Positions 1 through 64,000 of a DNA stretch of 64,000 nt are shown here, piece after piece. Positions within the stretch are counted from its first letter, which is position 1. Each line of letters starts with the position of its first letter. Position numbers and translations under genes: made by a program. Under the pieces are notes generated by a model that was given only the letters and a program-made list of their open reading frames with translations, made no database searches and had not been told where the DNA came from. The stretch comes from Candidatus Micrarchaeia archaeon (lineage in GTDB: Archaea > Micrarchaeota > Micrarchaeia > Burarchaeales > JACRGF01): positions 1 through 64,000 of the forward strand of contig JAWCPB010000001.1 in NCBI GenBank assembly GCA_038870455.1, in the 5' to 3' direction.

Positions 1-612
1 GAACTCCATCCCCCTATAAATCTCGTCTGAGACAACGGGCAGGTTGTACTCGCCCGCCAGGTCAACCAACTCCTTAACAACCTTTCTCGGATAAACGGTT
101 CCCGTCGGATTGTTCGGATTCACCAGCAGGATGGCCCTCGTTTTCGCGTTTATTTTCTTTCTCGCCTCTTCAACGTCCGGAATCCAGTTTTCCTCGCAGT
201 GATAGAAGTTGTCCACGCCCCCCATGAACCTGCTCATGGTCAGGTAAGGCGCGTAAGTCGGTGAGGGCATCAGGACGTTCTCGCCGGGGTCGATGAGGCA
301 CGCGAAGGAATAGTTAATGCCCTCGCTCACCCCGTTCGTGATGATCACTTGCTCGGGTGGCACGCCGTCTTCCTTCCCGATTGCTTCCCTTAACTCGCGT
401 ATGCCCTCTGAAGCCGAATAGCAGGCATGGCCCGGCTTCTTGAGCGCCGCATAAGCCGCCTCAATGACAAACTTTGGCGGATGGAAGTCGAACCTTGCAG
501 GGTCTCCGATGTTCAGGTAGTAGATCTTCTTTCCGGCTTTCTCGAGTTCCTCCGCCCTCACCACAACATCGCGGATGGGGTTCTCCATGCCGCTGACTCT
601 CTCGGAAACCAT
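1..612 (-). CDS. PLP-dependent aminotransferase class I/II (alanine aminotransferase-like), 5' part; runs off the window start
   Basis: Not in the ORF track. Manual translation from ATG at 612: MVSERVSGMENPIRDVVVRAEELEKAGKKIYYLNIGDP...YSASEG...ITNGVSEG...PSPTYAPY...LVNPNNPTG, all typical class I aminotransferase motifs. Confidence 0.85.
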   Translation of the reverse strand, partial: MVSERVSGMENPIRDVVVRAEELEKAGKKIYYLNIGDPARFDFHPPKFVIEAAYAALKKPGHACYSASEGIRELREAIGKEDGVPPEQVIITNGVSEGINYSFACLIDPGENVLMPSPTYAPYLTMSRFMGGVDNFYHCEENWIPDVEEARKKINAKTRAILLVNPNNPTGTVYPRKVVKELVDLAGEYNLPVVSDEIYRGMEF

Positions 613-655
613 GGCAGGGATTTTGGCGGGGCAGGCTTTTAATGGTTTTCAAAAA

Positions 656-1462
656 TCATGTTATCGGATTCTCGAGTTCGCCGACTCCCCACGCCTTCAC
701 CTTGACGATATCGCCTTTTTTCATCGGCCCAACGCCCGCAGGCGTTCCGGTCGCGATAACGTCGCCCGGCTCGAGCGTCATCACGCCGGAAATGAATTCA
801 ATCAACTTTGAAATTGGAAAAATCATGTTCTCTGTGTTTGAGTCCTGCACCACCCGTCCATTGAGGAGCGTCTGTATACGCAGGCCGCTTGCATCCACGC
901 CTGTCGCTATCCACGGCCCAAAGGGAGAGAATGTATCAAAACTCTTGGCCCTCGTCCACTGCACGTCCCGCTTCTGCAGGTCGCGCGCGGTCACGTCGTT
1001 GAAGCAGGAATACCCAAGGATATAGCTCGAAGCGTCGGTTGCCCTCACCCCCCTACATCTTTTTCCAACTACTACTGCAACCTCCCCCTCGTAATCGACT
1101 CTTGCTGCCTCCCTCGGCCAGATTATCTCCTGCTTGTGTCCGATGAGCGAGGAAGGCGGCTTGAGGAAAATCACCGGCTCTTTGGGCAGGCTCGTCAGCA
1201 GCTTTTTCCTCCTCAGCTCATCCGCGTGGTCCCTGTAGTTCAGCCCAACGCAGATTATCTTCTGCGGGTCGGGAATGGGCGGCAGGAAAGAAACTTCCTC
1301 GTACCTCGCCTCGGCTGTGGGAAACGCTTCCTCCAGCGCGTTCTCCTGAAGGAACTGCTTGAGCGAGCCCTCCCCGAGCAGCTTGACGCTCTCCTCCTCG
1401 AAAACGCCTGCACACGGCCTGCCGCGCCATAAAACAGTTCCGTACCGAGCCTCTCCAGCCAT
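656..1462 (-). CDS. Fumarylacetoacetate hydrolase (FAH) family protein
   Basis: KIICVGLNYRDH, PVIFLKP, DYEGE, NDVTARD, KSFDTF and GDVIATGTP motifs. Start set at MAGEARY (1462); the upstream extension of the called ORF overlaps the HD-GYP gene on the other strand. Confidence 0.9.
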   Translation of the reverse strand: MAGEARYGTVLWRGRPCAGVFEEESVKLLGEGSLKQFLQENALEEAFPTAEARYEEVSFLPPIPDPQKIICVGLNYRDHADELRRKKLLTSLPKEPVIFLKPPSSLIGHKQEIIWPREAARVDYEGEVAVVVGKRCRGVRATDASSYILGYSCFNDVTARDLQKRDVQWTRAKSFDTFSPFGPWIATGVDASGLRIQTLLNGRVVQDSNTENMIFPISKLIEFISGVMTLEPGDVIATGTPAGVGPMKKGDIVKVKAWGVGELENPIT

Positions 1463-1498
1463 CGGGTTTATAAGGTAAAAAACACTATTTAATGCCTT

Positions 1499-2677
1499 AT
1501 GTCTCTCTCGGTTGCCGACAAGGCGGAGTTTCGCGCGCTGCGGGTTGTTTCGGCTATACGCGGTTTTCGCAGGTTGTTTGAAAGCCGGCTCCTGCTTGAA
1601 GCCGAGAAGAAAATCGCAGACGGGCTTGACCGTTACTGGCGCGAGGCCGAGCGGATGGGCAGTGTCACCCCAATGGAGCTCGTCCGTTTTTTCAAGCGGG
1701 AATTCTCCGAAGCTAGGATGAATTACACGCCGTACCACAGCAGGCAAGTCGCCAAACTTGCGATTTTCATGACCCTCGAGCTCGGCCTGCCTCCCGAAGA
1801 AGTTTTTTTGCACGGGGCGGCTGGTTTCCTGCACGACATCGGAAAGCTTCTCATTCCCAAGGAAGTGCTGAAGAAAGAGCTGCTGCTTGGAAAGAGCCTG
1901 TCCAACGGGGAGAAGCGCTTTCTCCGCCAGCACGCGGAAAACGGCGAGCTCATGCTCTCGCGTTTTGACTGCGGTGAACTGCTGGTCATCAGGAGTGACA
2001 TCAGAAGCCACCACGAGCGGTTTGACGGTTTGACAACGGGTCCTTACGCGGGCTATCCCGACGGCCTGAAGGGCGAAGCCATCCCGTTCGGAGCCAGGCT
2101 CCTCAAGCTGCCTGATTCGCTGAGCGCCATGGTGTTCCACAGGTTTTACAGGAACAAGGTGTATTCCCTTGAGGACGCGGTCGCCGCCCTCGTGAAGCTT
2201 TCGGGAACCGAGTACGACCCGGGCATGGTCAGGACGCTCGTCAAAACAATGTACAGAATTCCCGGAGGAGAGCTGGACGAGTTCATGGGGGAGTTCGCTG
2301 GAAAGGAGTTCAGCTCGAGCATCTACGACGTGTTCATGGCCAACATCCGCGGGTTCCCCCGGCGCAGGCTCAAGAGCCTATTGAACGAGAACGGGCTCAA
2401 GTGCAGCCTCCTGCGCGCCAGAAGGGACGCCCTGCAGAACGCCTACCGCATCCGCGAGGCGGACATCATCGGTTTGCTGGAGGCTTACGGCATTGAATTC
2501 GATGGAGGAAGTATGGCTCGCTTCCAGAAATACATAAACCGCGACAACCGGCGCCTCCACGAGTGGGAGGAGAAAATCCTCTCGCCTGCCGCGGACCCGC
2601 TCATCCACAGGCTCTACGAGGAGCTGCAGCTCAGCGAAGTCGCGCTGGAGATGCCGGCTTTCACTTTCCTTTCTTGA
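1499..2677 (+). CDS. HD-GYP domain metal-dependent phosphohydrolase with C-terminal extension
   Basis: HS..VA, LHDIGK, HHERFDG, GYPDGLKGEAIP and SGTEYDP motifs. Confidence 0.8.
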   Translation: MSLSVADKAEFRALRVVSAIRGFRRLFESRLLLEAEKKIADGLDRYWREAERMGSVTPMELVRFFKREFSEARMNYTPYHSRQVAKLAIFMTLELGLPPEEVFLHGAAGFLHDIGKLLIPKEVLKKELLLGKSLSNGEKRFLRQHAENGELMLSRFDCGELLVIRSDIRSHHERFDGLTTGPYAGYPDGLKGEAIPFGARLLKLPDSLSAMVFHRFYRNKVYSLEDAVAALVKLSGTEYDPGMVRTLVKTMYRIPGGELDEFMGEFAGKEFSSSIYDVFMANIRGFPRRRLKSLLNENGLKCSLLRARRDALQNAYRIREADIIGLLEAYGIEFDGGSMARFQKYINRDNRRLHEWEEKILSPAADPLIHRLYEELQLSEVALEMPAFTFLS

Positions 2678-3659
2678 ACTCGAACATCCTCCTGATTTCC
2701 GCGCCGACTTTCTCGATGGGGTGCTCGCTTCCCTCCCTCCTCAGCTTCTCAAACACTTTCATGCCGCTCTCGTACTCGGCAATCCATTCTTTCGCAAACT
2801 GCCCGCTCTTTATCTCCTCGAGTATCCGCTTCATGTTCTCCTTGACGTGCGCGTCTATCACGCGGGGCCCTCGCGTGCGCCCGCCGTAGCGCGCGGTCTC
2901 GCTGACGCGGCTCCACATGTACTCCAGCCCGCCCTCGTTGATGAGGTCCGAGATGAGCTTGACCTCGTGCAGCACCTCGAAATAAGCCACTGCCGGCGGA
3001 AAGCCGTCATCCACGAGCGTCTCGTAGCCCGCCTTGATGAGCTCGGCCAGCCCACCGCATAGCACCGTCTGTTCGCCGAAAAGGTCCGAGTAAGTCTCCT
3101 GGTCGAAAGTCGCCTCGAACACGCCGGGCCTCGTGAAGCCCATCTGCTTGGCGAGCGCCAGCGCGATGTCCTTGGCCTTGCCGCTTGCGTTCTGGTGCAC
3201 CGCGAAAAGCGCGGGCGTGCCGAACCCCTGCAGGTAAGTTTCCCTCACTTTCTTGCCAGGCCCCTTGGGCGCCACCATGATGACATCAATGTCGCCGGGC
3301 GGCACTATCCTGCCGAAAGTTATGTTGAATCCGTGCGAGAAATACAGGACATCGCCTTTGCCCAAGTGCTTTTTCACAAACTTTTCGTAAATCCCCTTCT
3401 GCGTCATGTCAGGGGTGAGCATGAAAATGATGTCGCCTCTCCTCGCGGCCTCTTCAACGCCCGCTACTTCCATCCCGTCCTTTTTTGCTCTCTCCCAGCT
3501 CGCTCCACCCTGGCGCGCGCCAACGACAACCCTCTCGCCCGAGTCCCTCAAGTTCTGCGCCTGCGCAGCCCCTTGGATGCCGTAGCCTATGACCGCAATC
3601 GTTTTCCCCTTGAGCACCTTCTCATCAACGTCCTTGTCGTGGTATATCTTCATGGCCAT
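2661..3659 (-). CDS. ilvC: Ketol-acid reductoisomerase
   Basis: GYGIQG nucleotide-binding motif, MVAPKGPG, DLFGEQTVLCGG, SETARYG. Confidence 0.97.
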   Translation of the reverse strand: MAMKIYHDKDVDEKVLKGKTIAVIGYGIQGAAQAQNLRDSGERVVVGARQGGASWERAKKDGMEVAGVEEAARRGDIIFMLTPDMTQKGIYEKFVKKHLGKGDVLYFSHGFNITFGRIVPPGDIDVIMVAPKGPGKKVRETYLQGFGTPALFAVHQNASGKAKDIALALAKQMGFTRPGVFEATFDQETYSDLFGEQTVLCGGLAELIKAGYETLVDDGFPPAVAYFEVLHEVKLISDLINEGGLEYMWSRVSETARYGGRTRGPRVIDAHVKENMKRILEEIKSGQFAKEWIAEYESGMKVFEKLRREGSEHPIEKVGAEIRRMFEFKKGK

Positions 3660-3670
3660 ATCATTCCCCC

Positions 3671-4120
3671 CTACAATTTCCAGACAAACATTTTAATCTT
3701 CTCGTCAAGCCGCCTCCGAATTTCCCCAGTTTCCAGAATGAAGAACTCGCCCGTGAGCGAGACAACGCCCCTTGAAATGTGCGTCGCGAGAGTCCTCGCG
3801 CCCCGCCTCTGTCTTTTGTCGTTGTCCGCAAGCAGGCTGAGCGCCGCATGAAGATGCACGAAAGGCTTTCCCTCCTTCAGCGAAACGTTTCCGTGCGCGG
3901 CGAGCTCAACCGGCCCCCTGATGGTTTCGGTTTTTGGGTTGAGCCTTTCCGTGCTTGCGGCCGTGATGAGCTCGGCTTCCTTGAGCGCGCCGATTCCCCA
4001 AACCGCTCCGGAGCGGATGCCGTGCACGGCGCACGCCCGGGCGAGCCCTTCGACGAGCTCTTCCCCGGGCTCGAACCTGACGGCGATTAACCTGCCCGTC
4101 TTCAGCTTCCTTGACTCCAA
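3671..4120 (-). CDS. PPC/DUF296 domain protein
   Basis: RFEPGEEL, GIGAL, GNVS...PFVHLH and TGE motifs. Confidence 0.85.
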   Translation of the reverse strand: MESRKLKTGRLIAVRFEPGEELVEGLARACAVHGIRSGAVWGIGALKEAELITAASTERLNPKTETIRGPVELAAHGNVSLKEGKPFVHLHAALSLLADNDKRQRRGARTLATHISRGVVSLTGEFFILETGEIRRRLDEKIKMFVWKL

Positions 4121-4135
4121 GGGAAATCACTTCCT

Positions 4136-4645
4136 TCAATCGCGCGAAAGCGCGGTGATGCCCGTCCTCACCATCTCTTTTATGCCGAAGGGCCTGATGA
4201 GCTCGACGAACGCGTCTATCTTGTCAGCCGGGCCGGTCACCTCGACTATCATCGAGTTCGCGCCCACGTCGATGACCCTTCCCCTGAATATGCTGGTGAA
4301 GTTCATGAGCTCGTTTCTCGCGGCGAAGTCCTTCACGTGTATTTTCGCGAGCGCAATCTCCCTCGTCACGGCCTTCTCGGGCTCCATCTCAATGACTTTA
4401 ATCGTCTCCACGAGCTTGCTGAGCTGCTTGATTATCTGTTCGACAGTGTGGTCGTCTCCGGTCGTCGTTATCGTCATGCGCGAGAGGCCGGGCTTCTCCG
4501 TCTTTCCAACAGTTATCGTGTTCATGTTGAACCCTCTCCTGGAGAACACTCCGGAAATCCTCTGCAGCACGCCGAACTTGTCTTCCACGAGAAGCGACAG
4601 TATGTGCTCGTGCGGAGTTCCGTTTCCCTTCGCGTTGCCAGCCAT
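4136..4645 (-). CDS. ilvH: Acetolactate synthase small (regulatory) subunit
   Basis: ACT domain (LVEDKFGVLQRISGVFSRRGFN) and C-terminal EMVRTG; directly downstream of ilvB. Confidence 0.95.
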   Translation of the reverse strand: MAGNAKGNGTPHEHILSLLVEDKFGVLQRISGVFSRRGFNMNTITVGKTEKPGLSRMTITTTGDDHTVEQIIKQLSKLVETIKVIEMEPEKAVTREIALAKIHVKDFAARNELMNFTSIFRGRVIDVGANSMIVEVTGPADKIDAFVELIRPFGIKEMVRTGITALSRD

Positions 4646-4649
4646 CTGC

Positions 4650-6383
4650 TCACCCCGTCCCAAGCATTTTCTTTGACAGCGCATCCACCTTGCCGCACAG
4701 CGGGCTTGGAATCATGCGGTCGTTCCTGCCGCCTGCCGGCACCATGGGCAGCACATCAATCTCGGGGTCTATGACGATGTCAAGCGCGTATATGACGTCG
4801 CTCTCAAGGCCCCGCTTTATGGCTTCCTTGAGCTCGCTGGGCCTCTCCACCCTCTCCCCGTCCCCGCCGTAGCTCTGGAAGAGCTTTATGAAATCAGGAA
4901 GCGGGTGCAGTTTGGTGTGCGAGTACCTCTTTTCCATGAACAGCTTCTGCCACTGCTTAACCATTCCAAGCCATCCGTTGTTGAGTATGCAGATGACTGT
5001 CGGCAATCCGTAATGCACGCTGGTTGCAATCTCTTGGTTCGTCATCAGCACGCTCCCGTCTCCCGCGATGTCTATAACGTGCATATCCGGCCGCGCGGCC
5101 TTCACCCCGATGGAAGCGGGCAGGCCGAAGCCCATCGTGCCGAGGCCTCCGCTGGAAATGAAGCGCCTCGGCTCCCTCGCCTCCGTGAAGTGCATGGCCC
5201 ACATCTGGTTCTGCCCCACCTCAGTGACGAAAATCGTCTTTTCCCTGGGAGTGTGCAGGTTCAGCTCCTTGATCACTCTCGCAGGATGCAGCGGGGCATT
5301 CTCCAGCGCGCCGTAGTTGCAGTTGCAGGCTTCCTTGAGTTCCCTGCACCTCCTGCTCCACTCGCTTTCCTTCTTCCTGGTCTTTTCCAGTCCAGCGAGT
5401 ATTGCCGCGAGCGCCTTTTTCGCATCCGCCTGAATGGGCACATCGGGCCTCACGTTCTTTCCAATCTCGGCCGCGTCAATGTCGATATGAATTATTTTCG
5501 CGTGCGGGGCGAAGTGCTTGATGTCCGCAGTCACCCTATCGTCGAACCTGCACCCGACTGCCAGCACGACATCGGCTAGAGTGAGCGCGGTGTTCGCCCC
5601 AATCCTCCCATGCATTCCCACGGGCCCCAGGCACAGAGGGTGAGTGTCGTCCACCACTCCCTTGGCCATGAGCGTGTAGACAACGGGTGCAAACAGGATC
5701 TCGCTGAGCCTCGCCACTTCCTTGTGCGCGCCCGAGATGATGACTCCCCCTCCGGCAAGTATGACCGGCTTCTCTGCAGAAATCAGCACCTCCACCGCCT
5801 TCTTCACCTGAACAGGATGCGGCTCGTACTTCGGCTGGTAGCCCGGAATGGTGATGGTCTCTGGGTACTCGAACTCAATTTCTGCATTCTGAACGTCTTT
5901 AGGCAGGTCAATCGCCACCGGCCCCGGCCTTCCGGCTGTCGCTATGGTGAAGGCCATCTTCATTATTTTCGGCAGCTCCTCCGGATTCATGACCTTGAAG
6001 TTGTGCTTCGTGATGGGCATGGTTATCCCGAACACATCGGCTTCCTGGAACGCGTCGTTGCCGATCAGGCTTCGGATGACCTGTCCTGTCATGGCTACGA
6101 CCGGCACGCTATCCATGTACGCGTCCGCCAGGCCGGTAGTCAAATTCGTTGCGCCTGGCCCGCTTGTCGCCACGCACACCCCGACTTTTCCGCTAGCTCT
6201 TGCATAACCCTCTGCGGCATGCGCCGCCCCCTGCTCATGCCTCACGAGATAATGCGTGAGCTCCGGATAGTCGAGGAGCGCGTCGTAAAAAGGCATGATG
6301 GCTCCTCCCGGAAGCCCGAACATGTGCTTGACCTTTTCTCTCTTCAAGGCCTCGCAAATGGCCTTCGCTCCCTTCATCCTCAC
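4650..6383 (-). CDS. ilvB: Acetolactate synthase large subunit
   Basis: FGLPGGA, VRHEQGA, TSGPGATN, GLGTMGFG and TPP-binding GDGS...NN motifs. Confidence 0.97.
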   Translation of the reverse strand: MRMKGAKAICEALKREKVKHMFGLPGGAIMPFYDALLDYPELTHYLVRHEQGAAHAAEGYARASGKVGVCVATSGPGATNLTTGLADAYMDSVPVVAMTGQVIRSLIGNDAFQEADVFGITMPITKHNFKVMNPEELPKIMKMAFTIATAGRPGPVAIDLPKDVQNAEIEFEYPETITIPGYQPKYEPHPVQVKKAVEVLISAEKPVILAGGGVIISGAHKEVARLSEILFAPVVYTLMAKGVVDDTHPLCLGPVGMHGRIGANTALTLADVVLAVGCRFDDRVTADIKHFAPHAKIIHIDIDAAEIGKNVRPDVPIQADAKKALAAILAGLEKTRKKESEWSRRCRELKEACNCNYGALENAPLHPARVIKELNLHTPREKTIFVTEVGQNQMWAMHFTEAREPRRFISSGGLGTMGFGLPASIGVKAARPDMHVIDIAGDGSVLMTNQEIATSVHYGLPTVICILNNGWLGMVKQWQKLFMEKRYSHTKLHPLPDFIKLFQSYGGDGERVERPSELKEAIKRGLESDVIYALDIVIDPEIDVLPMVPAGGRNDRMIPSPLCGKVDALSKKMLGTG

Positions 6384-6445
6384 GGCTTACACCTCTCATG
6401 CAAGTTTTTTATCCTCTTTTGTCTGCTCATGTTTTTGCACCTCGC

Positions 6446-6475
6446 AGCTCAAGCCAGAATAGCGCGGCTTGAGCT
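6446..6475 (-). promoter_or_regulatory. 10-bp-stem hairpin in the ilvB leader
   Basis: Perfect inverted repeat AGCTCAAGCC (6446-6455) / GGCTTGAGCT (6466-6475) with a 10-nt loop, overlapping the leader peptide stop codon. Confidence 0.6.
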
Positions 6476-6540
6476 CACCTAAGAACGACTACGCTGACAA
6501 GAAGAGAAACAGCCCTTTGCTCCGCGTAGTCAAACAACAT
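6475..6540 (-). CDS. Putative ilv leader peptide, 21 aa: MLFDYAEQRAVSLLVSVVVLR
   Basis: ATG at 6540, TGA at 6475. 8 of the last 11 codons are Leu or Val. A TTTTTAAA TATA-like box lies ~30 nt upstream. Sits directly upstream of ilvB. Confidence 0.6.
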   Translation of the reverse strand: MLFDYAEQRAVSLLVSVVVLR

Positions 6541-6579
6541 GCTTACCCGCCAATATTGTGGCCAAACGAATTTAAAAAC

Positions 6580-7410
6580 CTAACGAGGCGCTCGCGCGAT
6601 AATGATACGCTCTTTTAAATCAACTTTCTTCCCAGCGAAATCAATCCACCTCACCGTTGCTTCCAAGGCGTCATTCGTTTCTTTTTTCACAAAAACGCGC
6701 GCGTCTATTCCTGCCTCCAAAGCCTCCAGCGCTTCCTTCCTCTCGTCATCCGAGATTTGCGTGACCAGCCACACGTTCCTCCCATCGTGCTCTAGCCTCC
6801 CCAGAACAGCTCGCTTGCCGCATTGGTAATCCACCAAATAAGTACCTCTGTACTCGACTTCGTCATCGTGATTTGCCACAACCCGAACTTCTGCGAGTAC
6901 CGGCGGAATGTCTTTGAGCTTTGTCAGCTCATCAAGTTTTTTCCCAAATCTAGTTTCAAGCAGTTCATCGATTTTATTCGCGTCCACGCCGGGTTTTCCG
7001 CAAATCTTTTCTAGCGACATTATCGCCGCGCGCCTGCAAACATACTGGCTGTCACCCTCCATCGCCTCCACCAGCACCAAAATCTCGTCCGCTCCGCCAA
7101 GCAGGCCCAGCGCCTCAAGGCAGTTGTGCCTCACAATCCAATCCGTATCGCTAATTGCCTTTTCCCCTAGTACCCCAAGAACATTCTTAGAAGAATAGCC
7201 AATTTCCCCAAGCATCATGGCCGCGAGGTCCCTGTTCTCATCCCCGCGCTTGAGCGCCTGCACGAGCTTTTCGATTTCCTCGGCGGCATTGCCTTCAAGC
7301 AGCCTGCGCTTGATTGCATCACGACGCGCTTTATAACCAGACAGCAACTTCTTTCTTTCAGGACTAGCTTCGGCGTAAAGATTCCGCCGGCTGCCTGCCA
7401 CTCTTCCCAT
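6580..7410 (-). CDS. HEAT-repeat (PBS lyase-like) protein
   Basis: Repeats RDLAAMMLGEIG, VRHNCLEALGLLG and CRRAAIMSLEKI. Start at 7410 or 7437. Confidence 0.65.
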   Translation of the reverse strand: MGRVAGSRRNLYAEASPERKKLLSGYKARRDAIKRRLLEGNAAEEIEKLVQALKRGDENRDLAAMMLGEIGYSSKNVLGVLGEKAISDTDWIVRHNCLEALGLLGGADEILVLVEAMEGDSQYVCRRAAIMSLEKICGKPGVDANKIDELLETRFGKKLDELTKLKDIPPVLAEVRVVANHDDEVEYRGTYLVDYQCGKRAVLGRLEHDGRNVWLVTQISDDERKEALEALEAGIDARVFVKKETNDALEATVRWIDFAGKKVDLKERIIIARAPR

Positions 7411-7449
7411 AAGTCCAGTTGATAGGCATTCAAACAAATAAATAGCTTT

Positions 7450-7770
7450 CTACTTCGCGGGCCTTTCCTCGAGTTTTTTCCTGAACCCGTTGAATTCCTG
7501 AAGTAGCTTCGCGTACTCTTTTTCGGGAATCGCGTCCGCCCTGAGCACGAGCGAGCTTTCACCGCCTGAGACAAAGTTCTCGATGAGCGCCACACCCGGC
7601 TTTCCCGCCTTCTCCTTCTCCAGCAGCTTCCTGTGCATCTCTCCCACAACCCTCTCCAAATCAACAATCAGCTCGGTGAAGCTCTCGTGCAGGTCCTCCA
7701 AATCTTTTGCTTGTTTCTCAAGCCTCGCGATCTCCTCCTTCAGCCTCCGCTTTAGCAGCGTGCGCTTCAT
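7450..7770 (-). CDS. Small coiled-coil hypothetical protein
   Basis: 106-aa ORF starting 9 nt after the RuBisCO stop, with a heptad-like N-terminus. Confidence 0.6.
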   Translation of the reverse strand: MKRTLLKRRLKEEIARLEKQAKDLEDLHESFTELIVDLERVVGEMHRKLLEKEKAGKPGVALIENFVSGGESSLVLRADAIPEKEYAKLLQEFNGFRKKLEERPAK

Positions 7771-7779
7771 TTTCTCGCC

Positions 7780-9078
7780 TCACCTCGGCTTGAGGCGGCC
7801 CCACTTGGCGAGCGCGCGAGCGAGCTCGGGATGCCTTTTTGCCTTTTCCTCAAGGCTCTCTCCTTCCATCACCGCCTCGATGGCTTGCCTGAGCGCCTTC
7901 GCGCCAGCGCGCGTGCCATCGGGGTGGCCGTGAATTCCTCCGCCTGCCTGAATGATTATGTCGCTTCCGAAAATTGACATCACGTCCGGCACAAGGCCCG
8001 GGTGCAGCCCTCCTGAAGAGACGGGAAACACGGGCTTGAGGCCGAACCAGTCCTGCGAGAGGTTGAGCGGGAGACTTTCATCCACCTTCTGCTTTGTAAT
8101 CACTTCCTGAATTCGCTTTACTTCCTCCCTCGTTCCCACGAGCTTTCCCACGGCTGTCCCTATGTGAAGCTGGTCGACTCCAACAAGCCTGAGGAGCTTT
8201 GCCAGGCAAAGCATGCTCACCCCGTGCTTCGGGTTTCTCGTGAAAGCCGCGTGCATGGCCCTGTGCGCGTGAATGGCCAGCCCATAATCCTGGCAGGCTT
8301 CGCGCGCTGTCTGGAGTCCGGCAAAGCCGGCCGTCACCACATCCACCATGGCGTATTCCCATCCCAAGTCATACAAGAGTTTTGCCCTCTTCAGCATTTC
8401 CTTTGTTTCCGCAGTGATGTTGAGGAGCGCGCTCTTTCGCTCTCCCGTCTCCCTCTCCGCCCTCGCCCTCATCTTCGCGCACAGCCTGACTCTCTCCTCG
8501 AACCGGTTGAACTCCAGCGAAGTCAGGTTTTCATCGTCCTTGACCAAGTCTATCCCGCCAGCCCAAGCCTCGTATGCAACCTCAGCGTGTTCTTTCGCCG
8601 AAAAGCCGACTTTAGGCTTTGGGACTGTCGCCGTAATGGATCTCTTCGGCTCCCTGAAAATCCTTCTTACTCCGGCTATGCCGAACTGCGGTCCTCTGAA
8701 GGCCCGCACATATTCTTTCGGCAGCGTGATGTCAATGAGCCTGAGATTGGCGAGCGCCTTCATCCCGAAAATGTTTCCGGCCACCCCGCTCAAGAGCTGC
8801 GGCGCGTTTCCTTTTTCCCAAAGCTCAAGCGGATAACACAGTTTCGCAAGGCTTCCCTTCACCTCGAAAGCCATGCCCTTGAGCCTCTTTATTCTGGGCG
8901 GCAGCCGCGCGAGCGTAGTCCAGGTCCCCACCGAGCTCTCGGAAGCCATCCTGCCGAGCGCCTCGTCGCGCGCGATGCCTTCGGCCGGCTCGAAGTAAAA
9001 GAGCGCAACTAGGTCGCTTTTCGCCGGCCTTTCCCCAAAATCAACGAATTCCTCGTACCACTCGATTTTTCCTGCCAC
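7780..9078 (-). CDS. rbcL: Ribulose-1,5-bisphosphate carboxylase large subunit, archaeal form III type
   Basis: ESSVGTWT, KPKVG, carbamylation motif DLVKDDEN, HAHRAMH, GKL, SGG and QAGGGIHGHP. All key catalytic residues are recognisable. Confidence 0.95.
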   Translation of the reverse strand: MAGKIEWYEEFVDFGERPAKSDLVALFYFEPAEGIARDEALGRMASESSVGTWTTLARLPPRIKRLKGMAFEVKGSLAKLCYPLELWEKGNAPQLLSGVAGNIFGMKALANLRLIDITLPKEYVRAFRGPQFGIAGVRRIFREPKRSITATVPKPKVGFSAKEHAEVAYEAWAGGIDLVKDDENLTSLEFNRFEERVRLCAKMRARAERETGERKSALLNITAETKEMLKRAKLLYDLGWEYAMVDVVTAGFAGLQTAREACQDYGLAIHAHRAMHAAFTRNPKHGVSMLCLAKLLRLVGVDQLHIGTAVGKLVGTREEVKRIQEVITKQKVDESLPLNLSQDWFGLKPVFPVSSGGLHPGLVPDVMSIFGSDIIIQAGGGIHGHPDGTRAGAKALRQAIEAVMEGESLEEKAKRHPELARALAKWGRLKPR

Positions 9079-9100
9079 GCGCCTGTTTCTCCCGCGTGGT

Positions 9101-9772
9101 TTAAAGGCTTTCTGTGGAGAGAAACCGGAGGATCTTTTTTCTTTCTCCCAAGCCCCTCACGAGCAGGTCCGCTCCCGCCCTCGCCAGCTTCACCCTCGGC
9201 TCAAATCCTGTGGCAACCCCGATCACACACATTCCTGCGTTTCTCGCCGCCTTTATCCCGATGGCTGAATCCTCAATCACAGTGCATGCGCTCGGCTTGG
9301 CACCGAGCCGCCTCGCAGTCCTCAGCAGGAGGTCTGGCGATGGCTTCGGCCTATCGCCGGCCTCTGTGGTGGTGACGGCGTCAAAGAACGCGGTGAGGCC
9401 ATAGTGTCTGAGGAAAGCCTTTACGAGCGCAAGCCGGTTTGATGTGGCCAGGCCTATGCGCATGCCTGTTTTTCTCAGCGCGCGTAAAAGCGGCCTTGCG
9501 CCCGGCGTGAGCTTGTTCCTGCCTGCCATGCGGGCTTGTATGAGCGTCTTTCTTTTTGCGATGCGCTCGATCACGCTCGCGCTTTTGTTCAGCCCCTTGT
9601 AGTCGAAGAATCGTTTTATGAGCAAAAAAGGACCTTGTCCCCAGAAACGCCTTATCTCGTCCTTCGTTATCGCATAGCCGGCCTCAGCGAGCGCCTGCTT
9701 GTATGCGGCAATCCCCGCCTCCCGCGTGTCGGCCAGCACGCCGTCAAAGTCGAAGATGACAGCCTTGGCCAC
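9101..9772 (-). CDS. HAD-superfamily phosphatase (beta-PGM/CbbY-like)
   Basis: DFDGVLADT motif I, ATS, KPSPD and IEDS..G. Confidence 0.88.
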   Translation of the reverse strand: MAKAVIFDFDGVLADTREAGIAAYKQALAEAGYAITKDEIRRFWGQGPFLLIKRFFDYKGLNKSASVIERIAKRKTLIQARMAGRNKLTPGARPLLRALRKTGMRIGLATSNRLALVKAFLRHYGLTAFFDAVTTTEAGDRPKPSPDLLLRTARRLGAKPSACTVIEDSAIGIKAARNAGMCVIGVATGFEPRVKLARAGADLLVRGLGERKKILRFLSTESL

Positions 9773-9783
9773 AAAACAGCCCC

Positions 9784-11457
9784 TCAGCCGCCCGTTTCTT
9801 CCACATAAATCGGCGTGCGCGTTAGGGTGAGCTTGGCCACGCGGAACTGCGTGGGAATCTCATAGCTCTCGTTGCCGAAGACGCTGCTCACGCGCAGGGC
9901 CGCGGAGTCGCTCGTGAAATTCACTCTCTTGGGCTCGCTGCTCCAGAAGACATACACGGGCGCGGGCTTGCCCGGCACAACAAACTTGTACGCGCGCACC
10001 CCAGGCCCGTAATCGGGCATTTCAATGGAGGTAAAGCGGTCAATCTGGCTTATCAGGAATTTGAGCGCATAGAAGGCGGGCCTCTTTCTACCGTCGTACC
10101 TGACGAGCGCGTAGGAATTCTCTTCTTCTGAAAGGGCGGGCCCTTCCTTTAGGCGCGCGTAGAAAATCTTCTGGGCCCCGTTGGCGAGCGCGAACACATA
10201 ACTCCTGACGAGCACCGCGGCCTGCTCCTCCTCGCTCAGGCTCTCCACGCCAGCCCCATACCGGTCGTGAGTGAAATTGCCTGTCGGATAGGCGACTTCG
10301 GTCAGCCAGACCGTCTTGTCAAGGTTGTTCCTGGCAAGAACGTTCTTGAACGCGAGCAGATTCACGCCCTCACCGGCGTTGTTGGCGTGCAGCGAGGCGA
10401 TGTAGAAGAAGTCTTTTGCACCGTACTGAAGCGTGTATTCAAAGAAATTGATTGTCGGAACATCCAGATCGGGCAGCCCGCCGTAGAGAACCTCGCAGTC
10501 CGGGCACGCGGCCTTCACAGCAGAGTAGGTGGCCCTGAGCAGGCTCGCGTACTCGAACGATGTCCCCTTGAAGTAAGGCGTGTTCCCGCTTCCAAGCGAC
10601 GGCCTGTCCATCACTTCCCAGTGCTTGATGGGCTGGCGAAGGCCGGGCATGTCCTCCACGCCGTCTCCATCGTACCTCTCCACGAGCGCTCTGGCAAACT
10701 TTTCATACCTCTGGATGTTGCACGGCGCGCACCTGAACAGCGACAGCGAGCCGATTCCCTGGAACCTGCACTCGTTTCCATGGCAGGACAGCTGGTCCCA
10801 GTTGTTGAAAGGCCAGATTATGGCCTGTATGGATAGGTTGTTGGCCTGCGAGCGGGCAACATACGCGTCGGTGAGGTTGAAGTCATAGCTTCCGTTGTTC
10901 GCTTCGACGATGTTCCAGTCAAACGGCCCTGTCACGGGCCTGTTCCATCCCACTCCCAGCTCTGCGGCCGCGGAATAGTCGTTGTCGGCACCCACCACCC
11001 CAAAGTACGAAGAGGAAGAAGGTGGGGGCGGGCTGACAGTGATGTTAGTGACGTTCTGAGTTGCGTTAGCAGGCGCGGCGCAGTCGGCAGGGCACGCGCT
11101 CGCGTCCTCGCCAGCCTCGCATGCACCGTTTCCGCAGCAGCCGCTTCGCGTCTTCACCTCGCACGCGCCGGCTTCGCAGGTCTTGTACTGGCATGCGGTG
11201 ATGTTGCCCGAGCAGCCCGCCTGCTCCCCGCTCAAGGGAGTGTGCGCGCAGGAGTAGTTGGTCTGCGCCGAGCAGTAGTCGCTCGTGCACGGGTTTGCGT
11301 CATCGCACGAGGGAGGGCACATTCTTGAAGGGGGCACGGGACACTGTGAGGCGTTTTCCACCAGCGTGCCGTCCGGGCACTGGAACTTAGGGGGAGCAAG
11401 GCAGCCCAGCAGAAACAGGGAAAATGCTGCCAACGCGATTAACGCAAGCCTCTTCAT
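9784..11457 (-). CDS. Secreted lipoprotein: Cys-rich N-terminus plus GH-A clan (GH39/GH5-like) TIM-barrel domain
   Basis: Lipobox LLGC, Cys-rich repeats (CDDANPCTSDYC, CCGNGACE), a Pro/Ser linker, then RYDGDG, WEV and WLTE motifs. Confidence 0.7.
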   Translation of the reverse strand: MKRLALIALAAFSLFLLGCLAPPKFQCPDGTLVENASQCPVPPSRMCPPSCDDANPCTSDYCSAQTNYSCAHTPLSGEQAGCSGNITACQYKTCEAGACEVKTRSGCCGNGACEAGEDASACPADCAAPANATQNVTNITVSPPPPSSSSYFGVVGADNDYSAAAELGVGWNRPVTGPFDWNIVEANNGSYDFNLTDAYVARSQANNLSIQAIIWPFNNWDQLSCHGNECRFQGIGSLSLFRCAPCNIQRYEKFARALVERYDGDGVEDMPGLRQPIKHWEVMDRPSLGSGNTPYFKGTSFEYASLLRATYSAVKAACPDCEVLYGGLPDLDVPTINFFEYTLQYGAKDFFYIASLHANNAGEGVNLLAFKNVLARNNLDKTVWLTEVAYPTGNFTHDRYGAGVESLSEEEQAAVLVRSYVFALANGAQKIFYARLKEGPALSEEENSYALVRYDGRKRPAFYALKFLISQIDRFTSIEMPDYGPGVRAYKFVVPGKPAPVYVFWSSEPKRVNFTSDSAALRVSSVFGNESYEIPTQFRVAKLTLTRTPIYVEETGG

Positions 11458-11467
11458 TCCCACACGC

Positions 11468-12271
11468 TCACTTTATTCCAAGCTCTGCGGCTCTCCTTGC
11501 GGCGGCCTCGAAAGCTTTTGCCAGCGCTTCTCTGAACTTCGCGCTTTTTAACTCTTTCATTCCCGCCTCGGTCGCGCCGCCCGGTGTGGCCACCTGCGAA
11601 ATCAACTCCTTCGGAGGCAGGCCCGTTTTCTCCACCATCTTTCCGGCCCCGAGGCAGGTCTGGGCGGCCAGCTCAAGCGCGATGTCTTTCGGCAGGCCAG
11701 CCCTCTCGCCTGCCTCGGCGAGCGCGCCGACGGCTTCATAGAAATAGGCCGGCCCGCATCCGCTCAACGCAGTCACCGCATCCAACAGTTCTTCCTTCAC
11801 GCGCACGATTTTTCCCACAGAGCCGAAGAGGCACTCGACAACCGCGGCGTCCTTCTCGCCCGCCGTTTTTCCGAGCGCGTAGGCGCTCGCGCCCTCGCCC
11901 ACGAGGCAAGGGGCGTTTGGCATGACCCTCGCAACCCGCGCTCCGGGAAGCTTGGCTTCGACGAAGCTGATGGAAACGCCCGCGGCTATGGAAATAACGA
12001 GCTTGCCCGCCGCCCGCCCGGCAATTTCCTCGAGGACAGCCGGCACGGCCTGCGGCTTGACGCACACGAGAACCACATCGCTTTTTTGCAAGACTTCGTT
12101 GTTGTTCCCCGCAGCCTTCACGCCCAGCTCTTTCGCCAGCGCGGCCGCCTTTCCGCCGCTGGCATCACTCACGATTATCCGTCTCGGGTCAACCGCCTTT
12201 GCCGCGAGAAGGCCCTTGACCAGCGCGCTGCCCATCTTTCCGGCGCCGATGAAGCCGATGGTTTCCTTCAA
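11468..12271 (-). CDS. proC: Pyrroline-5-carboxylate reductase
   Basis: GFIGAGKMG, VKPQ, SIAAG, RVMPN, SGCGPAY and TPGGAT. Confidence 0.97.
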   Translation of the reverse strand: MKETIGFIGAGKMGSALVKGLLAAKAVDPRRIIVSDASGGKAAALAKELGVKAAGNNNEVLQKSDVVLVCVKPQAVPAVLEEIAGRAAGKLVISIAAGVSISFVEAKLPGARVARVMPNAPCLVGEGASAYALGKTAGEKDAAVVECLFGSVGKIVRVKEELLDAVTALSGCGPAYFYEAVGALAEAGERAGLPKDIALELAAQTCLGAGKMVEKTGLPPKELISQVATPGGATEAGMKELKSAKFREALAKAFEAAARRAAELGIK

Positions 12272-12281
12272 TGCCAGGCAA

Positions 12282-12647
12282 TCACCTTATGCACGCATAG
12301 CTTGCCGGCGAAGAGCCTAGGGGAGCGACGACCTCTGCTTTGACGGCCTGCGTTTCTCCGGGAAACAGCAGCTTGCTGCACACGAGCTTTTCGGCGAGCA
12401 CTTCCGCGCTTTTTCCGACCGCCTGCACTCTCGCGCACCCGCTGGCCAGCATGCCCCCTTCGTTCTTGAAACTCACGTCAAGCCTCAGCACTGTGGAAAA
12501 GCCGCTTTGCTCAAAAGAAGGATTTGAGCAGGCGAAGGTCACTCTCGAAGAGCCCGTGAAAGCGGCGGCCACTGGCGGAGGCTGCGCCACGCAAGCTGCC
12601 AGAAAAGCCACCATCACAACCGCCAACCCCACCCCGCCTCGCGCCAT
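12282..12647 (-). CDS. Small putative lipoprotein
   Basis: Start at MARGGVG, hydrophobic stretch with LAAC, then a beta-rich domain. Confidence 0.5.
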   Translation of the reverse strand: MARGGVGLAVVMVAFLAACVAQPPPVAAAFTGSSRVTFACSNPSFEQSGFSTVLRLDVSFKNEGGMLASGCARVQAVGKSAEVLAEKLVCSKLLFPGETQAVKAEVVAPLGSSPASYACIR

Positions 12648-12692
12648 AATCCCATCCAACCAATTTAAACCTTTTCGAATATAAAAGCATGC

Positions 12693-14105
12693 GTGCAGCT
12701 CGACAAAAGCAATTTCTCCGAATGGTTTTCGCAGGTCGTTGAGCAAGCCGACATAATAGACATCCGGTATCCCGTCAAGGGCATGCCCATCTACAAGGGA
12801 TGGGGTTATGCCGCCCTCCGCGCGTGCTTCAACCTCCTCGAAGAGAAGCTCAATGCCTCTGGCCACCAGCAGATGCTATTTCCCCTCCTCATTCCCGAAG
12901 ACCAGTTCGGCAAGGAAGCCGAGCACATCGCCGGCTTCGCCGACGAGGTGATGTGGGCCACGCACGCCGGCCTCGAGCGCATGGAGAGGAAGCTCGCCGT
13001 GCGCCCCACGAGCGAGACCGTCATGTACCCCATGTTCGCGCTGTGGATCCGCTCGCACGCCGACCTTCCCCTGCGCGTGCATCAGACCTGCTGCGTGTAC
13101 AGGTACGATACGAAAACGACGCGGCCGCTCATCCGCGGCAGGGAGATTTTCTGGAACGAGGCGCACTGCGTGCACGCGAGCGAGGAGGACGCTGAAAAAC
13201 AGATTCGCGAGGCGTTCCGCATCTACAGCGAGTTCTACGCCGCCCTCGGCGTGCCTTTCCTCGCCCTCCGCAGGCCGGAGCACGACAAGTTCCCTGGCGC
13301 GGCTTATTCCATCGCGCTCGACGTGCTCATGCCCGATGGCAAGGTCCTCCAAGCCGCTACCATCCACAACCTGGGCGAGAACTTTTCGCGCGTCTACAGC
13401 ATAGAGTTCGACGACGAGAAGGGCGGCAAGCACTTTGCGAAGCAGACCACTTACGGAATTAGCATGCGGTGCTTGGCCGCGGTCATCGCGGTTCACGGCG
13501 ACAACAAGGGCCTCGTCCTGCCGCCGGCCATCGCCCCCGTGCAGGCGGTGATCGTCCCAATCCTGAGCGCCGAAAAGGGAAAAGAAGCCCTCGAAGCCTG
13601 CAGGAAGATAGAGGACAGGCTGCGGCGCGCAGGCATCCGCGTCGCCCTGGACGAGCGCGAGGTCAGGCCGGGCGAGAAGTTTTACCACTGGGAGGGCAGG
13701 GGCGTACCCGTACGAATAGAAGTGGGCCCGAAAGACGTTGCTGCAAGCAAAGCGGTCGTCGCGCTGAGGACGGGCGAAAAGAAGAGCGTGCCGCAGGAGG
13801 AGATTGTCGAAGAAGTCAGGAAAGCCTTTGAAACAGTTCTCTTCGAATTGCGGAAGAAAGCCGAGGCAGGCCTGCGCGCCCGTCTCTCAACCGCGAGGAA
13901 TACGGCTGAGCTGAAAAAGGCGATTGAAAAAGCAGGCGGTTTCGTCAAGGCCGGCTGGTGCGGCGAAGTCGATTGCGCCAACGCGATCCAGGAAGCCACG
14001 ACTGCAGAAGTGAGGGGCACGGAATTCGGCAAGCCAAAGGAAAAGAGCGTCTGCATCCACTGCGGCAAAGAAGGTTTTGCCGCGTGGTTCGCCAAAGCCT
14101 ACTGA
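12693..14105 (+). CDS. proS: Proline--tRNA ligase, archaeal/eukaryotic type
   Basis: VRPTSET, motif 2 RYD...REIFW.E.H, GLVLPP, PGEKFYHWE, and a C-terminal Zn site ending FAKAY. Confidence 0.97.
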   Translation: MQLDKSNFSEWFSQVVEQADIIDIRYPVKGMPIYKGWGYAALRACFNLLEEKLNASGHQQMLFPLLIPEDQFGKEAEHIAGFADEVMWATHAGLERMERKLAVRPTSETVMYPMFALWIRSHADLPLRVHQTCCVYRYDTKTTRPLIRGREIFWNEAHCVHASEEDAEKQIREAFRIYSEFYAALGVPFLALRRPEHDKFPGAAYSIALDVLMPDGKVLQAATIHNLGENFSRVYSIEFDDEKGGKHFAKQTTYGISMRCLAAVIAVHGDNKGLVLPPAIAPVQAVIVPILSAEKGKEALEACRKIEDRLRRAGIRVALDEREVRPGEKFYHWEGRGVPVRIEVGPKDVAASKAVVALRTGEKKSVPQEEIVEEVRKAFETVLFELRKKAEAGLRARLSTARNTAELKKAIEKAGGFVKAGWCGEVDCANAIQEATTAEVRGTEFGKPKEKSVCIHCGKEGFAAWFAKAY

Positions 14106-14134
14106 TTTTAACCCGTTTCTCCAGAAATAAATTC

Positions 14135-14258
14135 AGCCCCGTCGTCTAGCGACCCTTTTTCGTCGAAACGAAAAAGCGTCGACGGAAAAAGGTCGGGCAA
14201 TGGCCAAGGATTCGAGGCTTTGGACCTCGAGACGTCGGTTCGAATCCGACCGGGGCTA
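14135..14258 (+). tRNA. tRNA-Gln(TTG) with a 51-nt D-loop intron (14150-14200, about position 15/16)
   Basis: Acceptor AGCCCCG/CGGGGCT, anticodon arm CGAGG-CTTTGGA-CCTCG, T arm GTCGG-TTCGAAT-CCGAC. BHB: GTC-GTCT-AGC-GACC / GGTC-GGGC-AAT-GGC. Spliced length is 73 nt. Confidence 0.92.
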
Positions 14259-14265
14259 TAACAAG

Positions 14266-15516
14266 TCAGCCGTGCCAAGTCTCTATCCTGAACGGGATCT
14301 CGACCGCCTTTTTCCTGAGCTGTTCCTCCACTTCCATGCGCACTTTCTTCAGCCTCTCCGAGCCCCGGAGTTCCGGTACCTTCTCGAGCAGGAACGTCAG
14401 GAAGAGGTGGTTGAATTTCTCAGGGAACTCCATCATCGGCATGTGGCCGCAAGCCATCTTGACGAACGTGGCCATGTTGCCGCCGTTCCCGCTGTTTATC
14501 ACGCTCGCAATCTCTTCTCCATGCCTCCAATGCACGAGCACATCGTTGAGCCCGGCCAGCACGAGCGTGGGCGCGTGGATGTCTTTCAGGAAGGGATATA
14601 GGTTCATTCTCCTCATCGCCCTGAGCGCCATCGCCATTGTCTCGACCGGAACCTCCAGCGCCCTCTGCATGAGGAGTTTCAGCTCCTCATTATCCAAGCC
14701 GTTCTCACTGTTCCTGAAAACAGTACCAGTTATCAGCGAATAGAAGATGCGGCGAAACAGCGCGTTATTCACCAGCCACGTGTTTTTCAACCTATCGATA
14801 AACGGCGCGTACTCCAGCTCAAACGAGAGGAGATCCACCCACGGCCCCAGCCGCTGCAGGTTGACGGGAAGCGTCTTGAACGGGTCGCCGTAAGGCGCCG
14901 AGAGGAGCGCCATCGCGGCGATTTTGTCGCCGTTGAATTCCTTGTAGAATTCCAGCGCGGTCAGGCCGCCCATCGAATGGCCCACGAGTATGGTCCTCTT
15001 TATTCCCTCGCTTTTCAGTATGACCGCCACGTCCTTCGCGCAATCATGGATGTACGTCGCCGTGGTGCTCGCGCCCAGCTCGGACTCGAAGTGCCCTCTC
15101 GTTCTAACCTTTATTATCCTGAAGTGCTTTCCCAGCAGGGCCGCCTGTTGCCCGTAAATGCTCGGGTAGCAGCCCCAGCCAGGCAGCATCACTATCGCGA
15201 TATCTGAAACCGGCTTTTTGGGATTGTGATCAGAGTAGCAAATTCTCGCGCCGTCGTGAGACTTTATCGCCTTCAGCGGGTCGCCGTGCCTCGTTTTTCC
15301 GATAACCTCTGGAGTGACCGCACGCACCTCACTATCCGGAGCACAGCCCGGCTTCCTCCGGATTGCTGACCTGAAATCTTCCGCTGCCCTCTCAACCCTC
15401 AAGAACGCTCTGCGAAAAACCCCATTTCCATTCTGCGGTTGAAGAAAATTGCTATGCAAACTGGGTGGCGCCCACTCTATGGCAACTCTGCTCTTCGCTG
15501 CAGTCCGGCCGCCCAT
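14266..15516 (-). CDS. Alpha/beta hydrolase with N-terminal extension
   Basis: PGW oxyanion loop, RGH, nucleophile elbow GHSMGG, GLNDVL (Asp) and CGH (His). Confidence 0.85.
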   Translation of the reverse strand: MGGRTAAKSRVAIEWAPPSLHSNFLQPQNGNGVFRRAFLRVERAAEDFRSAIRRKPGCAPDSEVRAVTPEVIGKTRHGDPLKAIKSHDGARICYSDHNPKKPVSDIAIVMLPGWGCYPSIYGQQAALLGKHFRIIKVRTRGHFESELGASTTATYIHDCAKDVAVILKSEGIKRTILVGHSMGGLTALEFYKEFNGDKIAAMALLSAPYGDPFKTLPVNLQRLGPWVDLLSFELEYAPFIDRLKNTWLVNNALFRRIFYSLITGTVFRNSENGLDNEELKLLMQRALEVPVETMAMALRAMRRMNLYPFLKDIHAPTLVLAGLNDVLVHWRHGEEIASVINSGNGGNMATFVKMACGHMPMMEFPEKFNHLFLTFLLEKVPELRGSERLKKVRMEVEEQLRKKAVEIPFRIETWHG

Positions 15517-15592
15517 GAGTAAAATATTCTCAGAGAAGGTTGTTTATAAAGCTTGCGCTAGGCATTTTTTGCTGCGTCTCTTGCGTAAATTC

Positions 15593-15892
15593 CTATACGC
15601 CCTCTGGAATGATTGGAGGGCGCTCATCAGTTCCCAGCAGGATGTATGTGATGAACTTGTACGCATAGGTGATGTAGAGCGTTATGAACTTGTGCAGCGT
15701 AGCATTGCGCTTTGCCAGCAGCAGGATGTGCAGCCACTGGATGACAAAGCAGACCCACCCCACAAAGCCGAGGACGGCCGTGACGATGTACAGTGGAATG
15801 GCCCACAGGAATCGAATGATGAGCTCAAGCCTGCTGGCCGGCTCGGCATAGCTGACCTCCAACTTCACTGTCTCCATACGACCACCTCGCAC
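15593..15892 (-). CDS. DUF4389-like small membrane protein
   Basis: SRLELIIR..WAIP, two hydrophobic segments, C-terminal TDERPP. Confidence 0.75.
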   Translation of the reverse strand: MRGGRMETVKLEVSYAEPASRLELIIRFLWAIPLYIVTAVLGFVGWVCFVIQWLHILLLAKRNATLHKFITLYITYAYKFITYILLGTDERPPIIPEGV

Positions 15893-15903
15893 GCTATTTA
15901 ACC

Positions 15904-16605
15904 TCAGTCTTTTTCAATCTTCTCTTTTTTCTCCTCACGCGCGTACTCCTCCATCACACGAATGCTCTTCACCTCTGGGAGAAGCCGCAGGGCATTCGCC
16001 ACGAAACTCGCCTTGTTGATGAGAAAGTCAGCGTCTTTCTTTACTTCCGCTGGAAAGGTGACCTCGACTACGTTCCCATCCACCCTGACTTTTCCCCGCA
16101 GCTCGTTGTTCTCGAGCAGCGCGTTTATCTTCTGCTCGAGCGAGGTGAGCTTCTCCACGACTTTTACCTCATAAGACAGCGTCTGGCCGGCCAGCAGGTG
16201 GTTGAAGTCCACCATCACCCTGCCCGAGCTCACGCTCTTCACCACTGCTGTGGCGTTGTCTATGTTCACGAGCTGGCCTGGGTAGGGCTCGATGCCGCGC
16301 CTCTTGAACTCGCTCTCGGGCAGCACGCGCACGAGACCCGGATCCCTCTGCCCGAAGGCCATGTCCGGGGAAATCTCGACTTTCCTGCTTTCCCCCACCT
16401 CCATGCCCTCGAGCGCCTCGTCAAGGCCTTTGATCACCGTGCCCCTGCCGACGACAACCAGCCCAGGCGCGTACCGCGCCTTTTCGTCGAAAATGCCCTC
16501 CTTCTTGGCCACATCAGCGCTCGTGGTGTCGAAAACGCGGTTGTCGCCCGCCGTCCTTCCAGTGTATTCTATTCTGATAAAGTCCCCTTTGCCGACTTTC
16601 GCCAT
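15904..16605 (-). CDS. FKBP-type peptidyl-prolyl isomerase, archaeal long (SlyD-like) type
   Basis: IEYTG, VFDTT, IKGLDEAL and VDFNHLLAG, plus the archaeal C-terminal domain. Confidence 0.92.
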   Translation of the reverse strand: MAKVGKGDFIRIEYTGRTAGDNRVFDTTSADVAKKEGIFDEKARYAPGLVVVGRGTVIKGLDEALEGMEVGESRKVEISPDMAFGQRDPGLVRVLPESEFKRRGIEPYPGQLVNIDNATAVVKSVSSGRVMVDFNHLLAGQTLSYEVKVVEKLTSLEQKINALLENNELRGKVRVDGNVVEVTFPAEVKKDADFLINKASFVANALRLLPEVKSIRVMEEYAREEKKEKIEKD

Positions 16606-16672
16606 TGGAAAACCTCCTTTGCTCTTTTGCCCGGAAACACAAATAAATGCTTGCTAGGCAATAAACCCCATC

Positions 16673-17860
16673 GTGAGCACGCTGTTTTCGAGAGAGAACA
16701 TCATCAAAGCCGCAGTCGTTTTGTTCGTCTTGGCCTTTCTCTTCGAACTGTTCGCCTTCGCCCCGCGGCAGGCAGCTCCCCCTCCTCCCCCTGAGCCCGA
16801 GGAGCAGGTCGAGACGGTCGTGGGGGTTGCGCTCATCAACGCGACAATAACCTCTTACGCGGCTGAGCTCGACGTGTTCGGTTCCTCTCCTGAAATAGAT
16901 TCCGCAATCAACGAGCTGAGGAAGGAAGGCAAAATCCTTTACACGAACAGGCTCTCGCCCAACAGGACGGTGCTCAACCTCGCAGGCTCCTCGCAGGCGG
17001 CGGAGGTTGCAGCGAGGCTCGCGCGCACAGGCGCGAGCGTGCTGGGCCGGGCGAGCGCAATCATTCCCGGGGCCGTCGAATTCACCATCTCAACCGGAAC
17101 GCTGCTCGCCTCAACGGGCGGCCGCGCCGTTTTTCCCCTGGACCCGAGAATCGGGGTGGGCGAGAACGTGACCATCCGCATCACCGCGCTCATCCAGCGG
17201 GGCGCAGTGGTCCAGACCGACGTCCCACGCGTCGTCCCGCAGGCCGAGGATGTTCTGCTCACCGCTGACATCAAGAACTTCACCGCGGAAGCCAAGGCCG
17301 TGCTCACGCTCGCTTGGGAAAACAGGCTGGTGAATGCGCAGGAAATCCTAAAGGGCCTCAACGAAAGCCTGCCTGGCGCGCGCGCCGCAGGCTATTCCCT
17401 CATTCCGGCAATCGGGGTGGAGAACGCGAGCGCTCCGCTCGACGCCCTGCGCAACCTGTCTTTCGTCGTGGGCGTGCAGGAGAACATCGTCACCGTGCAG
17501 GACAACTTCACCGACAGGGCGCTCGCCGAAAAAGAGATTCTCGCCGTTGCCGGCGTGAACGCCTCCCTCGTTTTTCCGGACGCGAGGCTCAACATCTCAT
17601 TCACCCTGCCCGAGAACGCTAACATCACGGAGCTGGAGGCGTTGCTGGCCGCCCGCTTTAACGCCACGCGCGCGCGCATCCTGCGCTTTGCCGCGCTCGA
17701 GTTGTCCGACAAAGCCGAGGGGCGCGGCGGCCGCCTGCTCGAGGTTCTCGACAGGAGGGCGAGCGGTTTCGTGGATGCCGACAAGCAGCTCGGGGACTCG
17801 GTGCTCGCGGCCGCAAAAGCCAGCGTGGTGGGAAGCAAGATAGTCAAAGCGGAAATCTGA
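16673..17860 (+). CDS. Membrane-anchored extracellular hypothetical protein
   Basis: N-terminal TM helix, poly-Pro linker, many N-x-S/T sequons. Confidence 0.65.
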   Translation: MSTLFSRENIIKAAVVLFVLAFLFELFAFAPRQAAPPPPPEPEEQVETVVGVALINATITSYAAELDVFGSSPEIDSAINELRKEGKILYTNRLSPNRTVLNLAGSSQAAEVAARLARTGASVLGRASAIIPGAVEFTISTGTLLASTGGRAVFPLDPRIGVGENVTIRITALIQRGAVVQTDVPRVVPQAEDVLLTADIKNFTAEAKAVLTLAWENRLVNAQEILKGLNESLPGARAAGYSLIPAIGVENASAPLDALRNLSFVVGVQENIVTVQDNFTDRALAEKEILAVAGVNASLVFPDARLNISFTLPENANITELEALLAARFNATRARILRFAALELSDKAEGRGGRLLEVLDRRASGFVDADKQLGDSVLAAAKASVVGSKIVKAEI

Positions 17861-17910
17861 TATCTTTTTATACCCCCTTCCCTCTTTGCTTTCCGGGAGG
17901 TGAGCAGAGC

Positions 17911-18171
17911 ATGGCTGAAAGAAAGCAAGTAGGCGTGGTGAGACACTACTACAACAAGATAGGCGTGGCAGCCATCGACCTCAGCGACGGGCTGAAGGTC
18001 GGCGACAAAATCGTCATCGAGGCCAACGAGGGGCCCGTCGAGCAGGTGGTCTCCAGCATGCAGATAGAGCACAAGGCCGTCGCCAAGGCTTCCGCGGGCC
18101 AGAGCGTCGGAATGAAAGTGGCTGCCAGAGTCCGCGAGGGAGACCCCGTCTTCAAGATTGTTGAGGGTTAA
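17911..18171 (+). CDS. Small translation-factor-like beta-barrel protein (EF-Tu domain II / U32 peptidase C-terminal-like)
   Basis: VGVVRHYYNKIGVAAI...LKVGD...SMQIEH...G.SVG.KV...VREGD. GGAGGTGA SD upstream. Confidence 0.75.
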   Translation: MAERKQVGVVRHYYNKIGVAAIDLSDGLKVGDKIVIEANEGPVEQVVSSMQIEHKAVAKASAGQSVGMKVAARVREGDPVFKIVEG

Positions 18172-18716
18172 GCCAGTTTGTCCCCGCCTGCGACAGCGCG
18201 CACGCGCTGCACTCCCTTCACCTCGTCTATGAAAGAGGCCACTTCAGCCGGCACGAGCCTCCTCCATTCCCTCGTTCCCCTCAGCATGCTCCTCCTTATC
18301 CTCGTGGCGTCGAAAGCCTTCCTGTCGAACAGCGGCGTGCTCCTCACTTCCTTGCCGGCGTCTTCAAAAAGCTTTTTTACGAGAGGGTTGTTGGAATAAA
18401 CGACTTCATACGCGGGCACGAGGGAATTCACGTGCGCCACCCACAGCGCGTTGTTCATGATGTCCGGAACAGACAGCACGATGGCGCGGGAGTAGTAGCT
18501 GCGTTTGGCGAGCACCCTGACAATCATGTCAATCCTCTCGCCCACAGTGAAGGGATTGTCAATGTCATAGCACTTCTGGGAGGAGCCCACGAGCACGATG
18601 AGGCGCTCGCACTCCTCTTTCTCAAGAATCCACTCGATTGCCTTGAGGTGGCCCGTGTGAAAAGGCTGGAACCTGCCGATGAAAAGCCCCCTCATGGCCC
18701 TCTCTTGGTAGCGCAT
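18168..18716 (-). CDS. nadM: Nicotinamide-nucleotide adenylyltransferase, archaeal type
   Basis: GRFQPFHTGH, GSSQ, NPFTVGER, SNNPLV and ATRIR. Confidence 0.92.
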   Translation of the reverse strand: MRYQERAMRGLFIGRFQPFHTGHLKAIEWILEKEECERLIVLVGSSQKCYDIDNPFTVGERIDMIVRVLAKRSYYSRAIVLSVPDIMNNALWVAHVNSLVPAYEVVYSNNPLVKKLFEDAGKEVRSTPLFDRKAFDATRIRRSMLRGTREWRRLVPAEVASFIDEVKGVQRVRAVAGGDKLA

Positions 18717-18746
18717 AATTAAAAAGTTTGGTGGGGAGAAAAAATC

Positions 18747-19682
18747 ATGGAAAGGCGTGTTTTCGCCCTGCTGGCCGCAGCGCTGCTGACCGGTTGCCTC
18801 GGCATCCAGCTTCCCTTCCTCGGAGGCGAGCCCAACCTCGTTCCCTCAAAGGCGGACTTCGTGCTCACCCTGCGCATCGGCGACATCGTCAGCGACCCTG
18901 ATATCCTCAAGCTCCTCAACAAGAGCGGAACCGAGTTCGAGGCCGAACTCCGCCAGGCCGAGAGCGAGACGGGCATCGACGCGAGGAAGGTGGGCAAGCT
19001 CATCATCTTCGGCAGGACCCGCGCGGGCCAGCCCTACACGGGCACCATCGCATCCGGCCAGATCGACCAGCAGGCTTTCGTCTCGAAGGCGAGGGCCGGA
19101 AAAGCCGTGGTCGAACAGACGTACCAGGGCTACACGATCTACGTAGAGCCCAAGCCCCCTGGAAATGTTTTCGCATTCATCGACGGCGTTCTCGTCTCTG
19201 GAACGCGCGAAGCCGTGCAGGACGTCATTGACGTGAAGAGGGGAGCGGCCAGGCCGTTCGACAGCGAGCAGGCGAACGAGGCAGCCGACAGGGTTGACAG
19301 GAACGCGAAGGCATTCCTCATCATGCTGGGAGAGGCCGCGCCAGCCGCGCCCATTCCCGGCACACAGGGCCTGCCGGCGCAGGCGATCGCCCTCTCGCTC
19401 GACAAGCAGGGAGGCAGTGTCGCAATCAAGGCGGCAGTTCTCGCGAACGACTCCGCGGCGGCCAGCCGCGCTTTCAACTCCATCAACGGAGGCGTTTCTC
19501 TGCTGAGGGCCCTCTCCGAGCCCGGCAGCGCGCGCGAGCGCTTCTTAAACCAAATACGGGTCGAGGCGCAGGGGAATTTCGTTCTCGTGGACATTGCGAC
19601 CACGGTGGCCGACCTCGAGGCTTTCGGGGGCGATATGGCCAGGCGGCCAGCCGCGCCAACGCCATCGCCGCAGGCGCGGTAG
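18747..19682 (+). CDS. Putative lipoprotein
   Basis: Lipobox LLTGC; 311-aa ORF with coding-like composition. Confidence 0.7.
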   Translation: MERRVFALLAAALLTGCLGIQLPFLGGEPNLVPSKADFVLTLRIGDIVSDPDILKLLNKSGTEFEAELRQAESETGIDARKVGKLIIFGRTRAGQPYTGTIASGQIDQQAFVSKARAGKAVVEQTYQGYTIYVEPKPPGNVFAFIDGVLVSGTREAVQDVIDVKRGAARPFDSEQANEAADRVDRNAKAFLIMLGEAAPAAPIPGTQGLPAQAIALSLDKQGGSVAIKAAVLANDSAAASRAFNSINGGVSLLRALSEPGSARERFLNQIRVEAQGNFVLVDIATTVADLEAFGGDMARRPAAPTPSPQAR

Positions 19683-19737
19683 CACGGACAGGCGCGGGTT
19701 TAAATACCACTTCCGACTATAAAAAATAACTAATTCT

Positions 19738-20565
19738 GTGGTTCAAATGATTGATGAGAAAGAATTTGACGCGCTCACGCCCAAAAACCGCCCCTACGCT
19801 AGCGAGCCGACTGGCAAACTCGTGAACATGTTTTTTGCACAGGGGGAGTCTGTGGGGGCGGTCGTTTCAGAGCTCGCGGTCAGGGCAAGAAAGGGGGACA
19901 ACGCTGCACTCGGAGGGCTTCTCCTGGCTCTCCAGAAAGAGAACAAGAAGCTGAGCCGGCTGGCTGCTAAGGCGCTTGGGTTGGTCGGCAAGCCCGCGCT
20001 CGACAGAATCCTGTCCACCGAACTTCTTGATCCCAGCAAGCGCGAGGGCAGCGTTAGGGACGCCGCGCTCGCCGCGCTCGCCGAGATAGGCAAAAACGAC
20101 TGGAACGCGTTCGTCGAAAAGCTGTTCGTCATAGTGTCTGAGGGCAAGATCTCAAACAATCTGACCGGGCTGATTGAAGCAACCGTGCTCATCGCCCTCG
20201 CCACGGAGGAAAAAACCGCCCGCGAGGCCGTCAGCGCGTTGATGTTCGCATCGGAGCATCCAGAGCAGCTGGTCAGCGCCAACATTTTGGACAATTTGAA
20301 GGCTATTGCCGATGCGAGGAAAGAGTTCGAGCCCTCCGTGGATGACTTCATCAAAGCCAAAGCAAAACGCGAGGAAGAGGCGGCGCGGGAGAAACAGCGG
20401 ATTCTAGAGAAAAACGCGAACGGCTCTGTGGCGATCGCCCGCGTGCCCATAGTCAAAGTGCCGGGAGTGCCGAAAAACGGAACAGTCGTCCCAATCGAAG
20501 ACGAGAAGCCCGCGGGAAAAGTCGTCCACATCGAGCAAGCCCGCGCGAGAAAGGCGGCAAAGTAA
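19738..20565 (+). CDS. HEAT-like repeat hypothetical protein
   Basis: LSRLAAKALGLVG and VRDAALAALAEIG helical repeats; TATA-like sequence upstream. Confidence 0.6.
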   Translation: MVQMIDEKEFDALTPKNRPYASEPTGKLVNMFFAQGESVGAVVSELAVRARKGDNAALGGLLLALQKENKKLSRLAAKALGLVGKPALDRILSTELLDPSKREGSVRDAALAALAEIGKNDWNAFVEKLFVIVSEGKISNNLTGLIEATVLIALATEEKTAREAVSALMFASEHPEQLVSANILDNLKAIADARKEFEPSVDDFIKAKAKREEEAAREKQRILEKNANGSVAIARVPIVKVPGVPKNGTVVPIEDEKPAGKVVHIEQARARKAAK

Positions 20566-20600
20566 CAGGCTTTAATAGTTTCTCCAACAAATTACTTTCC

Positions 20601-20781
20601 GGGCCGGTAGATCAGCGGTAAAACCCTTTTCCGACGCTTCGGAAAAGCGTTTACGGAAAAGGTTTCGCGTGAGATCGCCGCCTTCGCATGCCTCTCTGGG
20701 ATCAGAAAAAGGCGGAGGCCAGGGGTTCAAACCGAACCGCGGGAACTAGTCCGGCGGTTGGTGAAAATCCCCTCCGGTCCA
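20601..20781 (+). tRNA. tRNA-Ala(CGC) with three introns (20620-20671 D-loop; 20689-20709 canonical 37/38; 20732-20767 T-loop)
   Basis: Acceptor GGGCCGG/CCGGTCC with the G3:U70 Ala identity pair, D stem GATC/GATC, anticodon arm CCGCC-TTCGCAA-GGCGG, T arm AGGGG-TTCAAAT-CCCCT. Removing 52+21+36 nt leaves 72 nt. Each junction has a BHB or relaxed BHB. Confidence 0.9.
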
Positions 20782-20938
20782 CACGCGCTTCATGCGCTCC
20801 TTTTGTCAGTAGTTTTCTATGCCGTATGGACTCGTCTGCCTCCACTTGCCTGGAAGGCATACAAGGAAGAGGAATTCACTCCGCCGAAAATAACGAAATT
20901 GCTCTGGCTCACAGCCAGCCATCCCCAGCAAATCGTCC

Positions 20939-21211
20939 TTAGGACTTTCTTTTCACGAACAACCCGCACCAGCACCTGCCCCAATTGCTCCACGCTTCCT
21001 GTATCTTGAAGTTGCACGGGCACAGGAGCTCCAGGTCCTTTTGCTTGTCCCCGCTCGTCAGCCTGCACGGGCAGTACTTGAGGCCTTTTGTCTTCTCCAG
21101 GGCAAAAACCCCTTTTACAATAAACTCGACGTGCGCGCTGTCCGGGTTGAGCTCGAAGTCCTTTCCTTCGGTAAATCCCTTGAGGAGCTCAAGCCACTCG
21201 ATTTCATTCAC
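20939..21211 (-). CDS. Ferredoxin-thioredoxin reductase catalytic-subunit family protein
   Basis: YCPCR...LCPC...RCWCGLF motif set. Confidence 0.88.
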   Translation of the reverse strand: MNEIEWLELLKGFTEGKDFELNPDSAHVEFIVKGVFALEKTKGLKYCPCRLTSGDKQKDLELLCPCNFKIQEAWSNWGRCWCGLFVKRKS

Positions 21212-21217
21212 TTGAGC

Positions 21218-21373
21218 TCACCCAGCCACTTGCTCGATGATCGCCATCGCCTCCTCCTTTGTCACTTCGATGTAGGCGTTTTTCGCCCCGCACGTGGGGC
21301 AGATTTCTGGCGGCATGCGGCCCACATGCACGTCGCCGCAGACGGTGCAGCGGAAGAATTTTTTCGCAGGCAT
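21218..21373 (-). CDS. Rubredoxin-like small protein, 51 aa
   Basis: Below the ORF-track length cutoff. Manual translation MPAKKFFRCTVCGDVHVGRMPPEICPTCGAKNAYIEVTKEEAMAIIEQVAG has two CxxCG motifs. Confidence 0.85.
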   Translation of the reverse strand: MPAKKFFRCTVCGDVHVGRMPPEICPTCGAKNAYIEVTKEEAMAIIEQVAG

Positions 21374-21423
21374 GATTTTATATGCGAAAAGCTTTTATTT
21401 AACCTTCATGCCTCCTTTTTCTG

Positions 21424-21981
21424 GTGTGGGGTTTGCGCGTCAATCTTTTTCAGCGTCAGCCGATTCCAGCCTGGCCGCTGGTCCGATGGGAAAAGGCTGG
21501 CGAGGCATGGGATGCCAGCACGCGGCCGGGCGGAGTTCCTTTCGCCCGCGTGAGCAAAGCCTTCGTCTGTGTGCTTGGTAAAACCGGGGGAGTCGTCGCC
21601 TCGTTCATCGACAATGCGCTCTCACTTTCGATAGATGCTCCTTTTCTGGCCTTCAACGAGCTTTGTCACCTGCGCGTGGCGAAAGCGCACACCAAAAGCG
21701 AGCTTCTGCTGCGGGAAGAGGGCTCGATGTACGGGCAGACAATCAAAATCTGTGCGGATGCCGCTGAACGCGTTTTCAAGAAACTATGGAAGAGCGCGCC
21801 CCGGCAGGCTCGCGTCGTCCTGTCCGCGTGGCTGGACAGGATAGAGCGCCTGAAAGAATGCATTCCGGAAGCCGTAATGCCGAAGTACGACGGGTTTGAA
21901 GTGCGTGCGCGCATGGGGCGCGCACTGCCCGCGAAAGACTTCGCACGCATTCCGCCCTTGCTCGAGCCTTTTGGCGGCTAA
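21424..21981 (+). CDS. Hypothetical protein (start uncertain)
   Basis: Longest ORF in the gap before ftsZ; no recognisable motif. Confidence 0.35.
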   Translation: MWGLRVNLFQRQPIPAWPLVRWEKAGEAWDASTRPGGVPFARVSKAFVCVLGKTGGVVASFIDNALSLSIDAPFLAFNELCHLRVAKAHTKSELLLREEGSMYGQTIKICADAAERVFKKLWKSAPRQARVVLSAWLDRIERLKECIPEAVMPKYDGFEVRARMGRALPAKDFARIPPLLEPFGG

Positions 21982-23051
21982 ATGTAGTTGATGTCCTCAA
22001 GGCCCAGCACGAGCTTCGCGTCCTGCTGCCTCTCGAGCGGCTTTCCGAGAATCTGCGGCGATGTTATGCCGGTCATTATCGCGGTGACGACGACCTGGTC
22101 CTCGAGCTCCGGCGACAGCCTCGCCCCCCAGATGACATTGGCGTTCTCGTCGAAAGCCTCGGTCAGCTTCTCCCCTATCGTTGTCGCTTCGCCGAGAGTC
22201 AGCGTGGGCGAGCCGGCTATGTGAATGAGCGCGCCCTTGGCCCCCGTGTAATCCACGTCGAGAAGCGGGTTGGTGAGCGTGCTCTTGACGGCCTTCTCCA
22301 CCTTGTCGGTTCCCTTTCCCTCCCCGACCGCGATCATGGCCACGCCCGCGTTGTTCATGATCGCCTTTACATCCGCGAAGTCGATGTTCACGAGGCTCGG
22401 CAGCGTGATGGTGTCGCTTATTCCCTTGACGGCCTTGGCGACGATCTCGTCCGCGATCTGGAAGGCCTGGTTCATGGGCAGGTTCGGCACGTAGCTGACG
22501 AGGCGGTTGTTGTCTATGATGACCACCGTGTCGCAGATTTTCTTGAGCTGGTCTATTCCCCAGTAGGCCTTTTCTATCCTCGCCCTCTCGAGGCTGAACG
22601 GAAAGGTCACCATGGCCACGACAATCGCTCCCTGTTCCTTCGCCACTTCAGCGATGACCGGTCCGGCGCCCGTGCCCGTTCCCCCGCCCATTCCCGCGCT
22701 GAGGAACACGAGCTCGCTGCCAGCCAGCACTTCCCTCAGACTGTCCCTGCTCGCTTCCGCACACTTCTGCGCTACTTCGGGGAATCCGCCGGCTCCCAGC
22801 CCGCGCGTGATGGACTGGCCGATGAGCACTCTCCTGCTCGCCTCGACAATACGCAGGTGCGTGGCGTCCGTGTTTATCGCAACCGTGTCCGCGCTGCGTA
22901 TGCCCATTTTCGTGAGGCGGTTTACCGTGTTGCAACCCGCCCCTCCCACGCCAACCACAGCAATTCTTATCCTGTCGGACGAGGTTGAGGCCTCGGGCTG
23001 GGGCTGCCCGCTTCCAAGAACCGAGTTAATCAAACTCTCCACTGCCACCAC
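21978..23051 (-). CDS. ftsZ: Cell division protein FtsZ (paralog B)
   Basis: GVGGAGCN, INTD, TRGLGAGG, tubulin signature GGGTGTG, T7 loop NIDFAD. Confidence 0.96.
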   Translation of the reverse strand: MVAVESLINSVLGSGQPQPEASTSSDRIRIAVVGVGGAGCNTVNRLTKMGIRSADTVAINTDATHLRIVEASRRVLIGQSITRGLGAGGFPEVAQKCAEASRDSLREVLAGSELVFLSAGMGGGTGTGAGPVIAEVAKEQGAIVVAMVTFPFSLERARIEKAYWGIDQLKKICDTVVIIDNNRLVSYVPNLPMNQAFQIADEIVAKAVKGISDTITLPSLVNIDFADVKAIMNNAGVAMIAVGEGKGTDKVEKAVKSTLTNPLLDVDYTGAKGALIHIAGSPTLTLGEATTIGEKLTEAFDENANVIWGARLSPELEDQVVVTAIMTGITSPQILGKPLERQQDAKLVLGLEDINYI

Positions 23052-23111
23052 CTGCCTCGGGGAAATTCCCCCTCTTCCGGTCGCCTGTAAGGCGAAGCGG
23101 CTTTTCCCGCC

Positions 23112-24182
23112 TCACCCGATTATCTCAATGTCGCCGTACGCCACTTCCTTTGGCTTGTCCTCGAACGGCTTGCCGAGCACGCTCGCGCCCTTCACGCCCG
23201 TGACTATGGCGACTATCTCTATCTTCCCGTCATAGCCTGGTATGAGGCGCGCTCCCCACTTGACGTTCGCCTTGGGATCCATTCTCTCAGTGATTATCTC
23301 GCCTGCCTTTATCGCGTCGCCGAGCGTGAGGTCGCTTCCCCCGCTTATGTGGATGATCGCCCCGCTCGCACCCTCGAAATCAACGTCAAGCAGGCGGTTC
23401 TTAAGCACTCCCTCCGAGGCTCCGGCCACCTTGTCGGTTCCCTTTCCCTCCCCGACCGCGATGAATCCGACTCCCCCTCCGCCCATGATCGCCCTCACGT
23501 CGGCGAAGTCGATGTTGATGAGGCTCGGCTGGGTGATTGTCCAGACCAAGCCGCCGATGGCCTTGGCGAGAATCTCGTCGGCCACCGAGAAAGCGTCGTT
23601 CATGGGCAGGTTGGGCACAAGCTGCACCAGCCTGTTGTTGTCGAGCACTATGCACGAATCCACCACTTTCCTGAGATTGGTTATTCCCTCGTCGGCCTTG
23701 ACTCTCCTCGCCCTCTCGAGGCTGAACGGGTAAGTCACCATGGCCACGACAATCGCTCCCTGTTCCTTGGCGATCTGGGCGACGATCGGTGCCGCGCCCG
23801 TGCCCGTTCCCCCGCCCATTCCCGCGCACACAAACACGAGGTGTGCATTGGAAAGCTCTTTCTCCAAAAGGTGCCTGTCGACCTCGGCCGCCTTCGCCCC
23901 GGTTTCGGGATAGCCCCCGGCTCCCAGCCCGCGCGTGATGGACTGGCCGATGAGCAACTTCTTGGCCGCCTCATTCACCACGCTCAGGTGCTGCCTGTCC
24001 GTATTTATGGCCAACAGCTCGCACCCTTTCACGCCCGCCCTCACTAGCCGGTTGATGGTGTTGTTTCCAGCACCGCCCACGCCGGCGACCACTATCTTTA
24101 TGCTCTCGGAGCCAAAGTTTTCCTGAGCTGGCCCCTGCTCTCCCATAACGCTTTTTATCAAACTCTCCATACTGATCGCCAC
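23112..24182 (-). CDS. ftsZ: Cell division protein FtsZ (paralog A)
   Basis: GVGGAGNN, INTD, TRGLGAGG, GGGTGTG and NIDFAD. Confidence 0.96.
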   Translation of the reverse strand: MAISMESLIKSVMGEQGPAQENFGSESIKIVVAGVGGAGNNTINRLVRAGVKGCELLAINTDRQHLSVVNEAAKKLLIGQSITRGLGAGGYPETGAKAAEVDRHLLEKELSNAHLVFVCAGMGGGTGTGAAPIVAQIAKEQGAIVVAMVTYPFSLERARRVKADEGITNLRKVVDSCIVLDNNRLVQLVPNLPMNDAFSVADEILAKAIGGLVWTITQPSLINIDFADVRAIMGGGGVGFIAVGEGKGTDKVAGASEGVLKNRLLDVDFEGASGAIIHISGGSDLTLGDAIKAGEIITERMDPKANVKWGARLIPGYDGKIEIVAIVTGVKGASVLGKPFEDKPKEVAYGDIEIIG

Positions 24183-24279
24183 GCCATCTTGATAATGCGG
24201 TATTTAAATACTTTTCGCTCGCCTCTCGGACGCGCGTGCGCGTGTGCAGCTATAAAAATTGTGCTGCGCAAACCGCCTC

Positions 24280-24639
24280 ATGGCAGCGGAAAAAAATCCT
24301 GCGAAAAAATCTTCCGGAAAAATTTCTGAGAAAGACGTGCTCGGCGCGCTGAAGGCAGTTATCGACCCCGAGATAGGCATTGACATCGTGGATCTGGGCC
24401 TCGTGTACGAAATTAAGATAGACGCGGAAAACAGCGTGCATGTGAAGATGACTCTCACCACTCCCTTCTGCCCGCTGGGACCCATGATTCTCAACAACGC
24501 AGAGCGCGCCGTGCAGGGAATCAAGGGCGTGAAGAGCGCGAAAGTCGAGCTCGTGTTCGAGCCGCCTTGGACTCCGGACAGAATGAGCACGGAAGCAAAA
24601 AAATCGCTTGGCTTCACGCAGCCCGCGCAGACCCCTTAA
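24280..24639 (+). CDS. DUF59/SufT/MIP18-family Fe-S cluster assembly factor
   Basis: VIDPEIGIDIVDLGLVY, TLTTPFCP and PPWTPDRMS. Confidence 0.92.
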   Translation: MAAEKNPAKKSSGKISEKDVLGALKAVIDPEIGIDIVDLGLVYEIKIDAENSVHVKMTLTTPFCPLGPMILNNAERAVQGIKGVKSAKVELVFEPPWTPDRMSTEAKKSLGFTQPAQTP

Positions 24640-25946
24640 GTCACTCCAATCTTCGCCATCGCGTTTCTCGGGTTCTCGTAGTAGGCCTGCGTGAATTCGC
24701 TGAGCTGCTTTATCTCGCGGATGCCCGCCCTGGCGAGCGCGCGCAGCACCTTCACGCGCAGCGCAAGCTCGTCCATGACTTCCTTGGGCGAAATGCCCGC
24801 CGCGGACGCCAGGCGGTCCCTGTAAATCACGCTGGGATGTACATTCACCATGCTGCCCGTGTGCGGGTCGAAGGAGCACAGGTCGCTGAGGAGAACTTTC
24901 TTCTCAATCCCCCCCGTCTCGGTCACCTGCCCGACCACTCGCCTCAGCCTGCCATTCACCCAATAGTGCCGCGTGACGATGAAAACATCGATGAGCGGAA
25001 TGACCTCGGTCGGGACGCTCATGGGAACGTTTTCAAGGCGCATGACGGCCTCCCTCGCGCTGTTGGCGTGCAGCGTGCCCATGCAGATTTTTCCTATGTT
25101 CATGGCGGTCATGAGGTCGTTGGCCTCGTTTCCCCGCACTTCGCCGACGATTATCCTGTTTGGGTGCATGCGCATGCTGTTTTTGACGAGGTCCTGCATG
25201 GTCAGCTCCTCGGTCGTCTCGAGCCGAGCGGTGTTCTCGTTCGCCTCGGTGTTCAGCTCGAGCGTGTCCTCGATGACCACGATCCTCTCGTTGGCGGGAA
25301 AGAAGGAAAACAGGGCGTTGAGCATCGTCGTCTTGCCAGAGCCGGGCATTCCCGCGATGAGTATGTTGGCCGGCTTTATGCGCAGCCCGTCCGCGTACAG
25401 CCAGAACTGCGCGGCCAGCTCAACGCTCATGGTGTTGTTTTCGACCAGGTCGATGAGCGAGAGGGGCCTCTTGTTGAACTTCCTGATTGTAATCTGCGGC
25501 CCGAAGGGCGAGGCTATGACGTTCGCCCTGCTTCCCTCCGGCAGGTGGAAGTTGTTTATGTCGTTCAGCCTGTCTTTTCCTGAGAGCACGAGCAGGCGCT
25601 TTACAAACAGGTTGAGCTGTTCGAGTGTTCTGAATTTCCTGTCGGTCTTGACCATGCCTTCTTTCGTGGAGAACGTGTAGATGGGCTTGAGGCCGTTTAT
25701 CATTATGTCCTCAATCTCCTCCCTTCTCATCAGGTCGTCGAGCTCCCCGTAGCTCAGCACGTTCCGGATGAGCGCGTTCTTCTTCTCCTCGCTGATTTTT
25801 CCATAAACTTCCCTGACGGCCTCGCCGACGATTCTCTCCTGCTCCTCCCTCGTCTGCACGAAGGAAAGCCTTCCCACGAGCTTTTCGAGCAGCCTCTCTT
25901 CCTTCTCCTCTTCCTCGGTTTTGCTTGTTTCAATCTCGAGCTTCAT
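24636..25946 (-). CDS. Secretion ATPase, VirB11/CpaF(TadA) family
   Basis: IEDIMING, ITIRKF, Walker A GMPGSGKT, Asp box IEDTLE, Walker B IIVGEVRG, TLHA. Confidence 0.92.
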   Translation of the reverse strand: MKLEIETSKTEEEEKEERLLEKLVGRLSFVQTREEQERIVGEAVREVYGKISEEKKNALIRNVLSYGELDDLMRREEIEDIMINGLKPIYTFSTKEGMVKTDRKFRTLEQLNLFVKRLLVLSGKDRLNDINNFHLPEGSRANVIASPFGPQITIRKFNKRPLSLIDLVENNTMSVELAAQFWLYADGLRIKPANILIAGMPGSGKTTMLNALFSFFPANERIVVIEDTLELNTEANENTARLETTEELTMQDLVKNSMRMHPNRIIVGEVRGNEANDLMTAMNIGKICMGTLHANSAREAVMRLENVPMSVPTEVIPLIDVFIVTRHYWVNGRLRRVVGQVTETGGIEKKVLLSDLCSFDPHTGSMVNVHPSVIYRDRLASAAGISPKEVMDELALRVKVLRALARAGIREIKQLSEFTQAYYENPRNAMAKIGVT

Positions 25947-25967
25947 GCGACTCTCCTCGCGTGCAGT

Positions 25968-26996
25968 CTATATTAATCTAATCAGCCCCTGGGCGATCTC
26001 GGCGACGTTCGCGCCCAGCAGGTCGGATAGCTGCTTCACCGCAGTGAATGTTACGGTCAGCGCCATGAGTGGGTATATGTAGGCTTCCATGAACATGAAG
26101 GGGATGAGCCTGCCCACAGTGGTAAGGTAGGCTATTATTCCAGTGTTTTTTACCTTCCATATAAAACTCAGCTGCGCGATGCCTTCCTGCGTTGCACACT
26201 GCTCCCTCAGCGCCTCCACATTGTACTCCACGCAGCTCAGCAGGTCGTGCTGGGCCGCCACCGATAATATGAGCGCATAGCTGAAGGGATACACCAGATA
26301 CATGCCGATGGCCAGCCCCATGAGGAAGGCGCCCGCCCCCCTTGTGTAAGGCAGCACGCGCAGCACAACGCCGAGGGGCAGGAATATCGTAAACATGGTG
26401 TCCGCGACAAAGTTGAGAAGTTGCCTCTGGAAATAGTTAGCGATGAGCAACCACGTCGAAAGCTGGGCTATCTGATGGGCAATGTTGGAAGGATAGGAGA
26501 AGGGCCAGCCCGTGACGGTGTGCACGCCATAGCTCGACAGCGTCACACTCGCCATTGTATCCACGACCAGCGCAATGCGCAGCGCCGTGACATAATAACG
26601 CCTGAGGCAGTCCAGCGTGCTGTTGAGATAAAAGTGGGTGAGGCTGAACGGATTGTCGGGTTGGATGACTCCCGGGGGTATGACCGACAACACTGGGTTA
26701 TTGACAGCCAGCTCGCGCGTAGTGTTTGCCACGCCGGTGGAGATGAGGCCGGTGAAGGCGATGAGGCCGAACACGAGCATGGCGCTGGCCATCGCCTGCA
26801 GGAATTCACTCCGCGCCCACTTTTTTGCTTCGGGCAGGTCAAAGATGACTGAGACCATGTAGGCGAGCGCCACAAGAAATATGGATGTGAGCACAGCCAG
26901 CGCGGCGGCCTGCTGCCACACCAGCCCGGCCCCAGTCGTCCAGGCCGTCGTGACCGCAGCCTGCGTTGCCTGCCCGAAATCCGCCTGCAACATCAT
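25968..26996 (-). CDS. Polytopic membrane protein, CedA/VirB6-like paralog 6
   Basis: LAYM...WARSEFLQ; LPLGVVLRVLPYTRGAGAFLMGLAIG.Y..YP; C-terminal LSDLLG...LIRLI. Confidence 0.75.
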   Translation of the reverse strand: MMLQADFGQATQAAVTTAWTTGAGLVWQQAAALAVLTSIFLVALAYMVSVIFDLPEAKKWARSEFLQAMASAMLVFGLIAFTGLISTGVANTTRELAVNNPVLSVIPPGVIQPDNPFSLTHFYLNSTLDCLRRYYVTALRIALVVDTMASVTLSSYGVHTVTGWPFSYPSNIAHQIAQLSTWLLIANYFQRQLLNFVADTMFTIFLPLGVVLRVLPYTRGAGAFLMGLAIGMYLVYPFSYALILSVAAQHDLLSCVEYNVEALREQCATQEGIAQLSFIWKVKNTGIIAYLTTVGRLIPFMFMEAYIYPLMALTVTFTAVKQLSDLLGANVAEIAQGLIRLI

Positions 26997-28411
26997 ATCA
27001 TCCTCGTGAGGTTGGACACATCCACCTCCTCCCCAAAGAACCGCGAGAGGTCGCGCGCGATGGTTACAAGCAGGATGAAATTAAAAGCCGGCAGCAGAAT
27101 GGCCCCAATGAGAATATAAGAGGCCACCCGGATAAGCCCAAAGATCGCGTATGTGCCGCCCACCAGCGCCAGCAGCGTGCCGCCCAGCGCGCCCTTGAGC
27201 AAAGCCATTCCACCCAGCCTGCCTATCGCCGTCATCGATGTCAGCACGGGCGCCAGGTAGGCTACAAGGACTGCCCATACCGTATGCCCAATAATGGCGA
27301 GCATTCCCAGCGCGTCCTCTTCGCTCACCGACCAAGCAGACCGAGGCACCTTGCAGGACGTGCACACGCCGCCCTCACATTCTCCTGAGAAACAATCGCT
27401 GCCCGCGTCACATGCATCGCCAGGATAGCCGAGCTCAAGACATCTGTTCGGCTGGTTTGGGTCGAACCTTCCAGAACAGCACTCCTGCGCCGTGCTGGCT
27501 TCTCCCGCAAAAATACATGGGGGGCAACTCCCATCTGCATCGCATGTCAGGCCACCACAGCACTCGGTCGTCGAGTAGGGCCTGCACCTGTACTGGGAGG
27601 AGAGGGCGCCCATCACGTCATTTGTGGCATCGGCAATCGCCAGCATGTTTATTCCGAGCAGGATTGGATAGAACACGAACAGCGCCACGGCAATACCCAT
27701 GAGCGCGCCACCGAATCCGCGCGTGAAGCTGAAGCACCTCAGCACAACACCCACGGGCAGCACGATGTTGAACATGGATACGAGGATGAACTTGAGTATC
27801 TCGGCCTGCACGAGGTTGGTTATCCAGGCGATTGTAAAGGACTGCAGCATGAGGTTGAGCCCGCTCTCGAGCGCCGAGAGCCCGGCCATGGGCTGGACGC
27901 TGACGCCATATCCGCCGGGCTGCATGCCGCTCGCATAGCTCGTGGCGATTGCCACGCGCCACTGCAGCACAAAGGCGTGCAACCATCCAGTTATTATTTT
28001 TTCATTCAGCCACCTCACATACTCAAAGGCATAGTCATACAGGTTCGGCGTTGTGCCGGCGGGCATGCCGACGAGGTTTGGGTCGAATCCGAAAAGCGCC
28101 GGAAAGCTCGGGCTGCACAGCACGCCCACGGCCAGCACGAGGTTGGCCACGATGACCAGGCTCGCCGCCGTTTGGTAAAACTCGTTCTTCGCCCACGTCG
28201 CCGCGCCCGCGATGCCCAGCACGGTTGCTCCCATGTACGCGAGCACAAGGATGAAGAAGGAGAGCAGCGCGCCCAGCGTGGCCCAGCCGGCCCACGAGCC
28301 CCAGCTCGCCGTTATGCCGCACGCGTACGCGGCGCTCGTTGAGATGGGTGGGGATATGCTCACACACCCCGCCAGCGCGAATGCGCCCAGCACAACAAAC
28401 ATCCTGTTCAT
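26993..28411 (-). CDS. Polytopic membrane protein, CedA/VirB6-like paralog 5, with lipobox-like N-terminus and Cys-rich loop
   Basis: LAGC; WAKNEFYQ; LPVGVVLRCFSFTRGFGGAL; a Cys-rich insert; C-terminal LSRFFGEEVDVSNLTRMI. Confidence 0.75.
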   Translation of the reverse strand: MNRMFVVLGAFALAGCVSISPPISTSAAYACGITASWGSWAGWATLGALLSFFILVLAYMGATVLGIAGAATWAKNEFYQTAASLVIVANLVLAVGVLCSPSFPALFGFDPNLVGMPAGTTPNLYDYAFEYVRWLNEKIITGWLHAFVLQWRVAIATSYASGMQPGGYGVSVQPMAGLSALESGLNLMLQSFTIAWITNLVQAEILKFILVSMFNIVLPVGVVLRCFSFTRGFGGALMGIAVALFVFYPILLGINMLAIADATNDVMGALSSQYRCRPYSTTECCGGLTCDADGSCPPCIFAGEASTAQECCSGRFDPNQPNRCLELGYPGDACDAGSDCFSGECEGGVCTSCKVPRSAWSVSEEDALGMLAIIGHTVWAVLVAYLAPVLTSMTAIGRLGGMALLKGALGGTLLALVGGTYAIFGLIRVASYILIGAILLPAFNFILLVTIARDLSRFFGEEVDVSNLTRMI

Positions 28412-28415
28412 GTCA

Positions 28416-29618
28416 TCACACTATCTTGGAGAGCGCTTGCAGATTGACGTCGGCTCCCAAAATATTTGCCAGTCCTCTTATCGCCGTGAAGGTGATGAGC
28501 AGCTGGAGGGCAGGCATGACAAATCCCAGCACGACTGTCATGTAAACAAAATAGCCAATGAGCATGATGAGAATGACGGTCAGCGCAGGAATCAGCTTTC
28601 CCGTGGGCAGCAGGAAGAGCAGAAAGAACACCTCCCCAAGATAGACAAAACCGCTCGGATTGAGCAGTGTGGACACGGCGTTCACCAGATGCTCGCGCAT
28701 TGGCTCAGTGATTCTCTCAGCCACATCGAGTGCGGTGCAGCTCGGCGGAAGCGGCGCGCCGAAGCAGTACGCCCTTGCCATGTGCGCCTTCAGAAATTCG
28801 AACGACATGATGTATGTGAGCGGCCACACCACATAGAACCCCACGGCGATGGCGATGAGCGCGCCGCCCGCGCTGCGCGTGAATGGGAACGTCCGCAAAA
28901 GAATCCCGACGGGAAGAAAGATCGGCATCATGGTGTCACGGACAAACTTGAGAAAAACCTGCTGCCCTATGATGCTGGCCAGCGCGAGTCCCTGCCCATT
29001 AAGCACTATGGCGAGCGCATCCAGGATTGGGCGCAGCGCCACGCCCGGCTGTATGGTTATGCCCACACGCATGGGCGCGATGGAGACGGTCGAGGAGGCG
29101 AGCACCCCAAATGCTATGTTCATGCCGTTGAAAATGATGTAAAATACTATCACTATCCTTTGCGCGATGGCGAGAAATTGCTCGGCAACCTGGAATGCAT
29201 CGTTGGCGGATACGGTGAGGCCCGCCGAAACCCTCTCCAGGTACCATGGCAGGTAAAACAGCGGGACGAAAACCTGATCGATGAAGCTGATTATGACGAA
29301 CATCGCGCCAACGAAAATCGCGGTGGCGACGAGCTGGTACAGCTCGTTCTTTGCCCATACAAGCAAGGAGGGCATGCCGAAGCCGAACGCCAGCATGAAC
29401 ATCACAGCGACAACAAAAGACGAGAGCAGCAGGGCGATCATCGTTGGGCCATACCAGTTCACTCTCGTCTCGCACGTTCCCGTCTCGGTGAGGTAGGTGC
29501 CCGGGCAGCATCCACCTGGCCCGGGCGGCGCCCCCGCGCCCGTGCACCGCTGTATCGTGCCGAGGCAGCCAGACAAGAGTATGAGCCCGACCAGCGCGAG
29601 CGCCCACGCCCTCATCAT
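28416..29618 (-). CDS. Polytopic membrane protein, CedA/VirB6-like paralog 4
   Basis: LSGC; WAKNELYQ; LPVGILLRTFPFTRSAGGALIAIAVGFYVVWP; C-terminal LANILGADVNLQALSKIV. Confidence 0.75.
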   Translation of the reverse strand: MMRAWALALVGLILLSGCLGTIQRCTGAGAPPGPGGCCPGTYLTETGTCETRVNWYGPTMIALLLSSFVVAVMFMLAFGFGMPSLLVWAKNELYQLVATAIFVGAMFVIISFIDQVFVPLFYLPWYLERVSAGLTVSANDAFQVAEQFLAIAQRIVIVFYIIFNGMNIAFGVLASSTVSIAPMRVGITIQPGVALRPILDALAIVLNGQGLALASIIGQQVFLKFVRDTMMPIFLPVGILLRTFPFTRSAGGALIAIAVGFYVVWPLTYIMSFEFLKAHMARAYCFGAPLPPSCTALDVAERITEPMREHLVNAVSTLLNPSGFVYLGEVFFLLFLLPTGKLIPALTVILIMLIGYFVYMTVVLGFVMPALQLLITFTAIRGLANILGADVNLQALSKIV

Positions 29619-30688
29619 ATCAACCTCGTTAGCCCGGCGATCTCAATGTCGCCGCCGAGATTCTGCGAGAGTATCTTCACAAAAGATATCGTGGTGATGA
29701 GGCTCACAAACGGCACGAAGGTGGCATAGATAAGGATTTTGGCCGTTTTCTCAAACACGCCCTCGTCACCGATGAGCCAGCTTCCACCGGTGAGCGTGCC
29801 GGTAATGGCATCCCATAGCCCGAAGTTTTCGGGCTTGTGCGGCACAAGACTCTTGCCCAAACCCGTGCCTTGCGCGCTCGTGTATGCCTCCTCCAACGCG
29901 CTCGGGTCGATGATGAGCACGTATGTTTTGGCCGTGGTGGCGCCCACCACGGCGTGAGCCAGCAGATAGACAATGGGTAGCACGAAATAGACGCCTATGG
30001 CCACCGCCATGAGCAGTCCCCCGAGCCTTCGCGTCATGAAGAACGAGCGCAGCACAATGCCGAGCGCCAGTAGCGTCGGATACAGCGAGAACATCGTCAG
30101 ATCGAAAAAGACCTCAACGGCCTTCATGACTATCATGACCTTGGTGATGAGGTCAAACGTGGTGTTGAGGCTGTCGGTGATGACATGAAAACCTGCGAGC
30201 GGGGTGAACATGAAGTTGAGCCACGGTGCAACCAGCCCCTCCCAGCCCACGGACATCGATGCCAGCATGAGCAGCCATGAGTTCGTGCGCAGGATGAGTT
30301 TGTTCATCTCCCTCAGGTTGGAATACATCGCAGTCGTGTAGTTGCGGGCCAGCAGGATGTGGCATCCAGTTCCCGTGCAGCCCACATCGGCCGCCAGCGC
30401 GGCATCCAAGCTCGTCAGCAGCCCGACGAGCGCGGCCACGATGACGAGGCTGGCGATTGCCTGGTACAGCTCGTTCTTGCCCCACGTCTTGAGGTGAGCG
30501 ATGTTGAAACCGAAGCCCACCGCATAGGCTAGTGCTGTCAGCATCAGCATGATGAACGCGAGCGTGAGCGCCTCGGCCCGCCAGTCCCACGGCGTGCCGC
30601 CCCACAGCGTGGTGATTGGCTTTCCCCCGAGCGTCACACAGCCCGACAGCAGGAGCAGGGCAAGCACGGCCACAAGCACTTTTTTCAT
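29615..30688 (-). CDS. Polytopic membrane protein, CedA/VirB6-like paralog 3
   Basis: LSGC; WGKNELYQ; LGIVLRSFFMTRRLGGLLMAVAIGVYFVLP; C-terminal LSQNLGGDIEIAGLTRLI. Confidence 0.75.
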   Translation of the reverse strand: MKKVLVAVLALLLLSGCVTLGGKPITTLWGGTPWDWRAEALTLAFIMLMLTALAYAVGFGFNIAHLKTWGKNELYQAIASLVIVAALVGLLTSLDAALAADVGCTGTGCHILLARNYTTAMYSNLREMNKLILRTNSWLLMLASMSVGWEGLVAPWLNFMFTPLAGFHVITDSLNTTFDLITKVMIVMKAVEVFFDLTMFSLYPTLLALGIVLRSFFMTRRLGGLLMAVAIGVYFVLPIVYLLAHAVVGATTAKTYVLIIDPSALEEAYTSAQGTGLGKSLVPHKPENFGLWDAITGTLTGGSWLIGDEGVFEKTAKILIYATFVPFVSLITTISFVKILSQNLGGDIEIAGLTRLI

Positions 30689-30692
30689 CGCA

Positions 30693-31631
30693 TCATCTAC
30701 CCAGCTTGTGTATGATGACTTTTACGGTTGCCTTGATGAATGTAGTGGTGATCACCATGCTCAGCGCGGGCAGGAAGACCGCCTGGGGAATGACATGGCT
30801 GATGGTCAGAAACGCCTTGCACTGCCTGCGCGGATCAAAATAGCTGAAAATCCCGAAACGGCTCACATCACCCGGGTTGGCAGGCGTGCCCGGATCGAGC
30901 GGCACGCTGCACAGCCCGAAGAGTCCCAGCTTTGCGCTCGGGTCGTTGATGTCGCTCCAGATCACATCGGCGACCATGGCGTTCATCACATAAGTGAGCG
31001 GAAACACCACGTAGAAGCCAAAGGCTGCTGCCATGAGGAACGCGCCCGCATCCCTGGTGAAGGAGATGCCTCTCAGCAGAATGCCCGCGGGCAGCACGAT
31101 TTGGAACATGGTGGCCTGGATGAACTGCAACAGCACCTGCTGCAACAGCAGGCTTGAGAGAAGGGGCCCGAGGATGTTCTCGAGCAAGTTGATGTTGTTG
31201 GCAAGTCCCTTTAGCCCGGCGAGCGGCGCATAGCTGAATCCCCACGCCGTGGGTCCTATCTGCACCGCGTACTGCCCGATGACATTCGCTTCGTACGCCA
31301 ACGCAAACAGCTCCATCATGGTGGGCACGGCCTGCGTCCACACCAGCTCGGTGAGATACTTGTCCGCTATGTCAAACGGATTGCCTCCGGCGAGCTGCAG
31401 CGAGAGCTGGCAGGCCAGGCTCGAGAAAAACGCCGCGTTGGCCAGCAGGAAAAGCGTCAGAAGGACTTGGAAGAACTCCTCCTTCGCCCACGCCTGCCAG
31501 CCGGGCCTTGCAAACAGCGGGGCCACCATGTACACCCCGCCGACAAACATGAACACGATGAGCATGGCTACGGCAACGGTGTCGCCAATTCCCGGCAGGG
31601 GAGCGCAATACGAGAGAGTTGCGGCAGGCAT
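30693..31631 (-). CDS. Polytopic membrane protein, CedA/VirB6-like paralog 2
   Basis: Start at MPAATL (31631); WAKEEFFQ; LPAGILLRGISFTRDAGAFLMAAAFGFYVVFP. Confidence 0.75.
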   Translation of the reverse strand: MPAATLSYCAPLPGIGDTVAVAMLIVFMFVGGVYMVAPLFARPGWQAWAKEEFFQVLLTLFLLANAAFFSSLACQLSLQLAGGNPFDIADKYLTELVWTQAVPTMMELFALAYEANVIGQYAVQIGPTAWGFSYAPLAGLKGLANNINLLENILGPLLSSLLLQQVLLQFIQATMFQIVLPAGILLRGISFTRDAGAFLMAAAFGFYVVFPLTYVMNAMVADVIWSDINDPSAKLGLFGLCSVPLDPGTPANPGDVSRFGIFSYFDPRRQCKAFLTISHVIPQAVFLPALSMVITTTFIKATVKVIIHKLGR

Positions 31632-31633
31632 GC

Positions 31634-33319
31634 TCACACCAACTTGGTCATCCCAGCCAGCTGCGTCTCTCCACCGAGCGAGCCTGACAACGAGCGGAAG
31701 AATGTTATGACGATTATGATGTCGACTACGGTCAGCACAGTCACCACAAGCAGCTTTCTCACCACAATGGGCAGCGCCCACTCGTCTGGAACCAACCAGG
31801 TAAAGGTCGGATTATCGGTGAGGCCGGCGTTGGGGCACAGGGCCGGCACGCTGCCTTTGCACGATGAACATGGCTGCTGTGCCGTGTTGGCATCGCACGT
31901 GATGTAGTCATACGCAGCGTACACATAATACGTGGGCCAAAGGCTCTGGAAAGAGCCAGAGCCCACCGCCCCAAGTAGGCTAACCAGTGGCGAGCCCGCC
32001 ACCACCCCAACGCCCGTGATGCCGGCGAAAAGCAGCTGCCCGCCCACCGATTTCCACACCTCTCCCGCCCGCTCGTACTCCCGCCTCAGCCAGCACATGA
32101 CCTGATACCATTTGCACGCGGGCTTCACCGTGACATTGAGGCTGGCCTCGGCCATGTCCTGGCAATAACCACGCGGGTCACACCCGCCGTAAGACGTGCC
32201 ATCGGGCCTAACCACTACAGGGCATCCTTCGCTGCAGGGCGTGGCGTTTATCGTTGTCACCACAACCCCGTACTCAAAAAGACCCTCGCCCGGATTGCTC
32301 ACGGGAAAGTTAACGGGCACGCCAGCGGCATAAGCCCCTTCACCGAGCCATACGAAATCCGTAGACGCGCCCTCCTTCCACTCTCTGTACCACACATCAT
32401 AAGTGCCATTGGGCGCCTGGATGAGAAAAGTGAGGTTGAAATAGCCGGTCCCGCCGACAGTGCTGAGGGGCGAGAAAAAGGCAATCTTACCAATGCGTCC
32501 GAGGTCGCTTTCGACAATCCTCCACTCCGGCGGGATGTCGCCAGCCGCGCTGTACTGCGCCACAACATCTCTGTCATACTCATAGATGCCCTTATTGAGG
32601 GCGAGCGTGAGCGGAAACACGACATACCCCGATATGGCGAGCGCGATGATGGTCGAGCCAAGCTTTCGCGTCAGACTGAACGTCCTGAGTATCAGGCCGA
32701 ATGGCAGGAAAAACGTGAAGAACTGCTCGTATATAAACTCCAGCAGCGCTTGCTGGGCCATGAGATTGACGATGGTGAGCGCGGCGGCGTCGGCGATTTT
32801 TACAATCATCCCGTTCACCATCGTCAGCCCCACCAGCGGGCTGATGCCCACGTTGGGCATCGTTGTGCCGATGGGAATCCCAAAAAGCTGCGGATAGAGC
32901 ACGGTGCCCATTGTACCGAGCGTGCCTATGCCGGCATCGAGCGTCAGCAGGCGGGTATAAACGCGCGTCAGGTCGTTCAGCGTCTCGCTCAGATAAGCAT
33001 AGCCGAGGCCGATGTGGCTGTAGCCACCCGTCATGTCTGACACAATTGTGTTAAGCACGGTCAGCGAGGAGAAGACAAGGCCCACCATGAGCGCGCTCAC
33101 CGCCGCTTCGGCGAGCTCGTTCTTTGCCCATGCCTGCAGCTCGGGCGAGCGAAGCAGCTCGGACAGCATGTACGCAATTGCCACGAACAGGAACGAGATG
33201 GCAACTGCCGTGAGGGCGATCGAAAACCAAAACGCCTCGCCTCCCCACGTTGTCTGTATCGACGTTGTCACATTGAGCAGGAACTGCTCGGGCGGCGCGG
33301 TCGGGGAAGGCAGGGTCAT
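31634..33319 (-). CDS. Polytopic membrane protein, CedA/VirB6-like paralog 1, with large Cys-containing extracellular insert
   Basis: Start at MTLPSP (33319); the longer called ORF overlaps leuS. WAKNELAE; LPFGLILRTFSLTRKLGSTIIALAISGYVVFP; C-terminal LSGSLGGETQLAGMTKLV. Confidence 0.75.
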   Translation of the reverse strand: MTLPSPTAPPEQFLLNVTTSIQTTWGGEAFWFSIALTAVAISFLFVAIAYMLSELLRSPELQAWAKNELAEAAVSALMVGLVFSSLTVLNTIVSDMTGGYSHIGLGYAYLSETLNDLTRVYTRLLTLDAGIGTLGTMGTVLYPQLFGIPIGTTMPNVGISPLVGLTMVNGMIVKIADAAALTIVNLMAQQALLEFIYEQFFTFFLPFGLILRTFSLTRKLGSTIIALAISGYVVFPLTLALNKGIYEYDRDVVAQYSAAGDIPPEWRIVESDLGRIGKIAFFSPLSTVGGTGYFNLTFLIQAPNGTYDVWYREWKEGASTDFVWLGEGAYAAGVPVNFPVSNPGEGLFEYGVVVTTINATPCSEGCPVVVRPDGTSYGGCDPRGYCQDMAEASLNVTVKPACKWYQVMCWLRREYERAGEVWKSVGGQLLFAGITGVGVVAGSPLVSLLGAVGSGSFQSLWPTYYVYAAYDYITCDANTAQQPCSSCKGSVPALCPNAGLTDNPTFTWLVPDEWALPIVVRKLLVVTVLTVVDIIIVITFFRSLSGSLGGETQLAGMTKLV

Positions 33320-33344
33320 CTCTATCGAGGTTTTTACTTCTCCA

Positions 33345-33356
33345 CGCTTTAAATAG
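33345..33356. promoter_or_regulatory. Putative bidirectional TATA box between the membrane-protein operon and leuS
   Basis: TTTAAATA in a 57-nt divergent intergenic gap, about 25-30 nt from both start codons. Confidence 0.45.
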
Positions 33357-33376
33357 GTTATCTGTGAAAAAACCGC

Positions 33377-36163
33377 GTGGGGCAATCCATCGAGGAAAAA
33401 TGGCAGAAAAGATGGGCCGAGGCCAGGCTGTTCGAGGCCGAGCCGCAGCCAGGCAGGAAAAAGTTTTACCTCACCGCGGCGTATCCCTACCCCAATTCTC
33501 CGCAGCACATCGGCCACGCCCGGACATACACGACTACCGACGTTTATGCGCGGTTCAAGCGCGCCCAAGGATACAACGTGCTTTTTCCCATGGGCTTTCA
33601 CGTCACGGGCACGCCCATCCTCGCAATGGCAAAGAGGCTCGCGGCCAGGGAAGAGGAGCTGCTGAGCCTTTTCGAAAAGGTTTTCGGCATCCCGAAAGAA
33701 ATCTCGCTTTCCCTCGCCGAGCCCACCGCGCTCGTGGCCTTCTTCTCGCGCGAAATCGAGCAGGGCATGCGCGAGATGGGCTTTTCGATTGACTGGCGCA
33801 GGAAGTTCTACACCTATGACCCCGACTACAATGCATTCATTCAGTGGCAGTTCCGCAAGCTGAAGGAAAGAGGCTTCATCACCAAAGGCGCGCACCCCGT
33901 TCCCTGGTGCCCGCGCGACAACCAGGCCGTGGGAAGCCACGACACAAGGGGAGACATAGACCCTGAGCTCGGCGAATTCACGCTCATAAAGTTCGCCTTC
34001 GGCGACGCCTTCCTTCCCGCCGCCACCCTGCGCCCCGAGACGATTTACGGCGTGACCAGCATGTGGATAAATTCCGATGCCGACTATGTCAGGGCGCGCG
34101 TGGATGACGAGAACTGGATTGTCTCAAAGGAAGGGGCGGAGAAGCTGGCCGCCCAGGGAAGAAAAGTGGAGGTGCTCGCGCAGCTCAAGGGCTCCGATGT
34201 TAAAGGCGAGTGCATTAATCCCATCAACAGCCAGCCCGTGCCGATTTTCCCAGCTTCATTCGTCGATCCCTCGAACGCCACGGGCGTTGTCATGAGCGTG
34301 CCAGCCCACGCTCCATACGACTACTTAGCCCTCCGCGATTACCTCCGCACGGCTGGCCAGCTCTCCCGGCTCGAGGCCATGCTCGTTCCCGTGCTGAAGA
34401 TAGAGGGCTATGGCAGCGCGCCGGCAAAGGAAATCAGCGAGGCCATGGGCATAGCGAGCCAGAATGACCCCAAAGCCGAGGAGGCGACGAGGGAAATCTA
34501 CAGGAAGGAGGCGCACACGGGGGTGATGGTCGCCGGAAAATACGCCGGCGAGCGCGTGCTCACCGCGAAGGAAAAAATAAAGGCCGACCTGCTGGGCGAG
34601 GGAAAGGCCTCGCTCCTTCACGAGATCATCAACGGCCCCGTGTATTGCAGGTGCGGCGCCCGTTGCATCGTAAAGAGCATCAAAGATCAGTGGTTCATTG
34701 ACTACGGCAATGCCGCCTGGAAACGCGCCGCGCTGGAGTGCCTGCAGGGCATGCGTGTCATCCCACAGAAAACCATTCCGGAGTACGAATACACCATCGG
34801 CTGGCTTAAGGAGAAAGCCTGCACGAGAGCCCAGGGACTGGGCACCCGCTTTCCATTCGACGAGCGCCAGATGATTGAGGCGCTCAGCGACTCGACCATC
34901 TACATGGCATACTACACGGTGGTTCACATACTGCGCCGGGAGGAAATCCCCTTGTCCGAAGCCGCGTTCGACTACATCTTCCTAGGGAGGGGGAAGGGCT
35001 CTCCCGCGCTGGACGCCGCCAGGCGGGAGTTCCTCTACTGGTATCCCCTCGACTCGCGGCATTCGGCCACCGACCTCGTGCACAACCACCTGACGTTCTT
35101 CATTTTCAATCACACCGCGGTTTTCCCGCGCGAGCTATGGCCCAGGCAGATCGTCACAAACGGCTTTGTGCTCATGGAGGGAAGCAAGATGAGCAAGAGC
35201 CTTGGCAACATCCTTCCCCTGCGCCTTGCCATAAGAAAGTACGGCGCGGACGTCGTGCGCTTCAGCGTGGTCTCGGGCGCCGACCTGGCGCAGGATGCCG
35301 ACTTCAACGAAACCCTTGCCGAGGCGATTTCCACTCGCCTCAAGTACTTCGCTTCGCTGGCCGAAATCGCTGCCACCGCGAGTTCCCGCGAGCTCAACCA
35401 CCTAGACCGATGGATGCTCTCCAGGCTCCACCGGAAAATACGCGACTACGAGAAGAACATGGAGGAACTGCGCTTCCGCGAGGTGGCCCAGGATGTCTTC
35501 TACAACCTGGCCAACGAGCTGCGCTGGTACGCCCGGCGCACCGGAAAGGCCAATGGCCGCGTGCTGCGCGAAGTGCTCGAGAACTGGATTCTCCTCATCG
35601 CTCCATTCATGCCCCACTTTGCCGAGGAGGCATGGGAGCGGCTTGGGAAAAAACAGTTTGTCAAGGAAGCGGCGTTCGTCTCGGCAGCCTCCCTGCCCGA
35701 GCCCGACGAAACAAAAATAAGCCCGCTGGACGAGCTGGGCGAGGAAATAGTCATCAGCACGCGCGGGGACATCGAAAACATTCAGAAAATCACTGGGAAG
35801 AAGGCAAAGCGCATTTTCCTGTATGTCGCAGCCGACTGGAAACGCGCCCTCTATCGTCTGTTGTTTGAAGAAAAGAAGTTCGAGCCCGCCATTAAGCGGG
35901 CAATGGCCGACGCGGTCTTAAGGCAACACGCGAAAGACGCGTCCAGGGTGCTGGCGGCCCTTGCGAAAAACATCGGCGGGCTCTCGCCCGTCTGCCCGAG
36001 CCAGGCCGAGGAGGAGGCTGTGCTGCGCGAGGCCATTCCCTTTCTCTCCGGAGAGTTCGGCGGAGCCGAAGTGGCTGTCGCGAGGGAAGAGGACGCGCCC
36101 GCCCCGCACGCGGCAAAAGCCGAGGGGACTATGCCTTTAAAACCGAGCATATTCATTGAATAA
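33377..36163 (+). CDS. leuS: Leucine--tRNA ligase, archaeal type
   Basis: YPYPN..HIGH, TLRPET, ATGVVMSVPAHAPYD editing domain, KMSKS. Confidence 0.97.
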   Translation: MGQSIEEKWQKRWAEARLFEAEPQPGRKKFYLTAAYPYPNSPQHIGHARTYTTTDVYARFKRAQGYNVLFPMGFHVTGTPILAMAKRLAAREEELLSLFEKVFGIPKEISLSLAEPTALVAFFSREIEQGMREMGFSIDWRRKFYTYDPDYNAFIQWQFRKLKERGFITKGAHPVPWCPRDNQAVGSHDTRGDIDPELGEFTLIKFAFGDAFLPAATLRPETIYGVTSMWINSDADYVRARVDDENWIVSKEGAEKLAAQGRKVEVLAQLKGSDVKGECINPINSQPVPIFPASFVDPSNATGVVMSVPAHAPYDYLALRDYLRTAGQLSRLEAMLVPVLKIEGYGSAPAKEISEAMGIASQNDPKAEEATREIYRKEAHTGVMVAGKYAGERVLTAKEKIKADLLGEGKASLLHEIINGPVYCRCGARCIVKSIKDQWFIDYGNAAWKRAALECLQGMRVIPQKTIPEYEYTIGWLKEKACTRAQGLGTRFPFDERQMIEALSDSTIYMAYYTVVHILRREEIPLSEAAFDYIFLGRGKGSPALDAARREFLYWYPLDSRHSATDLVHNHLTFFIFNHTAVFPRELWPRQIVTNGFVLMEGSKMSKSLGNILPLRLAIRKYGADVVRFSVVSGADLAQDADFNETLAEAISTRLKYFASLAEIAATASSRELNHLDRWMLSRLHRKIRDYEKNMEELRFREVAQDVFYNLANELRWYARRTGKANGRVLREVLENWILLIAPFMPHFAEEAWERLGKKQFVKEAAFVSAASLPEPDETKISPLDELGEEIVISTRGDIENIQKITGKKAKRIFLYVAADWKRALYRLLFEEKKFEPAIKRAMADAVLRQHAKDASRVLAALAKNIGGLSPVCPSQAEEEAVLREAIPFLSGEFGGAEVAVAREEDAPAPHAAKAEGTMPLKPSIFIE

Positions 36164-36701
36164 GCTGGTCAGTATGGTTCTTGAGTCAAAGGAAAGCAGG
36201 GCGGGCGCGCTGAGCGCGCTGGGCGCGGTCGTTCTCGCCTACGCGTTTTACTCTCTGTACCTCGCCGCGCAGGTTCCCGCCTCTTCCTTTCCGAGCATCA
36301 CCGCGCGCTCGGCCGCGCTCATCGGCAGCGCGGCGCTGCCAGCCGGCGTCGGCTTCGCGCTCCTGTTTCTCGGAGTCACGATGCTGTTCGCCACCGCGCG
36401 CTCGGCCGCTTTCTTCGTGCTCGCGGCCCTCGCGTGGCTCTACGCCGCCTACAGCCTGCACAGCCTCGGCTCGGTCGCCGCCACGACCGACATCCCGTCC
36501 TATGCGACGCACGTCGGGATTCCCGTGGTGGCGTTCGCTTTCCTGGCCGCCGCGGGCATGTTCGTGGCCGATCGCGAAAGGTCAGCCCGGCTGAAGAGCC
36601 TCGAGGAGGAGGTCGCTTCGCTCCGCGCAGCGCTGGAGGAGGAAAAGGCGAAGCGCGCAGAAGCTGAGAAAAAGGCGAGCCCGTTTCTCATAAAAGAATA
36701 G
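36156..36701 (+). CDS. Four-TM membrane protein with C-terminal coiled coil
   Basis: Four hydrophobic segments, then LEEEVASLRAALEEEK; overlaps the leuS stop. Confidence 0.6.
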   Translation: MNKLVSMVLESKESRAGALSALGAVVLAYAFYSLYLAAQVPASSFPSITARSAALIGSAALPAGVGFALLFLGVTMLFATARSAAFFVLAALAWLYAAYSLHSLGSVAATTDIPSYATHVGIPVVAFAFLAAAGMFVADRERSARLKSLEEEVASLRAALEEEKAKRAEAEKKASPFLIKE

Positions 36702-36741
36702 TTTATTAATTTCTGCGAAGAATATTTTCGGTGGTTCTTCT

Positions 36742-37131
36742 ATGAAAATCGTCATCTCCGACCCGAAGGCAGGAAACACTTTTCAGACCGAGCTCGAAAA
36801 GAGCAAAGAGGGCGCGCTGGCGGGCTTGAAGATAGGCGACGTTTTCGACGGGGCGCTCGTGGGCGCGCCGGGCTACCGCCTGCGCATCACTGGCGGAAGC
36901 GACAGGGAGGGCTTTCCCATGCGCGCCGACGTGTCTGGTCCCAGGCGGGCCAGCGTCCTGCTTTCGGGGCCCCCGGGCTTCCGCCCCTCCAGAAAGGGCG
37001 AGCGCGGGAGAAAGAGCGTCAGGGGGAACACCGTCAGCGACGCCATCGCCCAGCTGAACACCGTGGTCGCCGAGGCCGGCGCCAAGCCGCTCGCCGAGCT
37101 TTTCCCGTCCAAGCCCAAGGAGAAGAAGTAG
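36742..37131 (+). CDS. rps6e: 30S ribosomal protein eS6 (S6e)
   Basis: MKIVISDP, ITGGSDREGFPM, GERGRKSVRGN. Confidence 0.96.
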   Translation: MKIVISDPKAGNTFQTELEKSKEGALAGLKIGDVFDGALVGAPGYRLRITGGSDREGFPMRADVSGPRRASVLLSGPPGFRPSRKGERGRKSVRGNTVSDAIAQLNTVVAEAGAKPLAELFPSKPKEKK

Positions 37132-37551
37132 ATGAAGCTCATACTCGTTCCCACAGACGGCTCGCCCGCCGCCCGCCGCGCGCTCTCCAAAGCGCTGGAG
37201 CTCGCAAGAAAATTCAAGAGCAAAATCATCGCCGCTAACGTCATCGAGCCGGTGGGCTGGACCGTCGCCACGGCGGACGCGCTCGTGCTCGAGGCCAGGG
37301 CGCAGGAGTGGCAGGCCGGCGTGCTCAAGGAAGCCGAGAGGATGGCGCGCGGCAAGGGCGCGAGGATAAGGACGGCCGCCCTGCGGGGAGTGGTCGCGGA
37401 CGAGCTCGTCGCCTATGCGAAGAAAACAAAATGCGACCTCATCGTGATGGGCTCCAGGGGCCTCTCGCGCACGGACAGGTTCCTCCTCGGCAGCGTCAGC
37501 GACAGGGTGCTGCACCACGCGCCCTGCAGCGTATTGATCGTGAGAAAATAA
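37132..37551 (+). CDS. Universal stress protein (UspA family)
   Basis: ILVPTDGS and DLIVMGSRG...LLGSVS..V...APCSVLIV. Confidence 0.93.
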   Translation: MKLILVPTDGSPAARRALSKALELARKFKSKIIAANVIEPVGWTVATADALVLEARAQEWQAGVLKEAERMARGKGARIRTAALRGVVADELVAYAKKTKCDLIVMGSRGLSRTDRFLLGSVSDRVLHHAPCSVLIVRK

Positions 37552-37564
37552 GAGCGGGGAGTTT

Positions 37565-38782
37565 GTGGCACAGGCTGAAGTGAACATAGGAATGCTCGGG
37601 CACGTCGATCACGGAAAGACTGCGCTAACCCACGCGCTGACCGGCGTCTGGACTGACACGCACAGCGAGGAAATCAAGCGCGGCATCACCATAAAGCTCG
37701 GCTATGCCGACGCCGTCTTCCGCAAATGCCCCAAGTGCGGCGAGCCCCAGGCCTTTACAACAAAGGAAAAGTGCCCAAAATGCGGCTCGGCCACAGACGT
37801 TCTCAGGCGCGTTTCCTTCATCGACTCGCCGGGCCACGAGACGCTCATGACCACAGCCATCGCGGCCTCAAGCGTCATGGACGGGGCGCTTCTCGTCATC
37901 GCGGCGAACGAGCCGTGCCCCCAGCCTCAGACGCTCGAGCACCTCATGGTGCTTGACATCCTCGGCGTGAAGAATGTCATCGTCATCCAGAACAAGATAG
38001 ACCTTGTGTCGAGAGAAAAAGCGCTTGAGAACTACAACCAGATTAAAAAATTCTTGAGCGGCACTGTGGCGGAAAACGCCCCGGTCATTCCGGTCGCGGC
38101 AAACTATTTCGCGAATCTGGATCTCGTCATCCAGGCCATCGAAAAGCACATTCCGACTCCCAAGCGCGACGCGGGCGCGCCCTTCCGCATGTACGTGGCG
38201 CGCTCTTTCGACGTTAACAAGCCCGGTACGGATATAGACAAGCTCGTGGGCGGGGTGGTCGGCGGCTCCATCATACAAGGCACGGTGCGCGTGGGAGACG
38301 AGATTGAGCTGCGTCCTGGAATTTCAAGGGGCGCCGAGAAGGAGGGCAGGGAACCCTCGCACGAGCCCATCGTCACGCGCGTGGAGAGCCTGAGCGTTGG
38401 AAGCGAGAGACTGGAGGAAGCGCGGCCCGGCGGCCTCGTGGCCATCGGCACCCGCCTCGACCCGGCCCTCACAAAAGCCGATTCCCTTGTCGGCAACCTC
38501 GTGGGCAAGCCCGGCACGCTGCCCGAGCTCGTCAGTGAGGCGGAGCTTGATTTCGTGCTGCTCAAGCGCGTCGACCTCGAAAACCCGCCGCTGAGGCAGA
38601 ACGAGCCGCTTGTGCTAAGCGTCGGCACGACAACAGCCATCGGCTTCGTGGATAAGATAAAGAAAAACATCCTGTCGCTCAAGCTCAAGCGTCCGATCTG
38701 CGCCAAAAAGGGAAGCAAGGTCGCGCTCTCCCGCCGCCTGGGCCAGCGATGGCACCTCGCCGGCTACGGCACGCTGCGCTAA
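37565..38782 (+). CDS. eif2g: Translation initiation factor 2 subunit gamma
   Basis: GHVDHGKT, RGITIKLGY, Zn knuckle, DSPGHE, NKID, RSFDVNKPG. Confidence 0.97.
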   Translation: MAQAEVNIGMLGHVDHGKTALTHALTGVWTDTHSEEIKRGITIKLGYADAVFRKCPKCGEPQAFTTKEKCPKCGSATDVLRRVSFIDSPGHETLMTTAIAASSVMDGALLVIAANEPCPQPQTLEHLMVLDILGVKNVIVIQNKIDLVSREKALENYNQIKKFLSGTVAENAPVIPVAANYFANLDLVIQAIEKHIPTPKRDAGAPFRMYVARSFDVNKPGTDIDKLVGGVVGGSIIQGTVRVGDEIELRPGISRGAEKEGREPSHEPIVTRVESLSVGSERLEEARPGGLVAIGTRLDPALTKADSLVGNLVGKPGTLPELVSEAELDFVLLKRVDLENPPLRQNEPLVLSVGTTTAIGFVDKIKKNILSLKLKRPICAKKGSKVALSRRLGQRWHLAGYGTLR

Positions 38783-38810
38783 CGCTAATCTCCAATTTTG
38801 CAAGCCGACG

Positions 38811-38831
38811 AAGTCATCGTTTGGTTCTGAT
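38811..38831 (+). repeat. Dispersed short hairpin repeat AAGTCATCGTTTGGTTCTGAT
   Basis: Matches the reverse complement of 57271-57291 at 20 of 21 nt; lies between convergent genes. Confidence 0.55.
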
Positions 38832-39502
38832 TAGCAGATGCTCGTGAAAGTCACGTTCTGCGAATAAGTCCCCGGGGGCGTGCCGGAAGGGGGCCTGAGC
38901 TGGAAGTACGCCGTGAAAGAGCCCGAGCCGACGAGCGAGTAGTACACCGTCGCATCGCTTTCCGCCAGCAGGCTCTTTGAAGCAAACGGTACGCCGCTCT
39001 GGTTCGCCCACCGCGTGGCGTTCGCGGGCATGCTTTTCCCCGCATCGGTCCAGTTCGTTCCCCTAACCAGCACGTCGGCCGCCTGCACCACCAGCCCCGG
39101 AACCTCATCGCCGTAGCCCGCGCCGCTCACCACGCTTCCCGAAATCCGCAAGCCCGCCCCCTTCTCAACGAAAAAAACGTAGGACCACCCGCTCCAGCTT
39201 TCAACGCGGGAATTCTCCACGAGCAGGGATGCGTTTCCGGCCACGCTCACAGCGAATTCCCCGTCGCGCGATGCATTGACCAGCAGCGTGACGTTCCTCA
39301 AAACCAGTTTCCCCGTCACGTTCAGGTTCCCGTTCAGCACCACCCCGCCGTCCGCGCACGCCTGTTCAGTCGGTACAATCCAATCGCCTTTTTCTGGCGG
39401 AGCGCATCCCGACGGCGGAAGCACCGCGGCCGCGTAAACCTTTCCCCTCGGAGCGGGTTGCAGCAGCCCCGCGCACCCGGCGAGCACGATTGCAAGCGCC
39501 AT
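38831..39502 (-). CDS. Putative lipoprotein, beta-helix-like
   Basis: LAGC lipobox and beta-strand-rich repeats (NGNLNV, LRNVTL). Confidence 0.55.
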   Translation of the reverse strand: MALAIVLAGCAGLLQPAPRGKVYAAAVLPPSGCAPPEKGDWIVPTEQACADGGVVLNGNLNVTGKLVLRNVTLLVNASRDGEFAVSVAGNASLLVENSRVESWSGWSYVFFVEKGAGLRISGSVVSGAGYGDEVPGLVVQAADVLVRGTNWTDAGKSMPANATRWANQSGVPFASKSLLAESDATVYYSLVGSGSFTAYFQLRPPSGTPPGTYSQNVTFTSIC

Positions 39503-39553
39503 CAGTTCCGCGCGTCCATCGCTTTTCTTTAAATCCTCACACTATATTTAATT

Positions 39554-41710
39554 GTGCGCAAGAGGTTTGTGGAAGGCGCGAGACGACCCATCTTCTCCAA
39601 GTGCGAGGTAGCCGCCGCGCTTTGGAACGTGCTGCGCAACCGCGGGATAGAGAGGCTCTACAAGCACCAGGCCCAAGGCATTCGCCTCATCCGGCGAGGC
39701 AGAAACGTCGTCGTCACGGCTCCCACGGCGAGCGGCAAGAGCGAGATCTGCCTCATCCCAGTCATGGAAGCCGCCCTCCAGGGCAAGCGCTCGCTCCTCC
39801 TGTTTCCCACGAAAGCGCTGTCGCGCGACCAGCTCGCCCGCCTCAGGGAATTCTCCATTCTCGGCATCCGCTCCGACGTGTATGATGGCGACACGCCGCC
39901 GCACCACCGCGAAAAAATCCGCGCCGACTTCCCCCACATCATCGTCTCGAACATTGACATGCTCCATCACATGCTGATGAACTCGCGTCTCTTCAACCCC
40001 TTATGGAAATCGCTCAAGTTTGTTGTCATCGACGAAGTCCATTACTACTCTGGCGCGCTGGGCGCGCACGCCGCAAACATTCTCCGGAGGCTCAAGCGCG
40101 CGTTGTCTCGCTTCAAAGCAAAGCCGCAGTTCATCTGCCTTTCCGCAACAGTCGGCAACGCCAAGCACTTCGCCGAGTCCCTGGCAGGCGAGCCCTTCTC
40201 GCTCGTTGACGCGCGTTTTGCCTCCCGCTCTCCGCTCGAGCACCTCATCATCGTTCCCGAAGAGCGCTCTTACACAACCGAAGCGGTTGGCCTCGCTGAA
40301 GAACTCCTCTCTAAACGCCACTGCCGCAAGCTTCTCCTGTTCGCGAACTCGCACGCTGTTGTGGAGAGGGTTGGGCTCATGGCGAGAGAAAAGGGCCTTT
40401 TCCTGAAAGCATATAGGGCCGGCCTCGAGAGGGAAGCGCGCCGCCGCCTCGAGCAGGAGTTCAAGACAGGCAATCTCAACGCGCTGGCCGCCACTTCCGC
40501 TCTCGAATTGGGAATGGACATCGGCGCTGTCGATGCGGTCATCCTCGCCGGTTTTCCGGGCAGCATCACGCGCGTGCGCCAGCGCATCGGCAGAGCGGGC
40601 AGGAAAGGCCAGAAGGCGGTTGCTGCCTACATCGCGAGGGCAAACCCGCTTGATGTGTATTACGCCGAGCACCCAAAGGAATACCTGCACGGCGAGCCTG
40701 AAAACTGTTTCGTGAATGTCGAGAACGAGCACATCCTCAAGCCCCACCTGCTGGCGGCCGCAAGGGACCACCCACTTTCCGAGGAGGAACTCCCCCTTTT
40801 CGGCGAGCCTGCTCCCCGCCTCTTCGCCGAACTCAAGCGCGAGGGCCTACTCAAAGAATGGGCGGGCGGCTGGATTCCGACCAAGGAGGGCCTGCGCCTG
40901 CTGCGCGCGCTCTCCATCCGCGGCGCAAGTGAGGCCATCCGCATTTACGATGTCAGCGCGCAGAAGTTCATCGGTGAAAGGGAAGAAGCGATGGCGCTCG
41001 GCGAGCTTTTCCCCGGCGCGATATACCTTCACGGAGGCGAGAAGTTCGAAAGCGAGCGGCTCGACCTTGATAAAAAGATCGCTTTCGTGCGCCTCATGCG
41101 CACCCCGACCACCGAATACACGACGGCCCTGCGCGAACGCCATGCCGAAATACTCGAGACGCGCAGGCAGCGCCCCGCTCTCGGCTGTAATCTTTTCTTC
41201 GGCCGCGTGCACATCACTGACGAAGTGTATGGCTATGTCGTGCGCGATTTCTTTCGCGAAGACGTCGCCCGCAAGCACCTTCTGCAAACCCCTCTGCGCC
41301 ACGAGTTTGACACGCTCGCGCTGTGGGTCGATCTGCCTGAGAAAATTGTTTTCTCCACCGATAACTTTGGCGACGGCCTTCACGGCGTGGAACACGTGGC
41401 CATCGCCATGGCTCCCGCGCTGACAGGGGCTGACCCCGGCGAGCTCGGAGGCATTTCCTACCCCAGCGGCCGCATGTTCGTTTATGAGGGCTATGAAGGC
41501 GGTGTGGGCGCCACGGAAATATTTTTCGACAAGTTCGAGAAAATCCTTCGCATGGGAGCCGCCCGCCTCTTCTCCTGCCGGTGCAAGAGCGGATGCCCGG
41601 CGTGCGTGCTCGACCCTCTGTGCGGCAACAACAACCAGCACCTAGACAAGGCGGCGGCTAGAGAGATACTGCACAAAATTTTCGGCGAGAGAGGCCACGG
41701 CCAGACTTAA
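39554..41710 (+). CDS. SF2 DEAH helicase with C-terminal DUF1998 Zn-binding domain (Hrq1/MrfA/SftH family)
   Basis: LYKHQ, TASGKS, PTKAL..DQ, DEVH, SAT, ALELGMDIG, QRIGRAGR and C-terminal CxCxxGCPxC. Confidence 0.92.
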   Translation: MRKRFVEGARRPIFSKCEVAAALWNVLRNRGIERLYKHQAQGIRLIRRGRNVVVTAPTASGKSEICLIPVMEAALQGKRSLLLFPTKALSRDQLARLREFSILGIRSDVYDGDTPPHHREKIRADFPHIIVSNIDMLHHMLMNSRLFNPLWKSLKFVVIDEVHYYSGALGAHAANILRRLKRALSRFKAKPQFICLSATVGNAKHFAESLAGEPFSLVDARFASRSPLEHLIIVPEERSYTTEAVGLAEELLSKRHCRKLLLFANSHAVVERVGLMAREKGLFLKAYRAGLEREARRRLEQEFKTGNLNALAATSALELGMDIGAVDAVILAGFPGSITRVRQRIGRAGRKGQKAVAAYIARANPLDVYYAEHPKEYLHGEPENCFVNVENEHILKPHLLAAARDHPLSEEELPLFGEPAPRLFAELKREGLLKEWAGGWIPTKEGLRLLRALSIRGASEAIRIYDVSAQKFIGEREEAMALGELFPGAIYLHGGEKFESERLDLDKKIAFVRLMRTPTTEYTTALRERHAEILETRRQRPALGCNLFFGRVHITDEVYGYVVRDFFREDVARKHLLQTPLRHEFDTLALWVDLPEKIVFSTDNFGDGLHGVEHVAIAMAPALTGADPGELGGISYPSGRMFVYEGYEGGVGATEIFFDKFEKILRMGAARLFSCRCKSGCPACVLDPLCGNNNQHLDKAAAREILHKIFGERGHGQT

Positions 41711-42447
41711 CTCGCTGCGGCAGCGCAGTTCTGCTGGCACTGAGCCTGCTGGTCCGCTGGCAGCAGCGCGCACGCGCTCAAGCACTGCTGCAGAAGACCC
41801 TCGCCCGGCGGCTGGCTCTCAGGCGGCGGCTGTGGCGGCATCAGCCCGCCCAACAGATCCGCATAGCTGCAAACGCTTCCGGGCGTTGCAAACTTTTCAT
41901 CGCCGAATACATCGGGATTGCACTGGAAGTTCGTTGGAGGAATGCTCTCAAGCTCGCTGGCGCTTGCCGCCTCAGCCCCTCCGGCTGGCGGCTGCGCGGC
42001 CTCCTGTGGTGTCATTCTCAGCCAATCGCAGTTTTTTCCCATCGCCGCGAACGCCTGCTTCATCTGCGCGCCGACCTGCAGGTACGTCTCGCCGCCCCTC
42101 ACCACCGTGATAATGGGCTCAGTCATTTCGGGCGGTCTCGTCTCAGTCCTGAAGTTGCTTCCCCGCAGCCACAGGTTTGTTGTGATGGACCGGCCGCCCT
42201 CTGTCGTTGTAACCGTGCATCTCACCGGCATCCCGAGCGCGACCAACTGCGCAAAACCCATCCCGAGAAGCGACTGCACCTCCGGTTGAGTGGGGACGCT
42301 CGGCGCGGGTTGGGCAGGCGTGGCGGGCTGTGCCGGCTGTGACGGCGTGGGCTGGCCAGGCCCCGAAACATTCTGCTGTGTCGGTGCGCCCTCACATCCT
42401 GCAAGAAGCAACATTCCGAAAACAACCAATGCGGCTACGTATTTCAT
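41707..42447 (-). CDS. Putative lipoprotein
   Basis: LLAGC lipobox, Pro/Gln-rich linker, C-terminal CxxxC...CxxxC. Confidence 0.7.
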   Translation of the reverse strand: MKYVAALVVFGMLLLAGCEGAPTQQNVSGPGQPTPSQPAQPATPAQPAPSVPTQPEVQSLLGMGFAQLVALGMPVRCTVTTTEGGRSITTNLWLRGSNFRTETRPPEMTEPIITVVRGGETYLQVGAQMKQAFAAMGKNCDWLRMTPQEAAQPPAGGAEAASASELESIPPTNFQCNPDVFGDEKFATPGSVCSYADLLGGLMPPQPPPESQPPGEGLLQQCLSACALLPADQQAQCQQNCAAAAS

Positions 42448-42508
42448 CAACGCACCCCCTTAACTCTTTTTCATCCATGTTTTTAAGCGTAGCGCACAAA
42501 CTTTCCAC

Positions 42509-43168
42509 ATGGCAAACAATCATCCAAGCCTGAGGTTCATTGAAGACGTTCTCCTCGCTTCGTTCGGCGTGGCCATCGCTGCGCGCGGGCTCGCTGAACT
42601 CTATTATACTCTTTTCAGAACATTCGCCCTAGCGAACGACTCTATCCGCATCAGCGAAGCGCTTGGCTGGCTGCTCCCGCCCGCAGGCCTGGCCGCCGCC
42701 CACATCAGCGTAGGTGTTGCGGCCGCAGTCATCGCCGCTAGGACAGGGAAATTCGAGGAAACCTCGTCGCTCGTCACGTCGGCCTTCGTGGCGCGCTTCT
42801 GGCCCATCCCGGTTCTTGCGGCCGTGGGGGCAGTCGTATCGCTTATTCTCGGCATTATTGCCAGGGCGTTCGTCGCCCTCCCGCCCGGCTCTAGGCCAGA
42901 GACCTTCCTACTGCCCGCCGCCCTGCTGATCACCGGCGGGCTCGGGTGCATGGCCGGAACTTACTTCGGAGTTTATTTCGAGGCCAAGCCGGATGAAGCC
43001 AGGAGGCACAGGTGGTTTGCCATCCCGTACGCGCTCGTGGGAGGATTGGGCGCAGGCCTCGTGCTCGCCAGCCTGGAGCTGGAATCCGCCCCCCTGCTCC
43101 TCTCCGGCTCCCTGCTCCTTGGCCTCTTCCTCCGCTACGCCTTTCTCAACTACCTGCACGGGAAATGA
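42509..43168 (+). CDS. Multi-pass membrane protein
   Basis: About six hydrophobic segments. Confidence 0.6.
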   Translation: MANNHPSLRFIEDVLLASFGVAIAARGLAELYYTLFRTFALANDSIRISEALGWLLPPAGLAAAHISVGVAAAVIAARTGKFEETSSLVTSAFVARFWPIPVLAAVGAVVSLILGIIARAFVALPPGSRPETFLLPAALLITGGLGCMAGTYFGVYFEAKPDEARRHRWFAIPYALVGGLGAGLVLASLELESAPLLLSGSLLLGLFLRYAFLNYLHGK

Positions 43169-43706
43169 GCGCAATCTTCCTGAAGTTCTCCTCCATCCTC
43201 CTTCTTATTTTCGGAAACCTCATCCCGGCCGCGGGATGAAAGGTGGCAAAAAATTTTCTCCCTTCTTTCTCGACAACCTTCCCTGCGACCTCCCCAAGTT
43301 TTTTCCCAAGCACATCGGCAACCGCCACTTCCCCTAATAATATAATCAGTCTCGGGTTCACGGCCTCGATTTGCGCCTTCAGGTAAGAGAGGCACGCGGC
43401 CAGCTCGTCAGCCCTCGGCTTCCTGTTCTTCGGCGGAAAGCACTTTACTGCCGAAGTTATGAATACTCCGCTCCGCTCTATCCCCGCCTTTACCAGCAGT
43501 TTATCCAAAAACCTCCCAGCCATTCCCACGAAAGGCTTTCCGCTCTCGTCTTCTCTCCTGCCCGGCGCTTGTCCCACGAAAAAAAGTTTCGCACCCGCTG
43601 GCCCTTCCCCGGGCACGGCCTTTTTCCTTGACTTGGAGAGCCTGCACAAGGAACACGCCCGAATCTGCCTTGCCAGCTCCTCCAGCCTATTTTCAACCTG
43701 CTTCAC
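43146..43706 (-). CDS. udg: Uracil-DNA glycosylase, family 4 (Fe-S type)
   Basis: CxxC.L, VPGEG, GQAPG..ED..G.PFVG, KCFPP.NR.P, HPAA. Confidence 0.92.
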   Translation of the reverse strand: MKQVENRLEELARQIRACSLCRLSKSRKKAVPGEGPAGAKLFFVGQAPGRREDESGKPFVGMAGRFLDKLLVKAGIERSGVFITSAVKCFPPKNRKPRADELAACLSYLKAQIEAVNPRLIILLGEVAVADVLGKKLGEVAGKVVEKEGRKFFATFHPAAGMRFPKIRRRMEENFRKIALISRAGS

Positions 43707-44146
43707 GCAACTCCACCATGTTTCAAAAAACTATTAGATTTTTCTAATAATCTTTTTGCATTTTCAAAAGTAAGCTTCTCCAAAGCCTTTTTGAAAGGCA
43801 GCCACTCAAAACCAATATGCTCAAAAGAAAGCTTGACCTCCTTTTGTTTTGTCTCAGCGAGCTGGAAATAAACAGTCTTGGCAACCGTTTTTCCTTCTCT
43901 TCTAAAAAAATATTTGAGCTTCTCGCGAAAACCCGGAACAAATTCCACATCAGTTATTCCAGTTTCCTCCGCGATCTCCCTCCTCGCCGTCTCCTCTACG
44001 CTCTCGCCTTTTTCAATCTTCCCCTTTGGAAAATCCCAATGCCCTTCTTCATAATGCAGGATGAGGTAGAGGATCTGCCCACCTTCTCTCCTGAAGACAA
44101 TCGCGCCTGAAGAAAACTCGAGCGGCACGTTGCTCTTTTGATTCAT
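43703..44146 (-). CDS. Nudix hydrolase (Ap4A hydrolase-like)
   Basis: HWDFPKG.IEKGE....ARREIAEETG Nudix box; LSFEH. Confidence 0.9.
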   Translation of the reverse strand: MNQKSNVPLEFSSGAIVFRREGGQILYLILHYEEGHWDFPKGKIEKGESVEETARREIAEETGITDVEFVPGFREKLKYFFRREGKTVAKTVYFQLAETKQKEVKLSFEHIGFEWLPFKKALEKLTFENAKRLLEKSNSFLKHGGVA

Positions 44147-44301
44147 AACTTTTAAATTCCTGGATGTCCGCGCTGACAGAAAGTTAGGAAGCTTTTAACA
44201 CCACTTCAGTAAACTCATTATCAAGTCTGGTTTTTTCAAAACTTCTTATGGTTCACTGCTACAGTGTTAAGCGGGTTTTATGGCACGTGGAAGCACGCTT
44301 A

Positions 44302-45552
44302 TCAGGTGTTTGAGCTTAAAGATGGGCAATGTCCTTTAATTAGTTTACTGATACGGTATTCCCAGGCACATTCAATAAAACGAGCTATAATTATTGCGGA
44401 GTTTTGAATGGCCCGTGGAACGAGTACGTTTGCCTGCTTAAAGCATTCCTCATCGCTTAATTTTCCAATTTTATTTTGATACGGATCAGTGCCGGGCACA
44501 TCAACGCTCCTGAACTCTTGCGTCTCTCTTGCCATATTGTCAACAAAATCAGCGAGTTTTTCCATAGCATTCTCCCAAGTCCAGCTGGGGTTCTCTTTCG
44601 GCGGTTCTAGGGGACCGCTATCCCAAATAGTTATGTTCATTTTTCCCCTTCCGCGCCTAATATCAGGATAATCCCTCTTCTTTAGCCATTGCTCGAGCGA
44701 ATCGAGTTTTCCAAAAAATACCGTTGGACCATGAACATCATTGTGCACATGGGCGGGCACGTGGAGATCGGCTATAAGATGGAGGATGTGGCCGAGCACG
44801 CAAAAGGCCTCTGACTTTTCGCCATTCGCATACAGTTCCATCCCCCAATGCCAGAAAATTTTTATCCTGTCAAGCGCGCTCTGGAATCTGATTTCTCCAT
44901 TTTGAATGTTCAGTCCCCTGTCTCCCTCGGCGCGCATAGGATCGTAGAAGTGACCCATGTACGGTCTGTTGATGGGATCGGCTTCAATCGCCTCACCTAC
45001 CATTTTCTTCCATAATTTAGCAATACCCATAAAAATTCCTTGAAGCGGGCCGATCTTCTGGTTCAAATAGCGCTGAGCAAATTCTCTACCACTTTTGAAA
45101 GGCTCAGATGGTGCCTTAACAAACAGATCCTCAAGCTTCTCACCGGGTCTGAAAATGTAGTCCTCTGCCAGCGCACCCACCATTATCTGCCAGGTGTGCT
45201 CAATGGCTTCTGGCTTGCCACTCAGTTTGGCAGCGTGAAAGGCTATGTACTCGTGGCAGGCTCCGTCAGCATGGCGAAGTTTTGCCACTTCCCGCTGAGC
45301 CGCGAAAATGTTGTATGGAGGAATTTCCTGCCATTTCGCAATCTTTCTGCTCAATCCATCTGGCAGTGGGCCCGTGCTAAATTTCAACACTGAAGTGAGA
45401 GGTCGGCTTTCAACCTCAACAAGGGGAAGGCATTTTGCAAATGCGTGCGCTGGCTGAAGGGAAGGTGGAAAGAGTCTATCAAAAACTTGGTTAATCTTTC
45501 CAACAAAGTTTTCGAATTTTCTATTTACTTTCTGTTTGGCCTCCCCCCTCAT
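44302..45552 (-). CDS. Zn-dependent phospholipase C / P1-nuclease fold protein with N-terminal extension
   Basis: HEYIA, HFYDP and LGHILHLIADLHVPAHVHND Zn-ligand pattern; lower GC than the flanks. Confidence 0.6.
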   Translation of the reverse strand: MRGEAKQKVNRKFENFVGKINQVFDRLFPPSLQPAHAFAKCLPLVEVESRPLTSVLKFSTGPLPDGLSRKIAKWQEIPPYNIFAAQREVAKLRHADGACHEYIAFHAAKLSGKPEAIEHTWQIMVGALAEDYIFRPGEKLEDLFVKAPSEPFKSGREFAQRYLNQKIGPLQGIFMGIAKLWKKMVGEAIEADPINRPYMGHFYDPMRAEGDRGLNIQNGEIRFQSALDRIKIFWHWGMELYANGEKSEAFCVLGHILHLIADLHVPAHVHNDVHGPTVFFGKLDSLEQWLKKRDYPDIRRGRGKMNITIWDSGPLEPPKENPSWTWENAMEKLADFVDNMARETQEFRSVDVPGTDPYQNKIGKLSDEECFKQANVLVPRAIQNSAIIIARFIECAWEYRISKLIKGHCPSLSSNT

Positions 45553-45603
45553 GAAATTATTTTTCTCGCCAGAGTATTTAAAGGACATCCATGATTATAG
45601 TGC

Positions 45604-46170
45604 ATGAAGAACTTGCTCATAGTGCTGGCCGTGCTTCCGCTCGCCGGCGCTTCCGTGAGCGATGTGAAATTTTCGTTCATTGACAGCAGTGGAAACAAGG
45701 TTGATTTTTACCCGGCTGGTTATTCTGGAAAAGTTTCGGTCAGGGCTGAAATCAGCGACGCGGCGTATCCCGAGTGGGTGGCTGGCGAGGTGAGATATAC
45801 CTTAAGGTGCGAACTCATTGACCAGAATGGAACCAGGCTCAGGCTTCCGGAGGCGATGATTGGATGCATTGCCATCAGCGGGCCCGGTGTGTTGAAAAAC
45901 TGCAGGAAGGAAGTCTCTTTCGAATTCAGGGCCGAATACGTGAAAGGCGGGAGCGTGGAATGCTTTCTTGACGAGCAAAAGGCTTTTTCGAGCACTATCC
46001 CGTTTGCGCAGTTTGTCTCCCAGCCGCCCGTACAGCCTCCAGCACAGCCGGCCGTACAGCCTCCGGCTCAATATCAAACGCAGCAGGGACCGGTCTGCTG
46101 TGCTGGCATAGGCCTGCTACTCCTCGGGTTGTTTTTGCTTTGTTCCGGGGAGGTGGATTGTCCTTCCTAA
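45604..46170 (+). CDS. Secreted protein with C-terminal Cys-containing membrane anchor
   Basis: N-terminal signal peptide, QPP-repeat linker, PVCCAGIGLLLLGLFLL tail. Confidence 0.6.
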   Translation: MKNLLIVLAVLPLAGASVSDVKFSFIDSSGNKVDFYPAGYSGKVSVRAEISDAAYPEWVAGEVRYTLRCELIDQNGTRLRLPEAMIGCIAISGPGVLKNCRKEVSFEFRAEYVKGGSVECFLDEQKAFSSTIPFAQFVSQPPVQPPAQPAVQPPAQYQTQQGPVCCAGIGLLLLGLFLLCSGEVDCPS

Positions 46171-47463
46171 AGCGTCCTCGACCGCCTCCTTGAAGGCTTC
46201 GGGGAGCGTGGGGTGCGCGTGAATCGTTGAAGCGACGTCCTCTGCTTTCGCTTTGAGTTTGATCGCCAATGCGGCTTCGGCGATGAGCTCGCTGGCGTGG
46301 GCGCCGACGATAAGCGCGCCGCACAACACGCTCTTTTTGATGAAGACTTTCACAAAACCCATTTTTTCACCTATGCATGCGGCCTTGCTGCTCGCTGCGA
46401 AAGGAAACCTCCCCACCAAAACGCCGGTTTTTTCCTCGGTTTTGCCGACGCGCGCGATCTCGGGCTGGGTGAAAATGCAGGCAGGCAGCACGACCGAGTC
46501 AAAGGTTGTTTGCTCCCCCATGATGTTCTCCGCGGCGACTACTCCCTGTGCGCTGGCTTCGTGCGCGAGCCTTCCACCCGCGGCATCGCCAATGGCATAG
46601 ATGTTTGGAATGTTTGTCTGCATGCGCGCGTTCGTTTTGATCCCCCGCCCGTCGAATGCCACACCAACCGCCCGCAAGCTCGCCTCGTCGATATCTGGCT
46701 TTCTGCCGATGGCCACGAGAATCTTCTCAGCCTCCACTTTCTCTCCGCCAGCAATGATCGTTTCTCCATCAATTTTCTCGACTCTTTTTCCCAACACAAA
46801 ATGCACGCCCGCGCGCTTGAGGGAGTTGAAGAGAAGCTGGGAGGCTTCAGCGTCCTCGAAAGGGAGAATGCTGTCGGCCATCTCAATGACCGTCGTCTTC
46901 ACGCCGAGCGCGCTGAACGCGCACGCGAACTCAACACCTTCAACTCCGCCGCCGATGACTGCGATGGACTCCGGCTTCTCGCTTAGGCTCCATATTGTTT
47001 CGCTCGAGAGAATGTTTCCGCCGAAGCGGGCGAAAGGAAGCTCGGTGGGCAGCGAGCCTGTTGCGATGACAATATTATTTGTTTGAAGCTGCCTGCCTGC
47101 GGCTGCGACAGTGTTTCTTGACTTGATAACGCCGGTTCCTTGAATTATTTCGACGCCGTTGCTCTGGAGGAGGAGCTCTACGCCTTTCGAGAGGCTGGCC
47201 GCGATGGCACTCGCGCGCTTCATGGTTGCAGCAAAATCAACGGAGGCCGTTGCGTTGATGCCGAATGCCTTTGCCCTGCCTATTTTTTCGGCGAGCTCCG
47301 CCGATGCGAGCAGGGCTTTTGTGGGAATGCAGCCCGTGTTTGTGCAGGTTCCGCCCAGCTTCGCCCTTTCCACGAGCGCGACCTTTCCGCCGAGCTGTGC
47401 GGCGCGAATGGCGCAGACATACCCGCCCGGCCCTCCGCCGACCACGACGGCGTCAAAAGGCAA
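46117..47463 (-). CDS. lpdA: Dihydrolipoamide dehydrogenase (glycine cleavage L protein)
   Basis: GGGPGGY, redox motif GGTCTNTGCIPTK, HAHPTLPE. Likely TTG start at 47463. Confidence 0.94.
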   Translation of the reverse strand: MPFDAVVVGGGPGGYVCAIRAAQLGGKVALVERAKLGGTCTNTGCIPTKALLASAELAEKIGRAKAFGINATASVDFAATMKRASAIAASLSKGVELLLQSNGVEIIQGTGVIKSRNTVAAAGRQLQTNNIVIATGSLPTELPFARFGGNILSSETIWSLSEKPESIAVIGGGVEGVEFACAFSALGVKTTVIEMADSILPFEDAEASQLLFNSLKRAGVHFVLGKRVEKIDGETIIAGGEKVEAEKILVAIGRKPDIDEASLRAVGVAFDGRGIKTNARMQTNIPNIYAIGDAAGGRLAHEASAQGVVAAENIMGEQTTFDSVVLPACIFTQPEIARVGKTEEKTGVLVGRFPFAASSKAACIGEKMGFVKVFIKKSVLCGALIVGAHASELIAEAALAIKLKAKAEDVASTIHAHPTLPEAFKEAVEDALGRTIHLPGTKQKQPEE

Positions 47464-47474
47464 GGCCTCACCTG

Positions 47475-48194
47475 TTAGACCCTGTTCAGCCACTCCTCCG
47501 TGGCGTATTTGGTCTCTGCCAGCTCAGCCGCCCTTTCAAGTTCTTCTTTCGTGGGCTTGCTGGGCTCGAGCTGCGCGCCGAAGTGCGAGGAGAAGCCCCT
47601 TTTCAGCGCTTCCGCGACTTCTCCGAATTCCCTGTCCAGGCCGGTCACGCGCTCCTTCACGTTCTGGATGAGCTTGCCCCTCATCTTCTCATCGGGAACC
47701 TTGAGGAGGGAAAACATTTTCTCCACATCAACTTTCAGGAGAATCGTCCCGTGCTGGAGGAGAACTCCCTTTCTCCTCGTCTGTGCATTGCCGGAGAATT
47801 TCCTTCCGTTGCAGACCAGGTCGTTCAGGGGAACGAACTGGCCTTGAACGCCGATGCCGGCCAAGCCTTTAAGGATGGCGTCGCACACAAGGCGATACGA
47901 CGCGCGGATGTCAGCCGGATAGCTGCGGGTGATGAATGAGTAAGTGAGTTCTGCGTCGTGGAAAACCGCTCCCCCACCAGTAATCCTTCTGACGACATCG
48001 ACTCCAAGTTCTTCGCACTTTGCCACATCAACCTCTTCGGAAAGCCTCTGGAAATAGCCTATGGAGACAGCGGGCGGGTTCCACGCGTAAAGGCGCAGCG
48101 AAGGAACGTCGCCCGCCTGTTCCATCATGGCCTCGTCAAGCGCCATGTTCCAGAAGGCGTCATGCGAGCCTGTTTCGAGGAGCCTGATTCTCAA
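47475..48194 (-). CDS. lplA: Lipoate--protein ligase catalytic subunit
   Basis: NMALDEA, VRRITGGGAVFHD, KFSGNAQ, LQHGT. TTG start after a GGTGA SD. Confidence 0.9.
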   Translation of the reverse strand: MRIRLLETGSHDAFWNMALDEAMMEQAGDVPSLRLYAWNPPAVSIGYFQRLSEEVDVAKCEELGVDVVRRITGGGAVFHDAELTYSFITRSYPADIRASYRLVCDAILKGLAGIGVQGQFVPLNDLVCNGRKFSGNAQTRRKGVLLQHGTILLKVDVEKMFSLLKVPDEKMRGKLIQNVKERVTGLDREFGEVAEALKRGFSSHFGAQLEPSKPTKEELERAAELAETKYATEEWLNRV

Positions 48195-48198
48195 TGCA

Positions 48199-48471
48199 TC
48201 ACCTGCAGGCGGCCAGCACGGCCTGCGCCAGCTGCGCCGCATCAAACCCATACGCTTCCACGCCCGGGCGCTGGAGAAAGGCCTCCGCCTTTTTCTTTAT
48301 TTCCTCCTCGTTCACAGGCGTTCCCTCAAGCGCCTTCTCCAGCTCGGCGATGGCGTCCTCTGGGTAGAAAAAGAAGTCTCCAGTGATTTTAATGCGGCGA
48401 ATGACCTCGTCGAACTCCACGAAAATCTTGAGGAGTTTGCCTGCCTTGAAAACGCCCTTTCCACTCCTCAT
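48199..48471 (-). CDS. Lipoate--protein ligase C-terminal accessory subunit (LplB-like)
   Basis: K.GKLLK...[12 protein letters not shown]...LEKALEG; adjacent to lplA. Confidence 0.85.
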
Positions 48472-49877
48472 CCCACCTCACCCTGCCATCTGAGGTTCGG
48501 CTGTCTCGCCGCGAGCACGCCGTCAAGCCTCCCAACAGGCGTGGTCTGTGGAGCTTGCCTGAGCAGCTCCGGGTTTGATTCAGCCTCCTGCGCTATTTTA
48601 ATCATCGCATCCGCGAACGCGTCGAGCGTTGCCCTGCTCTCGGTTTCGGTTGGCTCAATCATGAGCGCTTCTTTTACAATGAGCGGGAAATAGATTGTGG
48701 GCGCATGGAAGCCATAGTCGAGCAGCCTCTTCGCGATGTCCATGGTGTGAATTCCTTTCGCGGCCTGCTTTTCTCCCGAGAGCACAAACTCGTGGCAGCA
48801 CACCCTGTCGAAAGGAGGCGCGTAGTGGTTCTTGAGTTTTTGCAGGAGGTAGTTTGCGTTTAGGATGGAGGCTTCGCCTGCTTCCTTCAGCCTCGGGCCC
48901 AGCGCGCGGATGTACGCGTATGCCCTGACCATCACGCCGAAGTTTCCCCAGAACGAGCGGACTTTGCCGATGGAGTCGGGCTTCCTGTAATCGAATGCGA
49001 ATCTGTCGCCTTTCCTGACTATGCGGGGAACAGGCAGGTATTTTTCAAGCTCTGCTTTCACTCCGATGGGGCCCGAGCCCGGCCCTCCGCCTCCGTGCGG
49101 AGTGGAGAAGGTCTTGTGGAGATTGACGTGAATCAAGTCAAACCCCTGGTCGCCCGGCCTGGTAAGGCCGAGCATGGCATTGAGGTTCGCTCCGTCGCAG
49201 TAGAAGAGAGCGCCCGCCTCATGCAGGATGCGCGCGATTTCCGAAATGTTCTCGTCAAAGAGGCCGAGCGTGTTCGGGTTTGTCAGCATAAGCATGGCGG
49301 TGTCGCCGTCAACGATGCGTTTCAGCTCAGCGATGTCCACCCCACCCCTGGCATCGCTCTTCACGGTGACGACCGCGAACCCGCACGTGGCGGCCGAGGC
49401 CGGATTGGTGCCGTGCGCGCTGTCCGGCAGGATGACCTTGCTTCTTTTTCCATTGAAGTGCTTTTTCGCAATCATGCAGGCGGTGAGCTCGCCGTGCGCG
49501 CCCGCGGCCGGCTGAAGCGAGAATGCGTCCATGCCGGTGATTTCGCAGAGATAACGCTCGAGCTCCCACATCAACTCAAGCGCGCCCTGGACTGTTTCTT
49601 CAGGCGCGAGCGGGTGGAGGCCGGAAAAGCCGGGCAGGCGGCAGGCGTCTTCATTGATTTTGGGATTGTATTTCATCGTGCAGGAGCCGAGGGGATAGAA
49701 GCCCGAATCCACGCCGTAGTTTTTCTGCGAAAGAGCCAGGTAGTGGCGGATCACATCGACTTCGCCGGCCTCAGGCATGGGGAGCTTTTCCCGCAGGAGT
49801 TCCTTCGGCAGATCAACTTCGTCCGCTTCTGGAACGTGCTCGGCCGGCTTGCTCTTCAGTTCGAACAGGAGCTTCAT
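48468..49877 (-). CDS. gcvPB: Glycine dehydrogenase (decarboxylating) subunit 2
   Basis: [45 protein letters not shown]. Confidence 0.97.
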
Positions 49878-51145
49878 GCAACCGCCTTCTCGACCACCGC
49901 AACAAATTCGTCGATGTCCGCGCTGGTCGTGGTTTCAGTTGCGCACAGCAGCCACTCCCGCCTGCCGAGCGGAATCCCTCCGAGCATGCCTTTCTTCAGC
50001 AGAGCTTTGTTGAGTTTCTTTGGCGAGACGGGCGTGCTGGCCGCAAACTCGTTGTAAAAAGGCTTGTCATGGAGGAGGGCGAAGCCGAGGGAGGCAAGCC
50101 TGCTCTGGAGCTCGTGCGCTCTCTTGAAGGAAAGCGCGGCAACCCTTTGGAGACCGCTTTTTCCGAGGAGAGCCAGGTAAATCGTTGCGGCGAGCGTGTT
50201 GAGCGCGTGATTGGTGCAGATGTTTGAAGTCGCCCTCTCCCTCCTGATGTGCTGCTCCCTCGCCTGCAGGGTGAGGATGAAGCCCCTCTGCCCTCTTGAA
50301 TCGACAGTCATCCCGGCAAGCCTTCCTGGCATCTTCTTTACGTGCTCGCTCCTCACCGCCATGAAAGCACCGTAGGGGCCTCCGAAATTCAACCCGTTGC
50401 CAAAGGCCTGCAGCTCTCCGACAACAATATCCGCGCCATAGTCCCCCGGGGGCTTGAGGAGCGCGAGCGAAGTCGGGTCAGAGACCGCCACAACCAAAAG
50501 CGCGCCCGCCGCGTGTGCGGCTTCAGCGAATTCATCCACCCTCTCAATGCAGCCGAAGTAATTCGGATTCTGAACAATCGCGCATGCGGTTTTTTCTGAA
50601 ATCTTTTTTCCAATCCTGAAGCCGCATGATTTCGCATATGTTCTCAGCGTCTTTTCGTATTCCGGGTTCAGCGGGTTGGCGATGAACGCCTCGCGCCTGC
50701 CCGTTTCCGAGCGCGAGAGGAAAAAGGCTTCGGCGAGCGCAGAGCCGGTCTCGTAGAGGCCTGCGTTTGCGGCGTCCATGCCGGTGAGCAGACAGATCAG
50801 AGTCTGGAATTCGTAGATTGCCTGGAGAGTCCCCTGGCTGACCTCCGGCTGGTATGGTGTATAAGCGGTGTAGAATTCTCCCCTGAGGAGAAGGTGATTG
50901 ACTGCGGAAGGAATGTAATGATTATAGGCCCCCCCTCCACGGAAAACCCGCAGGAGCTTGTTCTTCTCACTCAGGGCCTTCATATGGCTTGCGAGCTCCA
51001 GCTCGCTCATCGGCTGCGGGAGGTCGAGTGGCCTGTTAAGCAAGGGAGCGAGCCCTGCTTTCTGGATGAGCTCATTCACGCTCGCCGCGCCAACTGCAGA
51101 GAGCATGGCGCGTTTGTCTTCTTCGGTCAGGGGAATGAAGTTCAT
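49874..51145 (-). CDS. gcvPA: Glycine dehydrogenase (decarboxylating) subunit 1
   Basis: [14 protein letters not shown] and [17 protein letters not shown]. Confidence 0.97.
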
Positions 51146-51156
51146 GGCAAAAACCG

Positions 51157-51531
51157 TTAGTGCTGAGGTGCGCTCTTCGTGTATTCTTCGTACGCCTTTT
51201 CATCCATCAGCTTGTCGAGTTCTTTGAGGTTGGCCGGCTTGAGCTTGACCATCCAGCCCTTCTCGTACGGGGATTGATTGACCAGTTGGGGAGCAGTGAG
51301 CAGCTCGGAATTCACCTCGACTACCTCCCCGGATACCGGAGCGTATACGTCGCTGCTCGCCTTCATGGAATCGACAACAGCGATGGAATCGCCCTGTTTG
51401 AACTTGGCGCCGACCTTCGGGAGCTCGAGCGAGACGATGTCGCCCAAGGCCTTTTGGGCGAAGTCCGTGATTCCGACAAACGCAAGCCCTTCCTTGATTT
51501 CCACCCACTCGTGTTCTTTGGTGAATCTCAT
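51157..51531 (-). CDS. gcvH: Glycine cleavage system H protein
   Basis: HEWV, GITDFAQ, lipoyl-Lys motif DSMKASSD, PVSG, PY..GW. Confidence 0.96.
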   Translation of the reverse strand: MRFTKEHEWVEIKEGLAFVGITDFAQKALGDIVSLELPKVGAKFKQGDSIAVVDSMKASSDVYAPVSGEVVEVNSELLTAPQLVNQSPYEKGWMVKLKPANLKELDKLMDEKAYEEYTKSAPQH

Positions 51532-51550
51532 CCTACTCGCCTCCCAACAC

Positions 51551-52636
51551 CTACTTTCTTTCAATTTTATAAAATCTATGGCTTGTTGTCCTCGCCGGGA
51601 AAAGCCTCTCTCTTATTTTGATTTGAATCTGGCTCCCGAGAGGCAAATCCACGGGAACAAAACAAAAGCCGATGGGCTTGCCGAGCGTCGGGGAGAAAGT
51701 GCCGCTCGTCACCACGTCGAATTGTTTCCCGTTCACGAAAACCTCGTTGCCATGCCTGGGGACAGCGCGCTCTAGAAGCTCAAACCCCACCAGCTTGCGC
51801 TTTGGAGGGTTTGCGAGAAGCGCCCCTTTGCCGATGAAATCCCCTTTGTCGAACTTGACCGTCCATGCCAGGGGCGCCTCGAGCGGGGTGATGTCATCCG
51901 TTATGTCGTTCCCATACAGCATGAGGCCCGCCTCAAGGCGCAGCGTGTCGCGCGCGCCCAGCCCGCAGGGCTTTATGCCGAACTCCGCGCCGGCTTCCAT
52001 GAGCGCGTGCCACATCTTTTCAGCATGCTCGGGGGAAAAGTAAATCTCGAAGCCGTCTTCTCCAGTGTAGCCTGTCCTCGAGACGAGGCAGGGCACGCCC
52101 GCGACAGGAAATTCGGCGAAGTGGAAGTAGGCGATGGAAGAGAGGTTGAAATCGGTGAGCTTCTGCAGAGTCGCCTGTGCCTTAGGCCCCTGCAGCGCGA
52201 GCTCCGCTACCTCGCTGCTGATGTTGCGCAACTCCGCCCCCTGCCGATTGTGTGCGTTCATCCAAGCCCAGTCCTTGTCGGTGGTGGAGGCGTTTACCAC
52301 AATGAAAAAATCGTCGGCTTTCCGGCGATATACGAGCAGGTCATCCACAACACCCCCTCGCTCGTTGCACATTGGGGAGTAGAGGGCCTGTCCGTCGGCG
52401 AGTTTTGAGGCATCGTTTGTGATGATGTGCTGAATGAAGGCGAGCGCGTTTTCTCCCTTCACTTCAATCTCCCCCATGTGCGAAACATCGAAGAGCCCCA
52501 CTGCTTTTCTCACGGCATCGTGTTCTTCTATGATGGAGGAATACTGTACGGGCATCTCCCACCCGCCGAATTCCACCATCTTGGCGCCCAACGAACGATG
52601 GATGGCGTTGAACGGTGTGCTCTTCATCGGAACCAC
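51551..52636 (-). CDS. gcvT: Glycine cleavage system T protein (aminomethyltransferase)
   Basis: FGGWEMPVQY, FDVSHMG, RTGYTGEDGFE, GLGARDTLRLEAG. Confidence 0.97.
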   Translation of the reverse strand: MVPMKSTPFNAIHRSLGAKMVEFGGWEMPVQYSSIIEEHDAVRKAVGLFDVSHMGEIEVKGENALAFIQHIITNDASKLADGQALYSPMCNERGGVVDDLLVYRRKADDFFIVVNASTTDKDWAWMNAHNRQGAELRNISSEVAELALQGPKAQATLQKLTDFNLSSIAYFHFAEFPVAGVPCLVSRTGYTGEDGFEIYFSPEHAEKMWHALMEAGAEFGIKPCGLGARDTLRLEAGLMLYGNDITDDITPLEAPLAWTVKFDKGDFIGKGALLANPPKRKLVGFELLERAVPRHGNEVFVNGKQFDVVTSGTFSPTLGKPIGFCFVPVDLPLGSQIQIKIRERLFPARTTSHRFYKIERK

Positions 52637-52679
52637 GCTCTCGGGAATGATTTAAAGTCATTTTTTATAATTACCTGTC

Positions 52680-54029
52680 ATGACCTCGCTCACCTTTTTC
52701 GGTGGCGTGAATGAGATAGGCGGCAACAAAATACTCATCGAGGACCGAGCTACGCGCGTCTTCCTTGATTTTGGCCAGTCCTTTACGCTGCTTGATGGTT
52801 TTTTCGTGCCCGAGGCCTTCCTCAAGCCCCGCGAGCGGTTCGGCCTGCGCGACCTGCTCGCGCTCGGCCTCATACCGAGCCTTCCCGGCCTTTATTCAAA
52901 AAAGGCGCTGTCGCACTCAGAACTGAAATTCAGCGACCCCAAGTTCCACGGCATCTTCATCACACATGCGCACTTTGACCACGTGGCGCACCTCGAGTAC
53001 CTGCATCCAGAAATCCCCATTTACCTCGGCGAGTGCACAAAGCTCATCTTGGACTCGATGCAGCAGACCATGGCCGGCGTGGAGCTTTACTCCGAGGAAA
53101 ACAAGATTGAAACCTTCAGGACTGGCAAGGAAATCAGGGTGGATTCGATTTCCCTCAAGCCTTTTCATGTGGACCACTCGGTCCCGGGCGCATACGGCTA
53201 CATCGTGGCAACGAGCGAGGGCACGATGGCCTACACCGGCGACCTGCGCATGCACGGTCCGCGCGCCGACATGACGGGCGAGTTCGTGGAAAAGGCGGGC
53301 GAGAGCGATGCCGACGCCCTCATCATCGAGGGCACGCGCGTGCAGCCCGAGGAAAAGAGAAAGAATCACTCCGAGCAGGTGGTGTTGGAGGAGTCGATGA
53401 GGCTGGCGCGCGAGAGCAAGGGGTTCATACTCGCCATGCGCTACCCGCGCGACATAGACCGCTTCCGCACCTTCTATACGGTGGCTAAGGCGACGGGCAG
53501 GCAGCTCGTGATCTCGACAAAAACAGCACATCTTTTGCGCACGCTTCAGCGAGACCCACAGCTCAGGCTGCCCGACCCCCTCTCGGACCCCAACCTGCTC
53601 ATCCACGACAGGCGCCTGCTCAGGCCCGGGCTGTGGGAGGAGCCCTTTCTCCAGCATGCCGTAACCTCGGGTTTTATCCGGGAAAATCAGTCAAAGCTGA
53701 TTGTTGAGCTTGACTTCTATGCCCTGCCCGAGCTCATCGACATCCGCCCCGCGGGCGGAGACTGCATTCACTCCATGAGCGAGCCGTTCGAGGAGGATCC
53801 CCTCTCTCAAATTTCTGACGAGGTGCTCGACAACTGGCTGAATCTGTTCGGCTTAAGGAAACACCAGCTGCATGCCTCCGGCCATGCCAGCAAGAGCCAG
53901 ATTTTCGAGATGATTGAAAGGATAGGGCCGAAGAAAGTCTTCCCAATACACACGCTGAACCAGAGCCTATTCAGAGAAGCGAACGAGAAAACAGTGGTGG
54001 TGGAAAAGGGGAAAAAATACATTCTGTGA
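52680..54029 (+). CDS. Metallo-beta-lactamase / beta-CASP ribonuclease (RNase J-like)
   Basis: GGVNEIGGN, THAHFDH, VDHS, YTGD, HASGHA, PIHT. Confidence 0.85.
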   Translation: MTSLTFFGGVNEIGGNKILIEDRATRVFLDFGQSFTLLDGFFVPEAFLKPRERFGLRDLLALGLIPSLPGLYSKKALSHSELKFSDPKFHGIFITHAHFDHVAHLEYLHPEIPIYLGECTKLILDSMQQTMAGVELYSEENKIETFRTGKEIRVDSISLKPFHVDHSVPGAYGYIVATSEGTMAYTGDLRMHGPRADMTGEFVEKAGESDADALIIEGTRVQPEEKRKNHSEQVVLEESMRLARESKGFILAMRYPRDIDRFRTFYTVAKATGRQLVISTKTAHLLRTLQRDPQLRLPDPLSDPNLLIHDRRLLRPGLWEEPFLQHAVTSGFIRENQSKLIVELDFYALPELIDIRPAGGDCIHSMSEPFEEDPLSQISDEVLDNWLNLFGLRKHQLHASGHASKSQIFEMIERIGPKKVFPIHTLNQSLFREANEKTVVVEKGKKYIL

Positions 54030-54047
54030 TTTTTGGCGCGACACGAA

Positions 54048-54686
54048 TTAGGCAGGAACCGTCTCATTCCTGTAAAGAGTCACGCTCCTCGTTTTCGTTA
54101 CATTGGCCTTCCTGGGGAGCTCAGCGTAATGCACGCCGTCGTGCGGGAGGATTGTTATCCGCACGTTGCCAAGGTCGATGTAACAGGAGTAGGGTCCGAC
54201 ATACTGCTCGGGCTTGAAGATGCCCGACGGCAGGACCACCTCGCGGCCAGACAACGCGTACATCTCGGTCACCACGTTGCTCACCCGAAAGTGGAGGTTG
54301 TGCTGCGGCGCGCTGTCCATCACGCCATCATACTCAGCATTGAAATACACGTGAAACGGGTTGGGGTTTGACAGCACGAGCGAGGCGGCGCATTCCTCCT
54401 CGCTGTCAGAAACGTTCTGCGAGCGCACGATGGACAGGTTCTTCACCTCCACATTCTGCGGGCCCGCGAGCACGCGCGCCATGAGCTCAACCTCTTCCAC
54501 ATAAGTTTCATTGACTTCATAAGGAACGAGGACCGTGCGCGTGGCCGGGGTGATGTTTGCAGGAGGCGCGGGCGGGATAATTGGCGGCGTGGCATTCTGC
54601 GTGACGTTCGGCGCTGGCGGGGGCGGGAGAAGCGGGCATCCCAGCAGGAGCATGGCGATGGCAGCCACGAGCGCGAGGCGTTTCAT
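54048..54686 (-). CDS. Putative lipoprotein
   Basis: Start at MKRLALVAA, LLGC lipobox, Pro-rich linker. Confidence 0.65.
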   Translation of the reverse strand: MKRLALVAAIAMLLLGCPLLPPPPAPNVTQNATPPIIPPAPPANITPATRTVLVPYEVNETYVEEVELMARVLAGPQNVEVKNLSIVRSQNVSDSEEECAASLVLSNPNPFHVYFNAEYDGVMDSAPQHNLHFRVSNVVTEMYALSGREVVLPSGIFKPEQYVGPYSCYIDLGNVRITILPHDGVHYAELPRKANVTKTRSVTLYRNETVPA

Positions 54687-54741
54687 TTTCCCTATTGCAC
54701 ATTGAAAAGCTATCTTTAAATACCAATAACTGCATAAAAAA

Positions 54742-55740
54742 TTGCTCGTGCAACAAATCACCAAAAGGGAGGCAGCCCGCATCCGCTTCGCCGCGCGTGT
54801 TTTTGCCGGTGGCACAAACAAAGATACAGAGGACTTTGAACGCATTCTGAAAAAGCTCTATGTGGGGGAAGGGCTCGAGAAGAGAAAAACAAAGCCCACT
54901 GAGATAGATCCGGACATCGTGGCAGGAAACAAACTTGCTCTGAAAATTAGAGAACACCCTCTATACGACGAAATTCGTAAGCTTCCCATTGGAAACACAG
55001 CGGATCGCGTGACGACTTCTCTTGTTTTTTATTACGGCATTGAAGGCGAGGATGTTCCGAGGGCCAAAGATTTCGTGAACGCGCTGCTGGAAAAGAACCC
55101 GGCCATTAACGAAAGCCCGGCCAAAATCTACGCTGGCTTGAAGTCGCCATCGGACGACATTGCCGCGGGTGCGGCCGAAAAGCTCTTTCTCACGCGCTCG
55201 CCCAGCGCGCCGCGCATTCTTCTCGCAATGTTGGCCAGCAGCGCCCGTTCGGGCCGTGCGACGCTGCTTGAGAAGGTCAAGGGCCTGCTGGCAGAGGCTG
55301 CGTTGCAGTCAGAAGAAAATTTCAGGAAAATCTCCATAGGGCTGGCGCGGCTTATTCCAAAAGGAGAGGAAGTCAGGAAGGCCGCCGAGGAAGTGCTGTA
55401 TGCGCTTTTCTGGCACGACATTCCGGCCTTTCTCACATCGCTTAAGGAAAGCCGGCTGGCAAAAACGATCATCGCGGGAGGGACGGTCACAGCGCTCGTT
55501 GGGCTGGCCCACGCAGGAAGCGAGGGGGTTGAGGCCGCAAGAGCTCTTTTGGCCAAAAACTTCTGGGGGGCGCTAGCTAACGTCGTCTCGATGGCGCTTA
55601 ATCTGGTTCCCGCCGCTTTTGGCGCGCTGTTCGCCAACAAATATCTCGCATCCTACACCGAGCTGGCCAACGATGTACAGACGCTGATAGGCGAGGCCTG
55701 GAGAAAAGCGGAAGCGTTCCTTTCCGCCAAAGTCGCGTGA
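54742..55740 (+). CDS. Hypothetical alpha-helical protein with C-terminal hydrophobic segments
   Basis: 332-aa ORF filling the gap; TATA-like TTTAAATA upstream. Confidence 0.55.
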   Translation: MLVQQITKREAARIRFAARVFAGGTNKDTEDFERILKKLYVGEGLEKRKTKPTEIDPDIVAGNKLALKIREHPLYDEIRKLPIGNTADRVTTSLVFYYGIEGEDVPRAKDFVNALLEKNPAINESPAKIYAGLKSPSDDIAAGAAEKLFLTRSPSAPRILLAMLASSARSGRATLLEKVKGLLAEAALQSEENFRKISIGLARLIPKGEEVRKAAEEVLYALFWHDIPAFLTSLKESRLAKTIIAGGTVTALVGLAHAGSEGVEAARALLAKNFWGALANVVSMALNLVPAAFGALFANKYLASYTELANDVQTLIGEAWRKAEAFLSAKVA

Positions 55741-55755
55741 GGCGTGCCGCAAGAC

Positions 55756-57255
55756 CTACTTTTTTCTTCCCTTAAACAACACCGCTAGGTCTTCCTCAAT
55801 GCTGGCGGTGCTCTTCTCGCTTTCGGTGAGCTTTCCCTCGATTTTCTCGCGTCTCTCCTCGAGCCTGCGCAGCCTCTCGCCAGCGCTCCTACCGCCCTCC
55901 ATCTGCTTGAGCAGCTCCTCAAAGCGCGCGCTGATTTCCTTGCTTTCCTGAATCATCTGCGCCAGGCTCTTCTTGGCAGCATCGGCCTTGGCGTTCAGCG
56001 CCTCTTCCTTCTTGAGCACCTGTTTGACCTCGTACTCATGGCTCTCGCTGAGCTCCTTGAGCTCCTTCAGGTACTTCCGCACGAAGCCCGTTTCCACGGC
56101 TTCCCTCAGGGCATTGAACTCGCTCTCGTTTTCCTTCACGTACGCAGTGAACTCGCCGAACTTCCTCTCGTACTCCTTTTGATAAGCGCTTATCCATTCA
56201 TCGACCTTGCGCAGCTCGGCGATGGCCTTCTCGAGTTCGGCCACGCGCGCGTTCTCGCCATGCAGGCGTGCCCTAGCGTCGTCAATGCGCTTCTTGGTTT
56301 CGGCCTCGCTCTGCTTGAGCTTGGCGAGCGTTTCCTCCATGTCCTTTATTCTCGCGTTCTCAAGCTCGATGCGCTCCCGGGCTTCCTTGATGTGCGCCTT
56401 CGTCTCGCGCTCGATGTCGGACAGCCTGGCGAGCGCGTTCTCCATGTCGTCAAGGCTGGCCGTCTCCTTGGCGATGGTCTTCCTCGCCTCCTCCGAGCTC
56501 CTGGTCACGCCGGCCTGCAGCTCGCGCAGCAGGCTCACGGTCTGCTGTATCTTGCCGGTGGTCTCGTCGAGCGCCTTCCTGGCCTCCTCCTCCTTCTGCT
56601 TCAGCTTGAGCACGTCCAGCTCGACATTGCTTATCATGTCCGGAATCTCGATGGCCCTCTGGCGCAGGCGCAGAATCTGCGTTTCCTTGGCCTGCAGGCG
56701 GTCTTCGAGCGCCTCCAGCTCGGCCTCGAGCCTTTTTGCAATGGGCAGGTAGGCATCACGCACGAGAGTTTCGCGCTCGCTCTTCAGCTCCTCAATCTCC
56801 TTGGCCTTCTGGTTGATTTCGGAAATCTTCGCCTTGAGCGCCTCGGACAAATCGACTATCTCCTTGGGCTTGGCCTCGCGCGCCGGCGCGGGCGTCTTGG
56901 CCTCAGGCTTTGCCTCCTCGGCCTTGACCGGCTTCTTTATCTCCTGCTGAATTTCCTTTGCTGACGAGAGAAGCCTCTCGAGCTTTTCCTCAAGCTGCGG
57001 CTTTTCCCTCGGCGCTACGGCCTGGGAGAGCGTCGGGAGCCTCGCCTCGCCCTTCCACACGGCGTAAGCGCGCGTGAGGTGATACTCTATCCTGACGAGG
57101 CCCTGTTCCTCGAGCACGCGGCACCACTTCTCGACATCCCTCGTCCCGAGGCCCGTGCCCTTGGCGAGCTCGCTGACCTCGACGCGTCCCTTTTCCTTGA
57201 GCAGCCTCAGCACCCTGTCCACGTCAGTGCTGATGAAAGCATCTTCCTTCGTCAC
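55756..57255 (-). CDS. Winged-helix N-terminal domain plus long coiled-coil protein
   Basis: ISTDVDRVLRLLKEKG.VEVSELA...VEKWCRVLEEQGLVRIEY wHTH-like start, then ~400 aa of E/K/L-rich heptads. Probable GTG start at 57255. Confidence 0.75.
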   Translation of the reverse strand: MTKEDAFISTDVDRVLRLLKEKGRVEVSELAKGTGLGTRDVEKWCRVLEEQGLVRIEYHLTRAYAVWKGEARLPTLSQAVAPREKPQLEEKLERLLSSAKEIQQEIKKPVKAEEAKPEAKTPAPAREAKPKEIVDLSEALKAKISEINQKAKEIEELKSERETLVRDAYLPIAKRLEAELEALEDRLQAKETQILRLRQRAIEIPDMISNVELDVLKLKQKEEEARKALDETTGKIQQTVSLLRELQAGVTRSSEEARKTIAKETASLDDMENALARLSDIERETKAHIKEARERIELENARIKDMEETLAKLKQSEAETKKRIDDARARLHGENARVAELEKAIAELRKVDEWISAYQKEYERKFGEFTAYVKENESEFNALREAVETGFVRKYLKELKELSESHEYEVKQVLKKEEALNAKADAAKKSLAQMIQESKEISARFEELLKQMEGGRSAGERLRRLEERREKIEGKLTESEKSTASIEEDLAVLFKGRKK

Positions 57256-57288
57256 GCAATCCCCCCACACATCAGAACCAACCGATGA

Positions 57289-57470
57289 CTTTTCCGTCAA
57301 CGCTTTTGCCGGATCGCCGGCAAAAGGGTTGTATCGTTGGTTCCGATACCTCCGAACCGCGGGAACCTACGGTTCCCCCAGTTCCAGGTTCCTCCTGACC
57401 CCTCCCTTTTCCGTCAACGCTTTTGCCGGATCGCCGGCAAAAGGGTTGTATCGTTGGTTCCGATACCTCC
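57289..57470. repeat. Perfect 65-bp direct repeat (57289-57353 and 57406-57470) with internal hairpins, flanking a 52-bp spacer
   Basis: CTTTTCCGTCAACGCTTTTGCCGGATCGCCGGCAAAAGGGTTGTATCGTTGGTTCCGATACCTCC occurs twice. The spacer contains the inverted repeat GGGAACCTACGGTTCCC. Confidence 0.95.
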
Positions 57471-57474
57471 TTTT

Positions 57475-58005
57475 TCATGCAGCGCCCGCAGGCGCGGCGA
57501 TTATCGAAAACCTCCCGGGAAGCTTGAGCTTTGCCCTCCTCAATGCTTCTCTCGCGTGGCCAGCTTTCTCGGAAGTGGTTGAGAGGCGAAAGATCACCTG
57601 CCCCCTGTGCACCCTCGCCCCCCTGTCCGTGGGCCTGCCGTAAGCATGACGCATGCCCTTCTGCAGGCGGTCAGCACCCGCGCCCAGAATCATCTTGTTC
57701 TCGCGGATGACGTTATGCGGATAGACATCCACTTTCAAGAAATACCCGCCCGGAAGCGTCTTCTCCAAGTACTTGTTGGCAGCCTGCCGGGCGCTCTCAA
57801 GCGCATTGTCCCTCACCTGCACGCCCTCCTCGGCGACAAGACGGAAGAGCGAGTCGAAAGCAGGGTTCGCCTGTCCCATGGCATAAATACTGACGGCGTT
57901 GTGCGGCAGGGCCTTTACGAAGCTCTTTCTGGGCATTTTCTTGGAGTACCTGGTCCAAGCCGCTTTGTTCAAGCTCCTGCAGGTTCTCGCAGGCCGAAGG
58001 CCCAT
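57475..58005 (-). CDS. rpl10e: 50S ribosomal protein uL16 (L10e)
   Basis: MGLRPAR, ALESAR..ANKYL, YPH.VIRENK, GAGADRLQKGMRHAYGRP. Confidence 0.96.
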   Translation of the reverse strand: MGLRPARTCRSLNKAAWTRYSKKMPRKSFVKALPHNAVSIYAMGQANPAFDSLFRLVAEEGVQVRDNALESARQAANKYLEKTLPGGYFLKVDVYPHNVIRENKMILGAGADRLQKGMRHAYGRPTDRGARVHRGQVIFRLSTTSEKAGHAREALRRAKLKLPGRFSIIAAPAGAA

Positions 58006-58102
58006 GATAGACACCTCTATTCACAAAAGGCGTGCTAACATTAGCCGCGAGGCATATATAAAGATAGCGATTTCGTGCGCTTCAAACCACACGGCTCCAC
58101 CA

Positions 58103-58522
58103 TCACGCTTTCCGTATGCTGGCGATTATCCTCGAGGTCTTGAATATCCTGCCGTTCAGGCGCTCCCTGATCTTCACGAGCCTTATTCCTTTTTTCCTCA
58201 GATTGGCGAAATCGCCTATGGGCTGGTCGTAGCCGAATGCTATTATGTCGGGCTTAACGCGCCGGACCACGGCGAACTTGTCGCGCGGGCTTCCGATGAC
58301 GACCTTATCCACGGGCTTCAAGGAGGCGACTATGCGCGCCCTGGCTTTTGCGGAGTGAATGGGCTGCCTTTTTTTGACGCGCCTAACCGTGGCATCCGCC
58401 GCGATGACCACCACGAGGACGTCGCCGAGCTTCTTCGCCTTCTCGAGAAAGAAAACATGGCCCGGATGCAGGATGTCGAAAACACCGCCCGTGAGTACGA
58501 CTTTTTTCTTTTTCCCCGGCAT
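58103..58522 (-). CDS. ribL: Archaeal FAD synthase / cytidylyltransferase family
   Basis: GGVFDILHPGH, L.VVIA.D, KPDII.FGYDQ, KTSRII. Confidence 0.8.
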   Translation of the reverse strand: MPGKKKKVVLTGGVFDILHPGHVFFLEKAKKLGDVLVVVIAADATVRRVKKRQPIHSAKARARIVASLKPVDKVVIGSPRDKFAVVRRVKPDIIAFGYDQPIGDFANLRKKGIRLVKIRERLNGRIFKTSRIIASIRKA

Positions 58523-58526
58523 CCTC

Positions 58527-59900
58527 TCAGCCCAGTTTTTTCTTCAGCAGCCTGGCCACGATGGCCGGGTCCGCTTTTCCCCTCGTCTTCGCCATGACCT
58601 TGCCCGCGAGAAAGTTGAGCGCTCTGGCCTCGCCTGCCCTGTAGTCCTCGCCGGCCTTCGGATGCTCTGCCAGCACTTCCTCAACTATTTTTGCAATCTC
58701 GCGCTCGCTATCGATTCTCGCCAGCCCGCCGGCCTCTGCCTCCGCCTTTGCTGAAGAGATTTTCTTTTCAATGAGTTTGATGAGGAGTTCTTCCGCCACT
58801 TTCTCGGTTATTTTTTTGGAGAAAAGAAGCTCGAGGAGCTCGGAAACTTGTTTTTCGGACAGGCCCGAGTCTTTGAAGGCCAGGTTCCTCCAGTTCAGTT
58901 GTTTCTTGAGCGGGCCCCGCATCCAGAAGGCGAGCTCCTGGGGAGGGAATTTTTTTGCCAGCGACTCGAATAGATCGGCGAGCTCTTTTTCAGCAACAAT
59001 AACCCACGCATCCTCCTCCCTTATCCTGTGCTTCCGCGCAATGCGCGCGCTCCTCTGCCTCGGAAGCTCGGGCAGGCTGAGGGAAGCGACAAGCTGCTGT
59101 GGGATGACGAGCGGGGGGATGTCGGGATCCGGGAAGTACCTGTAGTCTTCGGCGGCTTCCTTCTTCCGCAGGCCGATTGTGATGCCCTGCGCCTCGTCGT
59201 AGTGCCGCGTTTCCTGCGTCACCGCCATGCCCTTGGAGAGGAGGGCCTTCTGTCTGAGAATCTCGTAACTGAGTGCGGTGAATACTCCCTTAAAGGAGTT
59301 GATGTTCTTCACCTCGACGCGGCTTCCGCCCGCGAGCGAGATGTTGGCGTCGATGCGCGTGGAGCCAGCCTCCTCCCTCGCGGCATCCAGGTAGCCGAGT
59401 ATGGCGGCCAGCTCTTCGAGGAAAGCGCGCGCGGCCTCCGGGGAGCGCAGGTCGGGCTCGGTGACGATCTCGACGAGCGGAATGCCCGACCTGTTGTAAT
59501 CCACGAGGCCCTTCTTCAGCTCGTACCTGCCCGGGTCCTCCTCGAGGTGGAGCTCGCGGATGCGCACGCCCCCGAGCTTTCCATCGACTGCTATGGGCTT
59601 GCTGGTTCTCTGGTAGCCTGATGGCAGGTCCGGGTAGAAGTAGTGCTTTCTCTGAACGTGAATGGGCTTGCCCGTGAATATTTTCGCGCCGAGCGCGCGC
59701 GCCGTCCTCAACAGGTTTTCGAGCGCGCGCCGGTTTACGGACATGGGCTTGGCGCCCGGTTGGCCGGTGCAGACGGGGCAGACGTTCGTGTTCGCCTCCA
59801 TCCCCTTGTAGCCCGCCCTGCAGGGACAGAATAGCTTGGCCTCGCTCTTGAGCTGCACGTGAATCTCAAGGCCGATGAGCAGATCTCTTGTTTCAGGCAT
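58527..59900 (-). CDS. gatB: Asp/Glu-tRNA amidotransferase subunit B
   Basis: IGLEIHVQL, KHYFYPDLP, HLEEDPG, DYNRSG.PL.EIVTEPD, DYRYFPDPD. Confidence 0.96.
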   Translation of the reverse strand: MPETRDLLIGLEIHVQLKSEAKLFCPCRAGYKGMEANTNVCPVCTGQPGAKPMSVNRRALENLLRTARALGAKIFTGKPIHVQRKHYFYPDLPSGYQRTSKPIAVDGKLGGVRIRELHLEEDPGRYELKKGLVDYNRSGIPLVEIVTEPDLRSPEAARAFLEELAAILGYLDAAREEAGSTRIDANISLAGGSRVEVKNINSFKGVFTALSYEILRQKALLSKGMAVTQETRHYDEAQGITIGLRKKEAAEDYRYFPDPDIPPLVIPQQLVASLSLPELPRQRSARIARKHRIREEDAWVIVAEKELADLFESLAKKFPPQELAFWMRGPLKKQLNWRNLAFKDSGLSEKQVSELLELLFSKKITEKVAEELLIKLIEKKISSAKAEAEAGGLARIDSEREIAKIVEEVLAEHPKAGEDYRAGEARALNFLAGKVMAKTRGKADPAIVARLLKKKLG

Positions 59901-61305
59901 GCCTTTCCTCCAGCAGTTTCATCGCCGCAAGAGCCTTTTCATCCTCAAACGCCTTTGCGTGGAACTGCGCGCCCACGCTCAGTCCGCCAATTTTCCCGCA
60001 CGGGATCACGCCGGCGGGAATGCCGCACAGGTTCGCGCTGACAGTGAGGACATCGGAGAGGTACATCTCAAGCGGGTTGAGCTTCTCCCCGATTTTCCAC
60101 GGAAGGACCGGCATGGCCGGCCCGAAGAGCACATCGCACTTGGCGAGCGCGGCCTCGAATTCCTTCTTGAGCGCCGCGCGCGCCCTCAGCGTCTTGCCGA
60201 GCCACGCCTCATGGAATTCCTTCATGGTGATGAAAGTGCCGAGGAGAATGCGGCGCTTGACTTCCTTGCCGAGTGCCCTGTCACGCACTTCGCTGACCGC
60301 AGCGATGAGCGGCTTGGTGAGGTCGGCGGCCGCGCCGTACCGCAGGCCGTCGTACCTCTGCATGGCGGAAGAGAACTCGGCGAAGTTCAGGAGATAGTAA
60401 ATGGGAATGGCGTACTCGATGGAGGGAATGGAGACTTCGATGAGGGAAGCGCCGGTTTTCTCCAGCTTCCCTGCAGCCTCCCTCACGGCCTTTCCGACTT
60501 CCGCATTGACTCCTTCGAAAAACTGTTTTGGAACGCCCACGCGCAGCCTTTCTTGAGCCGCGAGATTGAATTCCCTGGGCTTTACTCCCGCAGTGACAGG
60601 GTCGAGCTTGTCCTCGCCCGCGATGACTGAGAGCACCTGCGCGGCGCTCGCCGAGTCTGCCGCGAGCGGGCCGATCTGGTCGAGCGACATTCCCATGTCA
60701 ATCAATCCGTAGCGCGAGACCAAGCCGTAAGAGGGCTTGAAGCCGACCACGCCGCAGAAAGCCGCTGGGCAGCGGATGCTTCCGCCCGTGTCGGTGCCGA
60801 GCGCGGCGTCGCAGAAGCCTGCCGCGACCGATGCGGCCGCGCCGCCGCTGCTCCCGCCCGGAACGCGCTCTTCATCAAGCGGGTTTCTGGTCGGGAAAAA
60901 CGCGCTGTGAGTCGTGTCGCTTCCGCAAGCGAATTCGTCCATGTTCGTGCTGCCGATGATTATTGCGTCCTCGGCGAGAAGGCGCTGCACAGCGGTCGCG
61001 GTGTATGGCGCAACGTAGTTTTCGAGCATTTTCGAGCTGCAGGTGGCCCTTTTTCCTTTCAAGCACAGGTTGCTTTTGATGGAGAAGACCACTCCGGCGA
61101 GCCGACCGAGCCTCTCGCCCCTCCTCGCCCTCGCATCAATTTCCCTGGCTTTCGCCAGCGCGTCTTTCTCAAACACCTCAACGAATGCATGAATGCGCCC
61201 ATCCCTCTTGCGAATCGCCTCAAGAAAGCCCGCCGTGCGCTCTTCCGCGGATAGCCTGCCATCCCTCACCGCCTTTGCGGTCTCGAAGACGCCCATTTTA
61301 TTCAC
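59893..61305 (-). CDS. gatA: Asp/Glu-tRNA amidotransferase subunit A
   Basis: TNMDEFA, amidase signature PGGSSGG, GTDTGGSIRCPA, RYDGLRYG. Confidence 0.96.
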   Translation of the reverse strand: MNKMGVFETAKAVRDGRLSAEERTAGFLEAIRKRDGRIHAFVEVFEKDALAKAREIDARARRGERLGRLAGVVFSIKSNLCLKGKRATCSSKMLENYVAPYTATAVQRLLAEDAIIIGSTNMDEFACGSDTTHSAFFPTRNPLDEERVPGGSSGGAAASVAAGFCDAALGTDTGGSIRCPAAFCGVVGFKPSYGLVSRYGLIDMGMSLDQIGPLAADSASAAQVLSVIAGEDKLDPVTAGVKPREFNLAAQERLRVGVPKQFFEGVNAEVGKAVREAAGKLEKTGASLIEVSIPSIEYAIPIYYLLNFAEFSSAMQRYDGLRYGAAADLTKPLIAAVSEVRDRALGKEVKRRILLGTFITMKEFHEAWLGKTLRARAALKKEFEAALAKCDVLFGPAMPVLPWKIGEKLNPLEMYLSDVLTVSANLCGIPAGVIPCGKIGGLSVGAQFHAKAFEDEKALAAMKLLEERHA

Positions 61306-61583
61306 TCCAGCGACTTGGGCGCGGAAAGAAACCTGCCCTCCTTCCTGTTGAAGTTCGCGAGAATACCCTCAACCTCTTCGCATTCCTCCGCCATGTCCTC
61401 CCTGAGGGCGTTGGCGAGCTCCCTTCCGTAGTAACGGGCCTCGCCTTCGCCCATCTTCCGTATTTTCGAGAAATGCGCGAGAATCTCCTCGAGCTCTTTC
61501 CTGAATGAAGCCAGCTCGGCCTGCGACAGGCGGAGCCTCGCGATCTCGGCGACCTTGCGCAGTGTTTCTTCAGAGAATTTCAC
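61302..61583 (-). CDS. gatC: Asp/Glu-tRNA amidotransferase subunit C
   Basis: VAEIARLRL, LREDM, F..PK; directly upstream of gatA. Confidence 0.88.
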   Translation of the reverse strand: MKFSEETLRKVAEIARLRLSQAELASFRKELEEILAHFSKIRKMGEGEARYYGRELANALREDMAEECEEVEGILANFNRKEGRFLSAPKSLE

Positions 61584-61592
61584 GGGCTCGCC

Positions 61593-62981
61593 TCACGGCA
61601 TCCTCTTCCCGAAATACTCACGCAGCGCCAGTGTGCACGCCTCGTTCTTCAGAGCCTGCGCTCCCTCGAGCACCCTGAACCCCCTTCTCAGCGAAGCCGC
61701 GATGTGCGAGGGCAGGGCGTACTTCAGCGGGCGCGCCACGATCTCCTTCAGGAGTGAAGCCGCGGTGGTGTGCCGCCTTCTCTCTATCGCGACCGCCCTC
61801 GTCCCCTCAATGAACGGGCCTCCGAGCGCGCGGCCGTGTGCTGCCACGAAAGCATCGAGGTCCTGTGCATGCCACACGTCGGGACCCCTGACCTTCCTCG
61901 CGGGGGACAGCTCGGCGACCTCGAGCTCGAAGAGGAGGACGCACGATTTTTTCTCGTCGCTCCACCACCCGCTGCCGATGAGGCGGAAGCCGGCCGCCTC
62001 CAGGTGCTTCGAGACTGCATGCGCGGCTTTCTTGAGCTGGGGCCACAGCACGTCCGGAACGACGCCCGGAGCGCGGAATAGAAGGACGAGCACGTTCTTT
62101 CTCTCGGCGAGGGCTTTCCTGAGGCGGGCGGCCGAAATCTCTTTTTTCGCCGGGAAAAAGAACCTCTCGCTCGGCTTCTTCAAGAACTTTCTCGCCGCGC
62201 AGACGAACGTGGCGAGCGAGGCCTCGCTCACCACGGCAGCGACGTTTCTCTCCCTGTCCACGGGATCAACGGCTATCATCGGTGTGGGGAACTTCTGGCC
62301 CAGCGCGCGCTCGTCATAATGCTTTTCCACGTCAATGACGGGTCTCCGCCACCTTTCGACCGCGGCAATCACGTTGGCGAAAGAACCGTAGTGCGCAACG
62401 AGCAGCTCGCACAAGTAGCCCGAAAAGCCTTCGACTTTGAGCTCGGCGCCGTACGCGTCGATGCCTTTGAGGAAGGCCTTGAGCAGCCGCACGTCATCCC
62501 GCTGTTTTTCGGTGAGCCTGGCCTTGACCCACTTGGTGTGCAGCTGGCTCCTGTCCACGCTCGTGGCCTTCTCGCTGATCTCCTCTATCTTGTAGCTCGG
62601 GACGATGTCGGCGTCGCACGCCTCGAAGCTCGCGTGCAGGTAAGGATGCTCGGCGTAGCCAATCGTCCAGGGGTGGGGCGCGATGGCGGCCTTGGCCCAC
62701 CGGAGGCCCAGCGTTTCGAGCTGTTTCCTGGAATATGTTTTCGGAAATAGGATGAACACATCGAAGTCCCTGTCGCCCTTGAGGTTGGTTTGCTTGGCGA
62801 TGCTGCCCGCGAGCTCGACCTCGACATCCCCCGGGATGACTGCCTTGAGCCGCGCCATGATTCTGTCCGCGAGCAGGCGCTCGGCGAACTCCTCGCTCCT
62901 TGTCGGTTTTATCTTCCGAAGCACACGCGCGCACACCCGCTCGAGCTCTGCCGCGGTGGCTTCGATGCCGGTTTCCTTCAC
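61593..62981 (-). CDS. cca: CCA-adding enzyme, archaeal class I
   Basis: GSIAKQT.L.GD.DFDVF, YAEHPY, DIVP, VDRS..H, GFSGYLCELL, DPVD..RNVAA. Probable GTG start at 62981. Confidence 0.95.
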   Translation of the reverse strand: MKETGIEATAAELERVCARVLRKIKPTRSEEFAERLLADRIMARLKAVIPGDVEVELAGSIAKQTNLKGDRDFDVFILFPKTYSRKQLETLGLRWAKAAIAPHPWTIGYAEHPYLHASFEACDADIVPSYKIEEISEKATSVDRSQLHTKWVKARLTEKQRDDVRLLKAFLKGIDAYGAELKVEGFSGYLCELLVAHYGSFANVIAAVERWRRPVIDVEKHYDERALGQKFPTPMIAVDPVDRERNVAAVVSEASLATFVCAARKFLKKPSERFFFPAKKEISAARLRKALAERKNVLVLLFRAPGVVPDVLWPQLKKAAHAVSKHLEAAGFRLIGSGWWSDEKKSCVLLFELEVAELSPARKVRGPDVWHAQDLDAFVAAHGRALGGPFIEGTRAVAIERRRHTTAASLLKEIVARPLKYALPSHIAASLRRGFRVLEGAQALKNEACTLALREYFGKRMP

Positions 62982-63036
62982 GCCCGTTATTTTACCAATC
63001 AATAATATTAATAACGCGTATTGCATAGCTCTCTGC

Positions 63037-63462
63037 ATGAGGGGCCAGGCGGGCGTAGAGGTCCTCATTGTCGTCGGCATCATCGTCGTCCTGCTCATTC
63101 CGTTCATTCTCGGAATCTACGCGCAGGCGCAGACTTTCGGTGACCAGGTGAACGTCAATCAGGCGGACAGGATGGCGCTCACGCTGTCGGAGGCCGTGGA
63201 TGTCGTCGTGGCGAGCGGGGAGGGCAGCAACCTGACCGTTTTCGTGACCACGCCCGCGAACGTGCAGGAGATTCGGGCGGGCGGCCGCGAGATAGTCATC
63301 CGCCTGGCCGTCATAGGCGGAGAGACGGAGATAGTCAAGACGACCAGGGCGAACCTCACCAGCCAGAACCTGGACAGGATCCGCTCGCCCGGAACGTACA
63401 AGGTTTTCGTGGCCGCAGAGCGCTCCCCCGCGGGCGCGCTCGCGCGCATAGAGCCCGCGTGA
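63037..63462 (+). CDS. Class III signal peptide (type IV pilin-like) protein
   Basis: MRG^QAGVE followed by a ~20-aa hydrophobic helix, matching the archaeal prepilin pattern with E at +5. Confidence 0.8.
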   Translation: MRGQAGVEVLIVVGIIVVLLIPFILGIYAQAQTFGDQVNVNQADRMALTLSEAVDVVVASGEGSNLTVFVTTPANVQEIRAGGREIVIRLAVIGGETEIVKTTRANLTSQNLDRIRSPGTYKVFVAAERSPAGALARIEPA

Positions 63463-63538
63463 AGGTGGGAGCACGCCGCTTTCAAAGCTCGAGGTTCTGG
63501 AGAGAAAGAGAAGGCGCCTGGCTTACTAGCTCGAGAGC

Positions 63539-63820
63539 GTGACGCGAGAGATCAGCGAGCTCACCCTCAAGGGAGCCAAGGAGCTTGCGAGGGAAGCGCA
63601 TTCGTTCTTCACCGACATCGACGTCGTCGTGCTCCTGCTGTGGTCGCTCATCTCGCCCGCGGCGGGGCTCGCCTACATAGCATGGGTGAGGTATCCACGC
63701 CTGCGATTTTACGTCATCCCGCCTCTCGCGCTCGTGAGCATCGTGCAGTTTATCCTGCAGTGGAGCTGGGTGATTTACTTCCTGCTGCGGATGTTCAGAG
63801 CCCTGCCTTCGCTGCCTTAA
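63539..63820 (+). CDS. Small membrane protein, possibly 5'-disrupted
   Basis: Two or three hydrophobic segments. An in-frame TAG lies just upstream within a coding-like frame. Confidence 0.4.
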   Translation: MTREISELTLKGAKELAREAHSFFTDIDVVVLLLWSLISPAAGLAYIAWVRYPRLRFYVIPPLALVSIVQFILQWSWVIYFLLRMFRALPSLP

Positions 63821-64000
63821 AGCCCGCTCCCCTGCGGGTTTTTTTCGTCGCGCGCTCGAGCAGCTTGGCCAGCTCGTCAAGCAGGTTGTGGAAAATGAGC
63901 TTTAGGTCCCACCCTTGAATGCTGGCATTCACCCTCTCCTTGGCGGTCTGCACGCTGCCCGCCAGCGAGTAAAGGTGCCGGGCGCCCCTCACGCGCTGTT
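63795..64000 (-). CDS. 3' end of a hypothetical protein entering from beyond the window
   Basis: Frame is open to the window edge: ...RHLYSLAGSVQTAKERVNASIQGWDLKLIFHNLLDELAKLL... Confidence 0.35.
   Translation of the reverse strand, partial: QRVRGARHLYSLAGSVQTAKERVNASIQGWDLKLIFHNLLDELAKLLERATKKTRRGAGFKAAKAGL

Follow-up and report, generated by a model that had tools for sequence, protein, structure and literature searches.

The window, a stretch of 64,000 nucleotides from the 1.04-Mb genome of an uncultured hot-spring Micrarchaeia archaeon (DPANN), carries on its minus strand an operon that begins with ilvB and continues through ilvN, an ORF with a PCC domain, and ilvC (Table 1). The GTG chosen as the ilvB start matches the shape of the N terminus in its relatives, where two codons precede the conserved Met. 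Among public sequencing runs, the DNA was traced to four DNA data sets of a single hot-spring study and to no RNA run listed. Upstream of it are a short ORF that ends in a run of Leu and Val codons (uORF1), a hairpin that begins within the uORF1 stop codon, and a second short ORF (uORF2) that runs into the ilvB start. A cmscan of positions 5800-7200 against Rfam, with E values up to 10, found no leader RNA family of the Leu, Thr, His, or Trp type and returned only a chance miRNA match within ilvB. No comparable leader lies ahead of leuA (two copies), ilvD, or thrS in the same genome.

Table 1. Coordinates of the ilvB operon and of the elements upstream of it in the window
Feature	Coordinates	Strand	Details
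Conserved promoter block with TATA-like box	6563..6591	minus	Identity to the sister species G001; TATA-like TTTTTAAA at 6578-6571
uORF1	6475..6540	minus	21 codons + TGA (6477-6475); Leu/Val run, codons 10-21 (6513-6478)
8-bp stem within uORF1	6487..6531	minus	6531-6524 with 6494-6487; perfect in the window
Stop-codon hairpin	6446..6475	minus	Arms 6475-6466 with 6455-6446; 10 perfect pairs and one internal G-U; loop of 8-10 nt
Shine-Dalgarno box GAGGTG of uORF2	6438..6443	minus	2 nt past the hairpin, 7 nt before the ATG; conserved in G001
uORF2	6380..6430	minus	16 codons + TGA (6382-6380), which overlaps the ilvB GTG (GTGA)
ilvB, acetolactate synthase large subunit	4650..6383	minus	577 codons, GTG at 6383-6381; TIGR00118, 777 bits versus a cut-off of 538
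Operon remainder downstream of ilvB	2661..4684	minus	
ilvN	4684-4136	minus	
PCC-domain ORF	4120-3671	minus	
ilvC	3659-2661	minus	

Anatomy of the ilvB leader

The block around the TATA-like box is the same at 28 of 29 positions in the sister species G001, despite the unlike upstream genes of the two genomes. Across the whole genome, TTTTTAAA occurs in 26 copies at most 200 nt upstream of a long ORF, and 11 of these end 20 to 29 nt before the ORF start. The geometry of the promoter predicts a transcription start at about 6548-6544, a few bases upstream of uORF1 rather than downstream of 6540. A scan for sigma-70 promoters and terminators found no terminator at the hairpin of the window.

Eight of the last 12 residues of uORF1 are Leu, Val, or Ile, and only 10 of the 30,814 stop-to-stop frames in the genome that have 12 codons or more contain 8 or more of these residues in that stretch. 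Among these 10 frames, uORF1 has the stablest fold after its stop (-19.3 kcal/mol). The ORF differs from that of the sister species at 16 of 66 nucleotides. These differences change 4 of the first 9 residues, and within the 12-codon run they amount to five synonymous changes and zero nonsynonymous ones, a pattern that shows selection on the meaning of the run codons. CTT is used three times in the run (18% of Leu codons), and GTG, which makes up 39% of Val codons, is avoided; this is a mild bias to which we give little weight.

The first paired base of the hairpin is the A of the uORF1 TGA, and its 3' arm is followed by GC and then by GAGGTG, with no T-run. In the sister species, the arms are kept with one pairing-preserving C-to-U change and the loop differs at several positions. 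The energy of the hairpin by itself is not rare, being equalled at 47 of the 1297 gene ends and by 224 out of 3000 random 50-mers, and the fold of the entire 181-nt leader is no more stable than those of its shuffles (z of -0.43, with 62 of 200 folding at least as well). The first-pass annotation of this DNA had described the TATA-like box, uORF1, a 10-bp hairpin that starts at the stop and lacks a U-tract, and a GAGGTG box followed by a second uORF overlapping the ilvB GTG, and all of these are present. It had also described the 8-bp stem, whose 3' arm spans the Ser-Val-Val codons (16-18). That stem is perfect in the window. In the sister species, six of its eight pairs are G-U, one is G-C, and one is mismatched, and the stem is missing from the predicted fold, so it is probably inessential.

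uORF2, seen only in the genus of the window, holds the Shine-Dalgarno box of ilvB itself (GAGGTG, 6395-6390), so that both downstream starts have a canonical box, and a 7-bp hairpin is predicted within it at 6404-6386. From 6430 to 6373, 58 consecutive positions are identical to those of the sister species, and the flanks differ at about 22-24%. The coding of a 16-residue peptide leaves such identity unexplained, and the spacing between an A-rich element at 6412-6405 and the ilvB GTG is that of a TATA box. Both points would suit a different account, in which the hairpin and the invariant block are sites for a protein or RNA regulator (e.g., an Lrp-type protein on DNA or an RNA-binding protein) and the ORFs are incidental. 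We regard this as very unlikely, given that the leader and hairpin are found class-wide and the block only within the genus, that well-spaced GAGGTG boxes at both downstream starts would be needless on a leaderless transcript from an internal promoter, and that the codon composition of uORF1 would be left unexplained. A stop/start overlap with the same CCGTGAGG sequence is found at an ordinary gene pair of the genome, Lrp-thrS.

Recurrence of the layout among Micrarchaeia ilvB loci

Leu/Val/Ile-rich uORFs also precede ilvB in related archaea. We sampled 401 Micrarchaeia genomes, found ilvB in 19, and set aside two loci that are cut at their 5' end, which left 17 with readable upstream DNA. Counting as clear a short ORF on the ilvB strand with 7 to 11 Leu, Val, or Ile among its last 12 residues and then a stop, the layout is clear in nine loci, weaker in two, and missing from six; the 10 relatives that have it span the full range of 7 to 11. 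Each of these 10 loci has a hairpin of unrelated sequence at the equivalent place, and in 10 of all 11 pairing starts 1 to 5 nt away from the base that opens the stop codon. The exception is L178, where an outer stem begins at +5 within a longer fold. Compared with 500 dinucleotide shuffles per locus, the hairpins of the 11 loci were matched or bettered by 28, 2, 5, 3, 0, 2, 39, 1, 0, 32, and 236 shuffles. The layout stays constant, whereas the leaders vary in sequence, in length (21 to 53 residues), and in upstream neighbor, which may be a HEAT-repeat protein, an HxlR regulator, a peptidase U32, an IF-2B family protein, an OMP decarboxylase, or a protein of unknown kind. Judged by these comparisons, the recurrence of the layout in relatives whose sequences differ is beyond chance. 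A quick ilvB tree groups all 11 leader loci within a single 13-row clade (SH-aLRT 84) whose sister group is Methanomassiliicoccales, and none of 70 Methanomassiliicoccales-type ilvB loci had more than 6 Leu, Val, or Ile in the last 10 residues. A metagenome scan gave 80 ilvB loci among the matches listed, all at most 57% identical, which served as controls; no further Micrarchaeia leaders were found among those matches, and 2 of the 75 loci among them that were put through the strict screen passed.

The pooled tails of the leader peptides (148 residues) are 74% Leu, Val, and Ile and contain no Phe, Met, Trp, Tyr, or Cys. In a comparison set of 363 hydrophobic 15-mers from the long ORFs of the genome, those five residues make up 13.9%, and a single 15-mer reaches 12 Leu, Val, or Ile of 15. 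Nucleotide bias fails to explain the absence of Phe and Met from the tails, given that their codons also have U at the second position.

The main rival to a leader is that uORF1 encodes a real tail-anchored, single-pass membrane peptide kept by ilvB, with the hairpin serving as a transcript end or stabilizer and nothing being sensed. The hydrophobic tail is 18 to 26 residues long, a membrane-spanning length, in six of the nine clear loci, and a basic motif resembling Lys-Lys-Phe-x-Tyr is common to the N termini of the longer forms. A pure codon gauge does not require this motif, which counts against such a gauge. Each leader ORF also has, as judged by eye, a TATA-like box of its own, and in L003, L006, L178, and L180 a T-rich run comes after the hairpin and precedes a spacer of 90 to 360 nt, which may hold an ilvB promoter, so that the small ORF there could be its own transcription unit. 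Set against these points, the hydrophobic stretch measures 11 to 12 residues in the window and the sister species and 14 in L003, and in L182 it is interrupted by Asp; with about 18 or more needed, membrane spanning is impossible for these four. The spread of lengths and the lack of Phe, Met, Trp, Tyr, and Cys likewise argue against a membrane peptide, and bacterial ilv leader peptides look equally membrane-like as a by-product of their codons.

The genomic distribution and the geometry of the hairpin argue in the same direction. In the 401 genomes, the peptide was found only beside ilvB. A profile search of the 401 genomes, insensitive to short forms, which it missed, returned at E values of at most 1e-13 only six long forms, all linked to ilvB, and the next match (9.4e-5) fell at the beginning of a multi-pass membrane ORF of 99 residues. 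The placement of the stop in the hairpin is kept across loci, and the hairpin ends 0 to 2 nt before a Shine-Dalgarno box in the window, the sister species, L004, and L005. In L004 and L005, this box belongs to the ribosome-binding site of ilvB itself: directly 3' of the hairpin come GGGTGAT and then the ilvB ATG, which leaves no space for a second promoter and fits cotranscription. On balance, we consider the membrane peptide unlikely.

A possible ribosome-read gauge of branched-chain amino acids

We hypothesize, with a probability of roughly 0.6, that uORF1 is a ribosome-read branched-chain amino acid leader for ilvB-ilvN-ilvC. Transcription would start from the TATA box of the leader, a few bases upstream of uORF1, which we infer to be translated, and the translating ribosome would signal to the operon how much charged Leu, Val, and also Ile tRNA is available. 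Given that the end of the Leu/Val run meets a stop codon that forms the first pair of the hairpin, the time that the ribosome dwells on the last codons would set whether the hairpin and its surrounding pairings fold. In the genome of the window, the output is most likely translational: translation of uORF2, whose Shine-Dalgarno box adjoins the hairpin, would open the small hairpin that holds the Shine-Dalgarno box of ilvB, and uORF2 would then pass ribosomes on to the overlapping ilvB GTG.

That the leader probably acts on translation is suggested by the hairpin abutting a Shine-Dalgarno box, by the missing U-tract, and by the overlap of uORF2 with the ilvB start. The first-pass annotation had proposed a route other than a classic intrinsic terminator, which is reasonable for a hairpin of this kind, and had named two candidates. 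Translational coupling is consistent with the GTGA overlap and the Shine-Dalgarno boxes; factor-dependent termination, by our reasoning, would give the wrong polarity. The polarity that we favor is one in which scarce amino acids slow the ribosomes, which would pile up on the run and prevent the structure from closing, leading to more ilvB translation. This follows by analogy the logic of ermC and of the mycobacterial poly-Cys leaders. The anatomy does not force it: a ribosome on the stop codon would open the hairpin fully, so that a polarity in which plenty opens the structure is also arguable.

Accessibility was modeled with a constrained partition function in which a ribosome covers the last run codons. 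At 37°C, the modeled unpaired probability of the ilvB GUG rose from 0.44 to 0.69-0.82 and that of the next AUG from 0.34 to 0.90-0.92, and the effect was nearly gone at 65°C. The uORF2 box and AUG gave no consistent response to ribosome position in this model, in which the box coordinates were 2 nt off. The model thus lends weak support to the favored polarity.

Constrained folding of nine loci, with a ribosome at the stop or within the run, found no recurring alternative helix of the 1:2, 2:3, or 3:4 type, and no conserved pair of mutually exclusive structures emerged. L005 has the same two hairpin arms as the window but in exchanged positions, an arrangement that speaks against a fixed third pairing partner. 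As a separate candidate, we considered a pairing, clamped by the hairpin, between the codon run and the ribosome-binding region. The duplexes reach -12 to -32 kcal/mol, but shuffles equal them in most loci (207 of 300 composition-preserving shuffles do as well in the window), and the pairing is not supported beyond base composition. L004 is marginal (26 and 12 of 300 shuffles); there, an extension of the helix pairs the last leader codons with part of the ilvB ribosome-binding site.

That these searches found no alternative structures is also what would be expected if uORF1 were translated but sensed nothing, either as a constitutive device for 5' loading and coupling, in which ribosomes shield the 5' end and open structure, or as the remnant of an attenuator that has lost its regulatory role. 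The overlap junction shared with the Lrp-thrS pair is compatible with this, and there is a precedent in Streptomyces coelicolor, where, according to the available portion of the report, a similar ilvB leader was unaffected by alterations to its candidate regulatory codons (PMC1262725). Loading, however, needs no tail made of only the three products of the pathway and kept across families while the rest of the ORF changes, nor does it need the strictly synonymous divergence of the run from the sister species. We therefore think a nonsensing ORF quite improbable and retain the ribosome-read leader. Its fullest form, in which Micrarchaeia gauge Leu, Val, and Ile by means of a near-leaderless mini-ORF whose stop is locked in a hairpin and which gates ilvBNC translation without a terminator, here through a two-ORF relay, we would put at about even odds.

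Relation to known leader-peptide systems

Leader-peptide attenuation, a textbook bacterial device, needs hairpin terminators and a coupling of transcription to translation. The same coupling occurs in archaea, but we know of no use of hairpin terminators among them. Our literature search found no amino-acid-sensing leader peptide described for any archaeon. Should the leader reading hold, the archaeal domain would have metabolite sensing by the ribosome, and some reduced DPANN symbionts would not only synthesize their own branched-chain amino acids but also regulate them. The leader is a compact element of about 170 nt that could be transferred to a model archaeon or a cell-free system to study a terminator-free mechanism.

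The enterobacterial attenuators ivbL-ilvBN, ilvL-ilvGMEDA, and leuL place a mini-ORF rich in product codons at the 5' end of the operon transcript. The window shares such an ORF, behind what would be its own TATA box, with the position of the ribosome as the presumed signal. The enterobacterial systems differ in that they require a Rho-independent terminator and an antiterminator, neither of which is seen in the window; the nearest approach to an intrinsic terminator is the T-rich run of the four relatives with long spacers.

ermC has its output on translation, not termination, as the window would, and there a defined duplex, proven by mutations, hides the ribosome-binding site. The same is described, in the accessible part of the source, for the mycobacterial poly-Cys leaderless short ORFs (bioRxiv 10.1101/834739). 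In the window, by contrast, the Shine-Dalgarno box lies just outside the hairpin, a hiding duplex is weakly suggested, and a relay ORF is added.

The actinobacterial ilvB leaders of Corynebacterium, Mycobacterium, and Streptomyces are similar in layout, as far as the available portions of two reports describe them, with a short ORF before ilvB(N)C whose Ile/Val/Leu run reaches or overlaps a hairpin (PMC1262725, PMC11857589). According to the same portions, theirs are terminators followed by poly-U, unlike the hairpin of the window, and the ilvBNC attenuator of C. glutamicum has three alternating hairpins (PMC11857589), whereas our folding found no alternative ones here. The host in this case is an archaeon with a TATA-box promoter, and the likeness considered here is one of layout. 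Under a relaxed screen, one further metagenomic locus, L151, looks actinobacterial in type, with a run that extends to the last codons of its ORF and a hairpin of -24.5 kcal/mol.

Recurrence of the leader upstream of ilvB in Micrarchaeia

The leader ORF and the hairpin at its stop codon are a real, conserved feature tied to ilvB, and their best interpretation is a Leu/Val/Ile leader that the ribosome reads, operating without a classic terminator. The Candidatus Micrarchaeia (Micrarchaeota) are DPANN archaea, and ilvB is rare among them, being present in 7 of the order's 29 genomes and in 19 of 401 genomes sampled from the class. ORFs upstream of ilvB were sought by rule at 17 of these 19 loci, with G005 and G177 left out given that they are cut at the 5' end. 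The first-pass annotation had proposed looking for Leu/Val/Ile-rich ORFs ahead of ilvB in relatives, and we found nine clear cases (the window genome G000, its sister species G001, G002, G010, G006, G004, G210, G358, and G201) and two weaker forms of the same layout (G054 and G189), while six loci were without a leader (G384, G093, G327, G079, G065, and G354). A leuA-like gene precedes ilvB in G093. The nine clear ORFs have 21 to 53 codons, lie on the strand of ilvB, and end with 7 to 11 Leu, Val, or Ile among their last 12 residues. In all 11 leader loci, a stable hairpin starts within 1 to 5 nt of the stop codon's first base (in L178, as the outer stem of a longer fold), and the hairpin sequences are mutually unrelated. 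At locus L005, the hairpin consists of the two arms of the window hairpin in swapped order, so that the structure is kept while the sequence of each strand has changed. The numbers of dinucleotide shuffles folding as well or better at the 11 loci were 28, 2, 5, 3, 0, 2, 39, 1, 0, 32, and 236 of 500. The genes upstream of the leader element differ at every locus, so it is with ilvB that the element moves. A quick ilvB tree placed all 11 leader loci in a single clade (13 rows, SH-aLRT 84) whose sister group is Methanomassiliicoccales, a placement that fits a single origin followed by losses.

The window genome (1.04 Mb in 51 contigs, 90% complete, 60% G+C) has 30,814 stop-to-stop frames that are 12 codons or longer; 10 of them have at least 8 Leu, Val, or Ile among their last 12 residues, and the leader frame has the most stable post-stop fold of those 10. 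The hairpin energy alone is unremarkable, being equaled by 47 of 1,297 gene ends and 224 of 3,000 random 50-mers, and the 181-nt leader as a whole did not fold better than its shuffles (z -0.43). Given that both are ordinary within the genome, the case rests on the comparison with relatives. Among 70 control ilvB loci from Methanomassiliicoccales and allies, a 7-of-8 screen gave six matches, each within a long upstream frame; none of the 70 had more than 6 Leu, Val, or Ile in the last 10 residues, and none had such a leader. The strict screen gave two matches in 75 metagenomic ilvB loci among the matches listed (45 to 57% identity), and a relaxed screen added L151, which resembles the known actinobacterial form. 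L151 and L154 are GC-rich metagenomic loci that appear to carry Leu/Val leaders of the bacterial, actinobacterial type; the run of L151 reaches the stop and is followed by a hairpin of -24.5 kcal/mol. No such leader precedes the two leuA-like genes, ilvD, or thrS of the window genome.

The window locus and its promoter

On the minus strand, every position proposed by the first-pass annotation was reproduced, including an 8-bp stem (6531-6524 with 6494-6487).

Features at and around the ilv locus of the window
Feature	Position	Strand	Basis
TATA-like TTTTTAAA	6578-6571	minus	sequence reading
Leader ORF, 21 codons	6540-6475	minus	sequence reading
Perfect 10-bp hairpin, first pair using the A of the leader TGA	6475-6466 with 6455-6446	minus	sequence reading
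GAGGTG box, two bases past the hairpin	6443-6438	minus	sequence reading
uORF2, 16 codons, TGA overlapping GTG (6383)	6430-6380	minus	sequence reading
ilvB, acetolactate synthase large subunit	GTG 6383 onward	minus	TIGR00118, 777 bits
ilvN, PCC-domain ORF, ilvC	downstream of ilvB, in that order	minus	family matches
PCC-domain ORF, 149 residues, between ilvN and ilvC	3671-4120	minus	PF03479
Type III RuBisCO, just upstream of the ilv locus	7780-9078	minus	TIGR03326, 602 bits
HAD-family phosphatase beside RuBisCO, upstream of the ilv locus	9101-9772	minus	

A 29-nt block that contains the TATA box (6591-6563, minus strand) shows one difference from the sister species, despite different upstream genes. 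Sixty copies of TTTTTAAA occur in the genome, 26 of them no more than 200 nt from a long ORF, and 11 of these 26 end 20 to 29 nt ahead of the ORF start, as expected for leaderless messages. The leader ATG lies 31 nt past the end of the window box, a distance that predicts a transcription start only a few bases ahead of 6540; nothing in the sequence supported a start downstream of that position. By eye, an A/T-rich TATA-like element lies 18 to 60 nt ahead of each leader ORF at the leader loci. A HEAT-repeat ORF and the RuBisCO gene lie upstream of the window leader; RuBisCO is near the ilv locus of the sister species too, but with a different intervening ORF. Public runs containing this stretch are solely hot-spring metagenomes from one study.

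Probable reading of the run as codons

Leu, Val, and Ile make up 74% of the 148 residues in the pooled leader tails (window and sister species counted once), the remainder being Ala, Ser, Thr, Gly, Pro, and Arg. Phe, Met, Trp, Tyr, and Cys are absent from these 148 residues and account for 13.9% of the residues in hydrophobic 15-mers from the long ORFs of the window genome, only 1 of 363 of which reaches 12 Leu, Val, or Ile in 15. Given that Phe and Met codons also have U in second place, the selection is on amino acid identity and not on U-rich RNA. Between the window and the sister species (ilvB 93% identical), the leader ORF differs at 16 of 66 nt; the 12-codon run has five changes, all synonymous, whereas the first 9 residues include 4 replacements. 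The place of the stop codon relative to the hairpin is kept across loci while all else drifts. Judging from composition, substitution pattern, and stop position, we would say that the leader ORF is read as codons, and Leu, Val, and Ile are exactly those products that require ilvBNC.

A small tail-anchored membrane peptide is the serious rival, given that six tails are 18 to 26 residues long and that the longer forms have a common basic Phe/Tyr motif near the N terminus. However, the hydrophobic stretch is only 11 to 12 residues in the window and sister species and 14 in L003 (the G002 locus), Asp breaks it in L182, and the tails are without any aromatic or sulfur residue. A peptide profile run on the 401 genomes also gave strong matches only at ilvB loci, with short forms missed; the next match fell at the beginning of a 99-residue multi-pass ORF. 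The longer leader peptides (L005, L006, L178, and L180) have a common N-terminal Lys/Glu-Lys-Phe-x-Tyr motif, which a pure codon gauge does not explain, and Phe-x-Tyr is retained in the short leader of the window.

Candidate mechanism and related systems

A classic attenuator requires a hairpin terminator with a U-tract plus an alternative antiterminator. The first-pass annotation had noted no U-tract past the window hairpin, and a T-run is indeed absent. Constrained folding of nine loci revealed no recurring alternative helix, and the swapped arms in L005 make a fixed third pairing partner less likely. At four loci (window, G001, L004 of genome G010, and L005), the hairpin ends 0 to 2 nt ahead of a Shine-Dalgarno box, which is ilvB's own in L004 and L005 and that of uORF2 in the window and sister species; in L004, the helix also covers some of the ilvB ribosome-binding site. 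This abutment implies that ilvB is cotranscribed with the leader at these four loci, where control, if any, would act on translation or stability. The earlier proposal of a route without a classic terminator fits the missing U-tract and the Shine-Dalgarno adjacency. The comparison shows the anatomy and its conservation, and we infer the sensing itself, its polarity, and a relay through uORF2.

We tentatively favor, from modeling and analogy, a mechanism in which scarcity would open the hairpin through stalled ribosomes. When charged Leu, Val, and Ile tRNAs are scarce, ribosomes would dwell and queue in the run, the last codons of which would lie within the hairpin's reach; queued ribosomes would keep the structure open and allow more initiation at the adjacent Shine-Dalgarno box. 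The window signal would be relayed through uORF2, whose translation would melt a predicted 7-bp hairpin (6404-6386) containing ilvB's own GAGGTG and would end in the GTGA overlap with ilvB. The CCGTGAGG junction of uORF2 and ilvB recurs at an ordinary gene pair of the same genome, Lrp-thrS, suggesting that it is a normal coupling signal there. At this thrS locus (L190; contig C32, approximately 10800 to 11300, minus strand), the stop of the Lrp/AsnC-type regulator overlaps the thrS GTG, and no Thr-rich leader lies ahead of thrS.

In a constrained partition-function model at 37°C, a ribosome on the last run codons raised the unpaired probability of the ilvB GUG from 0.44 to 0.69-0.82 and that of the AUG after it from 0.34 to 0.90-0.92. 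The modeled opening was much smaller at 65°C, and the uORF2 signals did not respond to ribosome position in this model. Duplexes between the run and the downstream region were not better than shuffles. The polarity might also be the reverse, with ample amino acids opening the hairpin, given that a ribosome positioned at the stop codon opens it completely. As another rival, a regulator site is suggested by 58 consecutive positions (6430-6373, minus strand) identical between the window and sister species, a genus-specific block that spans uORF2 and ilvB's Shine-Dalgarno box and start, is not accounted for by coding a 16-residue peptide, and has flanks (the leader ORF and first ilvB codons) differing at 22 to 24% of positions. 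The ilvB GTG is preceded, at the spacing of a TATA box, by an A-rich element (6412-6405).

We found no description of amino acid-sensing leader peptides in archaea in the full-text literature, from which subscription journals are mostly missing, so that absence is not proven; where papers touched on archaea, or on leader peptides and attenuation, the passages checked bore no relation to such a mechanism. The enterobacterial ilv and leu leaders are among the closest described relatives. Actinobacterial ilvB leaders are likewise among them; their Ile/Val/Leu codon runs overlap terminator hairpins (PMC1262725). PMC1262725 also reports that altering codons of the ilvB leader in Streptomyces coelicolor had no effect, which keeps alive a further rival, a constitutive loading ORF, or a relic. 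The scarcity-opens mechanism is likened to mycobacterial poly-Cys leaderless ORFs, the closest relatives in mechanism, where, in the available part of bioRxiv 10.1101/834739, stalled ribosomes block structures otherwise hiding the next ribosome-binding site.

At L003, L006, L178, and L180, a T-rich run follows the hairpin by eye, and then a 90- to 360-nt spacer that, from its sequence, could hold a second promoter; at these four loci, the element may control termination or form a unit of its own. The 229-nt spacer of L003 contains repeated TTCGAA palindromes and two approximately 15-nt motif copies (GAATTGTTGGG-like), possibly regulator sites or a second promoter. The gene immediately ahead of the leader ORF at L004 (970-1293), which shares its strand, encodes an HxlR-family winged-helix regulator.

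Follow-up and report, generated by a model that had tools for sequence, protein, structure and literature searches.

Among systems already described, those closest to the repeat considered here include the 'transposed' tRNA introns of the Thermoproteales, which the available portions of two sources (PMC4090602; bioRxiv 10.64898/2026.10.13.758758) attribute to Fujishima et al. 2010, and for which the same portions give the mechanism of intron arrival as unknown. On the side of splicing, the accessible part of PMC3239211 describes the protein of PDB 4fz2 as cutting relaxed motifs. How, then, do archaeal tRNA genes gain introns? The element described below, here called element A, bears on this question, since it is met both as an old intron and as a fresh one with intronless orthologs, and also as a free insertion in a spacer. 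These three states, together with the same core in the tRNA genes of many phyla and in one or more 16S rRNA genes, make the route of arrival testable.

The window, meaning the whole stretch of 64,000 nucleotides that was analysed, belongs to a Micrarchaeia metagenome-assembled genome (MAG; 1.04 Mb, 90% complete). A sequence-only reading had described one structured element of ~41 nt present as D-loop introns in two tRNA genes and as free intergenic copies, and all four copies lie where that reading placed them (Table 1). Element A comprises ~40 bases in the order RACCC-TTTT-variable hairpin-AAAAG-CGTNNACG-GAAAA, with ACCCTTTT and AAAAGGGT as its 5' and 3' ends, an invariant core, GCGTNNACGG, and an 8-nt linker, CGTNNACG. 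The tail pattern AAAGCGTNNACGGAAAA, with no more than one mismatch, matches four times in the window against 0.01 expected, a number reached in 0 of 100 shuffles of the window, and an iterated nhmmer search recovers 54 copies from the 1,038,003 bases of the genome, so that further copies do exist beyond the original four. A search of a limited set of papers found no description of element A, and Rfam 15 returned tRNA matches and no other curated RNA family in the window, and likewise only tRNA matches at nine element loci of a second element-bearing genome, G013.

Table 1 Coordinates of element A copies, associated modules and tRNA genes within the window
Feature	Positions	Strand	Basis or remark
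tRNA-Gln(TTG) gene, one D-loop intron	14135..14258	+	ARAGORN after intron removal
Intron of tRNA-Gln(TTG), 51 nt, after mature nt 15	14150..14200	+	strict hBHBh' motif
Element A core in tRNA-Gln(TTG) intron	14152-14192	+	
tRNA-Ala(CGC) gene, three introns	20601..20781	+	hand parse
Ala(CGC) D-loop intron 1, 50 nt, after mature nt 20	20621..20670	+	hand-derived BHB
Element A core in Ala(CGC) intron 1	20623-20662	+	
Ala(CGC) canonical 37/38 intron, without element A	20689..20709	+	hand parse
Ala(CGC) T-loop (59/60) intron, start resembling module E (CCGAACCGCGGGAAC)	20732..20767	+	hand parse
Mosaic repeat block D5'-A-E-D5'-A-D3', ~200 nt	57270..57471	-	spacer, absent in congener
Element A copy, GCCGG-CGAT-CCGGC variant, module D arms on flanks	57289..57329	-	
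Module E, inverted relative to both A copies of the block	57353..57406	+	reads as the E sense strand of tRNA introns
Element A copy, identical to 57289-57329	57406..57446	-	

The variable hairpin is a real structure with compensatory changes in its stem, as had been proposed. The 46 copies that could be parsed carry 26 distinct hairpins, the contiguous closing stem averages 5.04 bp compared with 3.12 +/- 0.31 (maximum 4.12) in 1000 arm swaps, and the inner stem occurs in the compensatory variants CGG/CCG, GCCGG/CCGGC, CCGA/TCGG, GCGC/GCGC, GCC/GGC and CGT/ACG, with CGNN as the loop in most cases. The proposed alternative pairing between the tail and the 5' arm was also recovered, being the minimum-energy RNAfold structure of the Gln(TTG) intron (z = -4.38) and the Ala(CGC) intron, while the copy at 57289-57329 folds as a plain 10-bp hairpin (z = -3.71). 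Inverted ends of 8 nt, of the CTTTTCCG / CGGAAAAG type, are confined to some variants of element A, and those of module D extend to ~15 nt.

Within the two tRNA genes the element forms the core of the intron and not, as had been supposed, the whole of it. The splice sites fall after nt 15 (Gln) and nt 20 (Ala), in line with the reading, but the introns (51 and 50 nt) exceed the ~41-nt element, each adding a site-specific 3' adaptor. For tRNA-Gln(TTG), removal of the intron yields a 73-nt tRNA-Gln(ttg) in ARAGORN, the junction having an H1 of 3 bp, a central helix of 4/4 and an H2 of 4 bp according to the BHB finder, and Rfam sees only the 3' part of the gene (14202-14258). The structure of tRNA-Ala(CGC) was derived by hand only; the BHB finder and ARAGORN did not rebuild the gene. 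The hand parse is marked by G3:U70, the anticodon CGC, a GATC/GATC D-stem and an AGGGG/CCCCT T-stem, and gives intron 1 a central helix of GCGG/TCGC with bulges TA|A and GT|G, an inner helix of AACC..TTTT / AAAAGGTT that is consistent with the computed fold, and one A.A mismatch adjoining the D stem. The boundary of the canonical intron can slide inside an A run, and the module E word of the T-loop intron recurs at 57353-57367 as well as in other tRNA introns and trailers.

Across the genome, 31 of the 54 copies sit in 20 tRNA genes, all in the sense orientation by hand count, at D-loop, 37/38, 53/54 and 59/60 positions; the remaining 23 occupy spacers, mosaic repeat arrays and one C/D-box-like gene. 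Some single introns hold two or three tandem copies, and examples include introns of 107 nt in Val(CAC) and 167 nt in Pro(GGG), as well as the T-loop of Lys(CTT). A BHB finder motif together with an ARAGORN-accepted product was obtained for Gln(TTG), both introns of Ala(GGC), Leu(GAG), Val(CAC), Thr(TGT) and others; in Pro(GGG) the canonical and T-loop introns were resolved in this way but the D-loop intron was not. The motif is strict in Gln(TTG) and Ala(GGC), and the central helix is 3/4 in Leu(GAG), Val(CAC) and Thr(TGT). The finder detected no strict BHB in the fresh Gln(CTG) intron, and no convincing BHB was found at the spacer copies. In tRNA genes the ACCCTTTT 5' end pairs with the A-run and GGGT beyond the tail as the intron-internal helix (H2), the D, anticodon or T stem of the interrupted tRNA serves as the outer helix, and an adaptor of ~6 nt at the intron 3' end pairs with the four bases that open the loop in the 5' exon. 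The A-bearing tRNA introns thus fit BHB-spliced archaeal introns and are predicted to be excised; the RNA contigs that were compared yielded nothing on element A. The likely agent is EndA (387 aa), whose full-length match to PDB 4fz2 (E = 3e-135) identifies it, at the level of sequence, as a broad-specificity epsilon2 splicing endonuclease.

One practical consequence is that standard tRNA finders miss most tRNA genes of the host: ARAGORN reports no tRNA in the raw window, and Rfam matches above cut-off number 15 genes genome-wide compared with 28 in the congener. A model of element A would improve the annotation of DPANN genomes.

The free intergenic copies are present as described, but they are not solitary, being parts of the mosaic block at 57270-57471. 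The block, which k-mer counts pick out as a repeat island (57270-57470), occupies the spacer that separates the stop of an rpl10e-like gene from the start of a wHTH/coiled-coil gene (both ORF assignments); in the source metagenome, contig breaks fall at 57299 and 57441. All its modules recur at many other genome sites, and the orthologous spacer of the congener, at ~13 nt, lacks it altogether. The inversion of module E relative to A, the nested module mosaics and the spacer copies lacking a convincing BHB are hints of a process at the level of DNA.

Empty sites, which the reading had proposed to look for, exist for two tRNA introns as well as for this block. For instance, tRNA-Gln(CTG) carries a 50-nt A intron here and is intronless both in the syntenic ortholog of the congener and in three outgroup genomes (G003, G004 and G013), and tRNA-Leu(GAG), with a 49-nt A intron, is intronless in the congener, G013 and G004. 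In tRNA-Thr(TGT) the D-loop intron of the congener is without just the 33-nt core. Near-identical cores occur in the 37/38 intron of Leu(GAG) and the D-loop intron of Lys(CTT), and the strict tail pattern matches 37 times here against 6 in the congener. Comparison of orthologous sequences shows new arrivals of element A in the host lineage, both in tRNA genes and in the spacer between two genes, and the two introns absent from close relatives make it a direct example of how new tRNA introns can arise. The two A introns of the window itself are not recent gains. In the genome, the introns of Gln(TTG), Ala(CGC), Thr(CGT) and Pro(CGG) are common to host and congener at the same positions, the congener Gln(TTG) intron having a decayed core at the identical site and its Ala(CGC) intron having lost the hairpin; with both window introns old and the congener copies decayed, part of the uniformity seen here could reflect concerted evolution.

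No mobilising enzyme of the kind that had been envisaged, a linked HUH/TnpA-REP or reverse transcriptase gene, was found in the host genome. Y1_Tnp, RVT_1 and the tyrosine integrase family Phage_integrase are absent from this 90%-complete assembly, and TnpB is represented only by a Zn-ribbon match below threshold. PF01797 (Y1, RAYT) is absent here and in six of ten other element-bearing genomes, reverse transcriptase here and in eight of the ten, and G013, a 100% complete genome with 22 copies, has neither. Nor were the suggested target-site duplications found: the empty sites of Gln(CTG), Leu(GAG) and the spacer offer at most 1-2 ambiguous bases and show no long terminal inverted repeats, so that classical cut-and-paste or MITE mechanics are not demonstrated. 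In G013, flank repeats of 29-36 nt accompany 3 of 21 copies (20 loci).

Neither is the family the product of a purely local burst, as it extends across the Archaea. The strict tail pattern is present in 13 of 41 relatives (the host genome counted) and in 40 of the 401 genomes of a phylum sample, at 1 to 37 copies each, where a reversed-pattern control gave two matches in all. A 23-base pattern picks out at least 120 stretches across many archaeal phyla, often in tRNA genes, and at 25 of 80 of these loci, among the matches listed, a single deletion restores a tRNA. Many different tRNA species are affected across phyla, one copy lies in the 16S rRNA gene of another phylum, and among the matches listed (80 record titles) the family occurs only in archaeal MAGs. 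Between distant phyla the tail stays identical and the hairpin varies.

What best accounts for these observations? Element A is probably the conserved core of a small non-autonomous mobile family found across Archaea, with at least 54 copies here, and the original suggestion of a spreading element, tolerated through BHB splicing and acting as a source of new tRNA introns, is supported by the copy number and the empty sites. It would move as DNA by way of host replication or repair, or of an unrecognised factor, and not through a resident transposase. Insertions would persist only where RNA processing removes them, in tRNA loops six bases past a stem and in leaders and trailers, or where they are harmless, in spacers, and tolerance of relaxed motifs by the endonuclease would allow a fresh insertion to be spliced before its adaptor is optimised. 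Set against this explanation, a precise empty site could reflect intron loss in each relative, blind DNA insertion is hard to square with site-specific 3' adaptors, the finder sees no strict BHB in the fresh Gln(CTG) intron, and the conservation of an 18-nt tail in different phyla suits a selected function no less than a parasite. A bolder version, offered as a speculative possibility, would make element A a geneless, domain-wide selfish element dependent on two universal host systems, BHB splicing, which neutralises it in tRNA and rRNA genes, and replication or repair, which copies it, the copying being triggered by folded single-stranded DNA (the hairpin plus a triplex of the invariant pyrimidine-purine-purine tracts and CGTNNACG). 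If true, it would be a major source from which Archaea still draw new tRNA introns, and would account for the association between intron-rich tRNA sets and broad-specificity endonucleases.

The strongest competitor, unlikely on balance, is that the host selects the structure itself. The tracts CTTTT / AAAAG / GAAAA with CGTNNACG would then fold into an intrastrand triplex of class II (pyrimidine-purine-purine), or else bind a protein, and act on DNA or RNA near stable-RNA genes, e.g. in replication, transcription or the protection of tRNA genes from integrating elements, and would be carried in introns because it is harmless there. The identity of the tail in distant phyla beside a variable hairpin is in keeping with this, as are the clustering of copies at tRNA genes and a tract order that is class II in the available text of Holder et al. 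2015 (PMC4666352). Across the pan-archaeal set, the arm that follows the core is a mirror image of the preceding arm more often than a repeat of it (37 vs 17 among 81 unique pairs, with 27 ties; p = 0.009), and mirror matches amount to 252 of 588, where controls average 160 and reach at most 190. However, symmetric A3GA3-type arms account for much of this signal, which is not significant in the host genome (11 vs 7), and only 5-6 triads are available here, under the stem size of 6 given in the same text. As purine-motif triplexes do not form in RNA according to that text, the triplex motif cannot explain the intron role. Occurrence is moreover patchy (40 of 401 genomes, 1 to 37 copies), and decay in the congener together with variable presence and absence speaks against any one site having an essential function.

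Spread at the level of RNA is less probable again. Here excised circular introns would rejoin other RNAs, through a reversed endonuclease/ligase reaction at a BHB formed in trans, with subsequent reverse transcription and recombination fixing them in DNA. The exclusively sense orientation of the tRNA copies (31 of 31) would follow, but selection alone predicts it equally. Copies adjoining tRNA genes in G013 are co-oriented in five cases and opposed in one (hand count), the insertion sites are BHB-compatible ones, the family occurs, among the matches listed, only in MAGs of the domain with this splicing system, and a donor-derived adaptor would explain the reuse of T-loops, whose first four bases are common to many tRNAs. 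Fresh-intron adaptors that match new exons at only 3/4 sit poorly with this route, as do opposite module orientations within the block, spacer copies with no convincing BHB and the lack of a reverse transcriptase here and in eight of ten other element-bearing genomes; the reinsertion of excised introns, raised at the outset as an alternative, thus has little support.

Slightly more improbable still is an absence of mobility, with ancient vertically inherited introns, cores homogenised by gene conversion and differences due to loss. The four introns shared with the congener favour it, as do near-identical tandem copies in one intron, such as gene conversion or slippage would leave, and a tRNA-Val locus (A-B-A intron) that is 96-97.5% identical to the congener compared with ~83% for the flanking gene. 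For each of two tRNAs it would nevertheless need a precise loss in the congener and separate ones in 2-3 outgroup families, and it cannot account for a 200-nt block in a ~13-nt spacer, for the copies in a C/D-box-like gene and a 16S rRNA gene, or for an element in many different tRNA species across phyla. That the intergenic copies are leftovers of a decayed tRNA gene is scarcely credible and was rejected: module E does resemble tRNA intron sequence, but 57100-57650 holds no tRNA-like match even at E<=10 (Rfam giving only a chance-level hit), the congener spacer measures only ~13 nt, and the block is made wholly of modules repeated elsewhere.

As a probable mobile family, element A can be set beside several known systems. 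It is like the Thermoproteales introns, as portrayed in the available portions of the sources, in that related sequences occupy different tRNA genes and positions under BHB constraint in an organism with a broad-specificity endonuclease; it differs in its host phylum, in the epsilon2 type of the enzyme and in having a short defined core with invariant ends, and it adds non-tRNA copies, tandem copies within introns, empty-site orthologs and a core shared by many phyla. With Candidatus Micrarchaeum acidiphilum ARMAN-2 (PMC3239211) the host shares its lineage, an abundance of non-canonical introns, including 53/54 and 59/60, and the architecture of the epsilon2 endonuclease (PDB 4fz2), while the accessible part of that report is silent on any intron core that recurs, on copies between genes and on introns gained recently. 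The pyrimidine, purine, mirrored purine order and the dispersed multi-copy distribution recall the PIT, BoxC and TMECO triplex repeats, in so far as the available text of PMC4666352 describes them, but element A offers 5-6 possible triads here, has an 8-nt palindromic second loop, and is archaeal and tied to introns. Bacterial REP/BIME and other small palindromic repeats, together with MITEs, provide the parallel of short hairpins with compensatory stem changes, mosaic arrays that include other short modules, location in operon spacers, high copy number and assembly breaks at copies. Unlike these, element A has no RAYT/Y1 transposase in its host genome, shows no target duplication or long inverted termini (~15 nt in module D) and inserts into stable-RNA genes, from which protein-catalysed splicing is predicted to rescue the product.

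The small repeat referred to here as element A, which combines a 5' pyrimidine arm, a variable hairpin and a conserved tail over some 40 bases, occurs throughout the genome and is found most often within tRNA genes. Allowing up to one mismatch, its tail AAAGCGTNNACGGAAAA matches four times in the 64-kb window, against 0.01 matches expected from dinucleotide shuffles, and all four copies lie where the sequence-only reading had placed them. Across the assembly (1.04 Mb in 51 contigs, 90% complete with 0.86% contamination, the window being the start of contig C1) iterated nhmmer extends the family from these first four to 54 copies. Of these, 31 are housed in 20 tRNA genes, always in sense orientation; this is a hand count from sequence contexts, because several multi-intron tRNAs had to be parsed by hand. 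Some tRNA copies stand in tandem within a single intron, linked there by another small hairpin module, B. The remaining 23 copies are distributed between mosaic arrays with the further modules C, D and E, an operon spacer (the block within the window), a C/D-box-sRNA-like gene on contig C6 and contig ends. At least ten copies adjoin contig ends, and tRNA introns broken at those points may account for some of them. The Rfam tRNA model exceeds its cut-off 15 times in this genome versus 28 times in its congener, G001. A k-mer repeat census (k=14) was too permissive except for listing large islands.

Two of the host contexts merit separate description. On C6 (23142-23183) the copy sits between apparent D' and C' boxes, in the order GTGATGA, element, GTGATGATGA and CTGA, and with this sRNA gene the element would be tolerated in a second class of stable-RNA gene. 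On C11 (9296-9340) the 5' half of a tRNA-Arg(CCG) runs into an A-B-A-C repeat trailer, beyond which the sequence is unrelated, and the matching 3' half, comprising the 3' strand of the anticodon stem, the T arm and the acceptor, lies behind repeat modules on C38 (about 130-176). Either the tRNA gene is split or the assembly has broken within a very long intron.

Because the tRNA genes of the window are interrupted, ARAGORN finds none there and Rfam only the 3' part of one. They were therefore parsed with a purpose-written finder for the bulge-helix-bulge (BHB) splicing motif, which looks for an outer helix, a 4-bp central helix, two 3-nt bulges cut after the second base and an inner helix, with spliced products checked in ARAGORN. 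Several multi-intron tRNAs, including those for Ala(CGC), Pro(CGG), Lys(CTT) and Thr(CGT), were not resolved in this way and were parsed by hand; ARAGORN in intron mode produced largely incorrect models from the raw genome sequence. The earlier proposal that the 41-nt element is itself a tRNA intron holds for the core of each intron but not for the whole, since the introns extend further.

Features of the window that carry element A or interrupt its host tRNA genes
Feature	Position	Description	Basis
tRNA-Gln(TTG) gene	14135-14258	one strict BHB motif	BHB finder and ARAGORN
tRNA-Gln(TTG) intron	14150-14200	removal gives a 73-nt tRNA; splice after mature nt 15	BHB finder and ARAGORN
tRNA-Ala(CGC) gene	20601-20781	three introns	hand parse
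tRNA-Ala(CGC) intron 1	20621-20670	after nt 20; central helix GCGG/TCGC; bulges TA/A and GT/G (slash marks the cut)	hand parse
tRNA-Ala(CGC) intron 2	20689-20709	position 37/38	hand parse
tRNA-Ala(CGC) intron 3	20732-20767	position 59/60	hand parse
Intergenic block (minus strand)	57270-57471	D5'-A-E-D5'-A-D3', E inverted relative to A; between rpl10e-like stop and wHTH/coiled-coil gene start	

What is it about the element that suits it to these sites? In all resolved cases the intron-internal helix, H2, arises by pairing of the element's 5' end, (A)ACCCTTTT, with the tail's A-run and the GGGT or GGTT that follows. The element would supply H2 through ACCCUUUU/AAAAGGGU pairing. The tRNA's own D, anticodon or T stem serves as the outer helix, and the central helix forms between the opening four loop bases of the 5' exon and four bases close to the 3' end of the intron, which gives every intron a short, site-specific adaptor at its end. 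It is this arrangement that places the favoured sites, 20/21, 37/38 and 59/60, all six bases past a stem. The alternative pairing of tail and 5' arm that had been read from the sequence is the H2 pairing, and RNAfold adopts it in its lowest-energy folds for the Gln, Ala and Leu introns; for an intergenic GCCGG variant the plain hairpin is favoured. The hairpin itself is well supported: 46 parsed copies reduce to 26 distinct hairpins, whose closing stems average 5.04 bp against a maximum of 4.12 among 1000 arm-swap controls. Rfam holds no family for the element (searched with the window, loci of the outgroup genome G013 and 57100-57650). K-turn and hammerhead folds were considered and neither fits the whole family, and an internal bulge-helix-loop, GCGU-NNA-CGG, matches only CCG-RCGC variants.

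Within the invariant core, CGTNNACG, no intramolecular pairing common to all copies explains why GCGTNNACGG and its flanking A-runs do not vary. An intrastrand triplex built on a mirror repeat offers a further reading of the element. The order of the fixed tracts, CTTTT, AAAAG and GAAAA, is that of class II in Holder et al. 2015 (PMC4666352), and in the pan-archaeal set described below the arm that follows the core is more often a mirror image of the preceding arm than a repeat of it (37 versus 17, p = 0.009). However, the corresponding excess within this genome (11 versus 7) is not significant, and symmetric purine arms account for part of the mirror signal. A triplex is regarded here as a rival or an addition rather than as the explanation.

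The history of the insertions can be followed against G001, which belongs to the same genus and is 77-83% identical over aligned syntenic stretches. Both element-bearing tRNA introns of the window, in Gln and Ala, have G001 introns at the same positions, where the Ala intron has lost its hairpin and the tails are decayed; the two window introns are old. Elsewhere, tRNA-Gln(CTG) (C1:79819-79941) carries a 50-nt A intron at 37/38 and its syntenic G001 gene is intronless, and tRNA-Leu(GAG) (C39:2360-2496) has a 49-nt A intron that is absent from G001. The Gln(CTG) gene is intact in the outgroups G003, G004 and G013, and the Leu(GAG) gene in G013 and G004, which agrees with gain of both introns in the present lineage. 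In the D-loop intron of tRNA-Thr(TGT) only a 33-nt core is missing from G001, and tRNA-Ser(GCT) has a 68-nt module-C intron with none in G001. The intron cores of Leu(GAG), at 37/38, and Lys(CTT), in the D loop, are almost identical, and hence copying has taken place between different genes and positions. The intergenic block likewise has an empty counterpart, the orthologous G001 spacer being about 13 nt. No target duplication is visible at any of these three empty sites (Gln(CTG), Leu(GAG) and the block spacer). Separately, at C33:9034-10289 the tRNA-Val(CAC) and tRNA-Glu(CTC) loci, introns included, share 96-97% identity with G001 (L064), the adjoining gene being 83% identical, and about 700 nt between them (C33:9319-10019) lack a G001 counterpart.

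The family reaches well beyond the genus. A strict tail pattern occurs in 13 of 41 relatives, this genome included, and in 40 of the 401 genomes making up the phylum sample, a reversed-pattern control giving 2 matches in all. It is found 37 times here, 22 in G013, 14 in G080, 12 in G240 and 6 in G001, the counts in other genomes being lower bounds since they rest on exact patterns and not on a covariance model. In G013 the element is longer, the same ends enclosing an inner hairpin of 60-90 nt, and its copies lie in canonical tRNA introns, flush behind tRNA 3' ends and at other sites. Three of 21 G013 copies examined (20 loci) bear direct repeats of local flank, 29, 36 and 34 nt at L028, L037 and L038, on both sides of the element; that at L028 duplicates the last codons and stop of an opposite-strand gene. 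At 29-36 nt these duplications are unusually long for a transposon footprint. The 23-base pattern CCCTTTT-N(8-38)-AAAAGCGTNNACGGAAAA recovers at least 120 stretches in genome_contigs, with a chance expectation roughly estimated at below one in 596 Gb. Among the matches listed, all 80 records are titled as archaea and include Micrarchaeota, Aenigmatarchaeota, Nanoarchaeia, Nanohaloarchaea, Parvarchaeota, Iainarchaeum, Altiarchaeota, Thermoplasmata, Methanocellales, ANME-1/Methanophagales, Syntrophoarchaeum and others. One deletion around the element restores a tRNA in at least 25 of these 80 loci (16 in the anticodon loop, 7 in the variable/T region and 2 in the D region), although two of the seven variable/T cases, after nt 72/73, are copies flush behind a tRNA 3' end and not introns. 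In an Aenigmatarchaeota MAG (L173) the core interrupts the 16S rRNA gene within the conserved GGATTAGATACCC region. The family is pan-archaeal.

The proposal that a tiny non-autonomous element is spreading and acts as a source of new tRNA introns is thus supported, with the amendments that its frame is Micrarchaeia rather than Thermoproteales, that the element forms only the intron core, that the window introns are old and that the family is pan-archaeal. A linked Y1 (HUH/TnpA-REP) or reverse transcriptase gene had been suggested as something to look for; the genome, at 90% completeness, lacks all three of Y1 transposase, reverse transcriptase and tyrosine integrase, and its TnpB-type match falls below threshold. 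Among ten other element-bearing genomes, four have a Y1 transposase and two a reverse transcriptase, and G013, which is 100% complete with 22 copies, has neither. The 23-base pattern has 0 matches in viral_contigs. We therefore infer that copying probably takes place at the DNA level, by host functions or an unrecognised factor. The alternative, that excised introns reinsert at the RNA level, is disfavoured because a reverse transcriptase is missing and module orientations are mixed.

Such mixing is seen in the intergenic block of the window. Module D has inverted ends of about 15 nt (ATCGGAACCAACGAT / ATCGGTTGGTTCTGAT), located at 57270-57289 and 57331-57354 / 57448-57471; elsewhere it encloses element A or an unrelated 46-nt insert, and on C44 it forms 83-nt tandem units. 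Module D looks like a separate, putatively MITE-like carrier. In the source metagenome, contig depth sums to 76.8 for the bin 57005-57471, against about 8-14 in most neighbouring bins, and contigs from runs over 50000-64000 end inside both A copies, at 57299 and 57441, as expected of a collapsed multi-copy repeat. The three runs compared with 50000-64000 give no RNA cover of the block, and a search for a BHB that would excise the intergenic copies yields nothing convincing, the one 102-nt candidate (57381-57280) scoring 5/4/3. The suggestion that these copies are remnants of a degraded tRNA gene is dismissed, the block holding no tRNA-like sequence.

In the literature searched on tRNA-intron transposition, BHB motifs, repeats and MITEs, Micrarchaeota and intrastrand triplexes the element is undescribed, and the supplementary tRNA tables of PMC3239211 might list core-bearing introns. 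Besides the epsilon2 endonuclease gene, the genome contains another, short EndA-like frame (PF01974, 53 bits) in L002 (C2:65932-69174). The splicing endonuclease itself, of 387 aa, has its relatives among proteins of Candidatus Micrarchaeia/Micrarchaeota MAGs and is a full-length match to PDB 4fz2 (E = 3e-135); according to PMC3239211, the ARMAN-2 enzyme of this architecture cleaves both strict and relaxed motifs.
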